From Candidatus Micrarchaeota archaeon (GTDB lineage: Archaea; B1Sed10-29), in contig CAZOFO010000003.1 in assembly GCA_964579265.1 (NCBI GenBank), positions 23,584 through 87,583 on the forward strand: DNA of 64,000 nt, given 5' to 3'. Below, piece by piece: positions 1 to 64,000 of this stretch. The notes under the pieces are model-generated. The model was not told the origin of the DNA. It ran no database searches and saw only the letters and a list, made by a program, of their open reading frames with translations. A program made the translations under genes and the position numbers. The stretch's first letter is position 1; each line of letters opens with the position of its first letter.

Positions 1-2
1 TA

Positions 3-659
3 GTACACCTCACCCCAGGGATAACTCGAGGAGAACCAGTAGACACACCAAGCATAACAGGAGGAGCAGAAACAGAAGAACAAGCATTCGAAGAAATAGA
101 AAGAATAAGAATACTCCTAAGATCAGGAAGACTACCAGTAGGAGTACAAATAGAAAGAGAAGACAGAATGTCCCCCCTATTAGGAGAAAGATTCTTAGAT
201 TACTCTATAATGGCAGGTATAGCTGCATTAATAGCAGTATCCATGGTAGTTTCATTCAGATACAAGAAAAAGAAAATAGTTGCCCCGATGCTCATGACTA
301 GTTTCTCAGAAGTACTGATGACACTAGGAGCAGCAGCCTTAATAGGTTGGCAGCTTGATCTACCTGCAATAGCAGGAATAATAGCAGTAGTAGGTACAGG
401 AGTCGATCACCAGATCATTATGACTGAAGAAGCAATAGAAAAAGAATCAGATGAAGAAGAAAGCCTAGCAAGAAGAATAAAGAAAGCATTTTCCATAATA
501 CTAAGATCAGCAATGACAACCATATTCGCGATGTTCCCACTACTATTCATGGGTCTAGGAGCTCTACAAGGATTCGCTATAACAACAATAATAGGAAGCA
601 TAATAGGAGTAACAATCTCAAGACCAGCTTACAGAGCTATAATAGATGAAATACTTTAA
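3..659 (+). CDS. secD: Protein translocase subunit SecD, C-terminal part (5'-truncated by window edge)
   Basis: Frame open from nt 3: ...LLRSGRLPV...SPLLG, then TM helices with LPAIAGII-GTGVD and LQGFAITTIIG motifs typical of SecD. Confidence 0.88.
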   Translation, partial: VHLTPGITRGEPVDTPSITGGAETEEQAFEEIERIRILLRSGRLPVGVQIEREDRMSPLLGERFLDYSIMAGIAALIAVSMVVSFRYKKKKIVAPMLMTSFSEVLMTLGAAALIGWQLDLPAIAGIIAVVGTGVDHQIIMTEEAIEKESDEEESLARRIKKAFSIILRSAMTTIFAMFPLLFMGLGALQGFAITTIIGSIIGVTISRPAYRAIIDEIL

Positions 660-773
660 AAACTAGAAAAATAAATCAAAATCTATCTTAGATTCTAATG
701 CTGGGAAAAACCATATAAAAAACCAATCCCTTATTCAAATATCTAAAGCAAAAATACAGAAAAACTGATAGAA

Positions 774-1526
774 ATGCCAAAACTCGGGAGCCAAAAAGAT
801 CTTGAAAAAACGGATGAAGATACAATCGAAAGAATCCCAACAGGAGTACCTGGACTCGATAACCTGCTTGAAGGAGGATTTCCACATCCATCAACCATAC
901 TACTAACAGGTAATTCTGGAACAGGAAAAACAGTCCTAGGACTACAATACTTATACAATGGAGTAAAACAAGAAGATCAACCAGGAATATACTTATCCGT
1001 CCAGGCTCATCAAACAGACGTTACCTGGTACTGTTCCAAATTCAATCTAGACATAGCAGAACTTCAAGAAGAAAGAGAACTAGTTGTAAGCAATTATGAA
1101 ATACCTCAATACGAACAATTTCATTCCAAAACAGCAGCAAGAGAAATAAATAAAAAACTAGGAAGAATAATAGACTCAGTAAACGCGAAAAGAATAGTTA
1201 TAGATAGCATAACACCATTTGGTTACCTATCAAACTCAAAAGCAGATTATAGAGAATTACTATATAAAATATCTCAAAAACTAAAAGAAGAAGAATGCAC
1301 CACGATAATGATCTCTTCAGGATCACAAAAAGAAAAATTAACTCCTTTTGAAGTAGAACCTTACTTAGCTGATGGGGTTATAAAACTAAGTAAAGAAGAA
1401 AAAGGCAGAAAAAGAAAGAGAACATTACACATAAACAAGATGACAGCCACTAGAACACCTCTGGAAGATATTAACTTTAATCTGTCAGAGGAAGGATTCA
1501 AACTACTACCTTCCTACTACGGGTAG
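774..1526 (+). CDS. Single-domain KaiC/RecA-superfamily ATPase (possibly catalytically degenerate)
   Basis: TGVPGLDNLLEGGF, Walker A GNSGTGKT, Walker B RIVIDS, ADGVI. Confidence 0.85.
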   Translation: MPKLGSQKDLEKTDEDTIERIPTGVPGLDNLLEGGFPHPSTILLTGNSGTGKTVLGLQYLYNGVKQEDQPGIYLSVQAHQTDVTWYCSKFNLDIAELQEERELVVSNYEIPQYEQFHSKTAAREINKKLGRIIDSVNAKRIVIDSITPFGYLSNSKADYRELLYKISQKLKEEECTTIMISSGSQKEKLTPFEVEPYLADGVIKLSKEEKGRKRKRTLHINKMTATRTPLEDINFNLSEEGFKLLPSYYG

Positions 1527-1622
1527 TACTCTTGAGAACCAATAAAGATAAAGAAACCAAAAATCAAATAAATAATACTTCCACATTATTTTAACCTGTA
1601 AGATAATAAAAACTATACAGAT

Positions 1623-1695
1623 AGTCCTGTAGTCTAGCGGCCAAGGATGTAGGGCTTTGGACCCTAAGACGGCGGTTCGAATCCGCCCAGGACTA
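1623..1695 (+). tRNA. tRNA-Gln(TTG)
   Basis: Cloverleaf: AGTCCTG/CAGGACT acceptor (A1-U72 as in archaeal tRNA-Gln), TAGGG-CTTTGGA-CCCTA anticodon arm, GGTTCGAATCC T arm; CCA not encoded. Confidence 0.95.
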
Positions 1696-1702
1696 TATTT
1701 CT

Positions 1703-2194
1703 CTACCACGGTTCTTTTTTTAAACCCAGAGAATAACCGATAAAATTAGTTAACAAATGAATAATAGGAGTAAAAACCAATATAAGGACTAAAGCTTTAA
1801 GAGAAGGTAGTTTTAAAATCGAACCCAAAACAATTGCTCCAAAAACAAAATCAAGCTGATCCAATAATGGGACTAAACCTCCTCTATTCACCCCTAATCT
1901 TCTTTTAAAGAAACTAGCAACTATATCTCCTGATAAAGCTCCAACGGAAGTAAAAAGACCTAACCAAACAAAGAGATTGTTACCTGTAACTAAAAAGATC
2001 ATGATACCTATTATAAATCCAAGAAGTATCCCTGAAAACGTTCCCCGTACTGTCTTACCATCTCCCAATATCCTCTTTCCATTATATTTCCTTCCTCCGT
2101 CTATTGGTCTTCCTCCTCCAAAAACAACTGCTGAAGAATTAGCAACATAAGCTGGAAATATGTAAAGGAAAGCCTCTATTAATATTTCTATCAT
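1703..2194 (-). CDS. carS: CDP-archaeol synthase
   Basis: PAYVANS, PIDGG, RILGDGKT, GDIVASFFKRR, LDQLDF motifs. Confidence 0.92.
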   Translation of the reverse strand: MIEILIEAFLYIFPAYVANSSAVVFGGGRPIDGGRKYNGKRILGDGKTVRGTFSGILLGFIIGIMIFLVTGNNLFVWLGLFTSVGALSGDIVASFFKRRLGVNRGGLVPLLDQLDFVFGAIVLGSILKLPSLKALVLILVFTPIIHLLTNFIGYSLGLKKEPW

Positions 2195-2245
2195 CAAACC
2201 ACTTCTTATAGATTTAATCTTTTTTTACTATAAATTATTGATGAT

Positions 2246-2935
2246 TCAAAGAAATATAATTAATAGATAGATTAACATCGCTGAAATGGCTCCACAAGTA
2301 GTTGCCAGGAAATTAGTAATAGTGTTACCTATTGCTCCTTTCCCCTCCAGCACAGCTCCGATGAAAGAGTCAGCAAAATTCCCTAAAATTCCTGAAAGTA
2401 ATGCTACTGGAACCACTATCCATCCTAATTCAAAGACTGAAATCAAACCTATTATTAATGCTCCTAACCCTCCTGCTAATGTACCTAAAAAAGTTATTCC
2501 TCCGTTTGTACCTGGTTCAACTTTTTTTAGATTAGTTATTAATCTAGGTTTTGATTTTGAAAGAACTCCTAATTCGGAAGATACAGTATCTGCCGTAGCA
2601 GTAGCAACGACTCCTATGAACGCTATAAAACCTACTACTCCTCCTAGAAGAGCCATTAAAAGGCCGATACCTGCATTACCCATTACATTCCAAGCTCCTC
2701 TAGTTTTTTGCATTAAATCAGATTCTTTTTTCTCATCTGATTTGATTCTTGTTACAACTGTTCCGATTAAGTAAAATGAAAAAAGTATTAGAAACCATGA
2801 AAAATTCTGTCTAATTATAAGTATATATGAAAGAAAAATAGCTGAAAAAGCTCCTTTAATAGTTAAAGATCTTTTTTCAAGTCCGAATAGAGCTATAAAT
2901 AGAGGTAAGGCGAATTTTATTAGGTTAAAAGACAT
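2246..2935 (-). CDS. DUF92/TMEM19-family membrane protein
   Basis: R-G-x-x-NV-x-GN, ADTVSSELG, PGTNGGIT, DSFIGA, N-x-x-TN motifs. Confidence 0.88.
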   Translation of the reverse strand: MSFNLIKFALPLFIALFGLEKRSLTIKGAFSAIFLSYILIIRQNFSWFLILFSFYLIGTVVTRIKSDEKKESDLMQKTRGAWNVMGNAGIGLLMALLGGVVGFIAFIGVVATATADTVSSELGVLSKSKPRLITNLKKVEPGTNGGITFLGTLAGGLGALIIGLISVFELGWIVVPVALLSGILGNFADSFIGAVLEGKGAIGNTITNFLATTCGAISAMLIYLLIIFL

Positions 2936-2940
2936 TTTAG

Positions 2941-3522
2941 TTATTCTCCCTCTTCTACTTCACATTTAGTTATCTCGATTCTTTTTATAGGGGCTATTTC
3001 CTTTGCTTCTTTGAAAAGAGCTGTTGCTGTCTTACCAAATATCATTTTTTGAACAAGAGAATCAAAGTTGTTCTCTTTACTTTGTTTATGAAGTTCTTCA
3101 CTCATTATCTTCCTTATCTTTTTTTCTTTTGATGAGTGTAGTTTTCCAACGGTAAACGCGTAGACAGTGACATGTAGGTTTTTATCGTCTACTTCTATAT
3201 CTTCTATTGTTTTTATAACGCTTCTTCCTTTTCTTATATTCTTTCTTATGTAATCTCTTGTTACTTTGAAGCTTTTGATTTTTGTTCTTATGGTTTCTCC
3301 TTCTATACCTTCTATTTTGAATTTTATTTTTATGTTATTATGATTTCTTTTCCCTGTTAGGTCTCTTAGTGAAGTTTCTATTGTTCTTTCTTCTAATTCA
3401 TCTGTTTCTATTGCTGGTGTTTCCCCTATACCTTTTTCTTCAAATATTTCAGGGGCTTCTATTTTGTACCATTCTTTGTCTTTCCATTTGTTGGCTTTTT
3501 TAGCTGTTTTTGCTTTTGGCAT
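2941..3522 (-). CDS. rps3ae: 30S ribosomal protein S3Ae (eS1)
   Basis: KWKDKEWY-x-I-x-AP, IGETP, PIKRIEITKCEV; start at ATG after GTGAT RBS. Confidence 0.93.
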   Translation of the reverse strand: MPKAKTAKKANKWKDKEWYKIEAPEIFEEKGIGETPAIETDELEERTIETSLRDLTGKRNHNNIKIKFKIEGIEGETIRTKIKSFKVTRDYIRKNIRKGRSVIKTIEDIEVDDKNLHVTVYAFTVGKLHSSKEKKIRKIMSEELHKQSKENNFDSLVQKMIFGKTATALFKEAKEIAPIKRIEITKCEVEEGE

Positions 3523-3529
3523 ATAATCA

Positions 3530-3988
3530 CTATTTTTCAACTAGTAGTTTTGCTTTTTCTGGGTCGTAGTACCAGTTATCTTCTAATTCTCCTTGTTTTT
3601 TATAGTATTTTGTTAGTCTTCTAATCTTTGATTCTATTAGTTTTAGATTTCTTTTGTTCTTTTTATCTTTATTGTGTTTTTCTAGGTGTTTTCTTACTTT
3701 TACTGCTTTTTCCATTAGGTTCATCAGGTCTTCTGGGTATTCTGATTCTTTTCCTTCTTTTTCAAGTATTTGAGTTATTTTTTCTCCTGTAACTGCTTTG
3801 ACATCTGGTACTCCGTATTCGTCTCTCAGTATTCTTCCAATATCGCTTGGATTTTTTCCTTCTTCTCTTAATTCTATTATTTTTTCTCTTATCTCTTTTT
3901 CGGATTGGTCAATCCATGTTGGGGGTTCATCTGATGCGGGGGAGGTTGAACCTGATTTTCCCTTGTCTTTTGTGTGCATTCTTGTCAT
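3530..3988 (-). CDS. rps15: 30S ribosomal protein S15 (uS15)
   Basis: MTRMH..KGKSGS, IGRILRDEYG, ESKIRRLTKYY. Confidence 0.96.
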   Translation of the reverse strand: MTRMHTKDKGKSGSTSPASDEPPTWIDQSEKEIREKIIELREEGKNPSDIGRILRDEYGVPDVKAVTGEKITQILEKEGKESEYPEDLMNLMEKAVKVRKHLEKHNKDKKNKRNLKLIESKIRRLTKYYKKQGELEDNWYYDPEKAKLLVEK

Positions 3989-4143
3989 GGTTATCTCTAT
4001 TTGTCATTTTATAAGTTGATTAAGTAGAATTTTTCTTTGAATTTAAATTTTAGTATTTTTTGCTTGTTTTTTGCTTTTTCTTCTCTTGCTCTGTATTCCT
4101 GTTATTTTATTGTGATTAACCTGCTTTATAAATTTGTCTTAAT

Positions 4144-4758
4144 CTATTGTTTTTCATCTTTTTCAGTGTATCTTCCTCTTTTTTCTATTTTTCTCATCTT
4201 GCTTAATATTCTTTTCTTATTGTATTCTTTTTTTAAGTTTTCCCATATTTCGTTAAATTCTTTCCAGTGTGTGCTTTTGAGCATTTTTTTGAATACTAGG
4301 AGATCCATTGCTTTGTCTTCTATTCTTTTTGTTTTTTCGGAGAGTCCGAAGTCTATGAAGTATAGTTCTTCTTCTTTTCTTATTATATTGGATGTTGTTA
4401 GGTCGTTGTGAACTATGTTTTCTTTATGTAGTTTTTTTATTAGTTTTCCTATTTCTTTTCCTATTTTTGAGGGTTTTTCTTTTCCTTTTTTTATTCTTTC
4501 TTTTATTGTTTCTCCTTCTATGTATTCCATTATTATATTGGATTTCTCTGTATCTACTTGGAATATGTAGGGTGTTTTCACTGCTTTTCGAGATCTTCTC
4601 ATCATTTTGGATTCGTTGAGGGTTCTTCTTTTCTTTATTGTGTCGTCTAGTTCTTTTATTCTGTGTTTTTTTGGTTTTCTTTCTTTTTCTACTGTTTTGA
4701 ATCCTAGGTAGTTATTTTTGTAGAGGGTTGCTTCTGCTCCTTTGTATATTATTTCCAT
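4144..4758 (-). CDS. bud32: KEOPS complex kinase Bud32
   Basis: GAEA, HNDLTTSN, IDFGL, EDKAMDL, C-terminal RGRY. Confidence 0.94.
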   Translation of the reverse strand: MEIIYKGAEATLYKNNYLGFKTVEKERKPKKHRIKELDDTIKKRRTLNESKMMRRSRKAVKTPYIFQVDTEKSNIIMEYIEGETIKERIKKGKEKPSKIGKEIGKLIKKLHKENIVHNDLTTSNIIRKEEELYFIDFGLSEKTKRIEDKAMDLLVFKKMLKSTHWKEFNEIWENLKKEYNKKRILSKMRKIEKRGRYTEKDEKQ

Positions 4759-4773
4759 TTTTTCACTTTTTTG

Positions 4774-5187
4774 CTAGAATAGTTTTTTTCCTACTCTTTT
4801 TATTCTTACTTCTGGGTTTGTTAATCTATCGCATTGTCTTTGAGTTTCTAATTCTATTTCAAAACTAGTTTTGTCGTCTGGTTCCTGGATGTTTTTTATA
4901 GTTTCAAATGTTTCTGCTGGTGGTTTTTCCGGTACTTCTTCTATTATTGCTTTTAGTTCTATCTCTTTTACTTCGTATTCGTATTCTATCTCTATTTCAC
5001 CTGTAAAAGTAACTAGACATCTGTTTTCACCGATTTCTTGTTTTTGGATTGGTTCTAGATGGTGTTCTACGTCTGGGTCTGTTCTAGCTACTTGTATTAA
5101 GTTTGAAATGATAGGGTAGGAGAGTACAATTACTACTGCTATTATTATTAAGGTTATTAATGTTTTGTGGCTGGTTCCTTTTTTCAT
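4774..5187 (-). CDS. Hypothetical membrane-anchored/secreted protein
   Basis: MKKG followed by one hydrophobic helix and a soluble domain; codon style matches neighbours. Confidence 0.65.
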   Translation of the reverse strand: MKKGTSHKTLITLIIIAVVIVLSYPIISNLIQVARTDPDVEHHLEPIQKQEIGENRCLVTFTGEIEIEYEYEVKEIELKAIIEEVPEKPPAETFETIKNIQEPDDKTSFEIELETQRQCDRLTNPEVRIKRVGKKLF

Positions 5188-5231
5188 TTTTTCGCCTCTG
5201 TTTTTATTTGTACTTCTTTATTTTTTATATT

Positions 5232-6218
5232 TTATTTTTTTGCTCTGTATTTGTTGGTTCTCCAGTTGGGTTTTATATCTATTTTTTCCGGTTTTTTAGC
5301 TTTTTCTTTGTATATTTCTCCTGTGTAGGCTATCATGGCTCCGTTATCTCCACAGTATTCTCTTTTTGGGGTGTGGAAGCTTGCTCCGTGTTCTTCTGCC
5401 ATTTTTTCATCAATTTCTCTTAGTCTGGTGTTCATTGCTACTCCTCCGGTTAATAGTAGTTCTTCTTTTTTGGTGTGGGCTATTGCTCTTTCTGTCACTT
5501 CTACTAGCATTGAGAGAATTGTTTCTTGAAATGAATAAGCTAGGTCTTCTTTTGTATATTCTTCTTTGTTTTTTAGTTTTTTGTATTCTTTTTTTGCTTG
5601 TGTTACTAGTCCTGAGAAGGATAAGTCCATTCCTTTGACGGTGTAGGGTAATTCGATGTAGTTTTCTCCTTTTTCTGCCATTTTCATTATTTTTGGCCCT
5701 CCTGGCATCTTTAGATTCATTTCTCTTGCAAATTTATCAAAGGCGTTTCCTATGCCTATGTCCAGTGTTTCTCCATGTATTCTGTATCTTGAACCTGCAT
5801 ATGATATTATTTGGGTGTTTCCTCCTGAAACGTATTGTACTAGTGGGTCTTTTGCTTCTGTATCTTTTTTACTAACTTCTATGTGGGCTATACAATGATT
5901 AACTGGAACTATATTTGCTTTTAATTCTTTAGATAGTTTTTTTGCTAGTTCAACTCCTTGAAGTAGACAGGGGGGCAATCCTGGTCCGTTTGCAACTGCT
6001 ATTAAATCTATTTCGTCTTTTTCTATTCCTGCTTCTTCTATTGCTTTCTTTAATGTTTTTTCTCTCGTTTTTTCATGGTGTTCTGCTGCTTCTCTTGGTA
6101 TTATCCCTTCTCCTTCTTCTGGTTTGTAGATGCTCTTTTCGTTCGCGATTATCTCTTTGTTTTTGGTTATCCCTATTCCCAGGGTGTGTGCTGTTGATTC
6201 TATTCCAAGACAGTTCAT
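5232..6218 (-). CDS. kae1: tRNA t6A synthase Kae1 (KEOPS)
   Basis: LGIESTAHT, GPGLPPCL, VNHCIAHIE, VSGGNTQ, GDNGAMIA. Confidence 0.96.
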   Translation of the reverse strand: MNCLGIESTAHTLGIGITKNKEIIANEKSIYKPEEGEGIIPREAAEHHEKTREKTLKKAIEEAGIEKDEIDLIAVANGPGLPPCLLQGVELAKKLSKELKANIVPVNHCIAHIEVSKKDTEAKDPLVQYVSGGNTQIISYAGSRYRIHGETLDIGIGNAFDKFAREMNLKMPGGPKIMKMAEKGENYIELPYTVKGMDLSFSGLVTQAKKEYKKLKNKEEYTKEDLAYSFQETILSMLVEVTERAIAHTKKEELLLTGGVAMNTRLREIDEKMAEEHGASFHTPKREYCGDNGAMIAYTGEIYKEKAKKPEKIDIKPNWRTNKYRAKK

Positions 6219-6230
6219 TTTTTTCACTTT

Positions 6231-6743
6231 TCAGATTAAATATACTGGTAGTATTGCTACGAGGTTGTAGAAGGTATGGCTTAGTATCGGGCTGTATACT
6301 CCTCCTGTTTTTTCGTATTGGTATCCTAGGAGTAGTCCTAGGAAGAAGGTTCCTACAACCTGTGAAATTGTTCCGTAGGTGATGTGAAATACTGCGAATA
6401 TGATTGAGGCTATCCATAGGTTTGTTTTTTCTTGGATAAGTCCTCTGAAGAATACTTCTTCTATGAATGATCCTATTAAGACTATTATCAATATTTCATG
6501 TATTGGTATTTGTCTTAGTATTTCTGTTGTTCTTTGCACGTCTTGATGCATTCCTAATTGTTGGAAGGTTAAGCTTATTATTGAGGATACTACGAGCATT
6601 ATTACGAGAAATATTATGGCTATTGCGGTTTCTCTACTTATTTTTATGTCTTTTTTGAATCCTAGTCTATCGAGTATTGTTCCTTTCTTTATGTACAGGG
6701 TTATTGAGAGTAGAACTAGGTATAGAGCTATTGAGACTATCAT
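6231..6743 (-). CDS. CPBP (CAAX/Abi) family intramembrane metalloprotease
   Basis: EEVFFRG, FAVFH, HTFYN motifs. Confidence 0.9.
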   Translation of the reverse strand: MIVSIALYLVLLSITLYIKKGTILDRLGFKKDIKISRETAIAIIFLVIMLVVSSIISLTFQQLGMHQDVQRTTEILRQIPIHEILIIVLIGSFIEEVFFRGLIQEKTNLWIASIIFAVFHITYGTISQVVGTFFLGLLLGYQYEKTGGVYSPILSHTFYNLVAILPVYLI

Positions 6744-6763
6744 TTTTTCTCAATTTTCCTTTA

Positions 6764-6910
6764 TTATTCTTTCCATCTAGTGTATCCGCATTTACCGCAG
6801 TGTTCTCTGTCTTTGTGTTTTGCTAGTAGTGTTCCTTCTCCGCATTTTGGGCAGTTTGGATTGTCTTTTTCTATTTCTTTGTCTTTAACTTTGTATTTTT
6901 CTCCTTTCAT
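6764..6910 (-). CDS. rps27ae: 30S ribosomal protein S27ae (eS31)
   Basis: Not in ORF track (48 aa); read manually: MKGEKY...[29 protein letters not shown] overlap with rps24e. Confidence 0.93.
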
Positions 6911-7194
6911 TCTTCTTCCTCCTTGTGGTTTCTTTCTTTTTTGTATTTTTTACTGTATTTTTCCCGGTCTTCTGGTGATTCGTATGCTTTTACTATGCAT
7001 TTTGCTTCTTTCTTACCGTATTCTTGTTCTATTTTGTCTATGACTATGTTTTCTTTTTCCTGGTTTAGTTTTGCTGAGATTTTTTCTAGTACTTCTTGTC
7101 TTGAGGGTGTTTCTTCGTAATTCTTTATTTTTAGAGTAATCTTTTTTCTATTTAGTGCGGGGTTTTCTTCTTTTTTTTCTTCTATTATCTTCAT
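6907..7194 (-). CDS. rps24e: 30S ribosomal protein S24e
   Basis: NPALNRK, TPSR, syntenic with rps27ae. Confidence 0.93.
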
Positions 7195-7218
7195 TTTATC
7201 ACCTTTTTAGTCTTTATC

Positions 7219-7407
7219 TTATCTTTTGATTCTTAATGCGTATTTTCCTGGTGTTTTGACACTTAGTTCTTCCGCTAGTTCTGATTCGTCTGGACTTAGG
7301 ATTATTGTATATCCTTTCCAGCTTTGTGTTAGGTCTGATTCTTTGCATATTGGGCATTGATTTCCTTTGACTATTTTATGGCATTTTTTACATGCTTTGT
7401 CTTTCAT
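7219..7407 (-). CDS. spt4: Transcription elongation factor Spt4 (RpoE'')
   Basis: ACKKCH...CPIC, WKG, PGKYALR. Confidence 0.94.
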   Translation of the reverse strand: MKDKACKKCHKIVKGNQCPICKESDLTQSWKGYTIILSPDESELAEELSVKTPGKYALRIKR

Positions 7408-7970
7408 TTTTGATCACTTTTTTCTTTGTTTTCTTTTTCTTCTTCTATCCATTCTTTTTTTCCTAATCCTGGTTGTTTCATGGTTAGATTGATTTTTGAT
7501 TCGTTTACATTGTCTTTTAGTGATACGGCTATTATTCTAGCTCTTACTTTATCGTCTTTTTTTATGCTTCTGTCTGTTTCTTTTCCTGATAGTGCTCCTG
7601 TTTTTTGGTTGTGGGTCATGTAGTCGTCCGTTATTTGAGATACGTGTGCTAGTGCGTCTATTGGTCCGAATCTTACGAACGCTCCGAAGTCCACTATTTC
7701 GTTTACGTATCCTCTTACGGGTTCGTGTAGCTTTGGATTGAATGTTAATGCGTTGAATATTACTTCGTAGTATGCTGATCCGTCTCCCTGTATTATTTTT
7801 CCGTTTTTTATTTCTCTGCATTCGTCTACGCTTATTATTACTCCTAAGTCTTGATCTATTCTTGATTCGTATTTATCTTGTAGTGCTTTTTTTGCTGATT
7901 CTTCTAATGGTTTGTCAAAGTATTTTGGCGGTATTCTTACTGAGTCTTTTGCTGTAATCATTTGATACAT
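7404..7970 (-). CDS. rpoE1: RNA polymerase subunit E' (Rpo7)
   Basis: VRIPP, FGAFV-x-FGPIDAL-x-HVSQ, LTMKQPGLGK. Confidence 0.95.
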   Translation of the reverse strand: MYQMITAKDSVRIPPKYFDKPLEESAKKALQDKYESRIDQDLGVIISVDECREIKNGKIIQGDGSAYYEVIFNALTFNPKLHEPVRGYVNEIVDFGAFVRFGPIDALAHVSQITDDYMTHNQKTGALSGKETDRSIKKDDKVRARIIAVSLKDNVNESKINLTMKQPGLGKKEWIEEEKENKEKSDQK

Positions 7971-7998
7971 TTTTTATCCCTCTTTTTTAGTTTTTTAT

Positions 7999-8535
7999 TT
8001 ATTTTTGTTGATCGTATTTTTCCATTGCTTTTTTGACTTGTTCGTGTGCTTTTTTTACTCCTAGCCAGTCTTTTACTTCTACCCATTTTGATTTTTCCAG
8101 TTCTTTGTAGTCGCTGAAGAAGTGAGCTATTTCTTGTCTCTTGTGTTTATTTACGGAACTTATGTCTCTGTATTCTGCTTTTCTTGGGTCTTTCATTGGT
8201 GCTCCTAGTACTTTATCATCTATTCCTTTTTCGTCTTCCATTCTAAGAACTCCTATTGGTCTTACTTCTATTACGCATCCGGGGAATGTTGGTTCTTCTG
8301 TTAGAACCAGTACGTCTAGTGCGTCTCCGTCTTCTGATATTGTTTGAGGTATGAATCCGTAGTCTCCTGGGTAGTGGAATGGTGAGTGTATTACTCTATC
8401 TAGTTTGAAGTATCCTTCTTCGTCTTGGTATTCTATTTTGTTTCTGCTTCGTCTTGGTATCTCTATTACTGCGTTGACTATTTTTGGAGGGTTTTTTCCT
8501 CTTGGTATATCTTTCCATAGGTTTTTTCCTTTCAT
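7999..8535 (-). CDS. ppa: Inorganic pyrophosphatase (family I)
   Basis: YPGDYGFIP, DGDALDV, DDK motifs. Confidence 0.95.
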   Translation of the reverse strand: MKGKNLWKDIPRGKNPPKIVNAVIEIPRRSRNKIEYQDEEGYFKLDRVIHSPFHYPGDYGFIPQTISEDGDALDVLVLTEEPTFPGCVIEVRPIGVLRMEDEKGIDDKVLGAPMKDPRKAEYRDISSVNKHKRQEIAHFFSDYKELEKSKWVEVKDWLGVKKAHEQVKKAMEKYDQQK

Positions 8536-8599
8536 GTTTTTGGTCTCCTTTTTTGTTCGTTTTTTTATTCTTTCCGTGTTTTTTATTTGTCTTTGACTT

Positions 8600-8995
8600 T
8601 TACATTTTTTTGTTTTTTACGGGGTTTATTCTTCCCAGTGTCTTATTGCTTCTCAGGTAAACCACTGGTATTTCTTTTTTCAGGCATCTTTTTTTTAGTT
8701 CTTTGTCATTTGTGGCTACTGTTGCTTTTTCTTTTTCAGCGTATTCTAGTATTCTATCGTCCACGTGTTCTTTTTCTGTTTCTATTTTTTCTTCTTTAAT
8801 GTCTTTTTTTTCTATTATCTGTAATGCTATCTTACTTTCTTTTTTTCCAAGTCTTTCTAATTCTTTTTTGATTGATTTGAGCACTATTAGTTCTGCTGTT
8901 GGTTCTTTTTGTTTTATTTCTTTGAATATATCGATTTTTTTTGTTTCTGGTATTAATAGGAAGTTTGTGTCTAGCACTATTTTTTCTCTTTTCAT
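8600..8995 (-). CDS. PIN-domain nuclease, Fcf1/Utp24-like
   Basis: VLDTNFL, EL, VDD, VATND..LK; conserved position after aIF2-gamma. Confidence 0.85.
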   Translation of the reverse strand: MKREKIVLDTNFLLIPETKKIDIFKEIKQKEPTAELIVLKSIKKELERLGKKESKIALQIIEKKDIKEEKIETEKEHVDDRILEYAEKEKATVATNDKELKKRCLKKEIPVVYLRSNKTLGRINPVKNKKM

Positions 8996-9005
8996 TTTTT
9001 CTCCT

Positions 9006-10208
9006 TTATTCATTTATTTTTCCGTATCCTATCAGTCTCCATCTTCCTCTGGTTTTTCTTGATATTGCAATTCTTGATTCTTTTTCCATTGGCATTTCTT
9101 TTTGTAGTTTGATCTTTACAGAGTTTTTAAATATCTTTTTTACTGTCCCGAGTACTGTTCCTGTTCCAACTGTTAGTACTAGTTTTTCATTAGTTTTTAT
9201 AGGTTCTACTTTTTCTATTCCCATTTTTCCGCCTATTAGTTTTGGTTTTATCTTTATTTCTTTTTTCAGTGGAGGTGTTGTTCCTTTTTCTCCTATTATG
9301 GATCCTATTAGATTATCTCCTTTGGTTAGTGAGGGGTCTAGTTTTGTTTGTATTCCTATTAATCCTCCTGGTTTTGCTTTTTCTATCTGGTGTTTTTCTG
9401 TTGATAGTGATTCTATCTCTGTTTCTAGTTTTTTTGTCTTTCCTTTTTTTCTTACTCCTGGGACTATCTCTATTTTGTCTCCTTTTTCCAGTTCTCCTTG
9501 TGTTAGGGATCCTCCTATTACTCCTCCTTTTATTTCTTCTATCTCTGTTCCTGGTTTATTTATATCGAAGGATCTTGCTACGTAGAGTTTTCCTGGTTTC
9601 TCTGGATCTCTTTCAGGGGTTGGTATTTCTTTTTCTATTGCTTCTATTAGTTTATCGTAGTTAATGTCGTGGTGAGCGGCTATTGGTATTATAGGTGCGT
9701 TTTCTGCTACTGTTCCTTTTACAAACTTTTCTATTTGTTTTTTATGTTCTTCTGCTTCTTCTTTTCCTACTAAGTCAACTTTTGTTTGGACTATAACAAT
9801 GTTTTCTGTATTTGTTATGTCAAGAGCTGCTAGATGTTCTTTTGTTTGTGGTTGGGGGCATTCTTCATTAGCTGATATTACTAGTACAGCTCCGTCCATT
9901 ATTCTTGCTCCGGATAATGTTACTGTCATCAGTGTTTCGTGTCCTGGGCAATCTACAAATGATACTTTTCTCAGTATTTCGGTTTCTCCTTCACATTTTT
10001 CTGGATCATAGGTGTATTTTTTTTCTCCGTTTTTGCATTTGTAGAAGGTTGTGTCGGCGTATCCTAGTTTCATGGTTATTCCTCTTTTTAGTTCTTCGCT
10101 GTGTGTATCTGTCCATTTTCCACTCAGTCCTTTGACTATTGATGTCTTTCCGTGGTCTACGTGACCTGCTAGTCCGATGTTAACTTCGGCTTGTTTTGGT
10201 TCGTCCAT
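9006..10208 (-). CDS. eif2g: Translation initiation factor 2 gamma subunit
   Basis: GHVDHGKT, DTHSEELKRGIT, DCPGHE, QPQTKEH, ARSFDINKPG, RWRLIGYG. Confidence 0.97.
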   Translation of the reverse strand: MDEPKQAEVNIGLAGHVDHGKTSIVKGLSGKWTDTHSEELKRGITMKLGYADTTFYKCKNGEKKYTYDPEKCEGETEILRKVSFVDCPGHETLMTVTLSGARIMDGAVLVISANEECPQPQTKEHLAALDITNTENIVIVQTKVDLVGKEEAEEHKKQIEKFVKGTVAENAPIIPIAAHHDINYDKLIEAIEKEIPTPERDPEKPGKLYVARSFDINKPGTEIEEIKGGVIGGSLTQGELEKGDKIEIVPGVRKKGKTKKLETEIESLSTEKHQIEKAKPGGLIGIQTKLDPSLTKGDNLIGSIIGEKGTTPPLKKEIKIKPKLIGGKMGIEKVEPIKTNEKLVLTVGTGTVLGTVKKIFKNSVKIKLQKEMPMEKESRIAISRKTRGRWRLIGYGKINE

Positions 10209-10259
10209 TTTATCGCACCTTAATATCCTTCAATTGGGCGAATCTATTTTTTCTATTTT

Positions 10260-10928
10260 TTATTCTATTTGGTTTTCGATCCATTCTTTCAGTGTTTTTC
10301 TGTCTTTATTCTGTTCTTCTGCTTCTAGTAATTTTTTGTATTCTTCTTCCTCGAAATCTTGCGCTTTTTCTTTTATTTCTGAGACATTTTTTTCTGCTAG
10401 TTCTTCGTAATCTGTTTCTTCTTCGCTTTCTTCTGTCTCTTCTTTTTCTTCTTCACTTTCAGTTACTTGTTCATCAGCATCATCGTCTTCTTCTTCGTCC
10501 TCTTCTGCTTCTTCTTCCTCGTCTTTTTCTGGTTCTTCTTCTTTTTCTTCTGGTTCTTCTTCTCCGAATAGTACTGCTAGTTTTTTCTTTCCTTTATCTG
10601 TTACTTTTAGATTTAGTTGTTGCGTTTCTTCTGATACTATTTCTCCTCTCACTGTTTTTCTTTTTCTTTGTCCTGGTTCTTGTGCTCTGTGTCCTGTTCC
10701 TCCTTCTAGAAGAAGCTTTCTTCTTTCCGTTGTTTTTACTCCTCTTTTCATTGGGAATCCTTGTTTGTCGCTTCCTCCTGTTATTCGGAAGCTATGTCCT
10801 TTTAGATCGATTAGGCTTCCTTCTACTTCTTCTCCTATTTTCTTATCGTGTAGTGCTTTTGCTTTTTTGTCTTCTATCTCTTTTTGGTATGTTTTTCCTG
10901 TTTCTGGGTCGGATACTACTATTTGCAT
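10260..10928 (-). CDS. rps6e: 30S ribosomal protein S6e with acidic linker and C-terminal 50-aa accessory domain
   Basis: ITGGSDKQGFPM, RKRKTVRG core (about 120 aa) plus about 100-aa extension. Confidence 0.95.
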   Translation of the reverse strand: MQIVVSDPETGKTYQKEIEDKKAKALHDKKIGEEVEGSLIDLKGHSFRITGGSDKQGFPMKRGVKTTERRKLLLEGGTGHRAQEPGQRKRKTVRGEIVSEETQQLNLKVTDKGKKKLAVLFGEEEPEEKEEEPEKDEEEEAEEDEEEDDDADEQVTESEEEKEETEESEEETDYEELAEKNVSEIKEKAQDFEEEEYKKLLEAEEQNKDRKTLKEWIENQIE

Positions 10929-10986
10929 GTTTTTACACCTCTTGTGATTTTTTGTTCTTTTTGTGTTTTGTTGTTTTAGGTAAAGT

Positions 10987-12723
10987 TTATCTTTTTATTT
11001 TCCTTATTTCTTTTAGTAGTTGCTTGTTTTTGAATCCTTCTCTTTCAAGTTCGTATGTTTCGTCTACTGGTACTTCAGTGTAGATAGTTTCTCCTTCTTC
11101 TATTTGTCTTCCTACAGTGACATCTGTTATTGCTATCGCTGCTTCTCCACCTTGTTCTAGTAGTTTTATTGAGTGTTGATCTTTTTGTATGCTTTTTATT
11201 TCTCCCAGTCTTTCTCCTTCTTTGTTCATTAATGGGTATCCTGGTTTTAGTTTTCCTTGTTGTAGTTTTATTCCTACTATTGCTGGTTTGCTTTTTCTGA
11301 AGGTGTGTTCTGGGAGTATTTTGATTTTTGCTGGGTATACGTATTTTTCGAGTCTTTCTTGTTTTTCTCTTTTTTCTTCTTTTTCTTTCCATTTCTGGTA
11401 TTTTTCTTCTAGTTTATATATTATATTTGATTCGAATATAGGAACGTTTAGCTCTTCAGCTTTTTTCTCTATTTCTTCCGGTATCTTGGTGTTAAATGCG
11501 AATATCGCGCCTAAGTATCTGTCTTTTTCTTTTATGGTTTTTGCTTCCGTTAAGTCTTTTTTTCTCACTTGTCCTATTTCTGCTCTTCTTATTGGTATTT
11601 CTTTTTCTTTGAATAAATCTATTATACCTTCTAGTGATCCTATGGTGTCTGCTCTTATTATTACTCCTTCTCCTTTATTTTTTATAGTGACTTTTTCAAG
11701 CTGTTCTTCTACTTCTTTCTTTTTTTCTTCTGTTTTTTCATTAGCTATTATTACTGGTGAACCTGCTATTGCTTCTTCAAGTCCTGGTGCTGCTATCTTT
11801 ATTCCTTCTGCAGCTTCTACTTTTTTAACTCTTTTAAAGTCTTTTCCTTTTGCTTCTCTCATTTCTTTTAGTTTTTTCGGTTTTAATAGTGCTCTTATCT
11901 TTGTTTCTTTTGCTCCGTTTTTTGTTCCAAATACTATTTTGTCTCCTTTTTCTATTTTTCCTTCGTATATTATGGTGTCTATCGTGGTTCCTAGTCCTTT
12001 GACTTCTTTTACTTCTAGTATGGTTCCTTCTCCTGTTTTTTCTTTTTCTACTTCTAGGTCTTTTTTCATGTATCTTTGTGAAAGTCCTGCGAGGAACATT
12101 AGGAGTTCTGGTATTCCTTCTTTAGTTTCTGCTGATGTTGGGATGATTATTATGGTGTCTTCTGGATTGTCTACTTTATCGAATCTGTTGGCGTTTATTC
12201 CGTATTCTGCTACTTCTCCTATGATATCGTATATCTTGTCTTGTAGTCTATTTTTTACTCTTTCACTCTGTTTTTTGATTGTCTTGGTGAATGGTTGTCC
12301 TTTGTTTGGTGTCCATCCTTGTATTAGATCTACTTTGTTTAGGGCTATTATGAACGGGCATTTGTGTTTTTTGAGTATTTCTAGAGCTTCTTTTGTTTGT
12401 GGTTGGATACCTTGCATTACGTCTATTACTAGTACTGCGAGGTCTGCGGTTTTTCCTCCTCTTTTTCTCAGGGAGGTGAATGCTTGGTGTCCTGGTGTGT
12501 CTATGAATAGGAGTCCTGGTATTTCTAGTTTGTATCCGTATTTTTCTATTATTTCTTTACTTTGTTTTTCTACTGTCTGGGTTGGTATGAAACTTGCTCC
12601 TACGTGTTGTGTTATTTTACCTGGTTCTCCTTCTAGAACTGTGGATCCTCTTATTGAGTCCAGTATTGCTGTTTTTCCATGGTCCACATGCCCTAGTACA
12701 CATATTATCGGTGATCTAATCAT
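10987..12723 (-). CDS. infB: Translation initiation factor aIF5B (IF-2)
   Basis: RSPI..LGHVDHGKT, ITQHVGA, DTPGH, NKVD, ADTIGSLE. Confidence 0.97.
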   Translation of the reverse strand: MIRSPIICVLGHVDHGKTAILDSIRGSTVLEGEPGKITQHVGASFIPTQTVEKQSKEIIEKYGYKLEIPGLLFIDTPGHQAFTSLRKRGGKTADLAVLVIDVMQGIQPQTKEALEILKKHKCPFIIALNKVDLIQGWTPNKGQPFTKTIKKQSERVKNRLQDKIYDIIGEVAEYGINANRFDKVDNPEDTIIIIPTSAETKEGIPELLMFLAGLSQRYMKKDLEVEKEKTGEGTILEVKEVKGLGTTIDTIIYEGKIEKGDKIVFGTKNGAKETKIRALLKPKKLKEMREAKGKDFKRVKKVEAAEGIKIAAPGLEEAIAGSPVIIANEKTEEKKKEVEEQLEKVTIKNKGEGVIIRADTIGSLEGIIDLFKEKEIPIRRAEIGQVRKKDLTEAKTIKEKDRYLGAIFAFNTKIPEEIEKKAEELNVPIFESNIIYKLEEKYQKWKEKEEKREKQERLEKYVYPAKIKILPEHTFRKSKPAIVGIKLQQGKLKPGYPLMNKEGERLGEIKSIQKDQHSIKLLEQGGEAAIAITDVTVGRQIEEGETIYTEVPVDETYELEREGFKNKQLLKEIRKIKR

Positions 12724-12740
12724 TTCTATCACTTTTGTTT

Positions 12741-12802
12741 TATACCTCGTCTAGCAAGGCTATTTAGAAGTTAGCCTCAGTCTGGTTGATCCTTTCCGAG
12801 GT
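12741..12802 (-). ncRNA. Putative structured RNA element with antisense to the 16S rRNA 5' end
   Basis: Outer stem ACCUCG/CGAGGU, inner stem AGGCUA/UAGCCU, internal loop carrying AGGAUCAACCAGA. Confidence 0.4.
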
Positions 12803-12815
12803 TTTTCTTTTTAGG

Positions 12816-13427
12816 TTATTCGTTTTTCTTTTCGAGGTCTTCTATCTTTGGTCCGTCTTGTGGTGCTCTCATTATTTCTTCTTCTGCTCTTTCGTACTCT
12901 TCTTCGTATAGTTCGTCTTCATTGAACCAGATTTTGATTTCTTTTTCTGCATTTTCTTTGTCTGCAGCGTGAATTAGATTTCTTATGGGTCTATTTCTTT
13001 TATTGGCGTATTCGTATGATTCTGTGTGAAAGTCTCCTCTTACTGTTCCTGGTCTGGCTTCTCTTGGTTCTGTTTCTCCTGCTACTTTTCTACCTGCTTC
13101 TGGCGCGTGTGGTCCTTGGAATACTGCTGCTATTATAGGTGTTTTCTTTATGTATTCTCTTAATTGTTTTACTATTATCATTCCGTATTCTTCTGTGTCC
13201 CAGGGAAATGCTGTTCCTTCTGCTTCGAATTGCTTTTTTGCTTTTTCGCCTATTTGTTCTGCCATTGAGTCTGGATAATGTTCTTCTAGTTGTTCTTGAG
13301 TGGCTTTCGTCATTTTCATTCCTATTAATCTGAGTCCTTTTTGTTCAAATCTTTCAATTATTTTTCCTATTATCCCTCTTTTTACTCCGTCTGGTTTTAG
13401 TAGTATGAGGGTTCTGGTGTCTTTCAT
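12816..13427 (-). CDS. ndk: Nucleoside diphosphate kinase
   Basis: KPDGV, PGTVRGDF, NLIHA; start at ATG after AGGTGA RBS. Confidence 0.95.
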   Translation of the reverse strand: MKDTRTLILLKPDGVKRGIIGKIIERFEQKGLRLIGMKMTKATQEQLEEHYPDSMAEQIGEKAKKQFEAEGTAFPWDTEEYGMIIVKQLREYIKKTPIIAAVFQGPHAPEAGRKVAGETEPREARPGTVRGDFHTESYEYANKRNRPIRNLIHAADKENAEKEIKIWFNEDELYEEEYERAEEEIMRAPQDGPKIEDLEKKNE

Positions 13428-13441
13428 TTGCTCACCTTCTT

Positions 13442-13600
13442 TTATTTCTTGGTCCATTCTGTCTTTTTTGGATCTCTTTCTAGTTTTCTATGGTTCTTTT
13501 CGCATTTGCTCGAGCAGTAGGGGAATCTTTCTCCGTCCTGTTTGATGTATATTTTTCCTTTTCCTTGTGGTATTTCTTCTCCGCAGAAGCTGCAGTCCAT
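13442..13600 (-). CDS. rpl24e: 50S ribosomal protein L24e
   Basis: Not in ORF track (52 aa); read manually: MDCSFCGEEIPQGKG...YCSSKCEKN...PKKTEWT. Confidence 0.94.
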   Translation of the reverse strand: MDCSFCGEEIPQGKGKIYIKQDGERFPYCSSKCEKNHRKLERDPKKTEWTKK

Positions 13601-13615
13601 TTTTGTTCACCTTTT

Positions 13616-13822
13616 TTATTGTACTTGTATTTTTCTTGCTTCTTCAGTGTCTCTTAACAGCAGTATGTCTCCTTCTTGTACTGGTCCTTTTACGTTTCTT
13701 CTTTTGATCCTGTTTTTGTCTCTTCCTTCTAGTATTTTTGCCATTACTTGGTTTAGTTCTCCATGTACTCCTGTTTTTCCTATTACTTCTACTACTTTTG
13801 CTTTTACGGCTTTATCTGCCAT
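13616..13822 (-). CDS. rps28e: 30S ribosomal protein S28e
   Basis: GKTG-x-HGE, RNVKGPV..GDIL. Confidence 0.96.
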
Positions 13823-13841
13823 TTTTAATCACGCTTTGTTT

Positions 13842-14216
13842 TTATTCTTCTTTTTTTAGTTCTTTTACTTTTTCTTTTATTTTTTCAATTTCTTTTTTCG
13901 CTTCGCCTGAATCTACTAGTGCTATTGAAGTTGATCCTACGTTTAAGCCGCTTGCTAGTCCCAGTTCTTTTTGTGAAGGAACGTAGATGTACGGTATGTC
14001 TTTTTCTTCTGATAGTATTGGTAGGTGTGCTACTATCTCTGGTGGTTTTATGTCTGTTGCTATCACTACTAGTTCTGCTTTTTTTCTCTCTAGAGCTTTT
14101 GTGACTTCGTTTACTCCTTGTTTTATTTTTCCAGTGTCTCTTGCTTTCTCTATCGCTTCGTAGGTCTTTTTTGATAGTTCTTCTGGTATTTCAAATTCTT
14201 GGAAGGGTGCTGTCAT
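13842..14216 (-). CDS. rpl7ae: 50S ribosomal protein L7Ae
   Basis: GVNEVTKALER, DIKPPEIVAHLP, ELGLASGL. Confidence 0.96.
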   Translation of the reverse strand: MTAPFQEFEIPEELSKKTYEAIEKARDTGKIKQGVNEVTKALERKKAELVVIATDIKPPEIVAHLPILSEEKDIPYIYVPSQKELGLASGLNVGSTSIALVDSGEAKKEIEKIKEKVKELKKEE

Positions 14217-14224
14217 TCTTGCTC

Positions 14225-14243
14225 ACCTCGCTTTGTCATCGGT
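14225..14243 (-). promoter_or_regulatory. K-turn/K-loop overlapping the rpl7ae Shine-Dalgarno sequence (putative L7Ae autoregulatory site)
   Basis: Transcript ACC-GAU-GA-CAAAGC-GA-GGU; the 3' strand is the GAGGUGA RBS. Confidence 0.65.
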
Positions 14244-14452
14244 TTTTCTTTTTTGAGAATTATGTTCGATGCTCTTTGTTTTATCCGTGTATATTATTTT
14301 TCGGTGCCGGGGTATAAAAATGTTTCAGAGAGATCCATTTGTAAGAGGTTTGAATTTAAAAAGTACTGGATATAGGGGTGAATTTTTAAAAATCTAATTG
14401 AAAGACCAAAAAAATTCTTTAACTTTAATAGATTTTTTCAAGATTTTATTTT

Positions 14453-16153
14453 TTATTTATGAGCGTAACTGGCTTTTATCTCTTCTTCTGTTTTCTCATT
14501 TATTTTCACGAATCCGTATCTTTCGAACTGGATTACTTCTCCTTTTTTCACTTTTTCCAGTTTTTCTTCACCGTATCCTCTCTCGGTTTCTCCCGAGGTA
14601 AGGGTAACTTCTACCGGTAGGTAGTTCTCCGTTGCCCATTGTAGTATATCAGTTATATCTTCCTCCATCTCAGCCGTGACAAATTCAGCTTCAGTATATG
14701 AGTCGTTCTTTCCATTTACCTGGATAGTGAATGCTCCTTTGAGCCGTACTTTGTCTCCTTTTTCTTTTTTCTCTAGATCTTCCTCTGGTAGGTAGAAAAT
14801 TCTTTCTCCTTCTTTGAATTTATATTTCTTTCTTCCCATTTCTTTTTCCGGGTGCATTGGTACTTCCACTTCCATTTCTGGTATGTTCTCAACTCTAACT
14901 TTCTTTGGTTCCGGTACGAAGTAGAATCTTCGTGCTTCAGAATCTATTATTTCTCTATTTTCCGCATATAGTTTATTCAATGGTACTGTGGAGCTAGATT
15001 CACTTATACCTTGGGATAATATGAATTTTTTTATTGCTTCGGGTTTTATTCCTCTTTTTCTAAGTGATCTTATGCTCCATGTTCTTGGATCTTCCCATCC
15101 TGTGTATTCTCCTTTCTTTATCTTTTCTGCTGATCCTGATGAACTTATTTTCACTTTTTCCAGGTTCATTCTTCCTGTGTGTATGAATTCAACATTGCTG
15201 TAATCTATGTCTAGGCAATCCCATATGTATTTCTCCATCTTAGTTTCCATTGCTAGGTCTTTTCCTCTTAGTATATGCGTCATCCCAAGAAGATGATCGT
15301 CCACTGCCCATGAGAACTCTAGCATGGGCCATACTCTATATTTTTTTCCTACTCTAGGGTGTTCTCTTTCACTTATCCTTAACAGTACTCTGTCTCTGAA
15401 TGCTGGGTCTTTATGCTGCATATCGGTCTTTATTCTAAGTACTGCTTCTCCTTCTTCGTATTTTCCTTCCAGCATTTTTTTGAATTCTTCATGGTTTTTT
15501 TCTACTGAACGCGATCTATGATTGCATTCTTCACCTTCTTCTCTATTTTTTCTCAGTTCTTTAGCTGTGCAGTTGCAGACGTATGCTTTTCCTGTGTCTA
15601 TTATCTTTTCAGCCCATTCGTAGTACTTCTCCATTCTCTCTGATTTCAGGTAGACTTCGTCCGTCTTCAAACCGAGCCATTCTATATCTTCTTTTATCAT
15701 CTCGTAAGCTTTTGGATCTATCTGTTTTTCTTCTGATCCTATCGTGTCGTCTATCACGAGGTAGAATTCTCCATCGTATTTTTCTTTTGTGTATTCGTGG
15801 TTTGGAATTGCTTGCCTGCAGTGTCCAAGGTGTAGAGGTCCTGATGGATAGGGAGCAAACCTCATCTTGATTTTGGAGGTTTTACCTTGTAATTCAGGAA
15901 GTTTATGTTCGTCTTCTTCTTCCTCTTCTTCAAGTGCTTCTGGATCTATCTCCAGCAGCTTTCTTTCCTGTTGTTCTCTAGTCATCTGGTTTACTTCTTC
16001 AACTACTTCATTTGCTTTTTTACCTAGTTCCCCCATGTCTTTTTTTAGTTCTGGTTTTTCTCCTATTGCTTTGTTCATCACTGGTTTTACTTTGGCTTCT
16101 CCTTTGTGTTCCCAGGCGTTTTTCAAAGCATGTTTTAGTAGAAGATATCTCAT
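14453..16153 (-). CDS. gltX: Glutamate--tRNA ligase (archaeal type)
   Basis: RFAPYPSGPLHLGH, VDDH..GMTHILRGKD, GW-x-DPR, QFERYGF. Confidence 0.96.
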   Translation of the reverse strand: MRYLLLKHALKNAWEHKGEAKVKPVMNKAIGEKPELKKDMGELGKKANEVVEEVNQMTREQQERKLLEIDPEALEEEEEEDEHKLPELQGKTSKIKMRFAPYPSGPLHLGHCRQAIPNHEYTKEKYDGEFYLVIDDTIGSEEKQIDPKAYEMIKEDIEWLGLKTDEVYLKSERMEKYYEWAEKIIDTGKAYVCNCTAKELRKNREEGEECNHRSRSVEKNHEEFKKMLEGKYEEGEAVLRIKTDMQHKDPAFRDRVLLRISEREHPRVGKKYRVWPMLEFSWAVDDHLLGMTHILRGKDLAMETKMEKYIWDCLDIDYSNVEFIHTGRMNLEKVKISSSGSAEKIKKGEYTGWEDPRTWSIRSLRKRGIKPEAIKKFILSQGISESSSTVPLNKLYAENREIIDSEARRFYFVPEPKKVRVENIPEMEVEVPMHPEKEMGRKKYKFKEGERIFYLPEEDLEKKEKGDKVRLKGAFTIQVNGKNDSYTEAEFVTAEMEEDITDILQWATENYLPVEVTLTSGETERGYGEEKLEKVKKGEVIQFERYGFVKINEKTEEEIKASYAHK

Positions 16154-16315
16154 TTTCTATACCTCTTTTTGTATCCTTAGAGTTCTAACTTGTTTTATTT
16201 ATTGAGTTGCCCTTTATACTTCTTTCTTATCCTTTCGATGATTAACGTGGGTAGGGTTTATAATCCTCTGTGTAGAATAATTTAGATGAATGTTTTCGAT
16301 AGGGGGTTCTTTAAA

Positions 16316-17641
16316 ATGTCACTGAGAAGTTTTCTGAAGAGGCAAAGAGAGAGGGAGAATTTGAATAAGGTTTCTAGACAGGTTAATCCTGACTTTGAAG
16401 CAAGTTCAATAGCTTTTGAAGATCAATCAAAACCGGTTGTATTCGAGAATGTGGAAGGTTATCCTGATATCAAGATGGTTTCTAATATTGTGTCCTCTAG
16501 AGATATGATAGCGGATTCATTGGGTGTTGATAAAGGAGATATACTTTTTGAATTATCAAATGCTTACGATTCTCTAGAAAAATGCGTTGAATCTGATAAA
16601 TCTATTAAGAGTTATAATAATTTTGGTAAACCTAACCTGATAGATCACTTGCCTATCCTTAAGTATTATAGTAAAAAAGAAGATGGGGAAGTAAAGGATC
16701 CTAGGTACCTTGCTTCCTGTATGGTTATAGCTAAGGATCCTGAAGACGGTTCTCAGAATCTATCTTTTCATAGGTTAATGTATCAAGGAGATAACAAGTT
16801 CACAATAAGGATAGTTCCACGTCACTTATATGAAATAAATGAAAAGAAAGAAGGAGATTTAGAAGTAGCTATAATAAGAGGAGTAGATCCTAGAATAGAG
16901 ATAGCTGGAGCTACATCAGGTTCTCCTGATATGGATGAACTAGAGTATGCTAATGCTTTAATGGATCAAGATCTCGAGTTGATTGATCTAGACGGTTTAA
17001 AAATTCCTGCAGATTCAGAAGTTGTTATGAAAGCAAGAATAACTCAAGAAAAAGACGTAGAAGGTCCCTTTGTCGACTTATCTGAAACTTGGGATAAAGA
17101 AAGACAACAACCTGTGCTGGAAGTAGATAATTTATACATGAAAGAAAATCCTTATGTTAGGTTCCTCGTACCAGGAAAAAACGAACACAAACACTTGATG
17201 GGTCTTCCACAGGAACCTAGGATATATAATAAAGTGAGAGAAACAGTCCCTACAGTTCAAAACGTAATAATATCTAAAGGAGGATGCTCTTGGCTTCATG
17301 GTGTAGTAAAAATAAAAAAGAGGAATGAAGGTGATGCTAAAAACGCTGGAATGGCGGCACTAGCTGGTCATCCTTCCATGAAGAGAGTGGTTATCGTGGA
17401 TGAAGATATCGATCCTACAGATCCACAAGAAGTTGAATGGTCAATAGCGACTAGAATGCAGCCTCACAAAGACATAAACTTTATAAAAAGAGCAAAAGGA
17501 TCTTCTTTAGATCCTTCTCAAGATTATAAAAATAGATTAATGACGAAATGGATAATTGACGCTACTATACCTCACGACAAGGACGAAGACTTTTCCAAAG
17601 CAAAAATACCTCAAGTAGAAGATAAAGATACGGAGGAATAA
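16316..17641 (+). CDS. UbiD-family decarboxylase, probable trans-anhydromevalonate 5-phosphate decarboxylase
   Basis: SFHR, EGPFVD, GGCSWLH, VDEDID..D..EVEW-x-IATR, GSSLDPS, IDAT; adjacent to PMDh and IPK. Confidence 0.85.
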   Translation: MSLRSFLKRQRERENLNKVSRQVNPDFEASSIAFEDQSKPVVFENVEGYPDIKMVSNIVSSRDMIADSLGVDKGDILFELSNAYDSLEKCVESDKSIKSYNNFGKPNLIDHLPILKYYSKKEDGEVKDPRYLASCMVIAKDPEDGSQNLSFHRLMYQGDNKFTIRIVPRHLYEINEKKEGDLEVAIIRGVDPRIEIAGATSGSPDMDELEYANALMDQDLELIDLDGLKIPADSEVVMKARITQEKDVEGPFVDLSETWDKERQQPVLEVDNLYMKENPYVRFLVPGKNEHKHLMGLPQEPRIYNKVRETVPTVQNVIISKGGCSWLHGVVKIKKRNEGDAKNAGMAALAGHPSMKRVVIVDEDIDPTDPQEVEWSIATRMQPHKDINFIKRAKGSSLDPSQDYKNRLMTKWIIDATIPHDKDEDFSKAKIPQVEDKDTEE

Positions 17642-17642
17642 C

Positions 17643-18821
17643 ATGCATCTAACAAAAGAAGAAGAAAAAATGCTTGAATCTGGATCAAAACCGGTTAGAA
17701 AAGCAATGGAGCTACTGGTAAGACTAGGAGATATTTACGGAGCTGAAGAAATGATAGAAGTTAACTCAGCTCAAGCATCAGGCGTATCATATAAATCAAT
17801 AGGAGACCCAGGTATAGAGTTCCTAGAAGGATTTGCAGAAGAAGGAGCAGAAGTGAAAATACCTACCTTTGCAAATCCAGCTGGAATGGATCTAGAAAGA
17901 TGGAAAGAAATGGACGTGTCTGAAGAATTTGCTGAAAAACAAAAAAGGATAATCAAAGCAATGAAGGAAATGGGTATAATTACCACGACATCCTGTACTC
18001 CTTATCTATTTGGGAACCTGCCTAGAAAAAACGAACATATAGCATGGGCGGAATCCTCTGCAGTTTCATTCGCTAACTCTGTAATAGGAGCTAAAACAAA
18101 TAGAGAAGGAGGTCCATCAGCACTATCAGCAGCTATAACAGGAAGAACTCCTAATTACGGACTACATTTAGAAAAAAATAGAAAACCAACTCACCTTATA
18201 GAGGTTAAAACTGATCTAGAAACTATTTCAGATTTCGGAGCCCTTGGATCTTGGGTTGGAAGAGAAGTAGAGGATGGAAAACCCTATTTCAAAGGAATTA
18301 AAAATGCTAAGACAGATGAATTAAAATCTCTAGGAGCAGCAATGGCAGCATCAGGAGCAGTAGCACTATACTTCGTGGGAGGGATAACTACTGATAGAGA
18401 AAAACCTGAAGACCTGGAAAAAATCGAATTTACAGAAAAAGAAAAAAAAGAAGAATACCAAGAACTAAACCAAGCTCAAGATCCTGATCTAATCGTATTC
18501 GGATGTCCACACGCATCAATAGAAGAAATAAAAGAAATATCTGAATCACTGGACGGAGAAACATTGGAAAAAGACCTCTGGGTATGCACAAATAGAGCTG
18601 TAAAATCCTGGGCCGATAGAATGGGTTACACCGAAAAAATAGAGGAATCAGGTGGAAAAGTACTCTGCGATACCTGTAATGTAGTATGTCCTCTGGAAGA
18701 TATGGAATATGAGAACACAGGTACAAACTCAGGTAAAGCAGCTAACTACTTACCTGGTTTCTGTGACCAAGAGATAATTTTCTCAGATAGAAAAAAATTG
18801 ATAAAAAAGGCGATAAAATGA
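17643..18821 (+). CDS. Phosphomevalonate dehydratase large subunit (aconitase X type II)
   Basis: SGVSYKSIGD, SCTPY, AWAESSAV..ANS, GCPH, DTC motifs. Confidence 0.9.
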   Translation: MHLTKEEEKMLESGSKPVRKAMELLVRLGDIYGAEEMIEVNSAQASGVSYKSIGDPGIEFLEGFAEEGAEVKIPTFANPAGMDLERWKEMDVSEEFAEKQKRIIKAMKEMGIITTTSCTPYLFGNLPRKNEHIAWAESSAVSFANSVIGAKTNREGGPSALSAAITGRTPNYGLHLEKNRKPTHLIEVKTDLETISDFGALGSWVGREVEDGKPYFKGIKNAKTDELKSLGAAMAASGAVALYFVGGITTDREKPEDLEKIEFTEKEKKEEYQELNQAQDPDLIVFGCPHASIEEIKEISESLDGETLEKDLWVCTNRAVKSWADRMGYTEKIEESGGKVLCDTCNVVCPLEDMEYENTGTNSGKAANYLPGFCDQEIIFSDRKKLIKKAIK

Positions 18822-19225
18822 AAATCAAAGGAAGATCAATATCAAAAGGTGAAGCAAAAGGAGAAGTAATGATATCTAAGGAACCAATAGGGTTCTATGG
18901 AGCTGTAAATCCAGAAACAGGTGAATTTATAGAAGAGGGACATGAATTAGAGGGAAAAAATATCTCTGGAAAAATACTAGTATTCCCAAAAGGAAAAGGA
19001 TCTACAGTAGGATCTTATGTCCTCTACGGTTTGGCAAAAAATAACAAAGCACCGAAAGCTATAATAAACAAAGAAACAGAAACAATCGTTGCAACAGGAT
19101 GTATACTTGGTGAAATACCTTGTGTGGATAAACTAGAAAAAGATCCTTTAAAAAATCTAAGCGAAGGAGAAAAATTAAAGGTAAATGGGGACCAAGGAAC
19201 TATTGAAAAAATGAATGAAGAATAG
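18818..19225 (+). CDS. Phosphomevalonate dehydratase small subunit (aconitase X swivel domain, DUF126)
   Basis: GKILVFPKGKGSTVGS; ATGA overlap with the large subunit. Confidence 0.9.
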   Translation: MKIKGRSISKGEAKGEVMISKEPIGFYGAVNPETGEFIEEGHELEGKNISGKILVFPKGKGSTVGSYVLYGLAKNNKAPKAIINKETETIVATGCILGEIPCVDKLEKDPLKNLSEGEKLKVNGDQGTIEKMNEE

Positions 19226-19236
19226 AGGTATTTTCT

Positions 19237-20019
19237 ATGGATAATTTAAAACTGCTTAAAGTAGGTGGATCAATAATCACTGAAAGAAAAGCAGAAAAAC
19301 CTACTCCAAGAGAAAAAGAAATGGAAAGAGTTGCAAAAGAGATATCAAAATCTTACTCTGAATCTATGAAAATGGTTTTAATACATGGGGCAGGTAGTTA
19401 CGGTCATCCTATAGTTAAGAGAACAGGTATATCTAATGGAATGTCTAATAGAAAAGATAAAGTTAATTTCGCAGAAACCCAAAGACTTCAAAATAAATTA
19501 AATTCATTATTTACCAAAAAACTAATAGAACAAGGCCTACCAGCTTTTCCCTTCCAGGCTTCGGCTTCAGCAGTGAGAAAAAATGAATTAAAAAGAATGG
19601 AAGTTGATCTAATTAAAAAACTCTTGGAAGAAAATGTTATACCTGTACTTTACGGTGTACCTGCTTACGATGAAGATAAAGGTTGTTCAATTCTTTCGGG
19701 AGATGAGATAATGCCTTTCTTAGCTAAGGAATTAGATGCAAACCTAATGCTCCATGGTACAGATGTAGAAGGAGTTTATACTTCTGATCCTTCTGAAGAT
19801 GATTCTGCAGAATTATTAAAGAATATAGGTTCTTTTGAAGAAGCTAAAAATTATTTAGGAGGAAGTAAACATACTGATGTGACTGGTGGGATGTTGAATA
19901 AAATAGAAAAAGCATTTGAATTAAATGTGGATAGTATTATCTTCAATGCTTCTACCAAAGGTAATATTAAGAAAGTTCTGAATGGTGAAGAAATTGGGAC
20001 CTATATAAATGCTTATTAA
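19237..20019 (+). CDS. ipk: Isopentenyl phosphate kinase
   Basis: KVGGSIIT, HGAGSYGH, SGDEI, DVTGGM. Confidence 0.92.
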   Translation: MDNLKLLKVGGSIITERKAEKPTPREKEMERVAKEISKSYSESMKMVLIHGAGSYGHPIVKRTGISNGMSNRKDKVNFAETQRLQNKLNSLFTKKLIEQGLPAFPFQASASAVRKNELKRMEVDLIKKLLEENVIPVLYGVPAYDEDKGCSILSGDEIMPFLAKELDANLMLHGTDVEGVYTSDPSEDDSAELLKNIGSFEEAKNYLGGSKHTDVTGGMLNKIEKAFELNVDSIIFNASTKGNIKKVLNGEEIGTYINAY

Positions 20020-21021
20020 TTATCTTGAAATTGATCCATTTACTCCCATTTTTGTAATAATAGTTTTTCCTCCTTCTTTTTCTATTGCTCGGGCTATTCC
20101 TTCCTGTTTCTCATTTGATGTAAGTGCGATCATTATGCCTCCTTTTCCTCCTCCGGATAGTTTTGCTCCGTAGGCTCCGTTCTCTCTTGCAGTTTGAATT
20201 AGTCTTTCTAGTTTTGGGTGGCTTACTCCTAATGTCTTCAGTTTCTCCTGGTTTTTGTTCATCAGTTCCCCTAGTTCCTCAGGTTTATTTTCTTCAACTG
20301 AACTTGCTCCTTTCTCGACCAATTCTTCTATTTCATTGAATATTCTGTTATAGCTTTCCGGGTGCTTTTCCCATCCTTTTTTTACATAAGGGACTGTTTC
20401 ACTTGTTTCTGATTTTATCTGTGTATCTCCTATTACTATTTGAAGAGGTTTTGGATCTTTATTTTCGTATTCTATACCTATTTCTTTTTCTTCTTTCTTC
20501 CTAACTGTATTGTATCCTCCTAATGAGCTTGAAATTATTTCACTCCCCGATGCTGCCCCTCCGTGTATCCTTACTTGTATAGGGTATATTGTTTTGAAGT
20601 ATTCTTCTGCATTCATCTCTGTATCAGTTACTTTATTTAAGGTTCTTAGCAGTGATGAGGTTACTGCGGTAGAACTGCTCATTCCTCCTGATTCTTTAGG
20701 TATTTCTGTATCTATTTTTATCTGTAGACCTGTTTCTAAGTTTTTATATTCGTTATAGATAGATAAAAGATCGATTAAAGGGTCTAATTCATGTGTATAA
20801 TCTTCTGGAGAATTATATTCAACTTTTTTTATTTTCTCTAGTTCTAAGTTTTTTTCTCCGTATCCTTTGGATTTTATATTTATTTTTTTATCTTTTCTTT
20901 TTTCGATTTTTGTCTCTGTATATTTTCCTATTGATGCTATCAATGCTTTTCTTCCATAGACTACGCTATGTTCTCCCAGTAGAAATATATTTCCTGGTGC
21001 TTTTGCTTTTTTTCTTTTCAT
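20020..21021 (-). CDS. mvk: Mevalonate kinase (GHMP family, divergent active site)
   Basis: GEHSVVYG, GELMNKNQ, GAKLSGGGKGG; canonical position after rps2. Confidence 0.8.
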   Translation of the reverse strand: MKRKKAKAPGNIFLLGEHSVVYGRKALIASIGKYTETKIEKRKDKKINIKSKGYGEKNLELEKIKKVEYNSPEDYTHELDPLIDLLSIYNEYKNLETGLQIKIDTEIPKESGGMSSSTAVTSSLLRTLNKVTDTEMNAEEYFKTIYPIQVRIHGGAASGSEIISSSLGGYNTVRKKEEKEIGIEYENKDPKPLQIVIGDTQIKSETSETVPYVKKGWEKHPESYNRIFNEIEELVEKGASSVEENKPEELGELMNKNQEKLKTLGVSHPKLERLIQTARENGAYGAKLSGGGKGGIMIALTSNEKQEGIARAIEKEGGKTIITKMGVNGSISR

Positions 21022-21032
21022 ATTTGATCTTT

Positions 21033-21650
21033 CTATTTGAATTGGAAATCTTCTATCTCTTCGTCAAATTCATCGTTTTCTTTTATTATCTCTTTGTTTT
21101 TCAGTGTTTCTCTTGCTATTAGGTAGTAGGCTAGTGCCAGAGATTGTTTTCCTTTATTGTTTATAGGTAGAATCAAGTCTATGTTGTTCACCATGTTTGA
21201 AGTATCACATAGGCTTATTACTGGTGTTTTGGATATTCTTGCTTCTTCTATTGCTTGTTGGTCTACTGATGGGTCCGCTGTTATTACTAGTTCTGGTTCC
21301 AGGAATTTGTCTCCTCTAGGGTTTGTTAGTAGTCCTGGTGGGTATCTTCCGGTTTCTGAGTTTGCTCCTATTTTGTCAGCCATTTTTTCAGCTGGTTTTT
21401 GAGCGTATTTTCTCCCTGCTACTACTAGTATCTTGTTTGGGTCTTTTTCTGCTATCATGTTCGCTGCTTTTTTAATTCTTTCATCTATTTTTGCTATGTT
21501 AAGTAACCATAATCCATCATCTCTACATTTATAAGTGAAAGGATCCATTTGTCCTGTTTTGTATTTCGATCCTATGTGTGCTCCTGTCTCTAGGTATTTT
21601 TCTACGGATACTAATGGGTTTTCTATTTTTCCTTGTTCGTTTTTTTCCAT
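21033..21650 (-). CDS. rps2: 30S ribosomal protein S2 (uS2)
   Basis: YLETGAHIG, GRYPPGLLTNP, NNKGKQSL. Confidence 0.96.
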   Translation of the reverse strand: MEKNEQGKIENPLVSVEKYLETGAHIGSKYKTGQMDPFTYKCRDDGLWLLNIAKIDERIKKAANMIAEKDPNKILVVAGRKYAQKPAEKMADKIGANSETGRYPPGLLTNPRGDKFLEPELVITADPSVDQQAIEEARISKTPVISLCDTSNMVNNIDLILPINNKGKQSLALAYYLIARETLKNKEIIKENDEFDEEIEDFQFK

Positions 21651-21701
21651 TTTTGGTTCACCTGTATTTTTTGTTTATTCGTTAGTTTTAATATTTTCTT
21701 T

Positions 21702-22937
21702 TTATCTGCTTATGTAGTGTTCTATTCTGATCAATTCATTTAGTTTTGCTACTCTTTCTCCTCCTGCTATCCCTGTTTTTATTATTGGTATGTTTTCTGC
21801 TAGTGCTATGTGAGCTATTGTTGAGTCGTTTGTTTCACCTGATCTATGGGATATTACAGGGGTGTATCCAATTTCTTTTGCTTTTTTTATTGTTTTTCTT
21901 GTTTCGGTTATTGTGCCTATTTGGTTTGGTTTTATAAGGATGGAGTTGCAGGCTTTTTTTTCTATCCCTTTTTCTAATCTTTCTATTTTGGTTGTGAATA
22001 GATCGTCTCCGCATATTGTCTTTTCTGGGTTTTTTTCTGTTAATTCAGCGTGTTTTTCGTAGTCTTCTTCTTGTAGAGGGTCTTCTATATATTCTAAGTC
22101 GTATTTTTCTATTAGTTTTTGGATGTATTCTAATTGTTCTTCCGGTGTTCTTTCTTTATCTTGGTATTGATACTTTCCTTTTCTATAGAATTCAGATGCT
22201 GCTACGTCTATTCCTAGTTTTATATCTATTTCAGGGTTTAAACCATTTTCTTTTTCTTTAATTTGTTTTAATGTTTTTTCTCTTGCTTCTTTTATCGTTT
22301 CTAGAGATTTTTCATTATTTAGAGTAGTGGTATATCCATTTTCTAGGTCTTTACCTGCTGTGAAGTGTTTATCTTTCTTTTTTAGTATTTTTTTCACGTT
22401 CTTTTGCATTTTTACATTTACTATGCATGATTCTTTGAATGTGTCTGTTTTTATCGGTATTGATAGGAATTCTTGTATTTCAGGGCCTTTTCCTGCGTGT
22501 TGTCCTCCTCCTATGAGTTTTCCTAGTGGTTGTGGTAGTATGTATTCATTTCTTTCTTCTAGGTGGAAGTATAGTGGTTTTTCTTCTGTATCTGCTGCTG
22601 CTTTTGCTATTGCTGTTGATAGAGAGAGGGTTATTGCTGCTCCGTAGTTTTCTAGATTTTCAGTTCCGTCTATTTCTTTTATTTTTTCATCTATTTCTTC
22701 TTGGTTTTCTGAGTTCATCCCTATTATTGACGGGTATAGCTGTCTTTCTGCTTTTTTAATTAGTTCTTTTGGTTTTTCTGGTGTTTGTTTTACTTCGTGT
22801 TTTCCTGCTGATGTTCCTGTGGGGGTGCTTGCTCTTCCAAATCCTGTTGAGGTATAAACATCTGTTTCTATTGTTTTTTCTCCTTTTGAATTCAGTATTA
22901 TCTTTGAATCAATTTCTTTTATATCTGATTCTTTCAT
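21702..22937 (-). CDS. eno: Enolase
   Basis: IQEF, DVAASEF, IEDP, GDDL, KPNQIG, SHRSGET, KLNELIRIE. Confidence 0.95.
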   Translation of the reverse strand: MKESDIKEIDSKIILNSKGEKTIETDVYTSTGFGRASTPTGTSAGKHEVKQTPEKPKELIKKAERQLYPSIIGMNSENQEEIDEKIKEIDGTENLENYGAAITLSLSTAIAKAAADTEEKPLYFHLEERNEYILPQPLGKLIGGGQHAGKGPEIQEFLSIPIKTDTFKESCIVNVKMQKNVKKILKKKDKHFTAGKDLENGYTTTLNNEKSLETIKEAREKTLKQIKEKENGLNPEIDIKLGIDVAASEFYRKGKYQYQDKERTPEEQLEYIQKLIEKYDLEYIEDPLQEEDYEKHAELTEKNPEKTICGDDLFTTKIERLEKGIEKKACNSILIKPNQIGTITETRKTIKKAKEIGYTPVISHRSGETNDSTIAHIALAENIPIIKTGIAGGERVAKLNELIRIEHYISR

Positions 22938-22984
22938 TTTGGTTTCTCCTATTATGTTTTTCTATTTTCTCGAGACTTAGGTAA

Positions 22985-23092
22985 TGGGGCCAGCGAGATT
23001 TTCCTCAAAAGAGTCCTGTGGACTCCTGTTGATCTTGAACTCACGTCACCACCGCCCCGGGGTGGTAGGATGCCAGGCTACCCTATGGCCCC
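22985..23092 (-). tRNA. tRNA-Pro(GGG) with 35-nt T-loop intron (22999-23033)
   Basis: GGGGCCA/TGGCCCC acceptor, CCACC-CCGGGGC-GGTGG anticodon arm, T-loop interrupted by a BHB-like hairpin insert. Confidence 0.88.
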
Positions 23093-23286
23093 ATTCGCGA
23101 GTATTTGTTTATTTCATCTATTATGTCTACTTGGGCTGTGAACATTCTTCTACAGCAGTATCTTTCCAATTTTAATTCGTCCATTACTTTTTCTGGGTTT
23201 TCTCCGTTTTCTATCTTTTCTTTGTATTCTTCCCAGAGGTGTCCTATTGGTTTTCCACAACTGAAGCATCTTACGGGTATCATCAT
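23083..23286 (-). CDS. rpoN: RNA polymerase subunit N (Rpo10)
   Basis: IPVRCFSCGK, RYCCRRM. Confidence 0.97.
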   Translation of the reverse strand: MMIPVRCFSCGKPIGHLWEEYKEKIENGENPEKVMDELKLERYCCRRMFTAQVDIIDEINKYSRMGP

Positions 23287-23311
23287 TTTTGTTCACCTTT
23301 TTTGGGGCACT

Positions 23312-23728
23312 TTATCTGTATGATTTGATTGGTTTTGCTCTTGCTCCTTTTCTCATTGGTTTCTTTGGCTCTTTTCTTCTGTAATCATCTACTAGTATTG
23401 ATCTGTCGTATTCTCTGTATTTTTCTTCCAGTTCTTCTGAGCCACTCCATTCTACTAGTGCTTTCCCTATTGAGGTTCTAGTGGCTGCTGCTTGTCCTGC
23501 TTTTCCTCCGCCTTTCACATTTGTTTTTATTTTTATCTTTTCAAGTTTCTCTTTTCCCAGAATTTTCTCAGCTATTCTTATTGGTTCTTTTATCATTCTT
23601 CTGTATAATTCAGGAGTGTATAAGTCTATTGGTTGATTATTAATTTTTATTGTTCCTTTTCCTTCCTTTATGGTTGTTCTAGCTACTGCTTTTTTCTTTT
23701 TTCCTTTTTTGAATACATGTTTAGCCAT
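23312..23728 (-). CDS. rps9: 30S ribosomal protein S9 (uS9)
   Basis: GKKKKAVAR, VKGGG..GQA, EPKK..GARA..KSYR. Confidence 0.96.
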   Translation of the reverse strand: MAKHVFKKGKKKKAVARTTIKEGKGTIKINNQPIDLYTPELYRRMIKEPIRIAEKILGKEKLEKIKIKTNVKGGGKAGQAAATRTSIGKALVEWSGSEELEEKYREYDRSILVDDYRRKEPKKPMRKGARAKPIKSYR

Positions 23729-23741
23729 TTTTTCATCCTCT

Positions 23742-24158
23742 TTATTGTTTTAATCCTAATTCTTCACATAGTTCTTTTATTGTGATATGTGGTTTATCTT
23801 TTTTTATTTTTATATTATCTTCTGATTTTTCTTCTAGTCCTTCTGGAACTCCCAAGTATGCTTTTATTTTTTTCTTAGCCTTTTTACCTCTTTGTTTTTT
23901 CATTGGAAGCATTTTCTCTGTTGCTCTTTTTAGGAATAGATCGGGTCTTCTTGATATTGTTTTTGGACTTTTTCTTGGGTTTCCTAAGTCTCTTAGATTG
24001 AATTTGTCTCTGTATTTTTGCACTATATTCTGTTTTTTTCCCACTATTATTGCTTTTTCAGAGTTTATTATTCTGACTTCTTTTCCTTTTTGAGCTTCTT
24101 CGGATGCTTTTGATGCTATTCTTCCGAGTGGTTTTCCTTCTCCGTTTATTATGTACAT
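23742..24158 (-). CDS. rpl13: 50S ribosomal protein L13 (uL13)
   Basis: LGRIAS, INSEKA, RPD, MLP. Confidence 0.93.
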   Translation of the reverse strand: MYIINGEGKPLGRIASKASEEAQKGKEVRIINSEKAIIVGKKQNIVQKYRDKFNLRDLGNPRKSPKTISRRPDLFLKRATEKMLPMKKQRGKKAKKKIKAYLGVPEGLEEKSEDNIKIKKDKPHITIKELCEELGLKQ

Positions 24159-24163
24159 TTTGT

Positions 24164-24523
24164 TCACTTTATTATCTTCATTTTTTCTTTTGATGGTTTT
24201 TTATCTTTCATTTCTTCTATTGTGAAGGCTTTTGATTTTGTTTTGTTTATTTTTTCATTGGCTTTGTTTGAATATGTTAATGCTGCTATTTCTATTTTTT
24301 TATCTTTATTTATTTCTCCGTATCCAAGTACTTTTCCAGGTATTAATATTATTTCTCCGTCTTCCGCTTCTTTGTCTATTTTTCTTAGGTTTACTTCAGC
24401 TCTTTTTCTATTTGGTTTACCTAGTTCTTTTCCTAGGTCTTTCCAAATTCCTTTTTCTTTTTCCAGAGTTCTTATTAGACTTTTTAGTCTTTTGTTCTGT
24501 ATTCTGTTTTTCCTTTTACTCAT
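24164..24523 (-). CDS. rpl18e: 50S ribosomal protein L18e
   Basis: VNLRKI, PGKVLG-x-G. Confidence 0.93.
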   Translation of the reverse strand: MSKRKNRIQNKRLKSLIRTLEKEKGIWKDLGKELGKPNRKRAEVNLRKIDKEAEDGEIILIPGKVLGYGEINKDKKIEIAALTYSNKANEKINKTKSKAFTIEEMKDKKPSKEKMKIIK

Positions 24524-24550
24524 TTTAATCATTTTTTATTGTTGTGGGGA

Positions 24551-24669
24551 TGCGGGGAACGGGATGTTCACCCAAAGAAGCTAATAGCTTCTTCTTGGTT
24601 TTGAACCCGTGAAGGCACTAAGCCACATGGCCCTCAACCATGCCCTTTTGACCGCTCAGGCATCCCCGC
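24551..24669 (-). tRNA. tRNA-Leu(GAG) with 35-nt T-loop intron (24565-24599)
   Basis: GCGGGGA/TCCCCGC acceptor, CATGG-TTGAGGG-CCATG anticodon arm, long variable arm, BHB intron at 59/60. Confidence 0.92.
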
Positions 24670-25278
24670 TTATTCCTGTTCTTCTATTTTTTCTTGTAGT
24701 TCTTCTGCTTTTTCCTTGAGGATTTTTAATGATTGTTCTAGTAGTTCTTCTGGTTCTTTTTTTACGTATGATTCTACAGTGAATTTGAATTCGTCTTCTG
24801 GATCTTCTTCTGATTCTTTTTCTACATCTGTTTTATAGGTTGCTAGGCAGGGTTTGTGTCTGGCGTGTTCTTTCCCTAATCCGAGTTCTATTGTTCCTTC
24901 TAGCTCTATTTCTTGGTTTTCTTCTAGTTTTATTATTGGTGTTTTTGGGTATATTACTTCTATTTTTGGATCTTCTATTTCCATTTGTTCTGCGTGTACT
25001 ATCCCTGGGTCCTTTGCTGTTAGCGTCATCATTGTTGATGGTGATTCTTCGGTTAATTCGTAGTCTTCTGGGGTGGATATTGGTGTCATTCCTATTCTGT
25101 GTGCTATGTATTCATCGAACATTGGTGATGTATTTTCGAAGAAGCTTACTTTCGTGATTGCTAGGGTAGGTATTTCTCTTTGCATTGTTCTCCTTATTGC
25201 ATTGGCTGTTGGTGGGTTTGAGTCTTTTAGAGTGAATTCTAGCTTTTCTTCTTTTTTTTCTAGGTCTTCTATTTTCAT
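24670..25278 (-). CDS. rpoD: RNA polymerase subunit D (Rpo3), short form
   Basis: ANAIRR, NTS.MFDEYIAHRIG, GKEHAR, FTVES; lacks the Cys-containing domain 3. Confidence 0.95.
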   Translation of the reverse strand: MKIEDLEKKEEKLEFTLKDSNPPTANAIRRTMQREIPTLAITKVSFFENTSPMFDEYIAHRIGMTPISTPEDYELTEESPSTMMTLTAKDPGIVHAEQMEIEDPKIEVIYPKTPIIKLEENQEIELEGTIELGLGKEHARHKPCLATYKTDVEKESEEDPEDEFKFTVESYVKKEPEELLEQSLKILKEKAEELQEKIEEQE

Positions 25279-25300
25279 TTTTATCTTCCTCTATCTCGTG

Positions 25301-25687
25301 TTATACTCTTCTTCCTCTTTTTCCGCCTGGTTTTTTGGTTCCATCGTGTGGGATTGGTGTGACGTCTTCTATTTTTCCTACGTTTAATCTGCTTCTTGAT
25401 AGTGCTCTTATTGCTGCCTGTGCTCCTGGTCCTGGCATTTTTGATTTGTGTCCTCCGGGTGCTCTAATTTTTATATGTATTCCTTTTAATCCTTTTTTAG
25501 ATGCTTCTTTTGCTGCTCTTTTTGCTGCTTTCATTGCGGTGTGTGGTTCTCCTTTTTTTCTATCTGCTTTTGCTATCATTCCTCCGCTACATTTTGATAG
25601 TGTTTCGGAGCCTGTTGAATCTGTTATTGTTATTATGGTGTTGTTGTTTGATGAATGTACGTGAGCTATTCCCCATTTCTTTTTCAT
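25301..25687 (-). CDS. rps11: 30S ribosomal protein S11 (uS11)
   Basis: NNTII-x-[31 protein letters not shown]. Confidence 0.97.
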
Positions 25688-25706
25688 TTTTTACACCTGT
25701 TCTATT

Positions 25707-26447
25707 TTAGTCTTCTTTGTTTATCTGTCTTTTTATCCATTTTTTAAGTGTTTTTCTGTCTTTGTTTTGTTTTTCTGTTTCTAGTAGTTCTTCGTATTGT
25801 TTTTTATTGAAGTTTTGTGATTTTTCTTTTATTTCTGAAATGTTTTTCTTGGATAGTTTTTCGTAGTCTTTTTCTTCTGCTTCTTCTTTTGTTTCTTTTT
25901 TCGGTTTTGTTCTTTTTTGTTTCATTGTTTTTTGTTCTCTGGTTTTCTTTTGTGGTTTTTTACTAGCTTCTGCTTGTTCTATTGGTCTTCTGTACCAGTC
26001 TATTGTGTTTTCTTCTTCTTTTGGGATTATTATTCCTGGTTTTGTGGTTTTTCTGCCGTTGATTTCTATGTGTCCATGAGTTATAAGTTGTCTTGATTGT
26101 TTAGGTGTTCTTCCGTATCCTTTTCTCCATGCTAGAGTTTGTAGTCTTCTTTCCAGGTAGTCTTTAGTAGTCATTGATAAGACGTCGTCTATTCCTCCGT
26201 TTTCTTTTATGAATCCTTGTCTTCTTAATTTCTTGAGGAAGTTTTCTTTCTTTCTTTTTACTTCTTCTTCTCTCTGTCCGATTATTTGTCTTGCTATTTT
26301 TCTATATTTTCTTACTTGTGATTGAGCTTTCCATACTTCTTTCTTGTTTTTCAATCCGTAGTTCTTTTTTAGTTCTTTTTCTTTTGATAAGTTCTGCCAG
26401 TTCCAAGGGTGTCTTGGTTTTTGGTATTTCTTGCTTTTTTTCCTCAT
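25707..26447 (-). CDS. rps4: 30S ribosomal protein S4 (uS4) with basic linker and C-terminal 50-aa accessory domain
   Basis: YGLKNKKEVW, LERRLQT, SRQLITHGHI, then about 90-aa extension. Confidence 0.95.
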   Translation of the reverse strand: MRKKSKKYQKPRHPWNWQNLSKEKELKKNYGLKNKKEVWKAQSQVRKYRKIARQIIGQREEEVKRKKENFLKKLRRQGFIKENGGIDDVLSMTTKDYLERRLQTLAWRKGYGRTPKQSRQLITHGHIEINGRKTTKPGIIIPKEEENTIDWYRRPIEQAEASKKPQKKTREQKTMKQKRTKPKKETKEEAEEKDYEKLSKKNISEIKEKSQNFNKKQYEELLETEKQNKDRKTLKKWIKRQINKED

Positions 26448-26458
26448 TTCTGATCACT

Positions 26459-26935
26459 TTATTTTTGAACTTCTCTTTTATCTACTTCTACTCCTAGTTC
26501 TAGTCCGCTTCTTCCTGTTGTTTGTGTTCTCTGTCCTCTTACTCTTAGACCGTGTTTGTGTCTTATTCCTTTGTAGCAATGTATTTCTTTCATGAATTCA
26601 ATATCTCTTCTTCTTTGTAGATCTAGGTTTGATCCTGTTAAGTGTTTGTTTTCTCCTGTTTTTCTGTCTTTTCTTCTGTTTAGCAGGTGTTTTGGTATTC
26701 CGTATTCGTTTGGTTCTTCTATGATTTTTTCTACTTTTTCTATTTCTTCTTCAGTTAGGTCTCCTACTTTGGTCTCTAGTTTTCTTTCTTTGTCTGTTTC
26801 TTTGATTAGTTCTGTTGCTATTGATTTGGATAGGTTTCTACCTATTCCTTTTATTTCTTTGAAGGCTGTTCTGATTTCTTTTTCTCCGTTTATGTCTTTT
26901 CCTGCTATACGGATTATTTTCTTTGTGTCTGGCAT
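26459..26935 (-). CDS. rps13: 30S ribosomal protein S13 (uS13)
   Basis: IKGIG, NRRKD, YKGIRH..GLRVRGQRT. Confidence 0.97.
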   Translation of the reverse strand: MPDTKKIIRIAGKDINGEKEIRTAFKEIKGIGRNLSKSIATELIKETDKERKLETKVGDLTEEEIEKVEKIIEEPNEYGIPKHLLNRRKDRKTGENKHLTGSNLDLQRRRDIEFMKEIHCYKGIRHKHGLRVRGQRTQTTGRSGLELGVEVDKREVQK

Positions 26936-27014
26936 TTAGTACACCTTATTAGTGTTTATCTTATCTTTTGATAAGGATAAGATTTTACTCATCCTTTTTT
27001 GGTTTTCTTTTGCT

Positions 27015-27048
27015 ATGGGTCAAAGCCGTTTCTTTTTTGGCTCGCCAT
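27015..27048 (-). promoter_or_regulatory. Canonical K-turn hairpin in the rps13 (alpha operon) leader
   Basis: Transcript AUGG-C-GA-GCC...GGC-UUU-GA-C-CCAU; TATA-like CTTTATAAAG at about 27103-27112 upstream. Confidence 0.55.
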
Positions 27049-27145
27049 CTGAAGTGAGAGTTAGTATTGGTTTTTGATGTAGTATTATTTTTTTACTCCT
27101 GCTTTATAAAGGCTTTCTAATTATCTTTCTTTTTTGTTTTTTCTA

Positions 27146-27227
27146 CGCTGGGAAGGGGATTCGAACCCCTGTGGCCGTGAGGCCACCAGCTTTCCAGGCT
27201 GGCGCATTACCGCTCTGCCATCCCAGC
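27146..27227 (-). tRNA. tRNA-Ser(GGA)
   Basis: GCTGGGA/TCCCAGC acceptor, CCAGC-CTGGAAA-GCTGG, long variable arm, G73. Confidence 0.95.
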
Positions 27228-27299
27228 TTTTTCCATATTATATCTTATTATTGGTTTGATTAATTTTTTAGATAATTTCTCCTTTGACATTGTTCTTTT

Positions 27300-28145
27300 T
27301 TACTTTTTTGGCTCTATTAGTACTTTTTTGGTTTTTACTATCTTTCCTTTTTCTTTTTTTTCTGTTCTATTTATTTTTTTTAAGGATTTTCCTATTGCCA
27401 CTGATTTTCCGTTTTGTGTTAATAGTACTTGTTTTTCTTTACCTATTTTTCCTTTGATTTTTTTTATTCCTGGTGATTTTAGGTCTTCTCCGTGGCTTAT
27501 TGATTTTAAAGCTGTTTTTTTTATCTCTATTTCTGGCATTTCGTTTAGAGCATTTTTTAAATTTATTAATGCTTTTTCTAGTTTTCTTTCTTCAATTAGT
27601 TTTTTTATTTCTTCCAATTTAAAAGCGTCTTTCTCTTTCCATTTTCCTATTTCGGTTCTTCTGAGTTCTTCAAGATTGGTTTCTGTCTTTATTTCTTTGC
27701 TCAGGTCTTTTACTAGTGTTCTGATGTAGGTTCCGTGCTGGCATTTAACGCTGAAGGTATGTGTGTTATTTTTTTTGTTTAGGTGTTTTATTGAATATAT
27801 CTTTCTTTTTCTTTTTTCTCTTTTTACTGCGGATTTTTCAGGGGGTATTTGTTCTATTTTGCCTTGAAATTTTTTCAAGGCTTTTTTCATTTTTTCTTTT
27901 TTCACTTCTTTGTTTGTTTTTATTTCTACTAGGTATTTTTTGTCTTTTCTTTGTATGTATTCCTGTATCTTTACTGCTTTTCCTATTGTTATTGGAAGTA
28001 AGCCTGTAGCGTAGGGGTCTAGAGATCCGCAGTGACCTGTTTTTGTTTTTAATAATTTGGATATTTTTTCGGTTATTTCTGGACTGGTTTTCTCTTTTGG
28101 TTTGTCTATTAGAATTATTCCTTTTCTTTTTCTGGTTTTATTCAT
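27300..28145 (-). CDS. truB: tRNA/RNA-guided pseudouridine synthase Cbf5 (TruB family)
   Basis: IDKP, GHCGSLDP-x-ATG, Q-x-PP-x-x-SAVK, GTYIR, ELRRT, PUA domain. Confidence 0.93.
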   Translation of the reverse strand: MNKTRKRKGIILIDKPKEKTSPEITEKISKLLKTKTGHCGSLDPYATGLLPITIGKAVKIQEYIQRKDKKYLVEIKTNKEVKKEKMKKALKKFQGKIEQIPPEKSAVKREKRKRKIYSIKHLNKKNNTHTFSVKCQHGTYIRTLVKDLSKEIKTETNLEELRRTEIGKWKEKDAFKLEEIKKLIEERKLEKALINLKNALNEMPEIEIKKTALKSISHGEDLKSPGIKKIKGKIGKEKQVLLTQNGKSVAIGKSLKKINRTEKKEKGKIVKTKKVLIEPKK

Positions 28146-28755
28146 CTTTAATCTTTTCTATTTCTTTTTTTATTTTTTCTACGGCTTCACTTGGTTTTTT
28201 GTTAGTTGTATCTACTATTAAATCGTATTTTTCTCTGTCTTCTAGGTAATTAAATCCGTATATGTCTTTCCAGTGTTTCTTTTCTTTTTCTTGTCTTTTC
28301 TTTATTTTCTTTATTTGTTTTTCTATTTCTTTTCTCGTTAGTTCTTTTGTTTCTCTTTCTTTTTCTCCTTTGTCTACTTTTTTTGCGTATTTTTCTCTAC
28401 CTATTTTTTTCCTCATGGCTATTCTTTTAGCTCTTTCTTCTAAATTGGCGGTTAGAAGTATTTTTAGTTTAGCGTTTGGTAGGTGGTGTGCGCTTAGTTT
28501 CCCGTTTACTATTACATTTTTCTTTTTTTCTACTTTTTCTTTTTGTTTTTCATCTAGTTTTCTGTGAAATTCTTTTAGTTTTTCAGGTGTTTTTTCATGT
28601 TTTTCCCATAATTGATCTGGATCTAGGTTTTTTTCTTTTGCTAGTTTTTTGTATATTTCTCCTACTTTTATTACTTCGTATCCTAGTTTTTTGCTTAGCA
28701 TATCTGCTGTGGTTGTGTCTCCTGCTCCTGGAGCTCCAGAAATAGTTATGATCAT
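28138..28755 (-). CDS. cmk: Cytidylate kinase (archaeal type)
   Basis: MIITISG-x-PG-x-G-x-TT, ERAKRI, YDLIVDT; conserved synteny. Confidence 0.85.
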   Translation of the reverse strand: MIITISGAPGAGDTTTADMLSKKLGYEVIKVGEIYKKLAKEKNLDPDQLWEKHEKTPEKLKEFHRKLDEKQKEKVEKKKNVIVNGKLSAHHLPNAKLKILLTANLEERAKRIAMRKKIGREKYAKKVDKGEKERETKELTRKEIEKQIKKIKKRQEKEKKHWKDIYGFNYLEDREKYDLIVDTTNKKPSEAVEKIKKEIEKIKDE

Positions 28756-28766
28756 TTTTCTCAGGT

Positions 28767-29183
28767 TTATTCTTCTTTATTTTTCTTTCTATATGTTTTG
28801 TATATTCCTTCTAGGGTGAGGCTGACTATTATTGAGATTAGTATGTACCACCATAGCCAGGTTAGTCCGATGTTGAGTATTGGGAGTTCTGCTACGACTC
28901 CTGCTCCTTCGTATCTTCCTCTGAGCCAGATTATAACTGCGAATATTGGTATCATTGTGTAGAGCATTGGTTTGAAGTTTTGTTTCATCATTTTTTTGGA
29001 TAGGGAGAGCATTTCTTTCTGTGTTCCTTTGTCTTCTGGATTTTCTTTTGATTGTTTTTTGAGTTCATCCATTCTTTCTTTTATTTCATCTACTTTTTCC
29101 TGGTCTCTGACTAGTTTCTGGATTATTGTTGACATTGAGGATACGATTACGGCTACTATAGCTATTGTTATTTGTGGTTCCAT
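28767..29183 (-). CDS. DUF106/EMC3-TMCO1 (Oxa1 superfamily) membrane insertase
   Basis: TM-coiled coil-FKPMLYTMIP...WLWWYILIS; position after adk. Confidence 0.88.
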   Translation of the reverse strand: MEPQITIAIVAVIVSSMSTIIQKLVRDQEKVDEIKERMDELKKQSKENPEDKGTQKEMLSLSKKMMKQNFKPMLYTMIPIFAVIIWLRGRYEGAGVVAELPILNIGLTWLWWYILISIIVSLTLEGIYKTYRKKNKEE

Positions 29184-29184
29184 T

Positions 29185-29736
29185 TTATCCGTTTTTTATA
29201 GTTTTTTCAAGTTCTTTTGCTGCTTTTTCTACTTGGTTTTCTCTGTTTTTTATTATTTTTATTAGTGCGCCTGTTAGTGTGGATACTGTTGCTGCGTAGT
29301 ATCTGTTCATTTTTTGATGTTGTTTTGGGGGTAGTGTGAAGTCACTTCTTTTTCTTGTTTTATCTTTTTTTCTTCTCTTCTTTATCTTTTTTGGTTCTGC
29401 TTCTATTAGTATTATTCGGTTTAGATTTATCTTTTCAGCTGCCCATTTTGGCATTCCTGGTATTATTCCTTTTGGTGTTTCTATGGATAGATGTGTGTCT
29501 ATTAATAGGTTTTCTTTCTTTTCTATTTTTTCTGCTGTTTTTTTCTGCAGTTCTTTTGTCTTTTCAGGGGATAGTTTTCTTAATTGGTCTCTGTGTTTTA
29601 CTATGTTTTGTTTTTTTGCTGTTTTTAGCATTTCTGTACCGAAGTTGGTTATTTCGTATCCTTCTAGTTGTTCTGCTGCTTTTTCTAGGACTGTGGTTTT
29701 TCCCACTCCTGGTATTCCTATTATTATAGCTTTCAT
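29185..29736 (-). CDS. adk: Adenylate kinase (archaeal type)
   Basis: GIPGVGKTT, NFG, RDQLRKL, IDTH, PG-x-P. Confidence 0.94.
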   Translation of the reverse strand: MKAIIIGIPGVGKTTVLEKAAEQLEGYEITNFGTEMLKTAKKQNIVKHRDQLRKLSPEKTKELQKKTAEKIEKKENLLIDTHLSIETPKGIIPGMPKWAAEKINLNRIILIEAEPKKIKKRRKKDKTRKRSDFTLPPKQHQKMNRYYAATVSTLTGALIKIIKNRENQVEKAAKELEKTIKNG

Positions 29737-29807
29737 TTTATCTTTCCTGTTTGTTTTTTAGGGGGGTCTGTCCTTGGGTGAGCCGTTGTCTTGTTTTTTG
29801 ATTTCTT

Positions 29808-31190
29808 TTAGGTCGGTAATTGACCTGGATCTATTCCTGGGATGTCTCTGAATGCTTCTTCGCTTGCTAGTGATTCGTACATTTGGTAGAGTATTCCTAC
29901 TAGTAGTAGTATTCCCATTCCTGTTCCTACTGCTCCGGTTAGGTCTGCTATTACTGCTAGTAGTGCTACTGCTGCTGCTGATATTACTATTAGTGGCGGT
30001 ATGTACCGGTCCAGTACCCGTTTTATTACTCTTTTGTCTCTTCTGAAGCCGGGGACATGTAATCCTATTCCTTTTAACTGGTCTGCTACGTCTTCGCTTG
30101 TCATGTTGCTCATTTTTGCCCAGAATTTTCCGAATAGTATGGCTCCTAGCACCATTCCTGTAGAGTATATTATTATCTGCATTATCACTCTTGGATTTTG
30201 TACGGTTGCTCTTACGTCTGCTGGTGTTCCTAGGGCGCCGTGTGGTGCTTGTAGGTAGTACGCTACTCCTGATACGGGTTCATTATCTTGGAATTCTCCT
30301 AGTACAGGTGTGCCCATTCTGTCCAGGGCTACTCCCCATAGTTGTATGTTTGCGAATAGTGCTGCTACGAATATTACTGGGATTACTGATAGGTACATGA
30401 ATTTTAATGGGTATTTGGTTCCTCTTCCTCTCATTCTGCTTGAAGTGAGAGGTATCTCTACTTTCATGGTCTGTACATAGACAGCTATTAAGAATATTAT
30501 GGCTGTGAAGATTAGTGGGAAGAGTGCTTCGGTTGGTATGTTTCCTATTACGGTTCCTCTCATTATTTGTGGTATTAGTCCTATGAATTCATCGGTTCCT
30601 GGGATTGTTGCCCAGCTTAGGCTTCTCCACATTATTGTGGATGATACTCCGGCTACAATGAATAGTCCTACTCCTGATCCTATTCCGTATTTGGATACTA
30701 CTTCGTCTAGGAATATTATTATGATTCCTCCTGCTGCTAGTTGGAGTACTAGTGCTCCTGATCCTAGTGCTCCTCCTGTTGCTGGTATGAATCCGCTTAT
30801 TACGTATACTCCTGCTTCGAAGAAACAGAATGCTATTGCTAGTAATTTTTGAGTTCCTTGGAAAACTGATTTTTGCGCTGGATCACTCATGTCCATTTGT
30901 ATGATGTCTGCTCCTACTAGAAGTTGTAATATAATTGATGCCATTACGATTGGTCCGATTCCTAGAGATGCTAGTGTTCCTAATTCAGATGCTGTTATCA
31001 GTTGTATGCTTTCTAGGAATTCTCCTTGTTCTCCTATTGCTGATCCTACTGGTCTTACTACGGCAAGTGTTAGGAATATTACTAGTGCTAGTCCTGTCCA
31101 GATTAATCTTTTCTTTAGTTTTGGAGTTACGTCTGGTTCTTTTACTTCTGGTAGAATTTCTATTAATGGTTGTAGTGATTGTAGGTTCAC
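29808..31190 (-). CDS. secY: Protein translocase subunit SecY
   Basis: LGIGPIVMASIILQLL, KYGIGSG, YPLKF, PGFRRD, GTG-x-GILL; GTG start. Confidence 0.97.
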   Translation of the reverse strand: MNLQSLQPLIEILPEVKEPDVTPKLKKRLIWTGLALVIFLTLAVVRPVGSAIGEQGEFLESIQLITASELGTLASLGIGPIVMASIILQLLVGADIIQMDMSDPAQKSVFQGTQKLLAIAFCFFEAGVYVISGFIPATGGALGSGALVLQLAAGGIIIIFLDEVVSKYGIGSGVGLFIVAGVSSTIMWRSLSWATIPGTDEFIGLIPQIMRGTVIGNIPTEALFPLIFTAIIFLIAVYVQTMKVEIPLTSSRMRGRGTKYPLKFMYLSVIPVIFVAALFANIQLWGVALDRMGTPVLGEFQDNEPVSGVAYYLQAPHGALGTPADVRATVQNPRVIMQIIIYSTGMVLGAILFGKFWAKMSNMTSEDVADQLKGIGLHVPGFRRDKRVIKRVLDRYIPPLIVISAAAVALLAVIADLTGAVGTGMGILLLVGILYQMYESLASEEAFRDIPGIDPGQLPT

Positions 31191-31211
31191 TTATCCACCT
31201 TCTTTTTTGCT

Positions 31212-31610
31212 TCAGGTTTTATTGTTTTCTTTGATTTTGATTGCTTCTCCACCTTTTTCTTCTATTTTCTCTTTTGCTGAGTTGGAGAAGCTTTGAGCTT
31301 TTATTTTTACTGGTTTTTCGAGGTTTCCAGAACCTAGTACTTTTTCGTAACCGTGTTCTTGTAGATTTATTTCTTCAGTGTCTTCAGTTATGTATTTGTT
31401 TATGTCTCTTAGGTTTATTCCTGTTTGATCTGGTTTATGGCTTTTAAATCCTTTTTTTTCTGGTATTCCTTTTTTGACTAGGTGCATATAGTTTTTTCCG
31501 CCTTTTCTAGAGGCTGTTCCTTTTTTACTTCCTTTTCCTCTTCCGTGTTTTGTGTTACCTCTTCCATGGGTTCTGCTTCCTCTGTGTTTCTTTTTTTTCT
31601 TTTTAGCCAT
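31212..31610 (-). CDS. rpl15: 50S ribosomal protein L15 (uL15)
   Basis: RGSRTHG, KVLGSG, FS..AKEKIE..GG. Confidence 0.95.
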   Translation of the reverse strand: MAKKKKKKHRGSRTHGRGNTKHGRGKGSKKGTASRKGGKNYMHLVKKGIPEKKGFKSHKPDQTGINLRDINKYITEDTEEINLQEHGYEKVLGSGNLEKPVKIKAQSFSNSAKEKIEEKGGEAIKIKENNKT

Positions 31611-31621
31611 TTTTAGCACCT

Positions 31622-32005
31622 TTATATCATTTTTTCTATTAATTTGTTAATTTCTTCTCCTCTGTACCCTAGTTCTCCTTTTTTGTTGTAGGGTTTTTTC
31701 TTTGATCCTTTGAATCCTCCTTTTGGGGGGTGTAGTTTGAATGTTTTTTCCATTCCTTCTTCTTTTATCTCTTCTATGTCTTTATTTTCTTCATTTCCTT
31801 TTTTTTCTAATAGTTTTTTCAGAGTTTTTTCGTTTATTTCTCCCCAGGTTATGTATCCTTCTGCTTTTCTGAGCATTCCTTTGTAGTTTTTATTGTCTGG
31901 GAGTATTCTGCAATTGTAAACATTTTTCATCTTGAGCATTTCAAGAGTATCTTTTATTTTTTCCGGTGTTTTTACTTCTCCTCTTAGTCTTATTGCTGCT
32001 ATCAT
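31622..32005 (-). CDS. rpl30: 50S ribosomal protein L30 (uL30)
   Basis: IRLRG, YITWGE, LHPPKGG, GELGYRG. Confidence 0.95.
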   Translation of the reverse strand: MIAAIRLRGEVKTPEKIKDTLEMLKMKNVYNCRILPDNKNYKGMLRKAEGYITWGEINEKTLKKLLEKKGNEENKDIEEIKEEGMEKTFKLHPPKGGFKGSKKKPYNKKGELGYRGEEINKLIEKMI

Positions 32006-32019
32006 TTTTCTTCACCTTT

Positions 32020-32625
32020 TTATTTGTCCCTATGTCTTTTTTGTCTTGTTTTTTGAAGGGCTTTTAATGTTGCTTTTCCGTAGTTTTTGTTTGTTCTTGT
32101 TGTTCCTTTTGTTTTTGTCCATACGTCTTTTATTCCTGCTAGTTTTAGTATCTTTTTGGCTGTTTCTCCTGCTACTATCCCTGTTCCTTTTGGTGCTGGT
32201 TTTATCTCAATTTCTACTGATCCTTCTTTTCCTTTTATTGTCATTGGTATTGAATGTGTTTCTTTGCATCCGCATTCCCAGGATCCACATCCTCTTTTTA
32301 TTGATTTCATGTTTTTCTTTGCGTTTTGCACTGCTTTTTCTATTGTCGGTCCAAATTCTTTTCCTTTTTCTTCTCCTATTCCTATATGTCCGTTTTTATC
32401 TCCTACTGCTACTGTTACGTTTAATGATAGTCTTCTTCCTGAGTCTGTGATTCTGCATACTCTCATTACATCTATTGTTTCTTCTTCTAGACCTGTTAGT
32501 ATTTCTTCAGTAATTTGATATTCCATTATTGGCTTTCCTTCTTTGTAGATTTGTTCGAAGTTTTTTATTTCGCCTTTTTTGACTTTTTTTCCAAGTTCTG
32601 TTCTCGGTTTCCATTCTCCAGTCAT
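32020..32625 (-). CDS. rps5: 30S ribosomal protein S5 (uS5)
   Basis: WKPRTELG, RGCGSWEC, PAPKGTG, LAGIKDVW. Confidence 0.97.
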   Translation of the reverse strand: MTGEWKPRTELGKKVKKGEIKNFEQIYKEGKPIMEYQITEEILTGLEEETIDVMRVCRITDSGRRLSLNVTVAVGDKNGHIGIGEEKGKEFGPTIEKAVQNAKKNMKSIKRGCGSWECGCKETHSIPMTIKGKEGSVEIEIKPAPKGTGIVAGETAKKILKLAGIKDVWTKTKGTTRTNKNYGKATLKALQKTRQKRHRDK

Positions 32626-32642
32626 TTTATCTTTCCTCCTGT

Positions 32643-33149
32643 TTATTTATTCTTTATTTCTTCTGCTATTTTTTCTACTTCCAGTTTTTCGTCTCTGTGT
32701 TCTTCTATGTGTTCTCCTTCTATCCTTCTTTCATTTGGGAGGATTTTTTCTCCGTGGGGTACTTCTAATCCTGTTTCTAGAACTCCTTTTAGTAATGCAA
32801 ATTCTTTTCCTCCTTCTGTAGGTGTTCTTCGACCTATATCGAGTACTGCTTCTTCTATTCCTTTTTCTTTTGATTTTTTCCCTATTAATAATCCTGTTAG
32901 GTAAGCTGCAGGTGTGTTTGATAAGTTTCCTTTGTATCCGTATTCTCTTAGTTCTTTTGAATTTACTTGGATTATTGTTTCATCTCCTTTTGGGTTGTAT
33001 TTGATTATTTGTGCTGTTATGGTCTTGTTTTGTATTCTTATGACTAGTCTTTTCTTTCCTGACTTTATTAGTTTTATTCTTTTTCTGTAGTCTGTTTTTC
33101 CTTCTCTTCGTCTTCGTCTTGGTACTCTATATCTTTTTCCTTCTGCCAT
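32643..33149 (-). CDS. rpl18: 50S ribosomal protein L18 (uL18)
   Basis: [23 protein letters not shown]. Confidence 0.96.
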
Positions 33150-33161
33150 TTTTATCCTCTT

Positions 33162-33584
33162 TTAGTTTTCTTTTCTTAAGTCGTTTTGTTCTATGTGGTT
33201 CATGAGCTGTTTCTTATTTTTGAAGGCGTTTCCTTTGATTTTCTTGTATAATTCTTGATACGCTCCTGGTTTTAGTTGTGGTTTGATTTGTTTTAATTTT
33301 TTTCTCTGTGCTCTTACTTTTTCCATCCATTCGTCTTTTGATTTTTTCCTGGCTTCTTTTGCTCCTTTTCTTTTTCCTTTTCTTTTTCTTTTCTTTTTTA
33401 TTTTTTTTGTCTTTCTGCTTGTTCCTTTTTTTGGTTTTTTTGTTATTACTCCTTGTTCTATTTTTTCTTCTACGTCTTGTCTTGTCATCACTTCTTTTGC
33501 TTCTTCTGGATGGACTATTTTCACTCTTTTTTCTCCTATGTCCATTACTTTTGATGCTAATGATTTTACTTTATTTAATTCCAT
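33162..33584 (-). CDS. rpl19e: 50S ribosomal protein L19e
   Basis: TRQDV, KGTSR, RKG-x-KEAR, WM..VRAQR, KGNAF. Confidence 0.93.
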   Translation of the reverse strand: MELNKVKSLASKVMDIGEKRVKIVHPEEAKEVMTRQDVEEKIEQGVITKKPKKGTSRKTKKIKKKRKRKGKRKGAKEARKKSKDEWMEKVRAQRKKLKQIKPQLKPGAYQELYKKIKGNAFKNKKQLMNHIEQNDLRKEN

Positions 33585-33601
33585 TTTTGATCACTTTTTC
33601 T

Positions 33602-33970
33602 TTATTTGTTTAGTATTTTAAGGTCTTTTGACTCTGCCTTTTCAATTATTTTTTCTCTTTTTCTTTTTCCTACGTTTCCAGCTATTCTGACAGCGTGTTT
33701 TTCTTTGTTTAATTTCTCTATTTCTTTTGGATTGTATATTAATTTTTCCTCGTATCCTGAGGGGTGTAGTCCTCTTATTTCTTTTGGGTTTCTGTACCCT
33801 ATCTTTGGTTTTGCTGGTGCTTCTCTTTTTTCTTTCCTGTGTTTGGAGTGCATTCCTCTTGGACTTCTCCATCTTCCTCCTAGTTTTTTGTATTTTCCTC
33901 TTTGTCTTTTGAATTTTGGTTTTTTCCGTTTTTTGGTTCCTACTTTTTCTCCGTTTTTCTTTTCGCTCAT
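33602..33970 (-). CDS. rpl32e: 50S ribosomal protein L32e
   Basis: KFKRQ, WRSPRG, RGLHPSG. Confidence 0.95.
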   Translation of the reverse strand: MSEKKNGEKVGTKKRKKPKFKRQRGKYKKLGGRWRSPRGMHSKHRKEKREAPAKPKIGYRNPKEIRGLHPSGYEEKLIYNPKEIEKLNKEKHAVRIAGNVGKRKREKIIEKAESKDLKILNK

Positions 33971-33983
33971 TTTGTTCACCTGT

Positions 33984-34511
33984 TTAGTCTCTTGGTTTTT
34001 TTGTAATGTAGATACCGTCTTCGAATACTCTTGGATCTTTGTTTTTTATCCATGTTGCTTGTTCTAAGTTTGCTGCGGTTTGTCCTGCTTTTTCTTTGTC
34101 TTTTCCTTTTACTGTTATTTCTTCTCCTTTTATTTCTACTTCTGTATCTCCTAGTATGTCCACGTATCTTGGTTCTTGTTCTCCTGCGAAATTTTCTATT
34201 TTTATTTTATCTTTTTCTTTATTTACTCTCATTGGGAAGTGTTGATAGATTATTCTTAATTTGTATTCGTGTCCTTTTTGTAGGCCTTTTATCATGTTTT
34301 GTATTTTTCCTTGTATTGTTCCGAGCATTGCTTTTTGATGTTTTTTGACTGGTTCTTCTGTTGTTATCTTGATCTCTTTGTCTTCTTTTTTTAGTTTTAT
34401 TTTTTCTAGGTCGAATTTTTTTTCTAGAGTTTCTCCGTTTTTTGTTGCTTTTACTTTGTTTTTGGAGATCTCCATTTCGATATCTTCTGGTATTTCTACT
34501 TTTCTTTGCAT
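33984..34511 (-). CDS. rpl6: 50S ribosomal protein L6 (uL6)
   Basis: HFPM, NF-x-GE, GQTAANLEQ, DPRVF-x-DGIYI. Confidence 0.96.
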   Translation of the reverse strand: MQRKVEIPEDIEMEISKNKVKATKNGETLEKKFDLEKIKLKKEDKEIKITTEEPVKKHQKAMLGTIQGKIQNMIKGLQKGHEYKLRIIYQHFPMRVNKEKDKIKIENFAGEQEPRYVDILGDTEVEIKGEEITVKGKDKEKAGQTAANLEQATWIKNKDPRVFEDGIYITKKPRD

Positions 34512-34529
34512 TTTGATCACTTTTGATTT

Positions 34530-34913
34530 TTAGTATATGTAAGCTAGTGCTCTTCCTCCTGTTTCTCTTTTTTCTGCTTCTTCAGCTGTCATGATTCCTT
34601 TTGGTGTTGTTACTATTAGATGTCCGAAATTTTCTGCTGGTAGGTATCTTTTTTTCCATTTGAGGTATTCGTCTTTTTTGACGGGGTATCTTGGTTTTAT
34701 TGCTCTGCAGTTGTTTATATTTCCTTTTAGTTCTATTCTATATATTCCTGCTTTTCCATTGTCTATGTATTCATATTCTCCTATGTAGTTTTTCTTTTGA
34801 AGTATTTTTAGTATGTTTCCTATTAGTTTTGACGCTGGTTTGACTATGCATTCTTCTTTACTAGCGTCTTCTGAGTTTTTCAAGTTTATCATTGCTTCTT
34901 CTAGTCTATCCAT
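34530..34913 (-). CDS. rps8: 30S ribosomal protein S8 (uS8)
   Basis: PASKLI, YIGEYE, IKPRY, YLPA, GG..LAY. Confidence 0.96.
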   Translation of the reverse strand: MDRLEEAMINLKNSEDASKEECIVKPASKLIGNILKILQKKNYIGEYEYIDNGKAGIYRIELKGNINNCRAIKPRYPVKKDEYLKWKKRYLPAENFGHLIVTTPKGIMTAEEAEKRETGGRALAYIY

Positions 34914-34926
34914 ATTTATCACTTTT

Positions 34927-35100
34927 TTATCCGCCGTATTTTTTGAATCCGAGTTCTTCTGCTTTTTCTCTAAAGCATTTTCTACATATTTTTAATCCGT
35001 ATTTTCTTATTACTCCGTTTTTGTTTCCGCAGAATCTGCAGACTCTTTCTTCTTCTCCTTTTCGTGAGTATGAATGTTTTTTTTCTTTTGTTTCTGACAT
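34927..35100 (-). CDS. rps14: 30S ribosomal protein S14 (uS14, zinc-binding)
   Basis: Not in ORF track (57 aa); read manually: CRFCG...[15 protein letters not shown]...LGFKKY. Confidence 0.95.
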
Positions 35101-35113
35101 GGTTTCACCTTTT

Positions 35114-35623
35114 TTATTCTTTTATCTCTATGTTGAATTTGTCTGTTAGGTAATCGATTGAGTCTTTTGGTTTTAATCTGTGTTTTTCAGGGATTTTTTT
35201 CTGTTCTTTTTTCCGTTTTTTGGTTCTGTATCCCCATTTTTCCATTGTTATGTTTACATCCATTCCGTACATCCCTATATCTGCGTCGTATTCTATTCCT
35301 GGGATGTCTATGTATTCTGAGATCCCGAAGTTAAGGTTTCCTTGTTGGTCGAAATTTTTTCTTTGTAATTCATTTCCTATTGCTTCGAATGCTCTTTCAA
35401 GGAATTCTTCTGCTTCTTTGTCCCTTAGTGTGACTTTTGTTCCCATTGCTTTTCCTTCTCTTACTCCCCATTGAGGTACTTTTGTTTTTCCTCTTGTTTT
35501 GACGGGTTTTTTTCCTGTGATTCTTTCTAGTAGTTTTTGTGCTTTGTTCAGGCTTTCTCCTGAGGTTCCTACTCCTATGTTGACTGTTACTTTTTCTATT
35601 CCTATTTTTTCTTTGTCCGTCAT
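35114..35623 (-). CDS. rpl5: 50S ribosomal protein L5 (uL5)
   Basis: [23 protein letters not shown]-x-YGMD. Confidence 0.96.
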
Positions 35624-35635
35624 TTTTTCACCTTT

Positions 35636-36340
35636 TTATTCTTTTTTTGTTTGTATTTCTGTTTCTTTTTCTCCTACTGGGAATACGTTCTTTTTTTGTG
35701 TTTCTATATCTTCTAATTTTATTAGTGGTGGTCTTGAGCTTGTTCCTGGCATTTCTCCAGTTATTTCTTGTATTTCTCCGAAGTGTTTTCCGCTCATTAT
35801 GTATGCTTGGTTTCCTTCTTTCATTTTAATTATTTTTTGTATTTCTTTTTCAGGTAGATTGATTTTTACTGCGTCTCCTGTGTTTACTTCTTCGTTTATG
35901 ATGTTTTTTCCATCATGGAGAGTTATTTGGGTTTTTCCTCCTTTGATTTTTTGTTTGTGGTTTACTCTTCCTAGTTTGTAGTTTGCTTCTTTTCCTTCTT
36001 TTATTTCTATGAATATTATTTTTCCTTTTTCGTTGTAAACTGCTCTGTAGTTTTTTTTGCTTGGTTGGATTGTTAATACGTCCATGAATCCGACTGAATA
36101 TCTTGGGTTTTTCACGGTTTTTTTATCCACCTGTATTTTTCCTTCTTTTATTATTCTTTCTGCTTCTTTTGCGTTATCCACTACTTCAATGTGGTTTCTT
36201 AATGCTGTTTTTAGGGGTATTGATGATTTTTCTTCGTGAGGTCCTGGTGCTGTTTTTGCTGTCCAGGTTTCGGTTTTCCTGTTTATTTTCTGGGTGTTAG
36301 GTGCGTCTAGTCTTTTTCTACTCTTGCTGTTCTTTGTCAT
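35636..36340 (-). CDS. rps4e: 30S ribosomal protein S4e
   Basis: KRLDAP, PGPH, VGFMDV, LHDG-x-N, GKH-x-G. Confidence 0.95.
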   Translation of the reverse strand: MTKNSKSRKRLDAPNTQKINRKTETWTAKTAPGPHEEKSSIPLKTALRNHIEVVDNAKEAERIIKEGKIQVDKKTVKNPRYSVGFMDVLTIQPSKKNYRAVYNEKGKIIFIEIKEGKEANYKLGRVNHKQKIKGGKTQITLHDGKNIINEEVNTGDAVKINLPEKEIQKIIKMKEGNQAYIMSGKHFGEIQEITGEMPGTSSRPPLIKLEDIETQKKNVFPVGEKETEIQTKKE

Positions 36341-36731
36341 CTTTATCCTCCTTGTCTTTAGTTTCTATATTTTTTCCTTTCTTTATTTTTTGTTCTCTTT
36401 TTGGATCTTCTAAGTCTAGTTTGGTGATCATGAGGTTTGAGGGGTGGAATTTTATGTTTACTCTTTCTTGGTCTTGTGTTTCTCTTTCTATGTCTTCTAT
36501 CTCTACTTTATATTCTTTTAAGTTTACTTTTTTTACTTCTCCTGTTTTTCCTTTGTGGTCTCCTCTTTGAACTTTTACTTTGTCTCCTTCTCTTACTTGG
36601 GTTCTTCTTGTTTCGAATTTTTCTTTTAGGCTTGGTTTTAGTGGTATTGTCATTTCTTTCTGTCTTTGGTGTAGTGAGGCGTTTCTTTCTTTTTTTCTCT
36701 GTTTGCTCGGGTTTTTAATTTTTCTTCTCAT
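36318..36731 (-). CDS. rpl24: 50S ribosomal protein L24 (uL24)
   Basis: PSKQRK, GDKVKV-x-RG, HPSNL-x-IT.L. Confidence 0.95.
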   Translation of the reverse strand: MRRKIKNPSKQRKKERNASLHQRQKEMTIPLKPSLKEKFETRRTQVREGDKVKVQRGDHKGKTGEVKKVNLKEYKVEIEDIERETQDQERVNIKFHPSNLMITKLDLEDPKREQKIKKGKNIETKDKEDKDDKEQQE

Positions 36732-36753
36732 TTTATTTCCCTCTTTTGGTTAT

Positions 36754-37152
36754 TTATACAACGTTTTTAGCGATTGTAGCTACTTTTGGCATTCTTTCTC
36801 CTACTTCTTTTGCTACTACTCCTTTTATTTCGGTTCCTACTGGGTCTCCTTTTTCGTCTATTAGCACTGCGGCGTTGTCTTCGAATTCTATCCTTTTTCC
36901 ATCTGGTCTTTTGAATTCTTTTTTTTGCCTTATTAGTATTGCTCTTACTAGTTCTCTTCTCATGTCTATGTTTCCTTCTATTACTGATGCTTTGAATATC
37001 TCTGCTATTCCTATTTGTGGTCTTCTTCGTCTTCTCGTTCCTTCTCCTTCTTTTGAAACTACTTGTATCTTCTTTGCACCGCTGTTATCATCTACTTTTA
37101 CTTTACTTCCTTTTTGCAGTGATTTTGTCGCGCTTGTTCCTAGTCCTTTCAT
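36754..37152 (-). CDS. rpl14: 50S ribosomal protein L14 (uL14)
   Basis: DNSGAK, IRQ, FEDNAAV. Confidence 0.96.
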   Translation of the reverse strand: MKGLGTSATKSLQKGSKVKVDDNSGAKKIQVVSKEGEGTRRRRRPQIGIAEIFKASVIEGNIDMRRELVRAILIRQKKEFKRPDGKRIEFEDNAAVLIDEKGDPVGTEIKGVVAKEVGERMPKVATIAKNVV

Positions 37153-37163
37153 TTTTATCGCCT

Positions 37164-37448
37164 TTATTCTTCTGTTTCTATAACTACGAAGTGTTTTTCT
37201 TTGCTTATTGGTTTACACTCTGCTACTTTTACTTTGTCTCCTTCTTCTATTTCTTTGCAGGGAGGTTTGTGAGCTGTTATTTTGCTGTGTCTCCTTTCGC
37301 TTCTTTCATATTTTGGTACTTTTACTAGGTATTCTCTTCTTCCTATGATTGTGTCTTTTGGTTTAGTTGATGTAACTTTTACTGTGAATCTGTCTCCGTG
37401 TGTTTTTATTGATCCGTGTTCAGGACAGTTTTTATCTGTACAGGTCAT
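37164..37448 (-). CDS. rps17: 30S ribosomal protein S17 (uS17)
   Basis: CPEHG, PKYER, AH-x-PPC, ECKPISK. Confidence 0.96.
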   Translation of the reverse strand: MTCTDKNCPEHGSIKTHGDRFTVKVTSTKPKDTIIGRREYLVKVPKYERSERRHSKITAHKPPCKEIEEGDKVKVAECKPISKEKHFVVIETEE

Positions 37449-37743
37449 TGTATTTCCTCCAGTTTTTCTTTATTCTGTCTTCAGGTCTGTGTTTTATTTT
37501 TTTACCTTTTATAGTGATTTTTTGGTTGTTTATGGTGAATTTGAATTTTGATGTTTTTTTTGGTATTGTTTTTTCTTTTCCTTTTTTTGTTTCGATTTTT
37601 ACCGTGTTTTTTGTTTCGTCTATTATTTTTCCAGTTATTTTTTCTTTGTTTGAGTCTGTGCTTTTTTTTACTTCTACTTCTCTTCCTATTAATTCGCCCA
37701 TTATTAATTGGGCTTTTTTCTTTCTTCTTTTTTCCTCCTGCAT
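37432..37743 (-). CDS. rnp1: Ribonuclease P protein component 1 (Rpp29)
   Basis: ELIG, G-x-IIDETKN, IPK, RPEDR. Confidence 0.93.
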   Translation of the reverse strand: MQEEKRRKKKAQLIMGELIGREVEVKKSTDSNKEKITGKIIDETKNTVKIETKKGKEKTIPKKTSKFKFTINNQKITIKGKKIKHRPEDRIKKNWRKYNDLYR

Positions 37744-37763
37744 TTTTTTCCTTTTTCTGTGGT

Positions 37764-38078
37764 TTATTTGATGTTTATTTGTTCTTCTGTGTAGTTCATG
37801 TCTTTTAATATTTCTTTCATTTTTCTTTTATGGTTTCCTTGTAGTTCTATTTTTCCTTTGTCTTCTTTGTATGTTCCTCCGCATGCTAGTTTCTTTTTCA
37901 GGTCGCTTGCCAGTGATTCTAGGTCTATTTCGTCTCCGAATCCTTCTACCACTGTCATTTCTTTTCCGTATCTTTTTTTCTCTATTTTTACTGTGATCTC
38001 TTGTTCTTCTTTGCTTATTTCTTCACATACACAGAGTTCTTTTGGCATTCCACATGTTGCGCAGACTTCTTGAGCCAT
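37764..38078 (-). CDS. Translation initiation factor aIF1 (SUI1)
   Basis: C-x-x-CG-x-P-x-ELCVCE, RYGK, LK..LACGGT, IELQG. Confidence 0.95.
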   Translation of the reverse strand: MAQEVCATCGMPKELCVCEEISKEEQEITVKIEKKRYGKEMTVVEGFGDEIDLESLASDLKKKLACGGTYKEDKGKIELQGNHKRKMKEILKDMNYTEEQINIK

Positions 38079-38285
38079 TTAGTTCTTTGCACCTCTTTCT
38101 TTTAATATTGTTTTTATCCTTGCGATTGTTCTTCTTATTTCTTTGATTCCTCCAGGGTTATCTGGTTGGGTTCCTGAAGCTATTGATGCTTTTTCTTGAG
38201 CTAGTTCGTTTTGTAGTTGATTTAATTGTTCTTTTAGTTCTTCGTTTCCCATTTCTCTTAGTTCGTGAATTTTCTTTATTGCCAT
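38079..38285 (-). CDS. rpl29: 50S ribosomal protein L29 (uL29)
   Basis: ELREM, NPG-x-I...RRTIARIKT. Confidence 0.95.
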   Translation of the reverse strand: MAIKKIHELREMGNEELKEQLNQLQNELAQEKASIASGTQPDNPGGIKEIRRTIARIKTILKERGAKN

Positions 38286-38286
38286 T

Positions 38287-38910
38287 TTAATCACTTTCTT
38301 CTTCTTTTATTTCTATGTATTCTTCTGGGTTTTTCTTGTCTCTGAATTGTGCTTCTGGTGGTGCTATTCTTACTTTTATTCCTACTTTTCCTTGTGGTAG
38401 TACTATGCTGTCTTTTGTTTCTCTTATTTTTTTGGTTTCTTCTCCTGCTTTTTTGAGATATCCTCTTTGTGCTTTTGCTTGTCTTGAGTAGGTGTTTGCT
38501 CCTGTTATGACTCCTGTGATTATGATCTCTGCTCCTATTGCTCCGTCATCCATGATGGCGTTTATTGCTTTTTTAGTCGCTCTGTTTGCTCTGATGCCTT
38601 TTGAAAGCATTGATTTTATCCAGTTACTAACTAGTTCTGGGTGTAGGTTTCTTCTTTCTACTTCTTCAACATCTATTTCTACATCTTCTAGTTTTAGGTC
38701 TTTTTCTAGTTTCTTTTTTATTCTTTTGACTGTTTTTCCTCTTTTACCTATTATTAATCCTGGTTTTTCTGCTGTTATTCTTATTCTGTGGCCTAAGGTT
38801 GTTTTTTCTATGTCTATGTTTACTATGCCTGCTTTTGATAGTTCTTCTCTTAGCAGTTCTTTTGCGTTTTGTGTTTTTATTGATCCTTTTACGAATTCTT
38901 TTTCTTTCAT
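38287..38910 (-). CDS. rps3: 30S ribosomal protein S3 (uS3)
   Basis: PGLIIGKRG, GA-x-G-x-EI, G-x-VGIKV. Confidence 0.95.
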   Translation of the reverse strand: MKEKEFVKGSIKTQNAKELLREELSKAGIVNIDIEKTTLGHRIRITAEKPGLIIGKRGKTVKRIKKKLEKDLKLEDVEIDVEEVERRNLHPELVSNWIKSMLSKGIRANRATKKAINAIMDDGAIGAEIIITGVITGANTYSRQAKAQRGYLKKAGEETKKIRETKDSIVLPQGKVGIKVRIAPPEAQFRDKKNPEEYIEIKEEESD

Positions 38911-38923
38911 TTTTTATCCTTTT

Positions 38924-39358
38924 TTATTTTTTGTTTTGTTTGATTACTATTTCGATGTCTGTTAGGTTTGTTGATCTTGCTCTTTGGTTTCTTCTTGGTT
39001 TTCTTACGGATCCTGATTTTTTTGCTGCTGAGTGGACTATTTTCATGTTTTCTGTTTCTAGTCCTTGGTTTTCAGCGTTGTTTAGGGCGTTTTGTATTGT
39101 TTCTTTTACTTTTTCTGCTGATTTTTTTGGGTATCCGCCCGGTGTTCCTTTTTTTCTGTGTGGTGTTTTTTTGTTGTATCTTTTGTAGGGGATGTATTCT
39201 TCTTTTTTTATCACTTTTTCCAGGTATTCTATTGCTTTTTTGGCTTTCATTTCTTTTACTGCTCTGCATGTTTCGATTGTTTTTTTTGGTGATACTGTTT
39301 CTCTTCTTTTTTTTGCTTTTGCCGTGTTTTCCATTGGTCCTTGGTAGCTGAAACTCAT
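38924..39358 (-). CDS. rpl22: 50S ribosomal protein L22 (uL22)
   Basis: SPK, IPYKRY, G-x-YPKK, NAENQGL. Confidence 0.95.
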   Translation of the reverse strand: MSFSYQGPMENTAKAKKRRETVSPKKTIETCRAVKEMKAKKAIEYLEKVIKKEEYIPYKRYNKKTPHRKKGTPGGYPKKSAEKVKETIQNALNNAENQGLETENMKIVHSAAKKSGSVRKPRRNQRARSTNLTDIEIVIKQNKK

Positions 39359-39369
39359 TTTTATCACTT

Positions 39370-39762
39370 TTATTTGACGGATAGGAATTTGGTTCCTCTT
39401 GTTGCTCCGATTCCTGGTCCTGAGTGTTTGACTTTTTCTAATCTTGGTAGTGCGAATTCTCCTAGGTAGTGACCGATCATTTTAGGTTTTATTTCGATTG
39501 TTTTCCATTCTTTTCCGTTATATACTTTTATTTTTTCGTTGAATATTTCTGGTAAGATTATGAGGTCTCTTTGATGTGTTTTTACGAGTTCGTTGCCGTT
39601 GTTATTTTTTATTTTTTCAATTAGTTTTTCTTGTTCGTTTGTTAGTCCTCTTTTTAGAGTTCTTCTTTGTCTTGCGGGTAGTAGTTCGGCTATTTCTTCT
39701 CTGCTCATTTTCTTTAGTTCTTTTGGTGTTTTTCCTCTGTATTTGAATTCTTCTTTAGCCAT
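39370..39762 (-). CDS. rps19: 30S ribosomal protein S19 (uS19)
   Basis: KTHQRD, YNGK, MIGHYLGEF, PGIGATR. Confidence 0.96.
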   Translation of the reverse strand: MAKEEFKYRGKTPKELKKMSREEIAELLPARQRRTLKRGLTNEQEKLIEKIKNNNGNELVKTHQRDLIILPEIFNEKIKVYNGKEWKTIEIKPKMIGHYLGEFALPRLEKVKHSGPGIGATRGTKFLSVK

Positions 39763-39779
39763 TTTTTGCACCTCTTATT

Positions 39780-40499
39780 TTATTTTTTGTTTTTTCCTTT
39801 CTTTTTCCCTGTTTGTTTTGATCCGAATGATCCTACGTGTTGTCCAGGAGGGGCTGTTTTTCCTTTTTTGGTGACTGTTTGTCTTCCAGTTCCTCCGAAT
39901 GGGTGGTCCACTGCGTTCATTGCTACTCCTCTTACTGTTGGGAATTTTTGTCCTCTTGCTTTTTTCTTGTGGTATTGTTTTCCTGCTTTTAGTATTGGTT
40001 TTTCTGTTCTTCCTCCACCTGCTGCTTTTCCTATTGTTGCTCTGCATTTTGGATGGAATTCTTTGATTGTTTTGCTTGGTAGTGTGACTTGTATTTTTGT
40101 TTTTTCTTTTGCTGTGACCCAGCTTAGTGCTCCTGATGATCTTGCTATTTTTCCTCCGTCTCCTGGAGTGTTTTCTATGTTGTATACTGGGTATCCTTCC
40201 GGTATGTTTTGTAGTGATGTGATGTTGTGTAGGTTAGGTTCTGCTTTATATCCTGTTTTTATTTTTTCCCCTATTTTTGCTCCTTCGGGCGCTGGGAGAT
40301 AACCTTTTTCTCCTGTTTCATATTTTAGCTCCATTATTAACGCGGTTCTTGATGGATCGTTTATTATGTCTTGTATTTGTGCTTCTGTTTCTTTTTCTGC
40401 GTTTTCTCTGTATCTTGTGATGGCTTTGAATCTGTGTGATTTTGCTTTGTAGGTTGGTGTTCCTTTTCCTCTTCTTTGTTGTCTTAGTCTTCTTCCCAT
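39780..40499 (-). CDS. rpl2: 50S ribosomal protein L2 (uL2)
   Basis: QRRGKG, PGDGG, VRGVAMNAVDHPFGG. Confidence 0.97.
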   Translation of the reverse strand: MGRRLRQQRRGKGTPTYKAKSHRFKAITRYRENAEKETEAQIQDIINDPSRTALIMELKYETGEKGYLPAPEGAKIGEKIKTGYKAEPNLHNITSLQNIPEGYPVYNIENTPGDGGKIARSSGALSWVTAKEKTKIQVTLPSKTIKEFHPKCRATIGKAAGGGRTEKPILKAGKQYHKKKARGQKFPTVRGVAMNAVDHPFGGTGRQTVTKKGKTAPPGQHVGSFGSKQTGKKKGKNKK

Positions 40500-40512
40500 T
40501 TTGTTCACCTTT

Positions 40513-40788
40513 TTATATTAGTTGTAGGTCTGTTGCTAGATCCATTGCGTTGTAGTCTGATGTTAGTTTTACTATTGCTTTTTTTGTGTTTTCCATTGTA
40601 TTTAAGGTATTTATGTCTTCTACTTCGACTTCGTATAGTTCTTCTATTGCTTTTTTTATCTGTTTTTTGTTTGCGTTTTGTTTAACTATGAATGTTAATT
40701 TGTTTTCTAGCTCTATTGAATTCATGGCTTTTTCAGATAGTACAGGGTATTCTACTATTTCTCTTGGTTTTATCTGTTTTTCAGCCAT
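40513..40788 (-). CDS. rpl23: 50S ribosomal protein L23 (uL23)
   Basis: SEKA, N-x-LTFIV, KKAIVKL. Confidence 0.95.
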   Translation of the reverse strand: MAEKQIKPREIVEYPVLSEKAMNSIELENKLTFIVKQNANKKQIKKAIEELYEVEVEDINTLNTMENTKKAIVKLTSDYNAMDLATDLQLI

Positions 40789-40800
40789 TTTTGATCACTT

Positions 40801-41619
40801 TTAATTGTTTTGTATTTTGTTTTTTATTTTTTTGATCGCGTCTTCAGTGTATATTGTGAGTCTTCCAGGTTGTCCTCCTGGTGCGAGTTGTTCTATTGAT
40901 AGTTCTTTTACTGTTGTTGCTTCTGCTCCAGGTATGTTCCGTGTTGCTCTCTTTATTCCGTTGTTTTTTCCAGTTACTATTAGTGCTGTTTTTCTATATT
41001 TGTTTTTTCTTCCTCTTGCTTTTCCTTTTCCTGCTCTTGTTTTTTTATTTTTTGATTTTTCTAGGTCTTTTTTTATTCCTATTTCTTCAAGTAGTTTTGT
41101 TATTTCTTTTGTTTTTTTGTATTTTTCAGCTTCGTTGTCTATTATTATTGGTAATTCTAGGTCTTCAGGTATTTTATGTCCTCTTTTTTCTATTGTTTCT
41201 CTGTTTGCTGTGGCTTTTATTGCTTCTTCTAGGGCTCTGTTTTTTTCTTTTTTGTTTATTTCTTTTTCTATTTTTTCTTCTGATCTTGGTGGATGTGCTC
41301 TGTGTCCTCCTCTTGCTTGTGGTACTCTTTTTACTTCTCCAGGTATTCCTCCAGGATGTATTACTCTTGGTAGTCTTGCTCTTCCGCTGTTTCTTGTTCT
41401 TATGTATACTCCTCTTCTTCCTCTGTATCTTGCAGTTGTTCTGAATCCTGCTCTTAAGTCGCTTCCTTTTTGCTGATGTTTTTTACTTCTTTCTGATTTG
41501 TGAGCTTTTTGGATTAGGTCTTTCCTTTCTGTTTTTTCTTGAAGGATTCTTGGAACTTCTATCTTTTTCTCTTTATTTTTTCCTGTGCTGTGCACTTTTA
41601 CTTTTTTTCCTTTTGTCAT
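40801..41619 (-). CDS. rpl4: 50S ribosomal protein L4 (uL4)
   Basis: GGHRAHPP, INKKE, RAGKGK-x-RGR, LAPGG-x-PGRLT. Confidence 0.96.
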   Translation of the reverse strand: MTKGKKVKVHSTGKNKEKKIEVPRILQEKTERKDLIQKAHKSERSKKHQQKGSDLRAGFRTTARYRGRRGVYIRTRNSGRARLPRVIHPGGIPGEVKRVPQARGGHRAHPPRSEEKIEKEINKKEKNRALEEAIKATANRETIEKRGHKIPEDLELPIIIDNEAEKYKKTKEITKLLEEIGIKKDLEKSKNKKTRAGKGKARGRKNKYRKTALIVTGKNNGIKRATRNIPGAEATTVKELSIEQLAPGGQPGRLTIYTEDAIKKIKNKIQNN

Positions 41620-41632
41620 TTTTATCTCCTTT

Positions 41633-42616
41633 TTATTTTCCTTGATGTGATGTTGTTGCTATTTTTTTGATTTCGAGTGTTCCTTCTTTTTTTGGAGGTC
41701 TTACTGCGTGTCTTAGAAGTATTGGTCTTTTAGCTGGTCCTGGTACGCTTCCTTTTATTAGCATGTATTGGTTTTTTACTTCTCCGTAGTTTTTGTATCC
41801 TCCTTTTGGTGTGGTTTCTTCTCCGTTCTCTCCTATTTTTAGTATTTGTTTATTTAACTCGGTTCTTTTGTGAAATCCTGTCTGTCCGCTCATTGGGACT
41901 GTCCACAGTATTCTTGGAGGGTGCCATCCTCCTAGTGATCCAGGGTGTCTTATGCGTTTTTTTGCTTTTCTTACCTGGGTCTTTATTCCAAATCTTTTTA
42001 CTGGTCCTTGTGTTCCTTTTCCTTTTGTTACTCCTATTACGTCTGTGTATTGTCCTTCTTTGAACACGTCTTCGAGTTTTATTTCTTTTCCAAGTAGTTT
42101 TTCTGCTTTTTCTAGTCTTTTTTCTTGGTTTGGCCCTTGGACTGGTATCTCTAGTATTTCAGGTTTCTTCTTTCCTATTTTGGTTCTTTTTGGTTGTGTG
42201 TGTACCATTAGTCTTACTTCTTCTGTTTTTTCTGTTTCTTTGGTTTTTTCTTCGTTGCCTTTCCCTTCTCCTATCTGTATTTTTTCTTTTATTTCCTTGT
42301 CTATTTGATCTGAGTAGTATTGTGAATGTGGTTTTAGCCCTTCCTGTGTGTTTCTGTAGGTTCTTATCCCGTAAGTTTTTAGTGGAGGGCATTCTATTGT
42401 GGTTACTGGAACCTGTTTTTGTTTTCCATAAGTAGGTGAATCTTGATCTGTGTCTAATGCCATTACGTGAGTCATGCCTGCTTTGTAACCTAGGAATCCT
42501 TCTATTCTTTCTTCTTTTGTTTTTTGATAATTCTTTAAGTTAGGGTATGTCTTTTTTGCTTTTTTGAATGGTCTGTGTGCTTTTGAACCGTGTCTTGGCC
42601 TATTGGTTTTTACCAT
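41633..42616 (-). CDS. rpl3: 50S ribosomal protein L3 (uL3)
   Basis: PRHGS, GYKAGMTH, TKGKG-x-QGPVKR, KGSVPG. Confidence 0.97.
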   Translation of the reverse strand: MVKTNRPRHGSKAHRPFKKAKKTYPNLKNYQKTKEERIEGFLGYKAGMTHVMALDTDQDSPTYGKQKQVPVTTIECPPLKTYGIRTYRNTQEGLKPHSQYYSDQIDKEIKEKIQIGEGKGNEEKTKETEKTEEVRLMVHTQPKRTKIGKKKPEILEIPVQGPNQEKRLEKAEKLLGKEIKLEDVFKEGQYTDVIGVTKGKGTQGPVKRFGIKTQVRKAKKRIRHPGSLGGWHPPRILWTVPMSGQTGFHKRTELNKQILKIGENGEETTPKGGYKNYGEVKNQYMLIKGSVPGPAKRPILLRHAVRPPKKEGTLEIKKIATTSHQGK

Positions 42617-42655
42617 TTCTTATTCACCTTTCTTTTAGGTATTTTTTGATGGTTA

Positions 42656-42743
42656 TACGTTGCTCCTTTTTTGTTTGGCTCCCTTTAGAAAAGTAGGTTC
42701 TCTCAAACCCACTTTCAACGTATTTAACGTTGTAGTTTGGGAG
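42656..42743 (-). promoter_or_regulatory. Structured leader upstream of rpl3 with alternative hairpins
   Basis: Several overlapping inverted repeats in an otherwise low-complexity AT-rich intergenic region. Confidence 0.4.
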
Positions 42744-42851
42744 GTTTAATATGAGATTATAATTAGTTTCTTTCTTTTTCTCTGTTTTTACTTCTTTTTT
42801 GTTGCTGTTTTTTCTCGTATATATCTTTTCCTCATTGGTGTTTATATAAGT

Positions 42852-43298
42852 TTATTTGTTTTGCTTATTTTTTCCCTTTTTTGGGTGTTTTTTCTTTTTT
42901 ATGTAATCTTTTACTATTTTATCGTGGTCGAACCCTGTTTCTTCTTTTTCTATTTCCACGGGTTTTTTCCATTTTGTTTCGTTTGCTTCATAGTTTGTTT
43001 TTAATTTTTTTTCTGCTTCTTTTTTATCTTTTTCTTTTGTTATGTATGCTATTGATACGTATCTTCCTCTTGGATCTCTTCCTGGTTCTGAGTATACTCC
43101 TAGTAGTTTTTCTATTTCTATATCTAGGTTGGTTTCTTCTTTTGCTTCTCTTTTAGCTGTTTTTTCTATTTTTTCATCTTTCTTCATTTTTCCTCCGGGC
43201 AGAACCCATTTTCCTTTGAATGGTGTTACGTCTCTTTTTATTAGAAGTATTTCTCCTTTTTTATTTGGTATTACTATATCTGCGGCTAATTTAACCAT
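42852..43298 (-). CDS. NUDIX hydrolase
   Basis: W-x-LPGG..DE....AKREAKEETNL Nudix box; RDPR. Confidence 0.92.
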   Translation of the reverse strand: MVKLAADIVIPNKKGEILLIKRDVTPFKGKWVLPGGKMKKDEKIEKTAKREAKEETNLDIEIEKLLGVYSEPGRDPRGRYVSIAYITKEKDKKEAEKKLKTNYEANETKWKKPVEIEKEETGFDHDKIVKDYIKKKKHPKKGKNKQNK

Positions 43299-43307
43299 TT
43301 TTTATCA

Positions 43308-43679
43308 CTATGCGGTCCAGGATATGAAGTATCCGAAGAAGAAAAGCATTATGCTTATTAGGAACTGTGTGCTGGTTACTAGGTGAATTGTTGTTTGTTT
43401 TGTGAGTATTGTTATTGCTATTGCGGTGAGGGTTGGCAGGTAGAGTGATCTTCCTATTATTAATTTAAATTTTCTATTTGTTTTACATGTTTTTAATAGT
43501 CCTCTGAGCCCTATTAGCGTTAAGAGGGTGCCTAGTATGAAAGTTGATCGTATCCAGGGAACTATTCCTACTAATCCTTTTACGTATTCTGTTCCGTATA
43601 TGGTTACATCTAGTGTTATTAGTAGCATTATCAGGCCGATTTGGAATATTTTTCCCCAGAGATATTTTGATAGCACCAT
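43308..43679 (-). CDS. Hypothetical membrane protein (about 4 TM)
   Basis: Hydrophobic 123-aa ORF, ATG start, co-oriented with neighbours, A-ending codon style. Confidence 0.6.
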   Translation of the reverse strand: MVLSKYLWGKIFQIGLIMLLITLDVTIYGTEYVKGLVGIVPWIRSTFILGTLLTLIGLRGLLKTCKTNRKFKLIIGRSLYLPTLTAIAITILTKQTTIHLVTSTQFLISIMLFFFGYFISWTA

Positions 43680-43765
43680 GTTTATAGATAAGTGGAGCAG
43701 GGTTTAAAGTTCTGTTGTTCTCTTCGTTTTTTCAGATGAAGAAGTATTTTTTAAAAAAGTTTGCA

Positions 43766-43847
43766 CGCCGGGAAAGGGATTCGAACCCTTGAGGCCGTAA
43801 GGCCACCGGCCCTCAAAACCGGCGCATTACCGCTCTGCCATCCCGGC
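43766..43847 (-). tRNA. tRNA-Ser(TGA)
   Basis: GCCGGGA/TCCCGGC acceptor, CCGGT-TTTGAGG-GCCGG, long variable arm, G73. Confidence 0.93.
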
Positions 43848-43968
43848 TTAATTGTATTTCTTAATAATAGTTTAGATTCTTGTAGTAAAAAACTGCTTGG
43901 GTGAGCCTGAGTAAGGGGAGAATATAGGGAATATTTTAGTTTGTTTTTAGGGTAAGATAGTGTATTTT

Positions 43969-44475
43969 TTATTTGTTGTCTCCTTTTGCTTTCTTTACTT
44001 TTTCCGCGTATTCTGTTTTTTCTTTTTCTGCCCATTCTTCAGGATATTGTTTTATTATTTTTCCTTCCTTGTTTTTTGTTATCATTTCCTTTATTCCAGC
44101 ATTTATTAGTACTCTTTTACATCTGCTGCATGGTTTTGATTTTGTTCTTTCTTCTGTTTCAGGGTCTACTCCTATTATGTAGAGTTTTCCTCCTTTTATC
44201 TGTGTTCCTTGTCTAGCTGCATTTACCACTGCGTTTTCTTCTGAGTGTACTGCTGGGCATAAGTCGTATCTTCCGTATCTAGGTGCATTGGCTTCGTTTT
44301 TGAGGCATCCTTCTTTGCAGTTTGTGCTTCCTCTGGGTGGGCCGTTGTATCCAGTTGAGACTATTGCATCGTTTTTAACTATTATTGATCCGAATTTTCT
44401 TCTTTTGCATGGGCTTCTTTTTCCTACTGCTCTGGCTATTTTTAAGTAGTATTCGTCTTTTTCTGGTCTTGGCAT
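43969..44475 (-). CDS. dCMP deaminase-family protein
   Basis: RS-x-C-x-RR, TGYNG, HSEENA, PC-x-x-C. Confidence 0.9.
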   Translation of the reverse strand: MPRPEKDEYYLKIARAVGKRSPCKRRKFGSIIVKNDAIVSTGYNGPPRGSTNCKEGCLKNEANAPRYGRYDLCPAVHSEENAVVNAARQGTQIKGGKLYIIGVDPETEERTKSKPCSRCKRVLINAGIKEMITKNKEGKIIKQYPEEWAEKEKTEYAEKVKKAKGDNK

Positions 44476-44511
44476 TTTCTTGCCTCTTGTATTTTTTTGA
44501 GTTTTGGAGAA

Positions 44512-44829
44512 TTATTCTTCTTCTTTTAGTTCTATCTCGATTTTTACTTCTGAGGGTACTTCTGTTCTCATTATTTGTCTGAGTGTTCTTTCGTCGGACT
44601 CTATTTCTATTAGTCTTTTGTGTACTCTCATTTTCCAGTTTTCGAATGTTCTGGATCCGTCTCCGCATGGGCTTTTCATGGTGCTGACTTTCATTTCTTT
44701 TGTTGGTAGTGGTATTGGTCCTGAAATGTTTATACCTGTTTTTTCAGCTATCCTTTTGATTTCTTCGCATAGTTCTTCTAGTTTCTGATGGTCTGGGCTT
44801 ATTGCTCTTATTTTTGCTTTTTGTGGCAT
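44512..44829 (-). CDS. rps10: 30S ribosomal protein S10 (uS10)
   Basis: GPIPLPTK, KSPCGDGS, RVHKRLI. Confidence 0.97.
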   Translation of the reverse strand: MPQKAKIRAISPDHQKLEELCEEIKRIAEKTGINISGPIPLPTKEMKVSTMKSPCGDGSRTFENWKMRVHKRLIEIESDERTLRQIMRTEVPSEVKIEIELKEEE

Positions 44830-44874
44830 TGTTCAGCACCTTGTCTGTTTTTTTAGATTTTTCTCCTGTATATT

Positions 44875-44899
44875 AAAAGAAAAGGAGAGGGGTTGGGGT
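44875..44899 (-). terminator. Putative pyrimidine-rich terminator/processing signal after tuf
   Basis: Transcript CCCCAACCCCUCUCCUUUUCUUUU directly after the stop codon, unlike the A-rich intergenic background. Confidence 0.4.
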
Positions 44900-44900
44900 T

Positions 44901-46178
<1,278 letters not shown>

Positions 46179-46303
46179 GTAAGCACCTCCATTAGTGTTA
46201 GTTTTATGATGGGTACTGCATTTTCACAGTACCTTTTCTGCTCTACCTATATTGTTCTTATTCTTATTTAAATACTTTGTAGAGTCTCTTTGAATTTGCT
46301 TTT

Positions 46304-48493
46304 TTAGATTAGTTCTTGCGGTTTTGGTGGTTCGTCTTTTAGTCCTTTTCTTTTTCTTATTTCTCTTATTTTCTCTTGCTGTAGGTTCTTTGGTAATGGT
46401 TCGTATCCGTAGTATTCTTGACTCCAAAGTGCTTTTCCTTTTGTCAAGCTTCTTATATCGTTCGAGAATCCGAATGTTTCTGCTACGGGGACTTTTGCTC
46501 TTACTTCTGCTGTTCTTCCTTTTTGTTCTATGTTTTCTACTTCTCCTCTTCTGTTTCTTATGTCTTTTGTTATTTCTCCTATGAAGTCCTGTGGTGTATC
46601 TATGTATATCATTTTCTTTGGTTCCAGGAGTTTTGGTTTTCCTGATAGAACGGTTGCTTTTATTCCTTTTTTGAGTGTTGGTACTACTTGTGCTGGTCCT
46701 CTGTGTACTGCGTCTTCGTGTAGTGATGCGTCTTTTAGGAGTATTTTTACTTTTGATAGTCTTTCTCTTGATAGGGGTCCTTCTTCTACTGCTTCTTCAA
46801 AAGCTTGTACTATTAGGTCTTTTGTTTCGTTTAGGTATTGGACTCCTTTGCTGTCGTCTATAAGCATGTTTTGTCCTTTTATGCTCCAGATGTTTTTTGC
46901 TCTTTTTTTGTCCATTCCCATTTCTCTTAGTTTTTTTGCTAGTTCTTTTTTATCTCTTATTTTCTGTTCTATGTCTCCTTCTTTTATTGCTTCTGCTATT
47001 TCTTCTTCTAATGGTTCTGCTTGTATTACGAATTGATTGTGTCTGTTAGGTGTTTTTGGTTTTAGTTCTCCAGAGTTTTGGGTTGTTGTTTCTCTGTATA
47101 CTACGATTGGTTGGCTTGTTGAGCATTCTACTCCTTTGTGTTTTGAGATTTTTTCTTCGGTAACTTCTAGGTGTAGTTCTCCTTGTCCTGAGATTCTGTA
47201 TTCTCCTGTTTCTTCGTTTATTTCTACTTTTATTGTTGGGTCTTCTTTTTCTATTTCTCTCATTGCTTTTATTAGGTCTGGGAGTTCTTTTGGTGTTTTT
47301 GGTTCGATTGATTTTGTTACTACTGGGTCTGAGTGGTGTTCTATGCTTTCGAATGGTTCTATGTCTATTTCTGATACTGTTTCTCCTGAGAATGCGTCTC
47401 CTATTCCGGTTACTGCTGCTATGTTTCCTGCTGGTACGTCTTCAAGTTGTTTTCTTCCTGATTCCATTGCTATTCCTACTTGTTGGATCTTTGTTTCTAT
47501 GTGAGAGTTCAGAAGTTTTACTTTTTGACCTTCTTTTACGCTTCCGCTGTAGACTCTGGCGTTTGCTACTTCTCCTACATGTGGGTCTTTGTGCAGATCT
47601 GTAACTAGCATTATTGTTTCTTCATCCCTGTTGCATTCCTTCATTATTTTTCCTTCGTGGGATTCTATGTCTCCTTTCCATATCTCTGGTATTCTGTATT
47701 CTTGTGATTCTTTTGGGTTTGGTAGGTGTTTTGCTACCATGTCGAGCACTACTCTGTATACTGGTGTTTTTTCCGCTAGTTCTTTTTGTTTTTCTTCTTT
47801 TAGGTAGTCGTATATGTCTTTGAATGTTATTCCTGTTTTTTCCATGTAGGGTTTGGATATTCCCCAGTTGTACAGGGCTGATCCAAAGGCTACTTTTCCG
47901 TCTTCTACAGTCATTTGCCATTCTTTGGCGAGTTTTTTGTTAGGTGCGTAATTTTTTATTAGTTGGTTAACTTCTTTTATGGTTTCCATTAGTCTTTCTT
48001 GAAGTTCTTTTTCATTTACTTGTAGTTCTGTGATTAATCTATCTACTTTATTAATGTAAAGTACGGGCTTGACTTTTTCTTCTAAGGCTTGTCTTACTAC
48101 TGTTTCTGTTTGAGGCATTACTCCTTCTACTGCTCCCACTACTATTATGCATCCATCTACTGCTCTCATTGCTCTTGTTACTTCTCCTCCGAAGTCCACG
48201 TGTCCAGGTGTGTCTATGAGGTTTACTAGGTATTCGTCATCATCGTATTCGTAAACCATTGATATGTTTGCGCTTTCTATTGTTATTCCTCTTTCTTGTT
48301 CTTCTTCCATTGTGTCCATTACTAGTTCTTCTCCTGCTAGTTCTCCGCTCATTAATCCTGCTCCGTGTATTAAGTTGTCTGATAGTGTTGTTTTACCGTG
48401 GTCGATATGTGCGGCTATTCCTATGTTTCTGATTTTTTCGGTTTCGTGCATTAGGTCGTGGACTCTTTCTGCCATCTTTTCTTTTCTACCCAT
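46304..48493 (-). CDS. fusA: Elongation factor 2
   Basis: AHIDHGKTT, DTPGHVDF, NKVD, GQGELHLE, diphthamide motif HEDAVHRG. Confidence 0.98.
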   Translation of the reverse strand: MGRKEKMAERVHDLMHETEKIRNIGIAAHIDHGKTTLSDNLIHGAGLMSGELAGEELVMDTMEEEQERGITIESANISMVYEYDDDEYLVNLIDTPGHVDFGGEVTRAMRAVDGCIIVVGAVEGVMPQTETVVRQALEEKVKPVLYINKVDRLITELQVNEKELQERLMETIKEVNQLIKNYAPNKKLAKEWQMTVEDGKVAFGSALYNWGISKPYMEKTGITFKDIYDYLKEEKQKELAEKTPVYRVVLDMVAKHLPNPKESQEYRIPEIWKGDIESHEGKIMKECNRDEETIMLVTDLHKDPHVGEVANARVYSGSVKEGQKVKLLNSHIETKIQQVGIAMESGRKQLEDVPAGNIAAVTGIGDAFSGETVSEIDIEPFESIEHHSDPVVTKSIEPKTPKELPDLIKAMREIEKEDPTIKVEINEETGEYRISGQGELHLEVTEEKISKHKGVECSTSQPIVVYRETTTQNSGELKPKTPNRHNQFVIQAEPLEEEIAEAIKEGDIEQKIRDKKELAKKLREMGMDKKRAKNIWSIKGQNMLIDDSKGVQYLNETKDLIVQAFEEAVEEGPLSRERLSKVKILLKDASLHEDAVHRGPAQVVPTLKKGIKATVLSGKPKLLEPKKMIYIDTPQDFIGEITKDIRNRRGEVENIEQKGRTAEVRAKVPVAETFGFSNDIRSLTKGKALWSQEYYGYEPLPKNLQQEKIREIRKRKGLKDEPPKPQELI

Positions 48494-48541
48494 TTCTATC
48501 TCCTCGTGTTAATTTTTGTTTTTAGAATTTATATTATTTTT

Positions 48542-49141
48542 CTACTTAGAGCTCTGTGCTATTCTTTCTTCGTTTATTTTCTGTTTTACTGCGAATGAAT
48601 CCGAATCTTCTCTTGATGCTTTGATTAATTCGTCTTTAAGTACTTCTGAGACTGATTTTGTTGATTTGTATGTGTTCATTGCTACTGATTTACCGATGTT
48701 TCTTATTGCGAAGTCTACTCTTCTTTTTGGTGAGGAATCTACTGCTTGGTGTCTTTTGATTCCTCCTCTTTCTATCATTGTTGTTTCTTCTCTTGGTGCG
48801 GATTTTTCTATGGCTCGAACAAGAATTTCTACGGGATTTTTTTCGGTTTCTTCTTCTATTTTTTCGAAGGCTTCTTTTACTTCGTTGTACATTTTTGTTT
48901 TCTTGCCTGTTCCTCCTCTGTGTCTTATTACTTTTCCACTTATTTTTCCTCCGGTTCCTCCTCTCATTAATGTGTTGATTAGCCTTTCTACTATGTGGAT
49001 GCTTGCTTTTACTCTTGGTTCTTTTACTTGTCTTCCTTGGTTATGAAGAGGTGTTTCTGGATCTATATTAATGTATTTTTTTAGTCCTGGGTCTTTTATT
49101 TCTATTTCTTCTGTGTCCCATTTTCCGAATACTTTTTCCAT
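48542..49141 (-). CDS. rps7: 30S ribosomal protein S7 (uS7)
   Basis: IVERLIN, PREE, AVD-x-SP-x-RR, ERIA-x-S. Confidence 0.96.
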   Translation of the reverse strand: MEKVFGKWDTEEIEIKDPGLKKYINIDPETPLHNQGRQVKEPRVKASIHIVERLINTLMRGGTGGKISGKVIRHRGGTGKKTKMYNEVKEAFEKIEEETEKNPVEILVRAIEKSAPREETTMIERGGIKRHQAVDSSPKRRVDFAIRNIGKSVAMNTYKSTKSVSEVLKDELIKASREDSDSFAVKQKINEERIAQSSK

Positions 49142-49151
49142 TTTTATCACT

Positions 49152-49580
49152 TTATCTTTGTGGTTTTTCTACGTTTCCTTTTATTACTTCAAGTAGTGAT
49201 ACTCCGTTTACTTTTATTATTTTGTATTTTACTCCGACCATTGTTCCTACTGGGCCTCCTTGTGCTCCTCCTGCTCCTTCTATTAGTACTTCATCGTGTT
49301 CGTCTATTATGTCTACTGCTCCTTTTTTTGGCATGTGTGCGGTGACTACTTTTCCGTTTTTTAGTAGTTGTACTCTTGCGCATTTTATGATTCCGGAGGA
49401 TGGTTGTTTTTGTTCTATTCCTTTCTTCTGTAGTACTATTCCTCTTGCTTGTGGAGCTCCTTCTAGTGGGTCGTGGAGTTTTCCGGCTTTTCTTCTCATT
49501 CTTTTTACGTAGTTGGAGTCGCTCCACTTTTGTTTTTTTCTCTTTTTCTTGAGTTGTCTTGCTGCGAATTCTCCTGCCAT
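49152..49580 (-). CDS. rps12: 30S ribosomal protein S12 (uS12), divergent
   Basis: [18 protein letters not shown]-x-KNGK, IDEHDEV, KVNGVSL. Confidence 0.96.
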
Positions 49581-49658
49581 TTTTCTCTACCTCTTGCGTG
49601 TTTGTTTTTTGTGCGTCTGTTTTATATTTATTCTTTATTTTTTATCTTGAAGTGTGAT

Positions 49659-50072
49659 TTATATGATTTTGATGTTTTCTATGTCGAAGTGTCTTTCAGT
49701 GAGTTCTTTTACTTTTTTTACTTTTTTTCCTTTTCTTCCTATTGTTCTTTTTTTGTCTTCTGGATCTACTTCTACTCTTATCTCTCCGTTTTCTTCTGTT
49801 ATTTTTTCTGGTTTTACGGGGTAGAAGAGGTTTTCTATGAATTGTTCGAGATCTTCTGAGTATTTGTATACGTTTATTTCTTTTCCTAGTTTATTTTTTA
49901 CTTTTTCTATCATTGATCCGTTTTTCCCTATTGCTAGGCCTAGGTCTTCGGGTTTTACGAGGATTGTAGCTTCTTCTTTTTCTTTGTTTACTATGCAGTC
50001 CTTTACTGTGGCTCCTGTGATCTCTTCGAATTGGTTTATGGTTTTGATTTCTTCTGCTCCGTATTTTATCAT
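49659..50072 (-). CDS. nusA: Archaeal NusA (two KH domains)
   Basis: FE-x-ITGA...DC, GLAIGKNG, IGRKG. Confidence 0.94.
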   Translation of the reverse strand: MIKYGAEEIKTINQFEEITGATVKDCIVNKEKEEATILVKPEDLGLAIGKNGSMIEKVKNKLGKEINVYKYSEDLEQFIENLFYPVKPEKITEENGEIRVEVDPEDKKRTIGRKGKKVKKVKELTERHFDIENIKII

Positions 50073-50109
50073 TTTGTTCACTTTGTTCTAGTTTTTTCTG
50101 TGCTCTTTT

Positions 50110-50412
50110 TTAGTTTTTTTGTTCTATTTCTTTTTTGTCAATGCTTCCGGTGTCTTTTATTGCTACTGTTGTGGTTAGGTGTGGTCTTTTGCATGTTTCC
50201 CCTAATTCTTTGCTTGTTCCTCTGTATCTTCTTATTGGTGTGTCTTCTTTTTGTGCTTCTTCTTTTATTTTGTTTTCTATCTCTATTGGTGTGTTTTGAG
50301 CTATTATTACTATTTTGGCGTTTCCTTTTTTTATTTCTTCTAGTGTTTCTTTTGTTCCGTAGGTTATTTTTCCTGTTCTTATTATCTGTTTAAGTGCTTT
50401 TTCTATTTTCAT
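50110..50412 (-). CDS. rpl30e: 50S ribosomal protein L30e
   Basis: TGK...G, ELG..C-x-RPH, D-x-G-S. Confidence 0.94.
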   Translation of the reverse strand: MKIEKALKQIIRTGKITYGTKETLEEIKKGNAKIVIIAQNTPIEIENKIKEEAQKEDTPIRRYRGTSKELGETCKRPHLTTTVAIKDTGSIDKKEIEQKN

Positions 50413-50418
50413 TTTCTA

Positions 50419-51573
50419 TCACTGTTCTTTTTCTTGTTGTAGGTCTATTTGTAGGTTTACTGATCCTGTTCCGAGTGGTATTGGGTTTCCCACTATTATA
50501 TTTTCTGCTATTCCTTCTAGTTCGTCTTTTTCTCCTTTTTGAGCTGCTTTTAATAGGTGTTTTATTTGTTCTTCGAATGCTGCTCTTGCTAGTACTGATT
50601 TTTTGTCTCCTGATATTCCGTGTCTTCCTATTGCTTGTAGTTCTCCATCTCTTGTTATTGCATCGGCGATTAATAATATGTGTCTTTTGTCAATATTATA
50701 TTCTTCAGTTATTTGACTTAGTTCTTTGAATATTATTTGTCTTGCTGCTTCTATTCCGAGTGTTTTGTATGTTTCTGGTATTGAGTTTGATTCTGTTCTT
50801 TCTGAGTCTATTCCTTCTATCTCTAGTACTTCTTCTAGATTTGATCCGTCTGTGTGTATCTCGTATCTTGTTTCTCCTTCTTCTGTTTCTTTTTCTACTA
50901 GTGTTGCTCTTTCTATTCCTTTTACTCCTTTTATCCTTGTGTTTTCGGTTTTTTCAATGTATCTTCTTAGTGATTTAAGGCTTGATGCGTTTGGTTCGAA
51001 TATGATTTCGTCTTCTTCGACTTTTTCAGGTTTTCTTCTTATATTTTCTTTTATTTTATCAGCTACTTCTCTTGCTTCTAAGCTGTATTTTTCCATTTTT
51101 TCTTTTTCTGGTTTTACTTTTATTTTTTCTTCATTTATGTCTTCTTCTATTTTTGCTATGTCTTTTGCTTTTGTTTCTTCTATTTTTTTCGCTATTTCTA
51201 TTACTTCTTCTTTGTTTTTTTCTATATCTTTTTTTGGTTTTATTCTGCATACTTCTCTTTTTGGTGTTTTTCTTACTTCTAGGATTTCTTCTACTCTTGG
51301 TAGTCCTTGTACTACGCTGACTCCTTCGGATAGTCCTGCAACGTGGAATGTTTTTAGTGTCATTTGGGTTGCTCTTTCTCCTATTGCTTGTGCTGCTAGT
51401 GCTCCTGCTGCTTCTCCTGGTTCTATTTCTCTTCTTTTGTATTCTTCATAAGTTTTTTCAAATAGTTTTTCTGTTTCTTTCTTATTTAGGTCTTCTGCTT
51501 TCTCCTTTGTTTTTTCCAGGAGTTTTTTTGGTAGTTTTTCTTCGTATTTTTTGTATGGGTCTTTTTTTGTCAT
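50419..51573 (-). CDS. rpoA2: RNA polymerase subunit A'' (Rpo1C)
   Basis: PGEAAG, TQMTLKTFH, GLPR, LGIEAAR, RHI-x-LIAD, ENIIVG..GTG. Confidence 0.97.
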   Translation of the reverse strand: MTKKDPYKKYEEKLPKKLLEKTKEKAEDLNKKETEKLFEKTYEEYKRREIEPGEAAGALAAQAIGERATQMTLKTFHVAGLSEGVSVVQGLPRVEEILEVRKTPKREVCRIKPKKDIEKNKEEVIEIAKKIEETKAKDIAKIEEDINEEKIKVKPEKEKMEKYSLEAREVADKIKENIRRKPEKVEEDEIIFEPNASSLKSLRRYIEKTENTRIKGVKGIERATLVEKETEEGETRYEIHTDGSNLEEVLEIEGIDSERTESNSIPETYKTLGIEAARQIIFKELSQITEEYNIDKRHILLIADAITRDGELQAIGRHGISGDKKSVLARAAFEEQIKHLLKAAQKGEKDELEGIAENIIVGNPIPLGTGSVNLQIDLQQEKEQ

Positions 51574-51585
51574 TTTTGATCTTTT

Positions 51586-54111
<2,526 letters not shown>

Positions 54112-54132
54112 GGTTGATCTTTTTTTATTTTT

Positions 54133-55938
54133 TTAGGCTTTGTCTCTTAGTTTTAGTTTTGGTTTGATCCCTATTGATTTTAGCTCGTTTAGCATTAGTT
54201 TGAATGTGTAACTCATTTTTACTCTTTCTACGTCGTTTGATCCGCATGCTTCACAGTATTTTTCTCCTTTTATCTGGTTTTCTACTGCTATTGATCCGCA
54301 TTTTGTACATACGTACTGTAGTGACTCGTCTGATTCATCCATGAATCTTTCTTGTAGTAGCATGCTTGCTCCATGGGCTATTAGACAATCTCTTTCCATT
54401 ACTCCTATTCTTAGTCCTCCTTTTCTTGCTCTTCCTTCTGTTGGTTGTCTTGTGAGTATTTGAACTGGTCCTCTTGATCTTGCTCTTATCTTTTTTGATA
54501 CTAGGTGTTCTAGTCTTTCGTAGTAAACTATTCCTGTGAATATCTTTGCTTCTATTCTTTTTCCTGTTTTTCCGTCGTACATTACTTCTTTTCCGTTTGG
54601 TTGGAATCCGTATTTTTTCAGTTCTTCTTCTATATCTTCTTGTGATTCTGATTCGAAGGGGGTTCCATCGTTTTTTTCTCCTTTTATCGCTGCTTTTTTG
54701 CTTCCAAGTGCTTCTAGTAGGTGTCCTATTGTCATTCGTGATGGTACTGCGTGTGAGTTGAATATCATGTCTGGTTGTATTCCTGATTCGCTCCATGGTA
54801 GGTCTTCTTCGTCTTCTATTAGTCCTACTACTCCTTTTTGTCCGCTTCTTGATGCGAATTTGTCTCCTGTTAGTGGTGGCATGCTTCTTCTTGTTCTTAC
54901 TTTGATCAATCTATTTCCGTCTTGGTCTTCTGTTGCCATTACCCAGTCTACTTTTCCTGAGGCGTTTGGTCTTGTGGTTTTTGAGTCTTCTTTTCTTTTT
55001 TCTTCCATTGGTGTTAGTTCGCTTGATTCTTCTAGGAATCTAGGTGGGCTTGTTTTTCCTATTAGCACTCCTCCTGATTTTACTTCTGTTTCTGGGTTTG
55101 CTATTCCGTCTTCTCCTAGGTGGGTGTATGCTTCTTCTCCTCTGTATCCTTGTACTTCTTCTGATGGGGTTTCGAATTTGTCTCTTTGTCCTGCTGCGTA
55201 TCTTCTTTCTTTTGCGCTGTATGTTCTTAGGTATGATCCTCTTGCTAGTGCTCTTTCTACACTTCCTTTGTTTAGTACTATTGCGTCGTCGATATTGTAT
55301 GCTCTGTATGGCATTATTGCTATTACTAAGTTTTGACCTATTGGTCTTCTGTCTAATCCTGCTTTTTCATCGTATTTTGTTCCTGTCATGGGTCTTTGGG
55401 GGTAGAATAAGTAGTATCCTTGGGTGTCTGTTCTTATGTGTGAGTTTGGTGAGTATAGACCTATTGCTTGTCTCATCATTGAGTCTCCTTTTGCGGGTCT
55501 TACTGAGTGTGAGTATTCTGGGTAGGGGTTTGCTGCTGAGGGTATTCCGAGTGACATTGTAGGATGTATTTCGAGGTGGGTGTGTTCTTCTGTTAGGTTT
55601 TCTTCTTTCATTGCTATGTATGCGTTTTCTTCTTCTTCTGTATCTAGGTATTCTACTACTCCGTTTTCTATTAGGTCTTCGAACTCTATTTCTCCGTTTT
55701 TGATTTTTTCTATGTGTTCTTCTGTTAGTTTTGGTTCTCCGTCTTCTACTATTATCAACGGTCTTATTGCTCTTCCTTTATCTGTGTTTATGTGGACTGT
55801 GTCTTCATTTTTTGCCACTGTTAGTGTTTTTGGTAGTTCTCCTCTTCTTCTTTTTTCTCTTATTTCTTCTACTACTTCTTCTGGATTTTCGTGGAATCCT
55901 ATTATTGATCCGTCGAGGTATATGCTTCCTTTATCCAT
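54133..55938 (-). CDS. rpoB1: RNA polymerase subunit B' (Rpo2C)
   Basis: GDKFASR-x-GQKG, PSRMT, RQPTEGRAR-x-GGLR, C-terminal zinc finger. Confidence 0.97.
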   Translation of the reverse strand: MDKGSIYLDGSIIGFHENPEEVVEEIREKRRRGELPKTLTVAKNEDTVHINTDKGRAIRPLIIVEDGEPKLTEEHIEKIKNGEIEFEDLIENGVVEYLDTEEEENAYIAMKEENLTEEHTHLEIHPTMSLGIPSAANPYPEYSHSVRPAKGDSMMRQAIGLYSPNSHIRTDTQGYYLFYPQRPMTGTKYDEKAGLDRRPIGQNLVIAIMPYRAYNIDDAIVLNKGSVERALARGSYLRTYSAKERRYAAGQRDKFETPSEEVQGYRGEEAYTHLGEDGIANPETEVKSGGVLIGKTSPPRFLEESSELTPMEEKRKEDSKTTRPNASGKVDWVMATEDQDGNRLIKVRTRRSMPPLTGDKFASRSGQKGVVGLIEDEEDLPWSESGIQPDMIFNSHAVPSRMTIGHLLEALGSKKAAIKGEKNDGTPFESESQEDIEEELKKYGFQPNGKEVMYDGKTGKRIEAKIFTGIVYYERLEHLVSKKIRARSRGPVQILTRQPTEGRARKGGLRIGVMERDCLIAHGASMLLQERFMDESDESLQYVCTKCGSIAVENQIKGEKYCEACGSNDVERVKMSYTFKLMLNELKSIGIKPKLKLRDKA

Positions 55939-55956
55939 TTTATCTTCCTCTTTTTC

Positions 55957-57444
55957 TTAATTTCTTTCAACTTCTTCTATTCCGATTGATCTTATCTTTT
56001 GTTCTATTTCTTCTTGGTCTATTTTTTCGGATGATATTGTGCATCCTGCAGTTAAGTGTTTTATTAGTCCGACGTTTGCTCCTTCTGGGCTTTCTAGTGG
56101 ACATATTTTTCCGAAGTGTGTTCCGTGTAGTTCTCTTGGGTCTGTCATTTTTCCTTTTCCTCCTATTGGTGCTTTTACTCTTCTTAGGTGGCTTATTTTT
56201 GACATGTTGTTTACTGTGTCTAGTATTTGTGATACTCCTGTTCTTCCTCTTGCCCATTCTCCTCCTCTGAATGCGAATCCCAGTCTTTGTGTTAGTGATT
56301 CTGATCTTACTAGTGTTTTTATTTTTAGTCTTCTTCCTCTTGCGCTTGTTCTATCCACTTGGTATTTAACGTCTCTTTTGAATTTGTCTAGTGCTGTTCT
56401 AAATTGTTCTTTTATTAGTTCTCCTGATATGTTTATTCTTTTGTTTGCGTAGTGGTCTCTGTCGTCTGGTTGTCTTTCTCCTTTTGCTGTTTTTATTCCT
56501 CTTTCAGCCATTCTAACTAGATAATGAGCTTTGTTCATCCATACTGATGGTTCTTCTCCTATGTGTCTCAATAGGTATCTATTTAAGTGGTATTTTACTT
56601 TTGATTCTCTGTATTCTGGTTTTTGTCTTTTTGCTACTCTGTTTCCCAGTGCTTCTATTGGTTCTTGTTCAAGTGAGTCTTCTATTTTACTTAGGTTTAG
56701 ATAAACATCGTTTTGTATGTATGGTTCGTCTGAGAACGCGTTTAGTATGTCGTTTTTTGTTTCTAGTCCTAGTGCTCTTAGCACGTGCATTAGGTTGAGG
56801 TTTCTTGGGCTGTTCGGGTAATTTATTTTTAGTTCTCCTCTATGCTTTCTTGTTACTCTTATTAAGCTTCTGTATCTACCTTTTTTGGATCTTACTGATG
56901 TTTTTGTTTTTATTTTTCCATTTCTTTTCTTCTTGGTGGTTATAACTCTGTTTGGAGCTAGTTCTTCTACTCCTATTAGGACTCTTTCTGATCCGTTTAC
57001 TATGAAGTATCCTCCTGGGTCGTATGGGTCCTCGTTGGCTTCTATTAGTTCTTGTTCGTCCATATCTGATAGGTAGCATAGATTGCTTTTTAGCATTACT
57101 GGTATTTTTCCTGCGAATACTTCGTCTCTGTCCGTTTCTTCACCTTCTTCTTTTAGGGACAGATCCATGTATAGAGAGGCTGCGTAAGTTCTATCTCTTA
57201 GTCTAGCTTCATGTGGAAGTATTTTTGCTCTTGCTCCGTCTGCTTCCGTGGCTCTTGGTTTTTCTGCTCTAATTGAGTTTAGTTGTACGGTTATATCTTC
57301 TTTATCTGTTTCTATTTGATCTTGTTCTTCGATTATCTCGTGAATCCCGTTTTCCATGAATTCATTATATGATTGGATGTGTTGTTGCGCGAGCGGGTTT
57401 TCATCTAGATATTTTTTTGCTACTTCCCATTTATAGGATGACAA
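55957..57444 (-). CDS. rpoB2: RNA polymerase subunit B'' (Rpo2N)
   Basis: P-x-EARLR, DPGGYFIVNGSERV, DDRDHY-x-NKR, SHLRR, CP-x-E-x-PEG; TTG start. Confidence 0.97.
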   Translation of the reverse strand: MSSYKWEVAKKYLDENPLAQQHIQSYNEFMENGIHEIIEEQDQIETDKEDITVQLNSIRAEKPRATEADGARAKILPHEARLRDRTYAASLYMDLSLKEEGEETDRDEVFAGKIPVMLKSNLCYLSDMDEQELIEANEDPYDPGGYFIVNGSERVLIGVEELAPNRVITTKKKRNGKIKTKTSVRSKKGRYRSLIRVTRKHRGELKINYPNSPRNLNLMHVLRALGLETKNDILNAFSDEPYIQNDVYLNLSKIEDSLEQEPIEALGNRVAKRQKPEYRESKVKYHLNRYLLRHIGEEPSVWMNKAHYLVRMAERGIKTAKGERQPDDRDHYANKRINISGELIKEQFRTALDKFKRDVKYQVDRTSARGRRLKIKTLVRSESLTQRLGFAFRGGEWARGRTGVSQILDTVNNMSKISHLRRVKAPIGGKGKMTDPRELHGTHFGKICPLESPEGANVGLIKHLTAGCTISSEKIDQEEIEQKIRSIGIEEVERN

Positions 57445-57469
57445 GATTCTGCACCTCTTTTGATTAGAG

Positions 57470-57709
57470 TTATTCTTTTACTACTACTCTGTAATATTTT
57501 GATTTTCCTGCTGTTGGACTTTTTCTTGTGATTTCGAGTACTTCTCCTACTTCTGCTTCTATTGCTTTTGCTACTGGATCGTTTTTATATATTTTTGGGA
57601 GCTCTTCTTTTGTGATTCCGTATTCCTCTAGAACTTTTTCTGCTTCTTCTTCTGATAGAACTTCGTGTTTTGGAACCAATTCGTGATTTAGAAGTGTTTC
57701 TTTATCCAC
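57470..57709 (-). CDS. rpoH: RNA polymerase subunit H (Rpo5)
   Basis: HELVPKHE, LPKI...DP, RKSPTAG...YRVV. Confidence 0.97.
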   Translation of the reverse strand: MDKETLLNHELVPKHEVLSEEEAEKVLEEYGITKEELPKIYKNDPVAKAIEAEVGEVLEITRKSPTAGKSKYYRVVVKE

Positions 57710-58043
57710 TTTATCTCCTCTTTTATTTTTTAGCCTTCTGTAGCTATTTCTTCTTTTTTGAAATTTTAAGAAGTTTCAGTCTTTTATTCATATTTTCTTT
57801 GGTTTTTATGGTTTTATGAGTCTTTTGAAAGGGAAAGAGGGGGAGGAGGGAAGGGAGTTTGATGTTTCTTCTTTATTGTGGTTTTTCTTTTGCGTTGATT
57901 ATTTCTCTCATTGGGGTTTTTAAGTGTTTCTGTTTTTTTATTTTTTCCGTGTTATATTCTTTTTATCTTTACTTTTTCTTAAATCTTTGCTTCTGGACGG
58001 TTTCTTTTTTGATTTCTTTTTGTTTTTTCTAGGTTTTTAAGAA

Positions 58044-58116
58044 CGTCCCGCTCGGGATTTGAACCCGAGTCCCAGCCTCGACAGGGCTGGATCCTAGGCC
58101 ACTAGACTAGCGGGAC
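58044..58116 (-). tRNA. tRNA-Asp(GTC)
   Basis: GTCCCGC/GCGGGAC acceptor, CAGCC-CTGTCGA-GGCTG, GGTTCAAATCC, G73. Confidence 0.94.
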
Positions 58117-58163
58117 TTTTTTGTTCTTTTTGTGAATCTATTTTTTCTAATTGGTTTTTGGGA

Positions 58164-58271
58164 TGGGCCCGCTGAGATTTTCATCTTGGAGGAAGCGTAT
58201 TCCTCTTTTGATTTTGAACTCAGGTCAGGAGCACCCGAAGCTCCCAGCATACCAGGCTAACCCACGGGCCC
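58164..58271 (-). tRNA. tRNA-Pro(CGG) with 35-nt T-loop intron (58178-58212)
   Basis: GGGCCCG/CGGGCCC acceptor, GGAGC-TTCGGGT-GCTCC, perfect BHB (TTCA/TGAA helix, AAA and AAT bulges). Confidence 0.92.
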
Positions 58272-58308
58272 TTGTGGGTTTTTTGGTTTTTTCCTTTTTA
58301 TTTTTTTC

Positions 58309-58638
58309 TTATTCGAATATGGTGCCCATTCCTTGTGCTGCTTTTTCTTTTTCCTCTTCTATTGCATCGATTATCTTTTGTTTTTCTTCTCCTTCTTTTT
58401 CTTTTACTCCTTCGTGATCTATTTCTTCTTCGTTTTCTTTGAAGAAATCTTCCGGGGCTTCCACATATAGGTAGCTTCCTTCTTCTTCAAATCCTAATGA
58501 TTCTGAATCTCTTAAGTCGTATCCTTGTCTTTTCCATTGGTTTAGATTGGTTTCGTTTTCTTCTACTACGTCGTCTGCTTCTAAAGCTTTTTTGACGTCT
58601 TTGAGTGCTTTCGGCTCTATTTTGTATACTTTTTCCAT
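58309..58638 (-). CDS. Hypothetical acidic protein
   Basis: 109-aa ORF with GAGGTG RBS, co-oriented upstream of the tRNA pair. Confidence 0.75.
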   Translation of the reverse strand: MEKVYKIEPKALKDVKKALEADDVVEENETNLNQWKRQGYDLRDSESLGFEEEGSYLYVEAPEDFFKENEEEIDHEGVKEKEGEEKQKIIDAIEEEKEKAAQGMGTIFE

Positions 58639-58776
58639 TTTTTACACCTCTTTTTTGTTTTCTAGTTTTACTCTTTAATTAGAATGAGTTCATTTCTTTT
58701 TGTGTAGTCCGCGTTTATATTTTATTGTTCGGAGGTATATAAAAATATAGAACGTAATTAGTTTCGGGTGACCTAG

Positions 58777-59625
58777 ATGAAGTTCTTTTACCATGATTCG
58801 TTTGAGAATCACCGAACAGGTTTTAACTGTCCTGAGAATTTCAAGAGGATAGAGAAAGCTCTCTCGTATCTTAGAGATAATCATGAGGAGATAGAACCGG
58901 GAAATAAAGAAGATAGAGTACTTGAGATTCATTCTTCTGATTACGTAGAAAAAGTTAAAGAGTTGTCTGAGACAGAGGGTGTTTCTAAGGTTTCTCCTGA
59001 AGCTTATGTTTCTGAAGGTACTTATGAATCGGCCTGTTACGCTGCTGGAGCTGCGGTGGAAGCTGCAGAATTGGCTTTGGAAAACGAAACTTCTTTTGCA
59101 CTGGTCAGGCCTCCAGGGCATCATGCTCCATTCGGGGGTTTCTGTATATTCAACAATATTGTTGTAGCTGCTGATTATCTGTTGGAAGAGAATAAGAAAG
59201 TAATGATCATTGATACGGATGCACATCATGGTAATGGATCCCAATATTTTCTAAAAAATAGAGAGAACTCTGTTTACTTTTCTATTCACCAACATCCTTT
59301 TTACCCGGGGACTGGAGGTGAATCTGTTGATAATTGCTATAATTATCCTTTGGACTCTGGTTCCGGAGACGAAGAGTTTATTAAGGTAATTGATAATGGA
59401 TTGAGACCTCTTTTGAACTCTTTTGATCCTGATGTGGTCGGGGTTTCAGCTGGATTTGACTCGATGGCTGGTGATCCGGTGACTAATTTAGAGTTAACTG
59501 AGAAGAGCTACGGAGAATTATGTAAATTAATTGAGGATTACAATTCTTTCTTTGTTCTAGAGGGAGGTTATGATTCTGAGAATGTTTTTGAAGGTGTTAA
59601 AGAGATTTCTAATTTCTTTATTTAG
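58777..59625 (+). CDS. Zn-dependent histone deacetylase-family (acetylpolyamine/lysine deacetylase) protein
   Basis: RPPGHHA, GFC-x-FNN, D-x-DAHHGNG, FYPGTG, SAGFD...DP, LEGGY. Confidence 0.93.
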   Translation: MKFFYHDSFENHRTGFNCPENFKRIEKALSYLRDNHEEIEPGNKEDRVLEIHSSDYVEKVKELSETEGVSKVSPEAYVSEGTYESACYAAGAAVEAAELALENETSFALVRPPGHHAPFGGFCIFNNIVVAADYLLEENKKVMIIDTDAHHGNGSQYFLKNRENSVYFSIHQHPFYPGTGGESVDNCYNYPLDSGSGDEEFIKVIDNGLRPLLNSFDPDVVGVSAGFDSMAGDPVTNLELTEKSYGELCKLIEDYNSFFVLEGGYDSENVFEGVKEISNFFI

Positions 59626-59922
59626 GTTCTATCTCTTTTTTTCCTATAGATAGGTCAGGAGATATGATTACTGAGGTCTGTATTTTTTTCTCTTTACCTA
59701 TTCTAAGTTTTTTTAAGTCTCCAAATAGATTTCTCTGGAAAAAAAGTTCTTAACTCCTTTTCCATCTTTTTTCCGGGCAGTATTGGCTTCGAAGAAATAA
59801 TCCTCAGTTGATCTGTCGAAGTTAGGAATCATTTTTTCTACTTTATAGGTGTTTTGGTAGAAAAATGTGAATTGTTGTTTCTGTTTTTCTCTTTCTGGTT
59901 TGTTTTTTTGCTTTGAAAAATA

Positions 59923-60882
59923 TTATTCATCCTGCAGGTATTGGTAGATGCTTTGCACTGCTCTGGATCCTTGGTATGCTGCGGTTATGACTTGTTTGAA
60001 GTTGTTGTTCGTTACGTCTCCTGCTGCGTATACTCCTGGAACGTTTGTACTCATCTTTTTATTTACTTTTATCTCTCCTTTTTCGTTCGTATCTATCTCC
60101 AGGTCCTTCAGGAGCTCCGTGGTTGGGACTCCTCCGATATCTATAAATAGTCCTTCTAACTCTAGCTCTTCGTCTCCTTGGTAGGGGTTATCGAGCACTA
60201 CTTTCTTCATCATCTCGTCTCCCTTCACTTCCTCGACGTTCGTGTTATTTATTATTTCTATCTCTCCTTCTTCCACTTTTTGATATATTTTTTCTTTTGT
60301 TCTTGGTTCTGGACGGATTTCGCCTCTTCTGTAGATTATATAAACTTTTTCAGCGTGTTCTGTGAGAAGTAGAGCTTCTTTTGCCGCGGAGTCGCTTCCT
60401 CCGACTACTCCTACTTCTGCGTCTTTGAAAAGAGGAGCGTCACAGGTCGCGCAGTAACTCACTCCTTTTCCTCTGTATTCTTCTTCTCCTGGTATATCGA
60501 GTTTTCTGTGTTTTCTTCCGGTGGCTATAAGAAGTGATTTTGAGAAGTGCTCTTCACCTTCTTTGTCCAGCACCCTGAATCTTTTTCCGCTTTCTCCGGC
60601 TTCTTCCACATTATTCTCTTCTTCAGCTTCTACCAGTTCGATTCGAGTGGCTTCTTTTTCAGTTACTCCGTTGCCTAGTGATTCTAGATGATTGAGAAAT
60701 TCCTCCGCGAGTTCTTCTCCTTTGAGTTTTCCAAGTCCAGGGTAGTTCTCCACGGTGTGACCTTCTTTTATCGTTCCACCTGGTTCTTCTCCTAATATCT
60801 CTGTATCTAGATTATATACTGAGGAGTAGATTCCTCCTGCTACCCCTGCTGGTCCGGATCCAATGATGATTAGATCTTTCAT
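59923..60882 (-). CDS. trxB: Thioredoxin-disulfide reductase
   Basis: IIGSGPAG, ENYPG, GVSYCATCD, VGGSDSA, AAGD; carries a short acidic insertion. Confidence 0.92.
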   Translation of the reverse strand: MKDLIIIGSGPAGVAGGIYSSVYNLDTEILGEEPGGTIKEGHTVENYPGLGKLKGEELAEEFLNHLESLGNGVTEKEATRIELVEAEEENNVEEAGESGKRFRVLDKEGEEHFSKSLLIATGRKHRKLDIPGEEEYRGKGVSYCATCDAPLFKDAEVGVVGGSDSAAKEALLLTEHAEKVYIIYRRGEIRPEPRTKEKIYQKVEEGEIEIINNTNVEEVKGDEMMKKVVLDNPYQGDEELELEGLFIDIGGVPTTELLKDLEIDTNEKGEIKVNKKMSTNVPGVYAAGDVTNNNFKQVITAAYQGSRAVQSIYQYLQDE

Positions 60883-61032
60883 GTTTAGTGCCTCCAATTA
60901 TTTTTTTGTAGTGTATTCGTGTTGTCAATATATTACTCGTGTTCCAGTTTTTATTTTTGTTGTGGTTTTGAAGACAAAAATTTTAATTTTATAATCTTTG
61001 AGAATAGAGTTTTTTGACATTAAAGAGATGAT

Positions 61033-61239
61033 CTATCTTTTTCTAGAGTGAGCGTAAAGCTTTGTAAGAGCCATAATTAGTAACCCTGTACCTAGACCTA
61101 TGAACAAACCTGCTGGAAGATTACCATGAAGAAAACCTGCTCCCATTCCTATCAAAAGAAATGCTGGGACAAATGCATCTGAATATTTTTCCCAAGATTT
61201 CTCTTTTTCTTTTTCCTCTGTTTCTTTCTCTTCGACCAT
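61033..61239 (-). CDS. Small hypothetical membrane protein
   Basis: Charged N-terminus plus two Gly-rich hydrophobic helices. Confidence 0.6.
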   Translation of the reverse strand: MVEEKETEEKEKEKSWEKYSDAFVPAFLLIGMGAGFLHGNLPAGLFIGLGTGLLIMALTKLYAHSRKR

Positions 61240-61341
61240 ATTACTCTTTTACTCTTACTACGTTATATAATTTTCTCGTTCCTCTATTGGATCATCAAAC
61301 TTTTAAATAGATTCAATACCTTCTTCCACTTGGTGGTAAAA

Positions 61342-62652
61342 ATGGATTACAACAAGAAGAAGAATATAAGAACTCACAAAAATAACGATATAGTTACCGA
61401 TACATCTCTAGTTAACCCTGAACACGTTTCTCAATCAGGTATGTGCTCCATATGCACAATGGAAGGAAACTGCGAAATAGGTAAGAGAGCTAAAACAGGT
61501 GAAACACTGTTCCCGGAACCCTTTGGAACCGCTCAATTCGGAGCAGAAAAGAAGACTCCTTGCCTGGATGATCTTCAGATTATTCCTGAGCTGTACGGTC
61601 CTAGCATAGACTTCGAAGAAGTAAGTGTATCAACGGAGATAGGTAGCTTCGAAGTAGCAGCACCGGTAGCAGTAGCTTCAATGGGATCCACCAAAGTAGC
61701 TCACCAGTACGGGAAACAGTTAGCCGAAGGAGCTGCAAGAGCAGGAATACCCATAGGAATAGGAGAAAATGTCCTAGCGACTTATGGAGAGGAAGTTCTA
61801 AAGGAAAGAATGCAGTCATATATAGATAATTATGAAGGAAAAGGAGCTTTAGTGATACAAGTAAACGAAAATGAACGTAAAAAAGGACTACCTGAAATAG
61901 CTCATTCCATGGGAGCACACGCTCTAGAAATAAAGCTGGGACAAGGAGCAAAGCAAGAACTAGGAGGAGAAATACAGTTTGAAAGTGAGAAAAAAGCCAA
62001 AAAATACAGAGAATGGGGATACAAAGTAAAGAAAACAGAAGATGGGAAATACCAGAGACACGCAAAACCACCAAAACTAAGCGATGAAGTACTTGAAGAT
62101 TATATATTAAAAGCAGCAGAACACGAACTGCCAATATGGGTTAAAACAGGTATAGGAAGAGGAATAAACAAGTTGATAAAGACTATACATGATTTGAACG
62201 AAGAATACGGAGAACTAGTAGAAACACTAACAATAGATGGACACGAAGGAGGAACAGGAATGAGTCCCTGGATAATAATGAATGAAATGAGCATACCAAG
62301 TGCCGCTACATTCAAAAAACTCGAATTCGAACCAAACTTCGATATAATGCTTGCAGGAGGATACAACTCCGGTGCAGACATAGTGAAAGGAATACTAATG
62401 GGTTCTAAAGGAATATCGATGGGAAGAAGTTTCCTAATAGCAGCAGGAACATTCAAAGATGGAGAAAGACTCGGAGCAGAAGGAGTAGAAAACTACGTGG
62501 AAGGGCTGAAAAAAGAACTACAGATGATAACCACCACACTAGACAAAGAAGATATAAACAAGGTAAAAGGAAGAAAAGAAAACTTACTAGCTCTAAGCGA
62601 AGAAGCAGAAAAAATGTTCGGAGTTTCTAGCGATCCAGAAAAAATTCTCTAG
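61342..62652 (+). CDS. Stand-alone FMN-binding glutamate synthase-family protein
   Basis: SGMCSIC, ASMGST, IGEN, EIKLGQGAK..LGGE, IDGHEGGTGMSP, MLAGG. Confidence 0.85.
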   Translation: MDYNKKKNIRTHKNNDIVTDTSLVNPEHVSQSGMCSICTMEGNCEIGKRAKTGETLFPEPFGTAQFGAEKKTPCLDDLQIIPELYGPSIDFEEVSVSTEIGSFEVAAPVAVASMGSTKVAHQYGKQLAEGAARAGIPIGIGENVLATYGEEVLKERMQSYIDNYEGKGALVIQVNENERKKGLPEIAHSMGAHALEIKLGQGAKQELGGEIQFESEKKAKKYREWGYKVKKTEDGKYQRHAKPPKLSDEVLEDYILKAAEHELPIWVKTGIGRGINKLIKTIHDLNEEYGELVETLTIDGHEGGTGMSPWIIMNEMSIPSAATFKKLEFEPNFDIMLAGGYNSGADIVKGILMGSKGISMGRSFLIAAGTFKDGERLGAEGVENYVEGLKKELQMITTTLDKEDINKVKGRKENLLALSEEAEKMFGVSSDPEKIL

Positions 62653-62700
62653 AAAAATCATAAAAACTTTTTATTCACCGCGAGCAATAAAAAAAGCACA

Positions 62701-63651
62701 ATGAAAAACAATAAAACCACAGAGGACTACATAAAGTCGCTTCAGAACCAGAAATACAAAGTGATAGGAAAAAACCAACACTCCGCAGTAAAAACATGTC
62801 ACTGGACAAAGGAATCAATCAAATGCAATGAAAACTGCTACAAACAAGACTTCTACGGAATAGATACCCATAGATGCCTGCAGATGACACCCAACATTTA
62901 CTGCAACCAAAGATGCGTATTCTGCTGGAGATCCTGGGAAGAATCACCAGTAAAAACAGCTCCAAAGAAATGGGATGAACCGGAAGAGATAGTAGAGAAA
63001 TCAATCCAGGCGCAGAAAAAACTACTCTCAGGCCTAGGAGGAATACCAAAAAGAATAGATAAAGAAAAATACGGAGAGTCACAGAAACCTACTCAAGTCG
63101 CAATAAGCCTACTAGGAGAACCCACACTATACCCTTACCTCCAAGAACTCATTGAAAAATACGAGGAAAGAGGAATGACCACCTTCGTGGTATCCAATGG
63201 GATGAACCCACGAATGATCGAAGAGATCGAACCAACACAACTATACCTCTCCCTGGACGCACCAGATAAAGAAAAACACGAAGAAATAAACCAACCACTA
63301 CCTGAAAACTCATGGAAAAAACTACAAGAATCACTGAACCACATGAGAGAAAAAGACAGATCAGTTCTAAGAATAACCGCGATAAAAGAAAAAAACATGA
63401 ATAAACCCGAAAAATACGCTCAAATGATAGAAAGAAACAACATAGACTTCGTAGAAATAAAAGCCTATATGTACATAGGGTACTCAAGGAAAAGACTGGA
63501 ACAGGAAAACATGCCAATGCATCCAGAAGTCAAAGAATTCGCTAAAGAAATAAGCGAACACACGGATTATACCCTAATCGATGAAAAACCAGTATCAAGA
63601 GTAGCACTACTAAGTTCAGGGAAAAAAGAACAAGAAATAAAGGAAAAATAA
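62701..63651 (+). CDS. taw1: Radical SAM tRNA 4-demethylwyosine synthase
   Basis: HSAVK-x-CHWT, CYK..FYGI-x-THRCLQMTP, CNQRCVFCWR, SL-x-GEPT, KAYM-x-IG-x-SR. Confidence 0.95.
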   Translation: MKNNKTTEDYIKSLQNQKYKVIGKNQHSAVKTCHWTKESIKCNENCYKQDFYGIDTHRCLQMTPNIYCNQRCVFCWRSWEESPVKTAPKKWDEPEEIVEKSIQAQKKLLSGLGGIPKRIDKEKYGESQKPTQVAISLLGEPTLYPYLQELIEKYEERGMTTFVVSNGMNPRMIEEIEPTQLYLSLDAPDKEKHEEINQPLPENSWKKLQESLNHMREKDRSVLRITAIKEKNMNKPEKYAQMIERNNIDFVEIKAYMYIGYSRKRLEQENMPMHPEVKEFAKEISEHTDYTLIDEKPVSRVALLSSGKKEQEIKEK

Positions 63652-63686
63652 AAAGATTTGAAGAGCTAAAATCTTTTCTCATCTAT

Positions 63687-63896
63687 CTAAGCTCTCCCAC
63701 CTGCAAGTATAGATGCAGCTACTAGAACAGTGGCTGAGAGCACTACAAATTCTCCTGCTGGTTCAAAACCAGCTAAACTGGCTCCTGTAGACACTACAAA
63801 TATAGTTATGAAGAAGGCCACTATAGAAACTACCAGCATAACTATCGCTGATAGAAGGCTTCTCCCTATTTTTTCCATGGCTTTTCCCATGTTCAT
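63687..63896 (-). CDS. Small two-TM hypothetical membrane protein
   Basis: 69-aa hydrophobic ORF with GGTGA RBS. Confidence 0.7.
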   Translation of the reverse strand: MNMGKAMEKIGRSLLSAIVMLVVSIVAFFITIFVVSTGASLAGFEPAGEFVVLSATVLVAASILAGGRA

Positions 63897-64000
63897 TTAA
63901 ATCACCAACCTAAAATATAACTATTCAACTATAAAAAACTTATCTTTTTCCCATGTTCATTTAAATCACCAACCTAAAATATAACTATTCAACTATAAAA
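63882..64000. repeat. Tandem direct repeat, at least 55 bp identical, 64-bp period
   Basis: 63882-63936 is identical to 63946-64000; the second copy runs to the window end. Confidence 0.9.

Follow-up and report, generated by a model that had tools for sequence, protein, structure and literature searches.

Why should two different proteins of the small ribosomal subunit, eS6 and uS4, end in the same 50-residue module, and what might that module do there? Both genes lie in the window, that is, the 64,000-nucleotide stretch of DNA from a Candidatus Micrarchaeota archaeon (contig CAZOFO010000003.1) that was analysed; all coordinates below refer to it, and all features described are on the minus strand.

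Architecture of the eS6 and uS4 tails

The eS6 gene (10260..10928) encodes 222 residues, comprising a core, an acidic linker and a terminal module. The core (residues 1–121; 10566..10928) matches PF01092 with an E-value of 8.8e-44, the Glu/Asp-rich linker (residues 122–172; 10413..10565) is predicted to be disordered and carries a net charge of −26 over its last 40 residues, and the module (residues 173–222; 10263..10412), with a net charge of −9, is predicted to form a four-helix domain (pLDDT 90). The uS4 gene (25707..26447) encodes 246 residues and sits in a uS13–uS4–uS11–Rpo3 cluster, the neighbours being named by translation. Its core (residues 1–154; 25986..26447) matches TIGR01018 over residues 2–154 (E 2.9e-51), and is followed by a Lys-rich linker (approximately residues 155–193; 25869..25985; net +7 over the last 40 residues) and by the second copy of the module (residues 194–243; 25719..25868; net +6). 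Curated cut-offs are exceeded for both proteins (PF01092 and NF003294 for eS6; TIGR01018 and NF003139 for uS4). Since the solved archaeal eS6 chains, among those listed, span 125–151 residues, both tails lie outside the ribosomal protein cores, as the preliminary description had held. A full-length eS6 model, built from a shallow six-sequence alignment, gives pLDDT values below 50 for residues 124–182; it is poor overall (pLDDT 58, with the module drawn as a single helix), and is, therefore, cited solely for the disorder of the linker.

The two module copies align without gaps, with 32 of the 50 amino acids and 116 of the 150 nucleotides identical. Nine of the 18 amino acid differences are charge reversals (7 E>K and 2 K>E), such that every count in the preliminary description was reproduced, together with the DNA homology and the opposite character of the linkers. 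The similarity is well beyond chance: the duplication is real and the copies are homologous. The residues conserved in the wider set of 255 copies (E32, N35-K36-D37-R38-K39-T40-L41-K42-x-W44) are the same in eS6 (10281..10319) and uS4 (25737..25775), and eight of the nine charge swaps are single GAA/AAA transitions at variable positions. With every profile tried, the six-frame ORFs of the window genome gave just two scoring places, in eS6 and uS4 (runner-up E 0.11–0.7); in this genome, which is 91% complete, no copy was found on RNA polymerase or on a membrane protein. An assembly artefact as the source of the duplication is ruled out, as two further genomes (G002 and G003) have both fusions.

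Selection and gene conversion in the genus

Close relatives, to which the preliminary description had looked as a check, do carry the fusions: both eS6 and uS4 are fused in all three genus-mates (G001, G002 and G003). The eS6 gene of G002 is split over two contigs and is intact on contig L092; for G001, the genome itself contains the eS6 fusion, and the uS4 fusion lies on a metagenome contig (L091), the uS4 core of which is identical to the truncated uS4 of G001 at 428 of 429 nucleotides. Across 12 of 12 ortholog pairs, dN/dS for the module is 0.07–0.37, comparable with the eS6 core (0.16–0.35); both copies are under purifying selection. The net charges of the eS6/uS4 pairs in the four genomes are −9/+6, −6/−2, −12/0 and +1/+5, and the window uS4 copy differs from its own ortholog at 21 positions, 10 of which are charge reversals.

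The 3′ two-thirds of the module copies group by genome and not by host gene in the genus-mates, and the host-gene tree for this part is rejected at eight of eight breakpoints (p-AU 0.0009–0.007). Paralogs share identical stretches of 94 nt (p 5e-5) and 44 nt (p 0.004), and none of the 24 non-paralog pairs has an identical tract at p<0.05. In G001, residues 16–49 of the two modules are identical. These patterns point to gene conversion as the process that homogenises the eS6 and uS4 copies within a genome, which would show that conversion can act on the tails of two distinct, essential genes for ribosomal proteins. Further out, G004 has the module on uS4 alone, its eS6 ending in a C2H2 zinc finger; G005 has no module, and its eS6 bears no tag at all; and the module occurs in none of the 25 class genomes outside the family. 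It is, therefore, dispensable. Many long uS4 tails in the class are likewise uncapped by a module, as is the eS6 of G005.

Distribution and hosts

A profile search of the genome and of archaeal genomes, proposed in the preliminary description, thus found two places in the window genome, and it found many hosts elsewhere. The module is present in 69/70 Nanohalarchaeota genomes, in 7/66 Hadarchaeota genomes and in 5/31 genomes of a further set. This bears out the preliminary view of a small helical module, related to modules of halophile proteins, that has been recruited onto 30S proteins, and turns the oddity of one genome into a near-universal, apparently undescribed feature of Nanohalarchaeota that is common to several other lineages; no published description was found in the openly accessible literature searched. 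Among 103 representatives, 102 carry the module, in 128 copies, 56 of them C-terminal and 33 N-terminal; 16 proteins have tandem copies, with arrays of up to five. A Pfam family could be assigned to 30 representatives, 21 of them ribosomal proteins, and the ribosomal hosts besides eS6 and uS4 include eS24, eL31, uS3, uL24 and a bacterial bL31. Other hosts are Rpo1C, ParA/MinD, topoisomerase I, the Complex I 30 kDa subunit, MCP, KaiC-like proteins, PhaE and membrane proteins, including single-pass ones; one Nanohalarchaeota genome has the module on both ribosomal subunits, on Rpo1C and on membrane proteins.

In a tree of the copies, which omits six rows merged as duplicate ORFs (G002 eS6, G041 eS24 and ParA, G042 uS3 and Rpo1C, and L142), the modules cluster by lineage and not by host. 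They are restricted to lineages with acidic tails, and their occurrence is patchy in several phyla, extending to the bacterial bL31 and to viruses. Single modules gave no tblastn match in plasmids or phages, and the PHROG matches are to families of unknown function. A match in G014 (E 0.005), inside an RNA polymerase subunit, disappeared with better profiles, and P0107 was a false positive.

Sequence conservation and predicted fold

In the predicted model, the helices span residues 2–5, 10–19, 22–34 and 39–49. Over 255 copies, E32 and R38 are present in 100%, T40 in 93%, and Lys or Arg occupies positions 14, 36, 38 and 39 in 96, 95, 100 and 85%, respectively, figures that lean high because the copies are profile hits, drawn partly from a word index built on those same residues. 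Y2 and W44 are conserved as well. The Lys/Arg residues of this putative patch are kept although the median net charge of the module is −8. The actinobacterial PF26450 repeats have Asp at the position of K39, and halovirus and provirus copies retain mainly E32, R38 and T40; the E32–R38 pair may be merely a structural salt bridge. The module always adjoins a long charged linker, which it either follows or precedes, and its charge follows that of the linker weakly (rho 0.23, p 0.003, n=171).

Searching the PDB with the module model using Foldseek gave no match at E 0.001. The best VIA-align hits (Z up to 5.8) are generic helical hairpins, the closest solved shapes being the helical-hairpin stacks of interaction scaffolds; HeH is absent from the top 50, an absence that excludes nothing. 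PDB sequence matches to myosin light chain, GST and polyubiquitin (summed 5.7-bit repeats) are due to chance, and Fis1_TPR_C, matched by 9/35 copies with a best E of 0.013, falls below the Pfam cut-off and was rejected.

Exchange with a C2H2 zinc finger

In 17 of 43 ORFs that carry only a C2H2 finger, the homologous host bears the module in place of the finger. Such archaeal single-finger tags (PF00096) share nothing with the module in sequence or fold, and yet they stand in its place in five host families: eS6, uS4, uS3, a 2-TM protein and a B-repeat membrane protein. The eS6 and uS4 rows were fetched owing to the finding itself, whereas those for the other three families are independent of it. 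A DsbA-like pair (L129 and L064) was too weakly matched as an ortholog swap (E 0.003) and is excluded from the five. The motif (C-x2-C...F...H-x3-5-H) is invariant in 7/7 aligned copies; against PF00096, L118 scores 28.6 (cut-off 25.2), L087 falls under it at 20.8, and L078 and L083 are not reported at E 1e-4. Like the module, the finger has been copied between genes. By the recognition code, it lacks the usual base-reading residues, and so it may bind protein.

Possible functions of the module

Tentatively, we favour the interpretation that the 50-residue module is a portable, DUF8129-related tag carried on flexible tails, which would tether its hosts to nucleic acid via a conserved basic patch. 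The predicted ligand (chromosome, mRNA or rRNA) would be contacted by K14, K36, R38, K39 and T40, at the start of the last helix. As the tag is freely gained and lost, is patchy across phyla and can be exchanged for a different fold, its ligand is presumably one already present in any cell. The eS6 and uS4 linkers (40–50 residues) would provide two spaced anchors per 30S subunit, and these could hold the ribosomes of a very small cell to its nucleoid or to transcripts; spread and homogenization would result from the conversion of a 3′ cassette between genes whose tails are encoded by A/G-rich DNA. Some observations sit uneasily with tethering to nucleic acid: the module is usually acidic (median −8), some members of the wider family lack parts of the patch, and for many hosts (MCP, Complex I, DsbA-like) there is no obvious reason to bind DNA.

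The preliminary description saw reciprocal charge swaps, and suggested that an acidic eS6 copy and a basic uS4 copy might clamp two parts of the 30S subunit as an acid/base heterodimer. Within the window genome, the module charges (−9 and +6) and those of the linkers are indeed opposite, the uS4 copy is the less acidic in 4/4 genomes, and the linkers may be long enough for contact. This proposal is not supported by the comparison with the other genomes, and we consider it highly improbable: the signs are opposite in just 1/4 genomes, the swaps are mostly single GAA/AAA changes that are not paralog-specific, the copies are homogenized to the point of identity over residues 16–49 in G001, and G004 has a single copy. 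As the tag is found on many ribosomal, polymerase and membrane proteins, and is sometimes swapped for a zinc finger, it is likely to be a general-purpose tether rather than an acid/base clamp, and the E/K swaps are likely to be surface drift in one species. Alternatively, the module might associate with any other copy, cross-linking 30S subunits into polysomes or dormant dimers and linking ribosomes to RNA polymerase and to membrane anchors wherever these carry it. Conversion keeps the copies of one genome alike, as a homotypic code would favour, and in one Nanohalarchaeota genome the potential partners all carry it; however, in the window genome neither RNA polymerase nor any membrane protein was found to carry it, and the C2H2 replacement on one of the two proteins in G004 would break such a link, making self-association rather unlikely. 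Complex prediction for the two copies (alignments of 127 rows each) scored 0.00 twice, and speaks neither for nor against binding.

In another reading, a form of which the preliminary description had raised as a docking tag, the module would dock onto a conserved hub protein (scaffold, division protein, chaperonin or protease), bringing ribosomes, RNA polymerase and membrane proteins together in one place. This would account for MinD/ParA, MCP and single-pass membrane proteins among the hosts, for the conserved W44 and Y2, and for the resemblance to interaction scaffolds, albeit with Z-scores of 5.8 at most. Moreover, an archaeal zinc-finger domain, of a different finger type, can bind FtsZ1 (bioRxiv 10.64898/2026.07.16.738847). 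We nevertheless regard docking as unlikely: the partner surface would have to be conserved across patchily distributed phyla, the source of the bacterial bL31 and viruses, and two unrelated folds would need to share it. Of similarly low probability is a ligand-free cap: a stable, soluble end would keep the long charged tail from being degraded by proteases or from aggregating at high salt and, being both useful and harmless, would spread through gene conversion. The C2H2 finger, like any other small fold, could play this part, and the constant proximity of charged linkers, the weak correlation of charges and the confinement to lineages with acidic tails are all in keeping with it. Yet surface Lys/Thr positions are retained amid an acidic background, tandem arrays of up to five copies suggest avidity, and many long uS4 tails in the class, as well as the eS6 of G005, manage without one. 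Two promiscuous tags could also be found on the same tails just because long low-complexity tails are easy targets for recombination.

The tethering proposal provides DUF8129 with a testable function, for a domain of 6 kDa. If it is correct, it would supply a mechanism for transcription–translation coupling and ribosome partitioning in archaea, where the factor that couples the two processes is described as an open question (PMC8116511). A more ambitious extension, which we consider doubtful, is that very small archaea possess an address-tag system, in which gene conversion has placed copies of the helical domain and of a single C2H2 finger at the tails of ribosomal proteins, RNA polymerase, ParA/MinD, ATPase subunits and membrane proteins. 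Such tags would tie these machines to the chromosome, couple transcription to translation and allow the cell's few ribosomes to be inherited with the DNA; the helical tag would also have crossed from phylum to phylum, and have reached viruses and a CPR bacterium.

Comparison with known systems

Judged by profile comparison, the module appears to be a helical subfamily related to DUF8129 (PF26450), and we file it as a relative rather than a member. Aligned by hhalign with the repeats of 53 PF26450-labelled actinobacterial proteins, the module profile matches with a probability of 95.7% (E 1e-8, 43 columns), and profile A3 matches all 53. In the reciprocal comparison, 35 copies score 4.8–24.2 bits; the two from the window reach 23.7 and 22.4 bits, and the maximum in 3500 shuffles is 12.8. 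Two atlas clusters in which 13% and 56% of members have DUF8129 (scores 0.88 and 0.83) serve as leads only. The labelled repeats and the module have in common an invariant Glu and Arg, spaced five residues apart ahead of the last helix, whereas the archaeal branch adds K14, K39 and W44 and has ribosomal proteins and RNA polymerase as hosts. The PF26450 label is missing from all of the 120 + 11 archaeal homologs that were listed, and a local Pfam scan of 35 copies did not return it, although that copy of Pfam may predate the model. The searches made found no literature on DUF8129. The preliminary description had also raised a widespread module of known but unrelated function: widespread it is, but no known function came with it.

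Both window proteins also match positions ~103–196 of NF033649 (LipDrop_Rv1109c, an actinobacterial lipid droplet-associated protein) with an E-value of 7e-4, but the score of 19.6 bits is below the cut-off of 110, and the first 100 profile positions are unmatched; the family is known by its NCBIfam name alone. Small nucleic-acid tethers of the HeH/SAP/Rho_N type provide another parallel, as Rho_N or helix-hairpin-helix tails occur on bacterial bL21 and uS2. Like the module, these are small, promiscuous terminal domains with flexible linkers and ribosomal hosts, and the motif in the first and last helices is alike by eye; however, the model of the module places a central helix at the site of the extension in HeH. 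PF07498 had no match in 11 genomes, including that of the window (control positive in 9/14), and no HeH or SAP family was among the Pfam matches of 35 copies at E up to 1.

In actinobacteria, the PF26450-labelled repeats form the ends of proteins whose N-terminal part is Gln/Ala-rich; we read these as phasin-like. Granule proteins with a DNA-binding tail include PhaF and PhaM. A further example is MLDS, a lipid-droplet protein of Rhodococcus, in which a Lys-rich PAKKA repeat, rather than a folded domain, serves as the DNA-binding tail at the protein end (PMC5504291); we do not claim homology. The MLDS tail sits where the PF26450 repeats sit in the actinobacterial proteins and, by analogy, the tailed ribosomal proteins may work in the manner of a targeting domain whose terminal tether fastens a large particle to the chromosome (PMC5504291).

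Two ribosomal proteins carry the same terminal module

The 50-residue module forms the C-terminus of both eS6 (core residues 1-121; module at 10263-10412, reverse strand) and uS4 (core to residue ~154; module at 25719-25868, reverse strand). The duplication reported in the preliminary description is reproduced in its counts and charges: the copies align without gaps, with 32/50 residues and 116/150 nucleotides identical, nine charge reversals, and net charges of -9 (eS6) and +6 (uS4). A profile of the two copies recovers only this pair in their own genome (G000; 761 kb, 91% complete), with no third copy found. The acidic tails, together with the lineages that share the module, suggest that the G000 lineage is salt-adapted.

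Within the class, the module is present in 5 of 31 genomes, namely G000, its three genus-mates (G001-G003) and the further family genome G004; absence of the fusions from close relatives had been anticipated as a possible objection, and they are present in all three genus-mates. Outside the family, it was found in 0/25 class genomes, including 10 with a completeness of 90% or more. The eS6 tail extends past the core by 73-101 aa in the family (five genomes examined) and by 7-49 aa in 21 further genomes, and the uS4 tails of genomes from outside the family, 20-100 aa long and of low complexity, bear neither the module nor the C2H2 tag, a single zinc finger occupying the same tail slots in some hosts (26/28 matches examined for each protein, truncated genes being excluded). 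In G004, uS4 bears the module (spanning an assembly N-gap) and eS6 the C2H2 finger; in the family genome G005, uS4 bears the C2H2 finger and the eS6 tail is bare. Short Pro/Thr/Lys repeats in the uS4 tails of L187, L200, L201, L203, L206 and L207 (genomes G018, G024, G026, G023, G022 and G028, respectively) constitute a third type of tail decoration in the class. Also in G000, eL31 (C2:36953-37474) has a long acidic N-terminal extension with neither tag. Elsewhere in the window, 16286-21021 encodes what we take, from the translations, to be a UbiD-like decarboxylase, two aconitase-X subunits, isopentenyl phosphate kinase and mevalonate kinase; the cluster looks like the modified archaeal mevalonate pathway.

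Selection, gene conversion and charge

Since module dN/dS lies at 0.07-0.37 in 12/12 ortholog pairs, the module is a functional domain. In the genus-mates, its eS6 and uS4 copies appear to have undergone gene conversion: an uninterrupted run of 94 bases is identical between the paralogs in G001 (p = 5e-5, codon permutation), and one of 44 in G003 (p = 0.004), although only G001 stays significant after correction for all 28 pairs tested; the tracts are not significant in the paralogs of G000 and G002 (18 and 21 nt) or in any of 24 non-paralog pairs. A caveat is that the uS4 copy of G001 comes from a metagenome contig, although its C-terminal module recurs, unchanged or almost so, in three more database entries. 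When two fixed trees are compared, the host-gene grouping is rejected for codons 16-50 (p-AU = 0.0035) and the genome grouping for codons 1-15 (p = 0.023), at a breakpoint picked post hoc with the data already seen; across a breakpoint scan, the 3' result stands at 8/8 positions and the 5' result at 3/8. For the whole module, neither tree is rejected (p = 0.065). Homogenisation has gone least far in the pair of the window itself.

The preliminary description had offered acid/base pairing, with the two copies clamping together as a heterodimer, as one possible reading of the reciprocal charge swaps. This is not supported: net charges (eS6/uS4) are -6/-2 in G001 (uS4 copy taken from L091), -12/0 in G002 and +1/+5 in G003, leaving G000 as the only one of the four genomes with opposite signs; single GAA/AAA changes account for 8/9 swaps; and the swapped positions vary across the module family, while the conserved ones are identical in both copies. 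Because reversals relative to three orthologs concentrate in the G000 uS4 copy (10, 6 and 7) and not in the eS6 copy (1, 1 and 3), the swaps would reflect a single copy in one species that drifted basic, beside a basic linker, rather than a pairing code; over 171 proteins with one module, the correlation between domain charge and linker charge is weak (rho 0.23). Against this reading, the uS4 copy is the less acidic in 4/4 genomes, which favours the clamp, and the module shows far more reversals than the eS6 core, where they make up 0-1 of 14-31 differences; such a frequency is expected of a solvent-exposed surface. On balance, we consider the clamp highly improbable.

A widespread module

The AlphaFold model is a compact domain (pLDDT 90) with helices at 2-5, 10-19, 22-34 and 39-49. 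The two-copy profile, run against all 1.84 billion representatives, matched 103, of which 102 truly bear the module (at a terminus in 89, in tandem in 16), and a word-indexed search that scored 7993 candidates found it in 531 longer proteins. Ribosomal hosts comprise eS24, eL31, uS3, uL24, eS6, uS4 and bacterial-type bL31; others are Rpo1C, ParA, MinD, topoisomerase I, Complex I 30 kDa, MCP, KaiC-like and MoxR-like ATPases, PhaE, and one- and two-pass membrane proteins. The bL31 (P0086), on a record named 'Candidatus Paceibacteria bacterium', ends in an archaeal-type module, apparently recruited to a bacterial ribosome. Sampled Nanohalarchaeota carry the module in 69/70 genomes (1-11 matches each) and Hadarchaeota in 7/66; it has proved widespread, which was named beforehand as adverse to the clamp for a module with a known unrelated function, although this one has no known function.

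In a 37-row tree, of few columns and with 20 open forks, copies group by lineage (3 changes versus a shuffled mean of 15); those of the genus, carried by eS6, uS4 and two membrane proteins, fall into a single supported group (97/92), with the G004 copy outside. Diverged copies occur in viral and proviral proteins: at L142:2734-3147, in HSTV-2 genes 66 and 102 (L145) and, in a Halobaculum plasmid, in two adjacent genes (L158:3480-4742) immediately preceding annotated head-tail genes. A record titled Colwellia polaris also contains an archaeal eS24 with the module (L032:2204-2644); the contig is probably mis-binned. A coiled-coil family with 1-4 modules (P0005, P0014, P0017, P0039, P0087, P0099 and L063) has, in our reading, a terminal winged-helix-like segment.

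Exchange with a C2H2 finger

G000 yields six matches to a single-C2H2-finger profile, and five by pattern, on unrelated proteins outside the window (C2:50151-50234, C2:3621-3701, C2:51607-51681, C4:41130-41213, C14:8520-8600 and C29:2091-2174). Read by eye, codons 2-18 of the C4 and C29 copies are identical, which suggests the same copy-paste process as for the module. The C2H2 tag occurs in 12/31 class genomes and 65/70 Nanohalarchaeota. Its further hosts include Rpo4, a PRC-barrel protein and ATP synthase D. With the tags masked, 17/43 C2H2-only ORFs (one gene entered twice; loci not a random sample) have a homologous host carrying the helical module instead, the hosts being eS6, uS4, uS3, a two-pass and a B-repeat membrane protein; two ORFs have both tags. 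uS3, for example, ends in the finger in 4/5 sister-family genomes (L118, L119, L121 and L122; G017, G013, G006 and G016, respectively), whereas in Nanohalarchaeota it ends in the helical module. Judged by these homologies, the two are exchangeable on protein tails.

Possible role and relatives

What replaces the clamp is a broader and directly testable picture: a mobile domain under selection, terminal and borne on flexible tails. Its ligand would be generic, since a domain so freely gained, lost and swapped could have no co-evolving private partner. We tentatively favour a nucleic-acid tether, putatively binding through a K14/K36/R38/K39/T40 cluster; this fits the retention of that cluster in an acidic domain, the tandem arrays and many nucleic-acid machines among the hosts, the zinc finger that swaps with the module, and its position on granule-type proteins, the place where MLDS, a Rhodococcus lipid-droplet protein, has a DNA-binding tail (PMC5504291). 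Borne on 40-50 residue linkers, the eS6 and uS4 tags could then extend from the 30S subunit toward the nucleoid or mRNA. The chief weakness is that the patch is only partly kept in the wider family. Docking to a protein hub, for which the coiled-coil family would be a candidate scaffold, is unlikely, as, to the same degree, is a cap without a ligand; self-association of the module seems slightly less probable still.

In full-text searches of openly accessible papers, neither the entries listed nor the passages of PMC8116511, PMC5504291, PMC12123416 and bioRxiv 10.64898/2026.07.16.738847 gave an account of the module as a ribosome, polymerase or membrane tag, of its exchange with C2H2 fingers, or of conversion between the tails of two ribosomal genes. 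Among the control genomes, phrog_1983 and NF033649 both match in Haloferax volcanii, below or without a cut-off, so this tractable host may carry a DUF8129-like copy of its own. The module is not wholly new: by sequence, it is related to DUF8129, a catalogued family without known function, as well as to the C-terminal end of the Rv1109c family.
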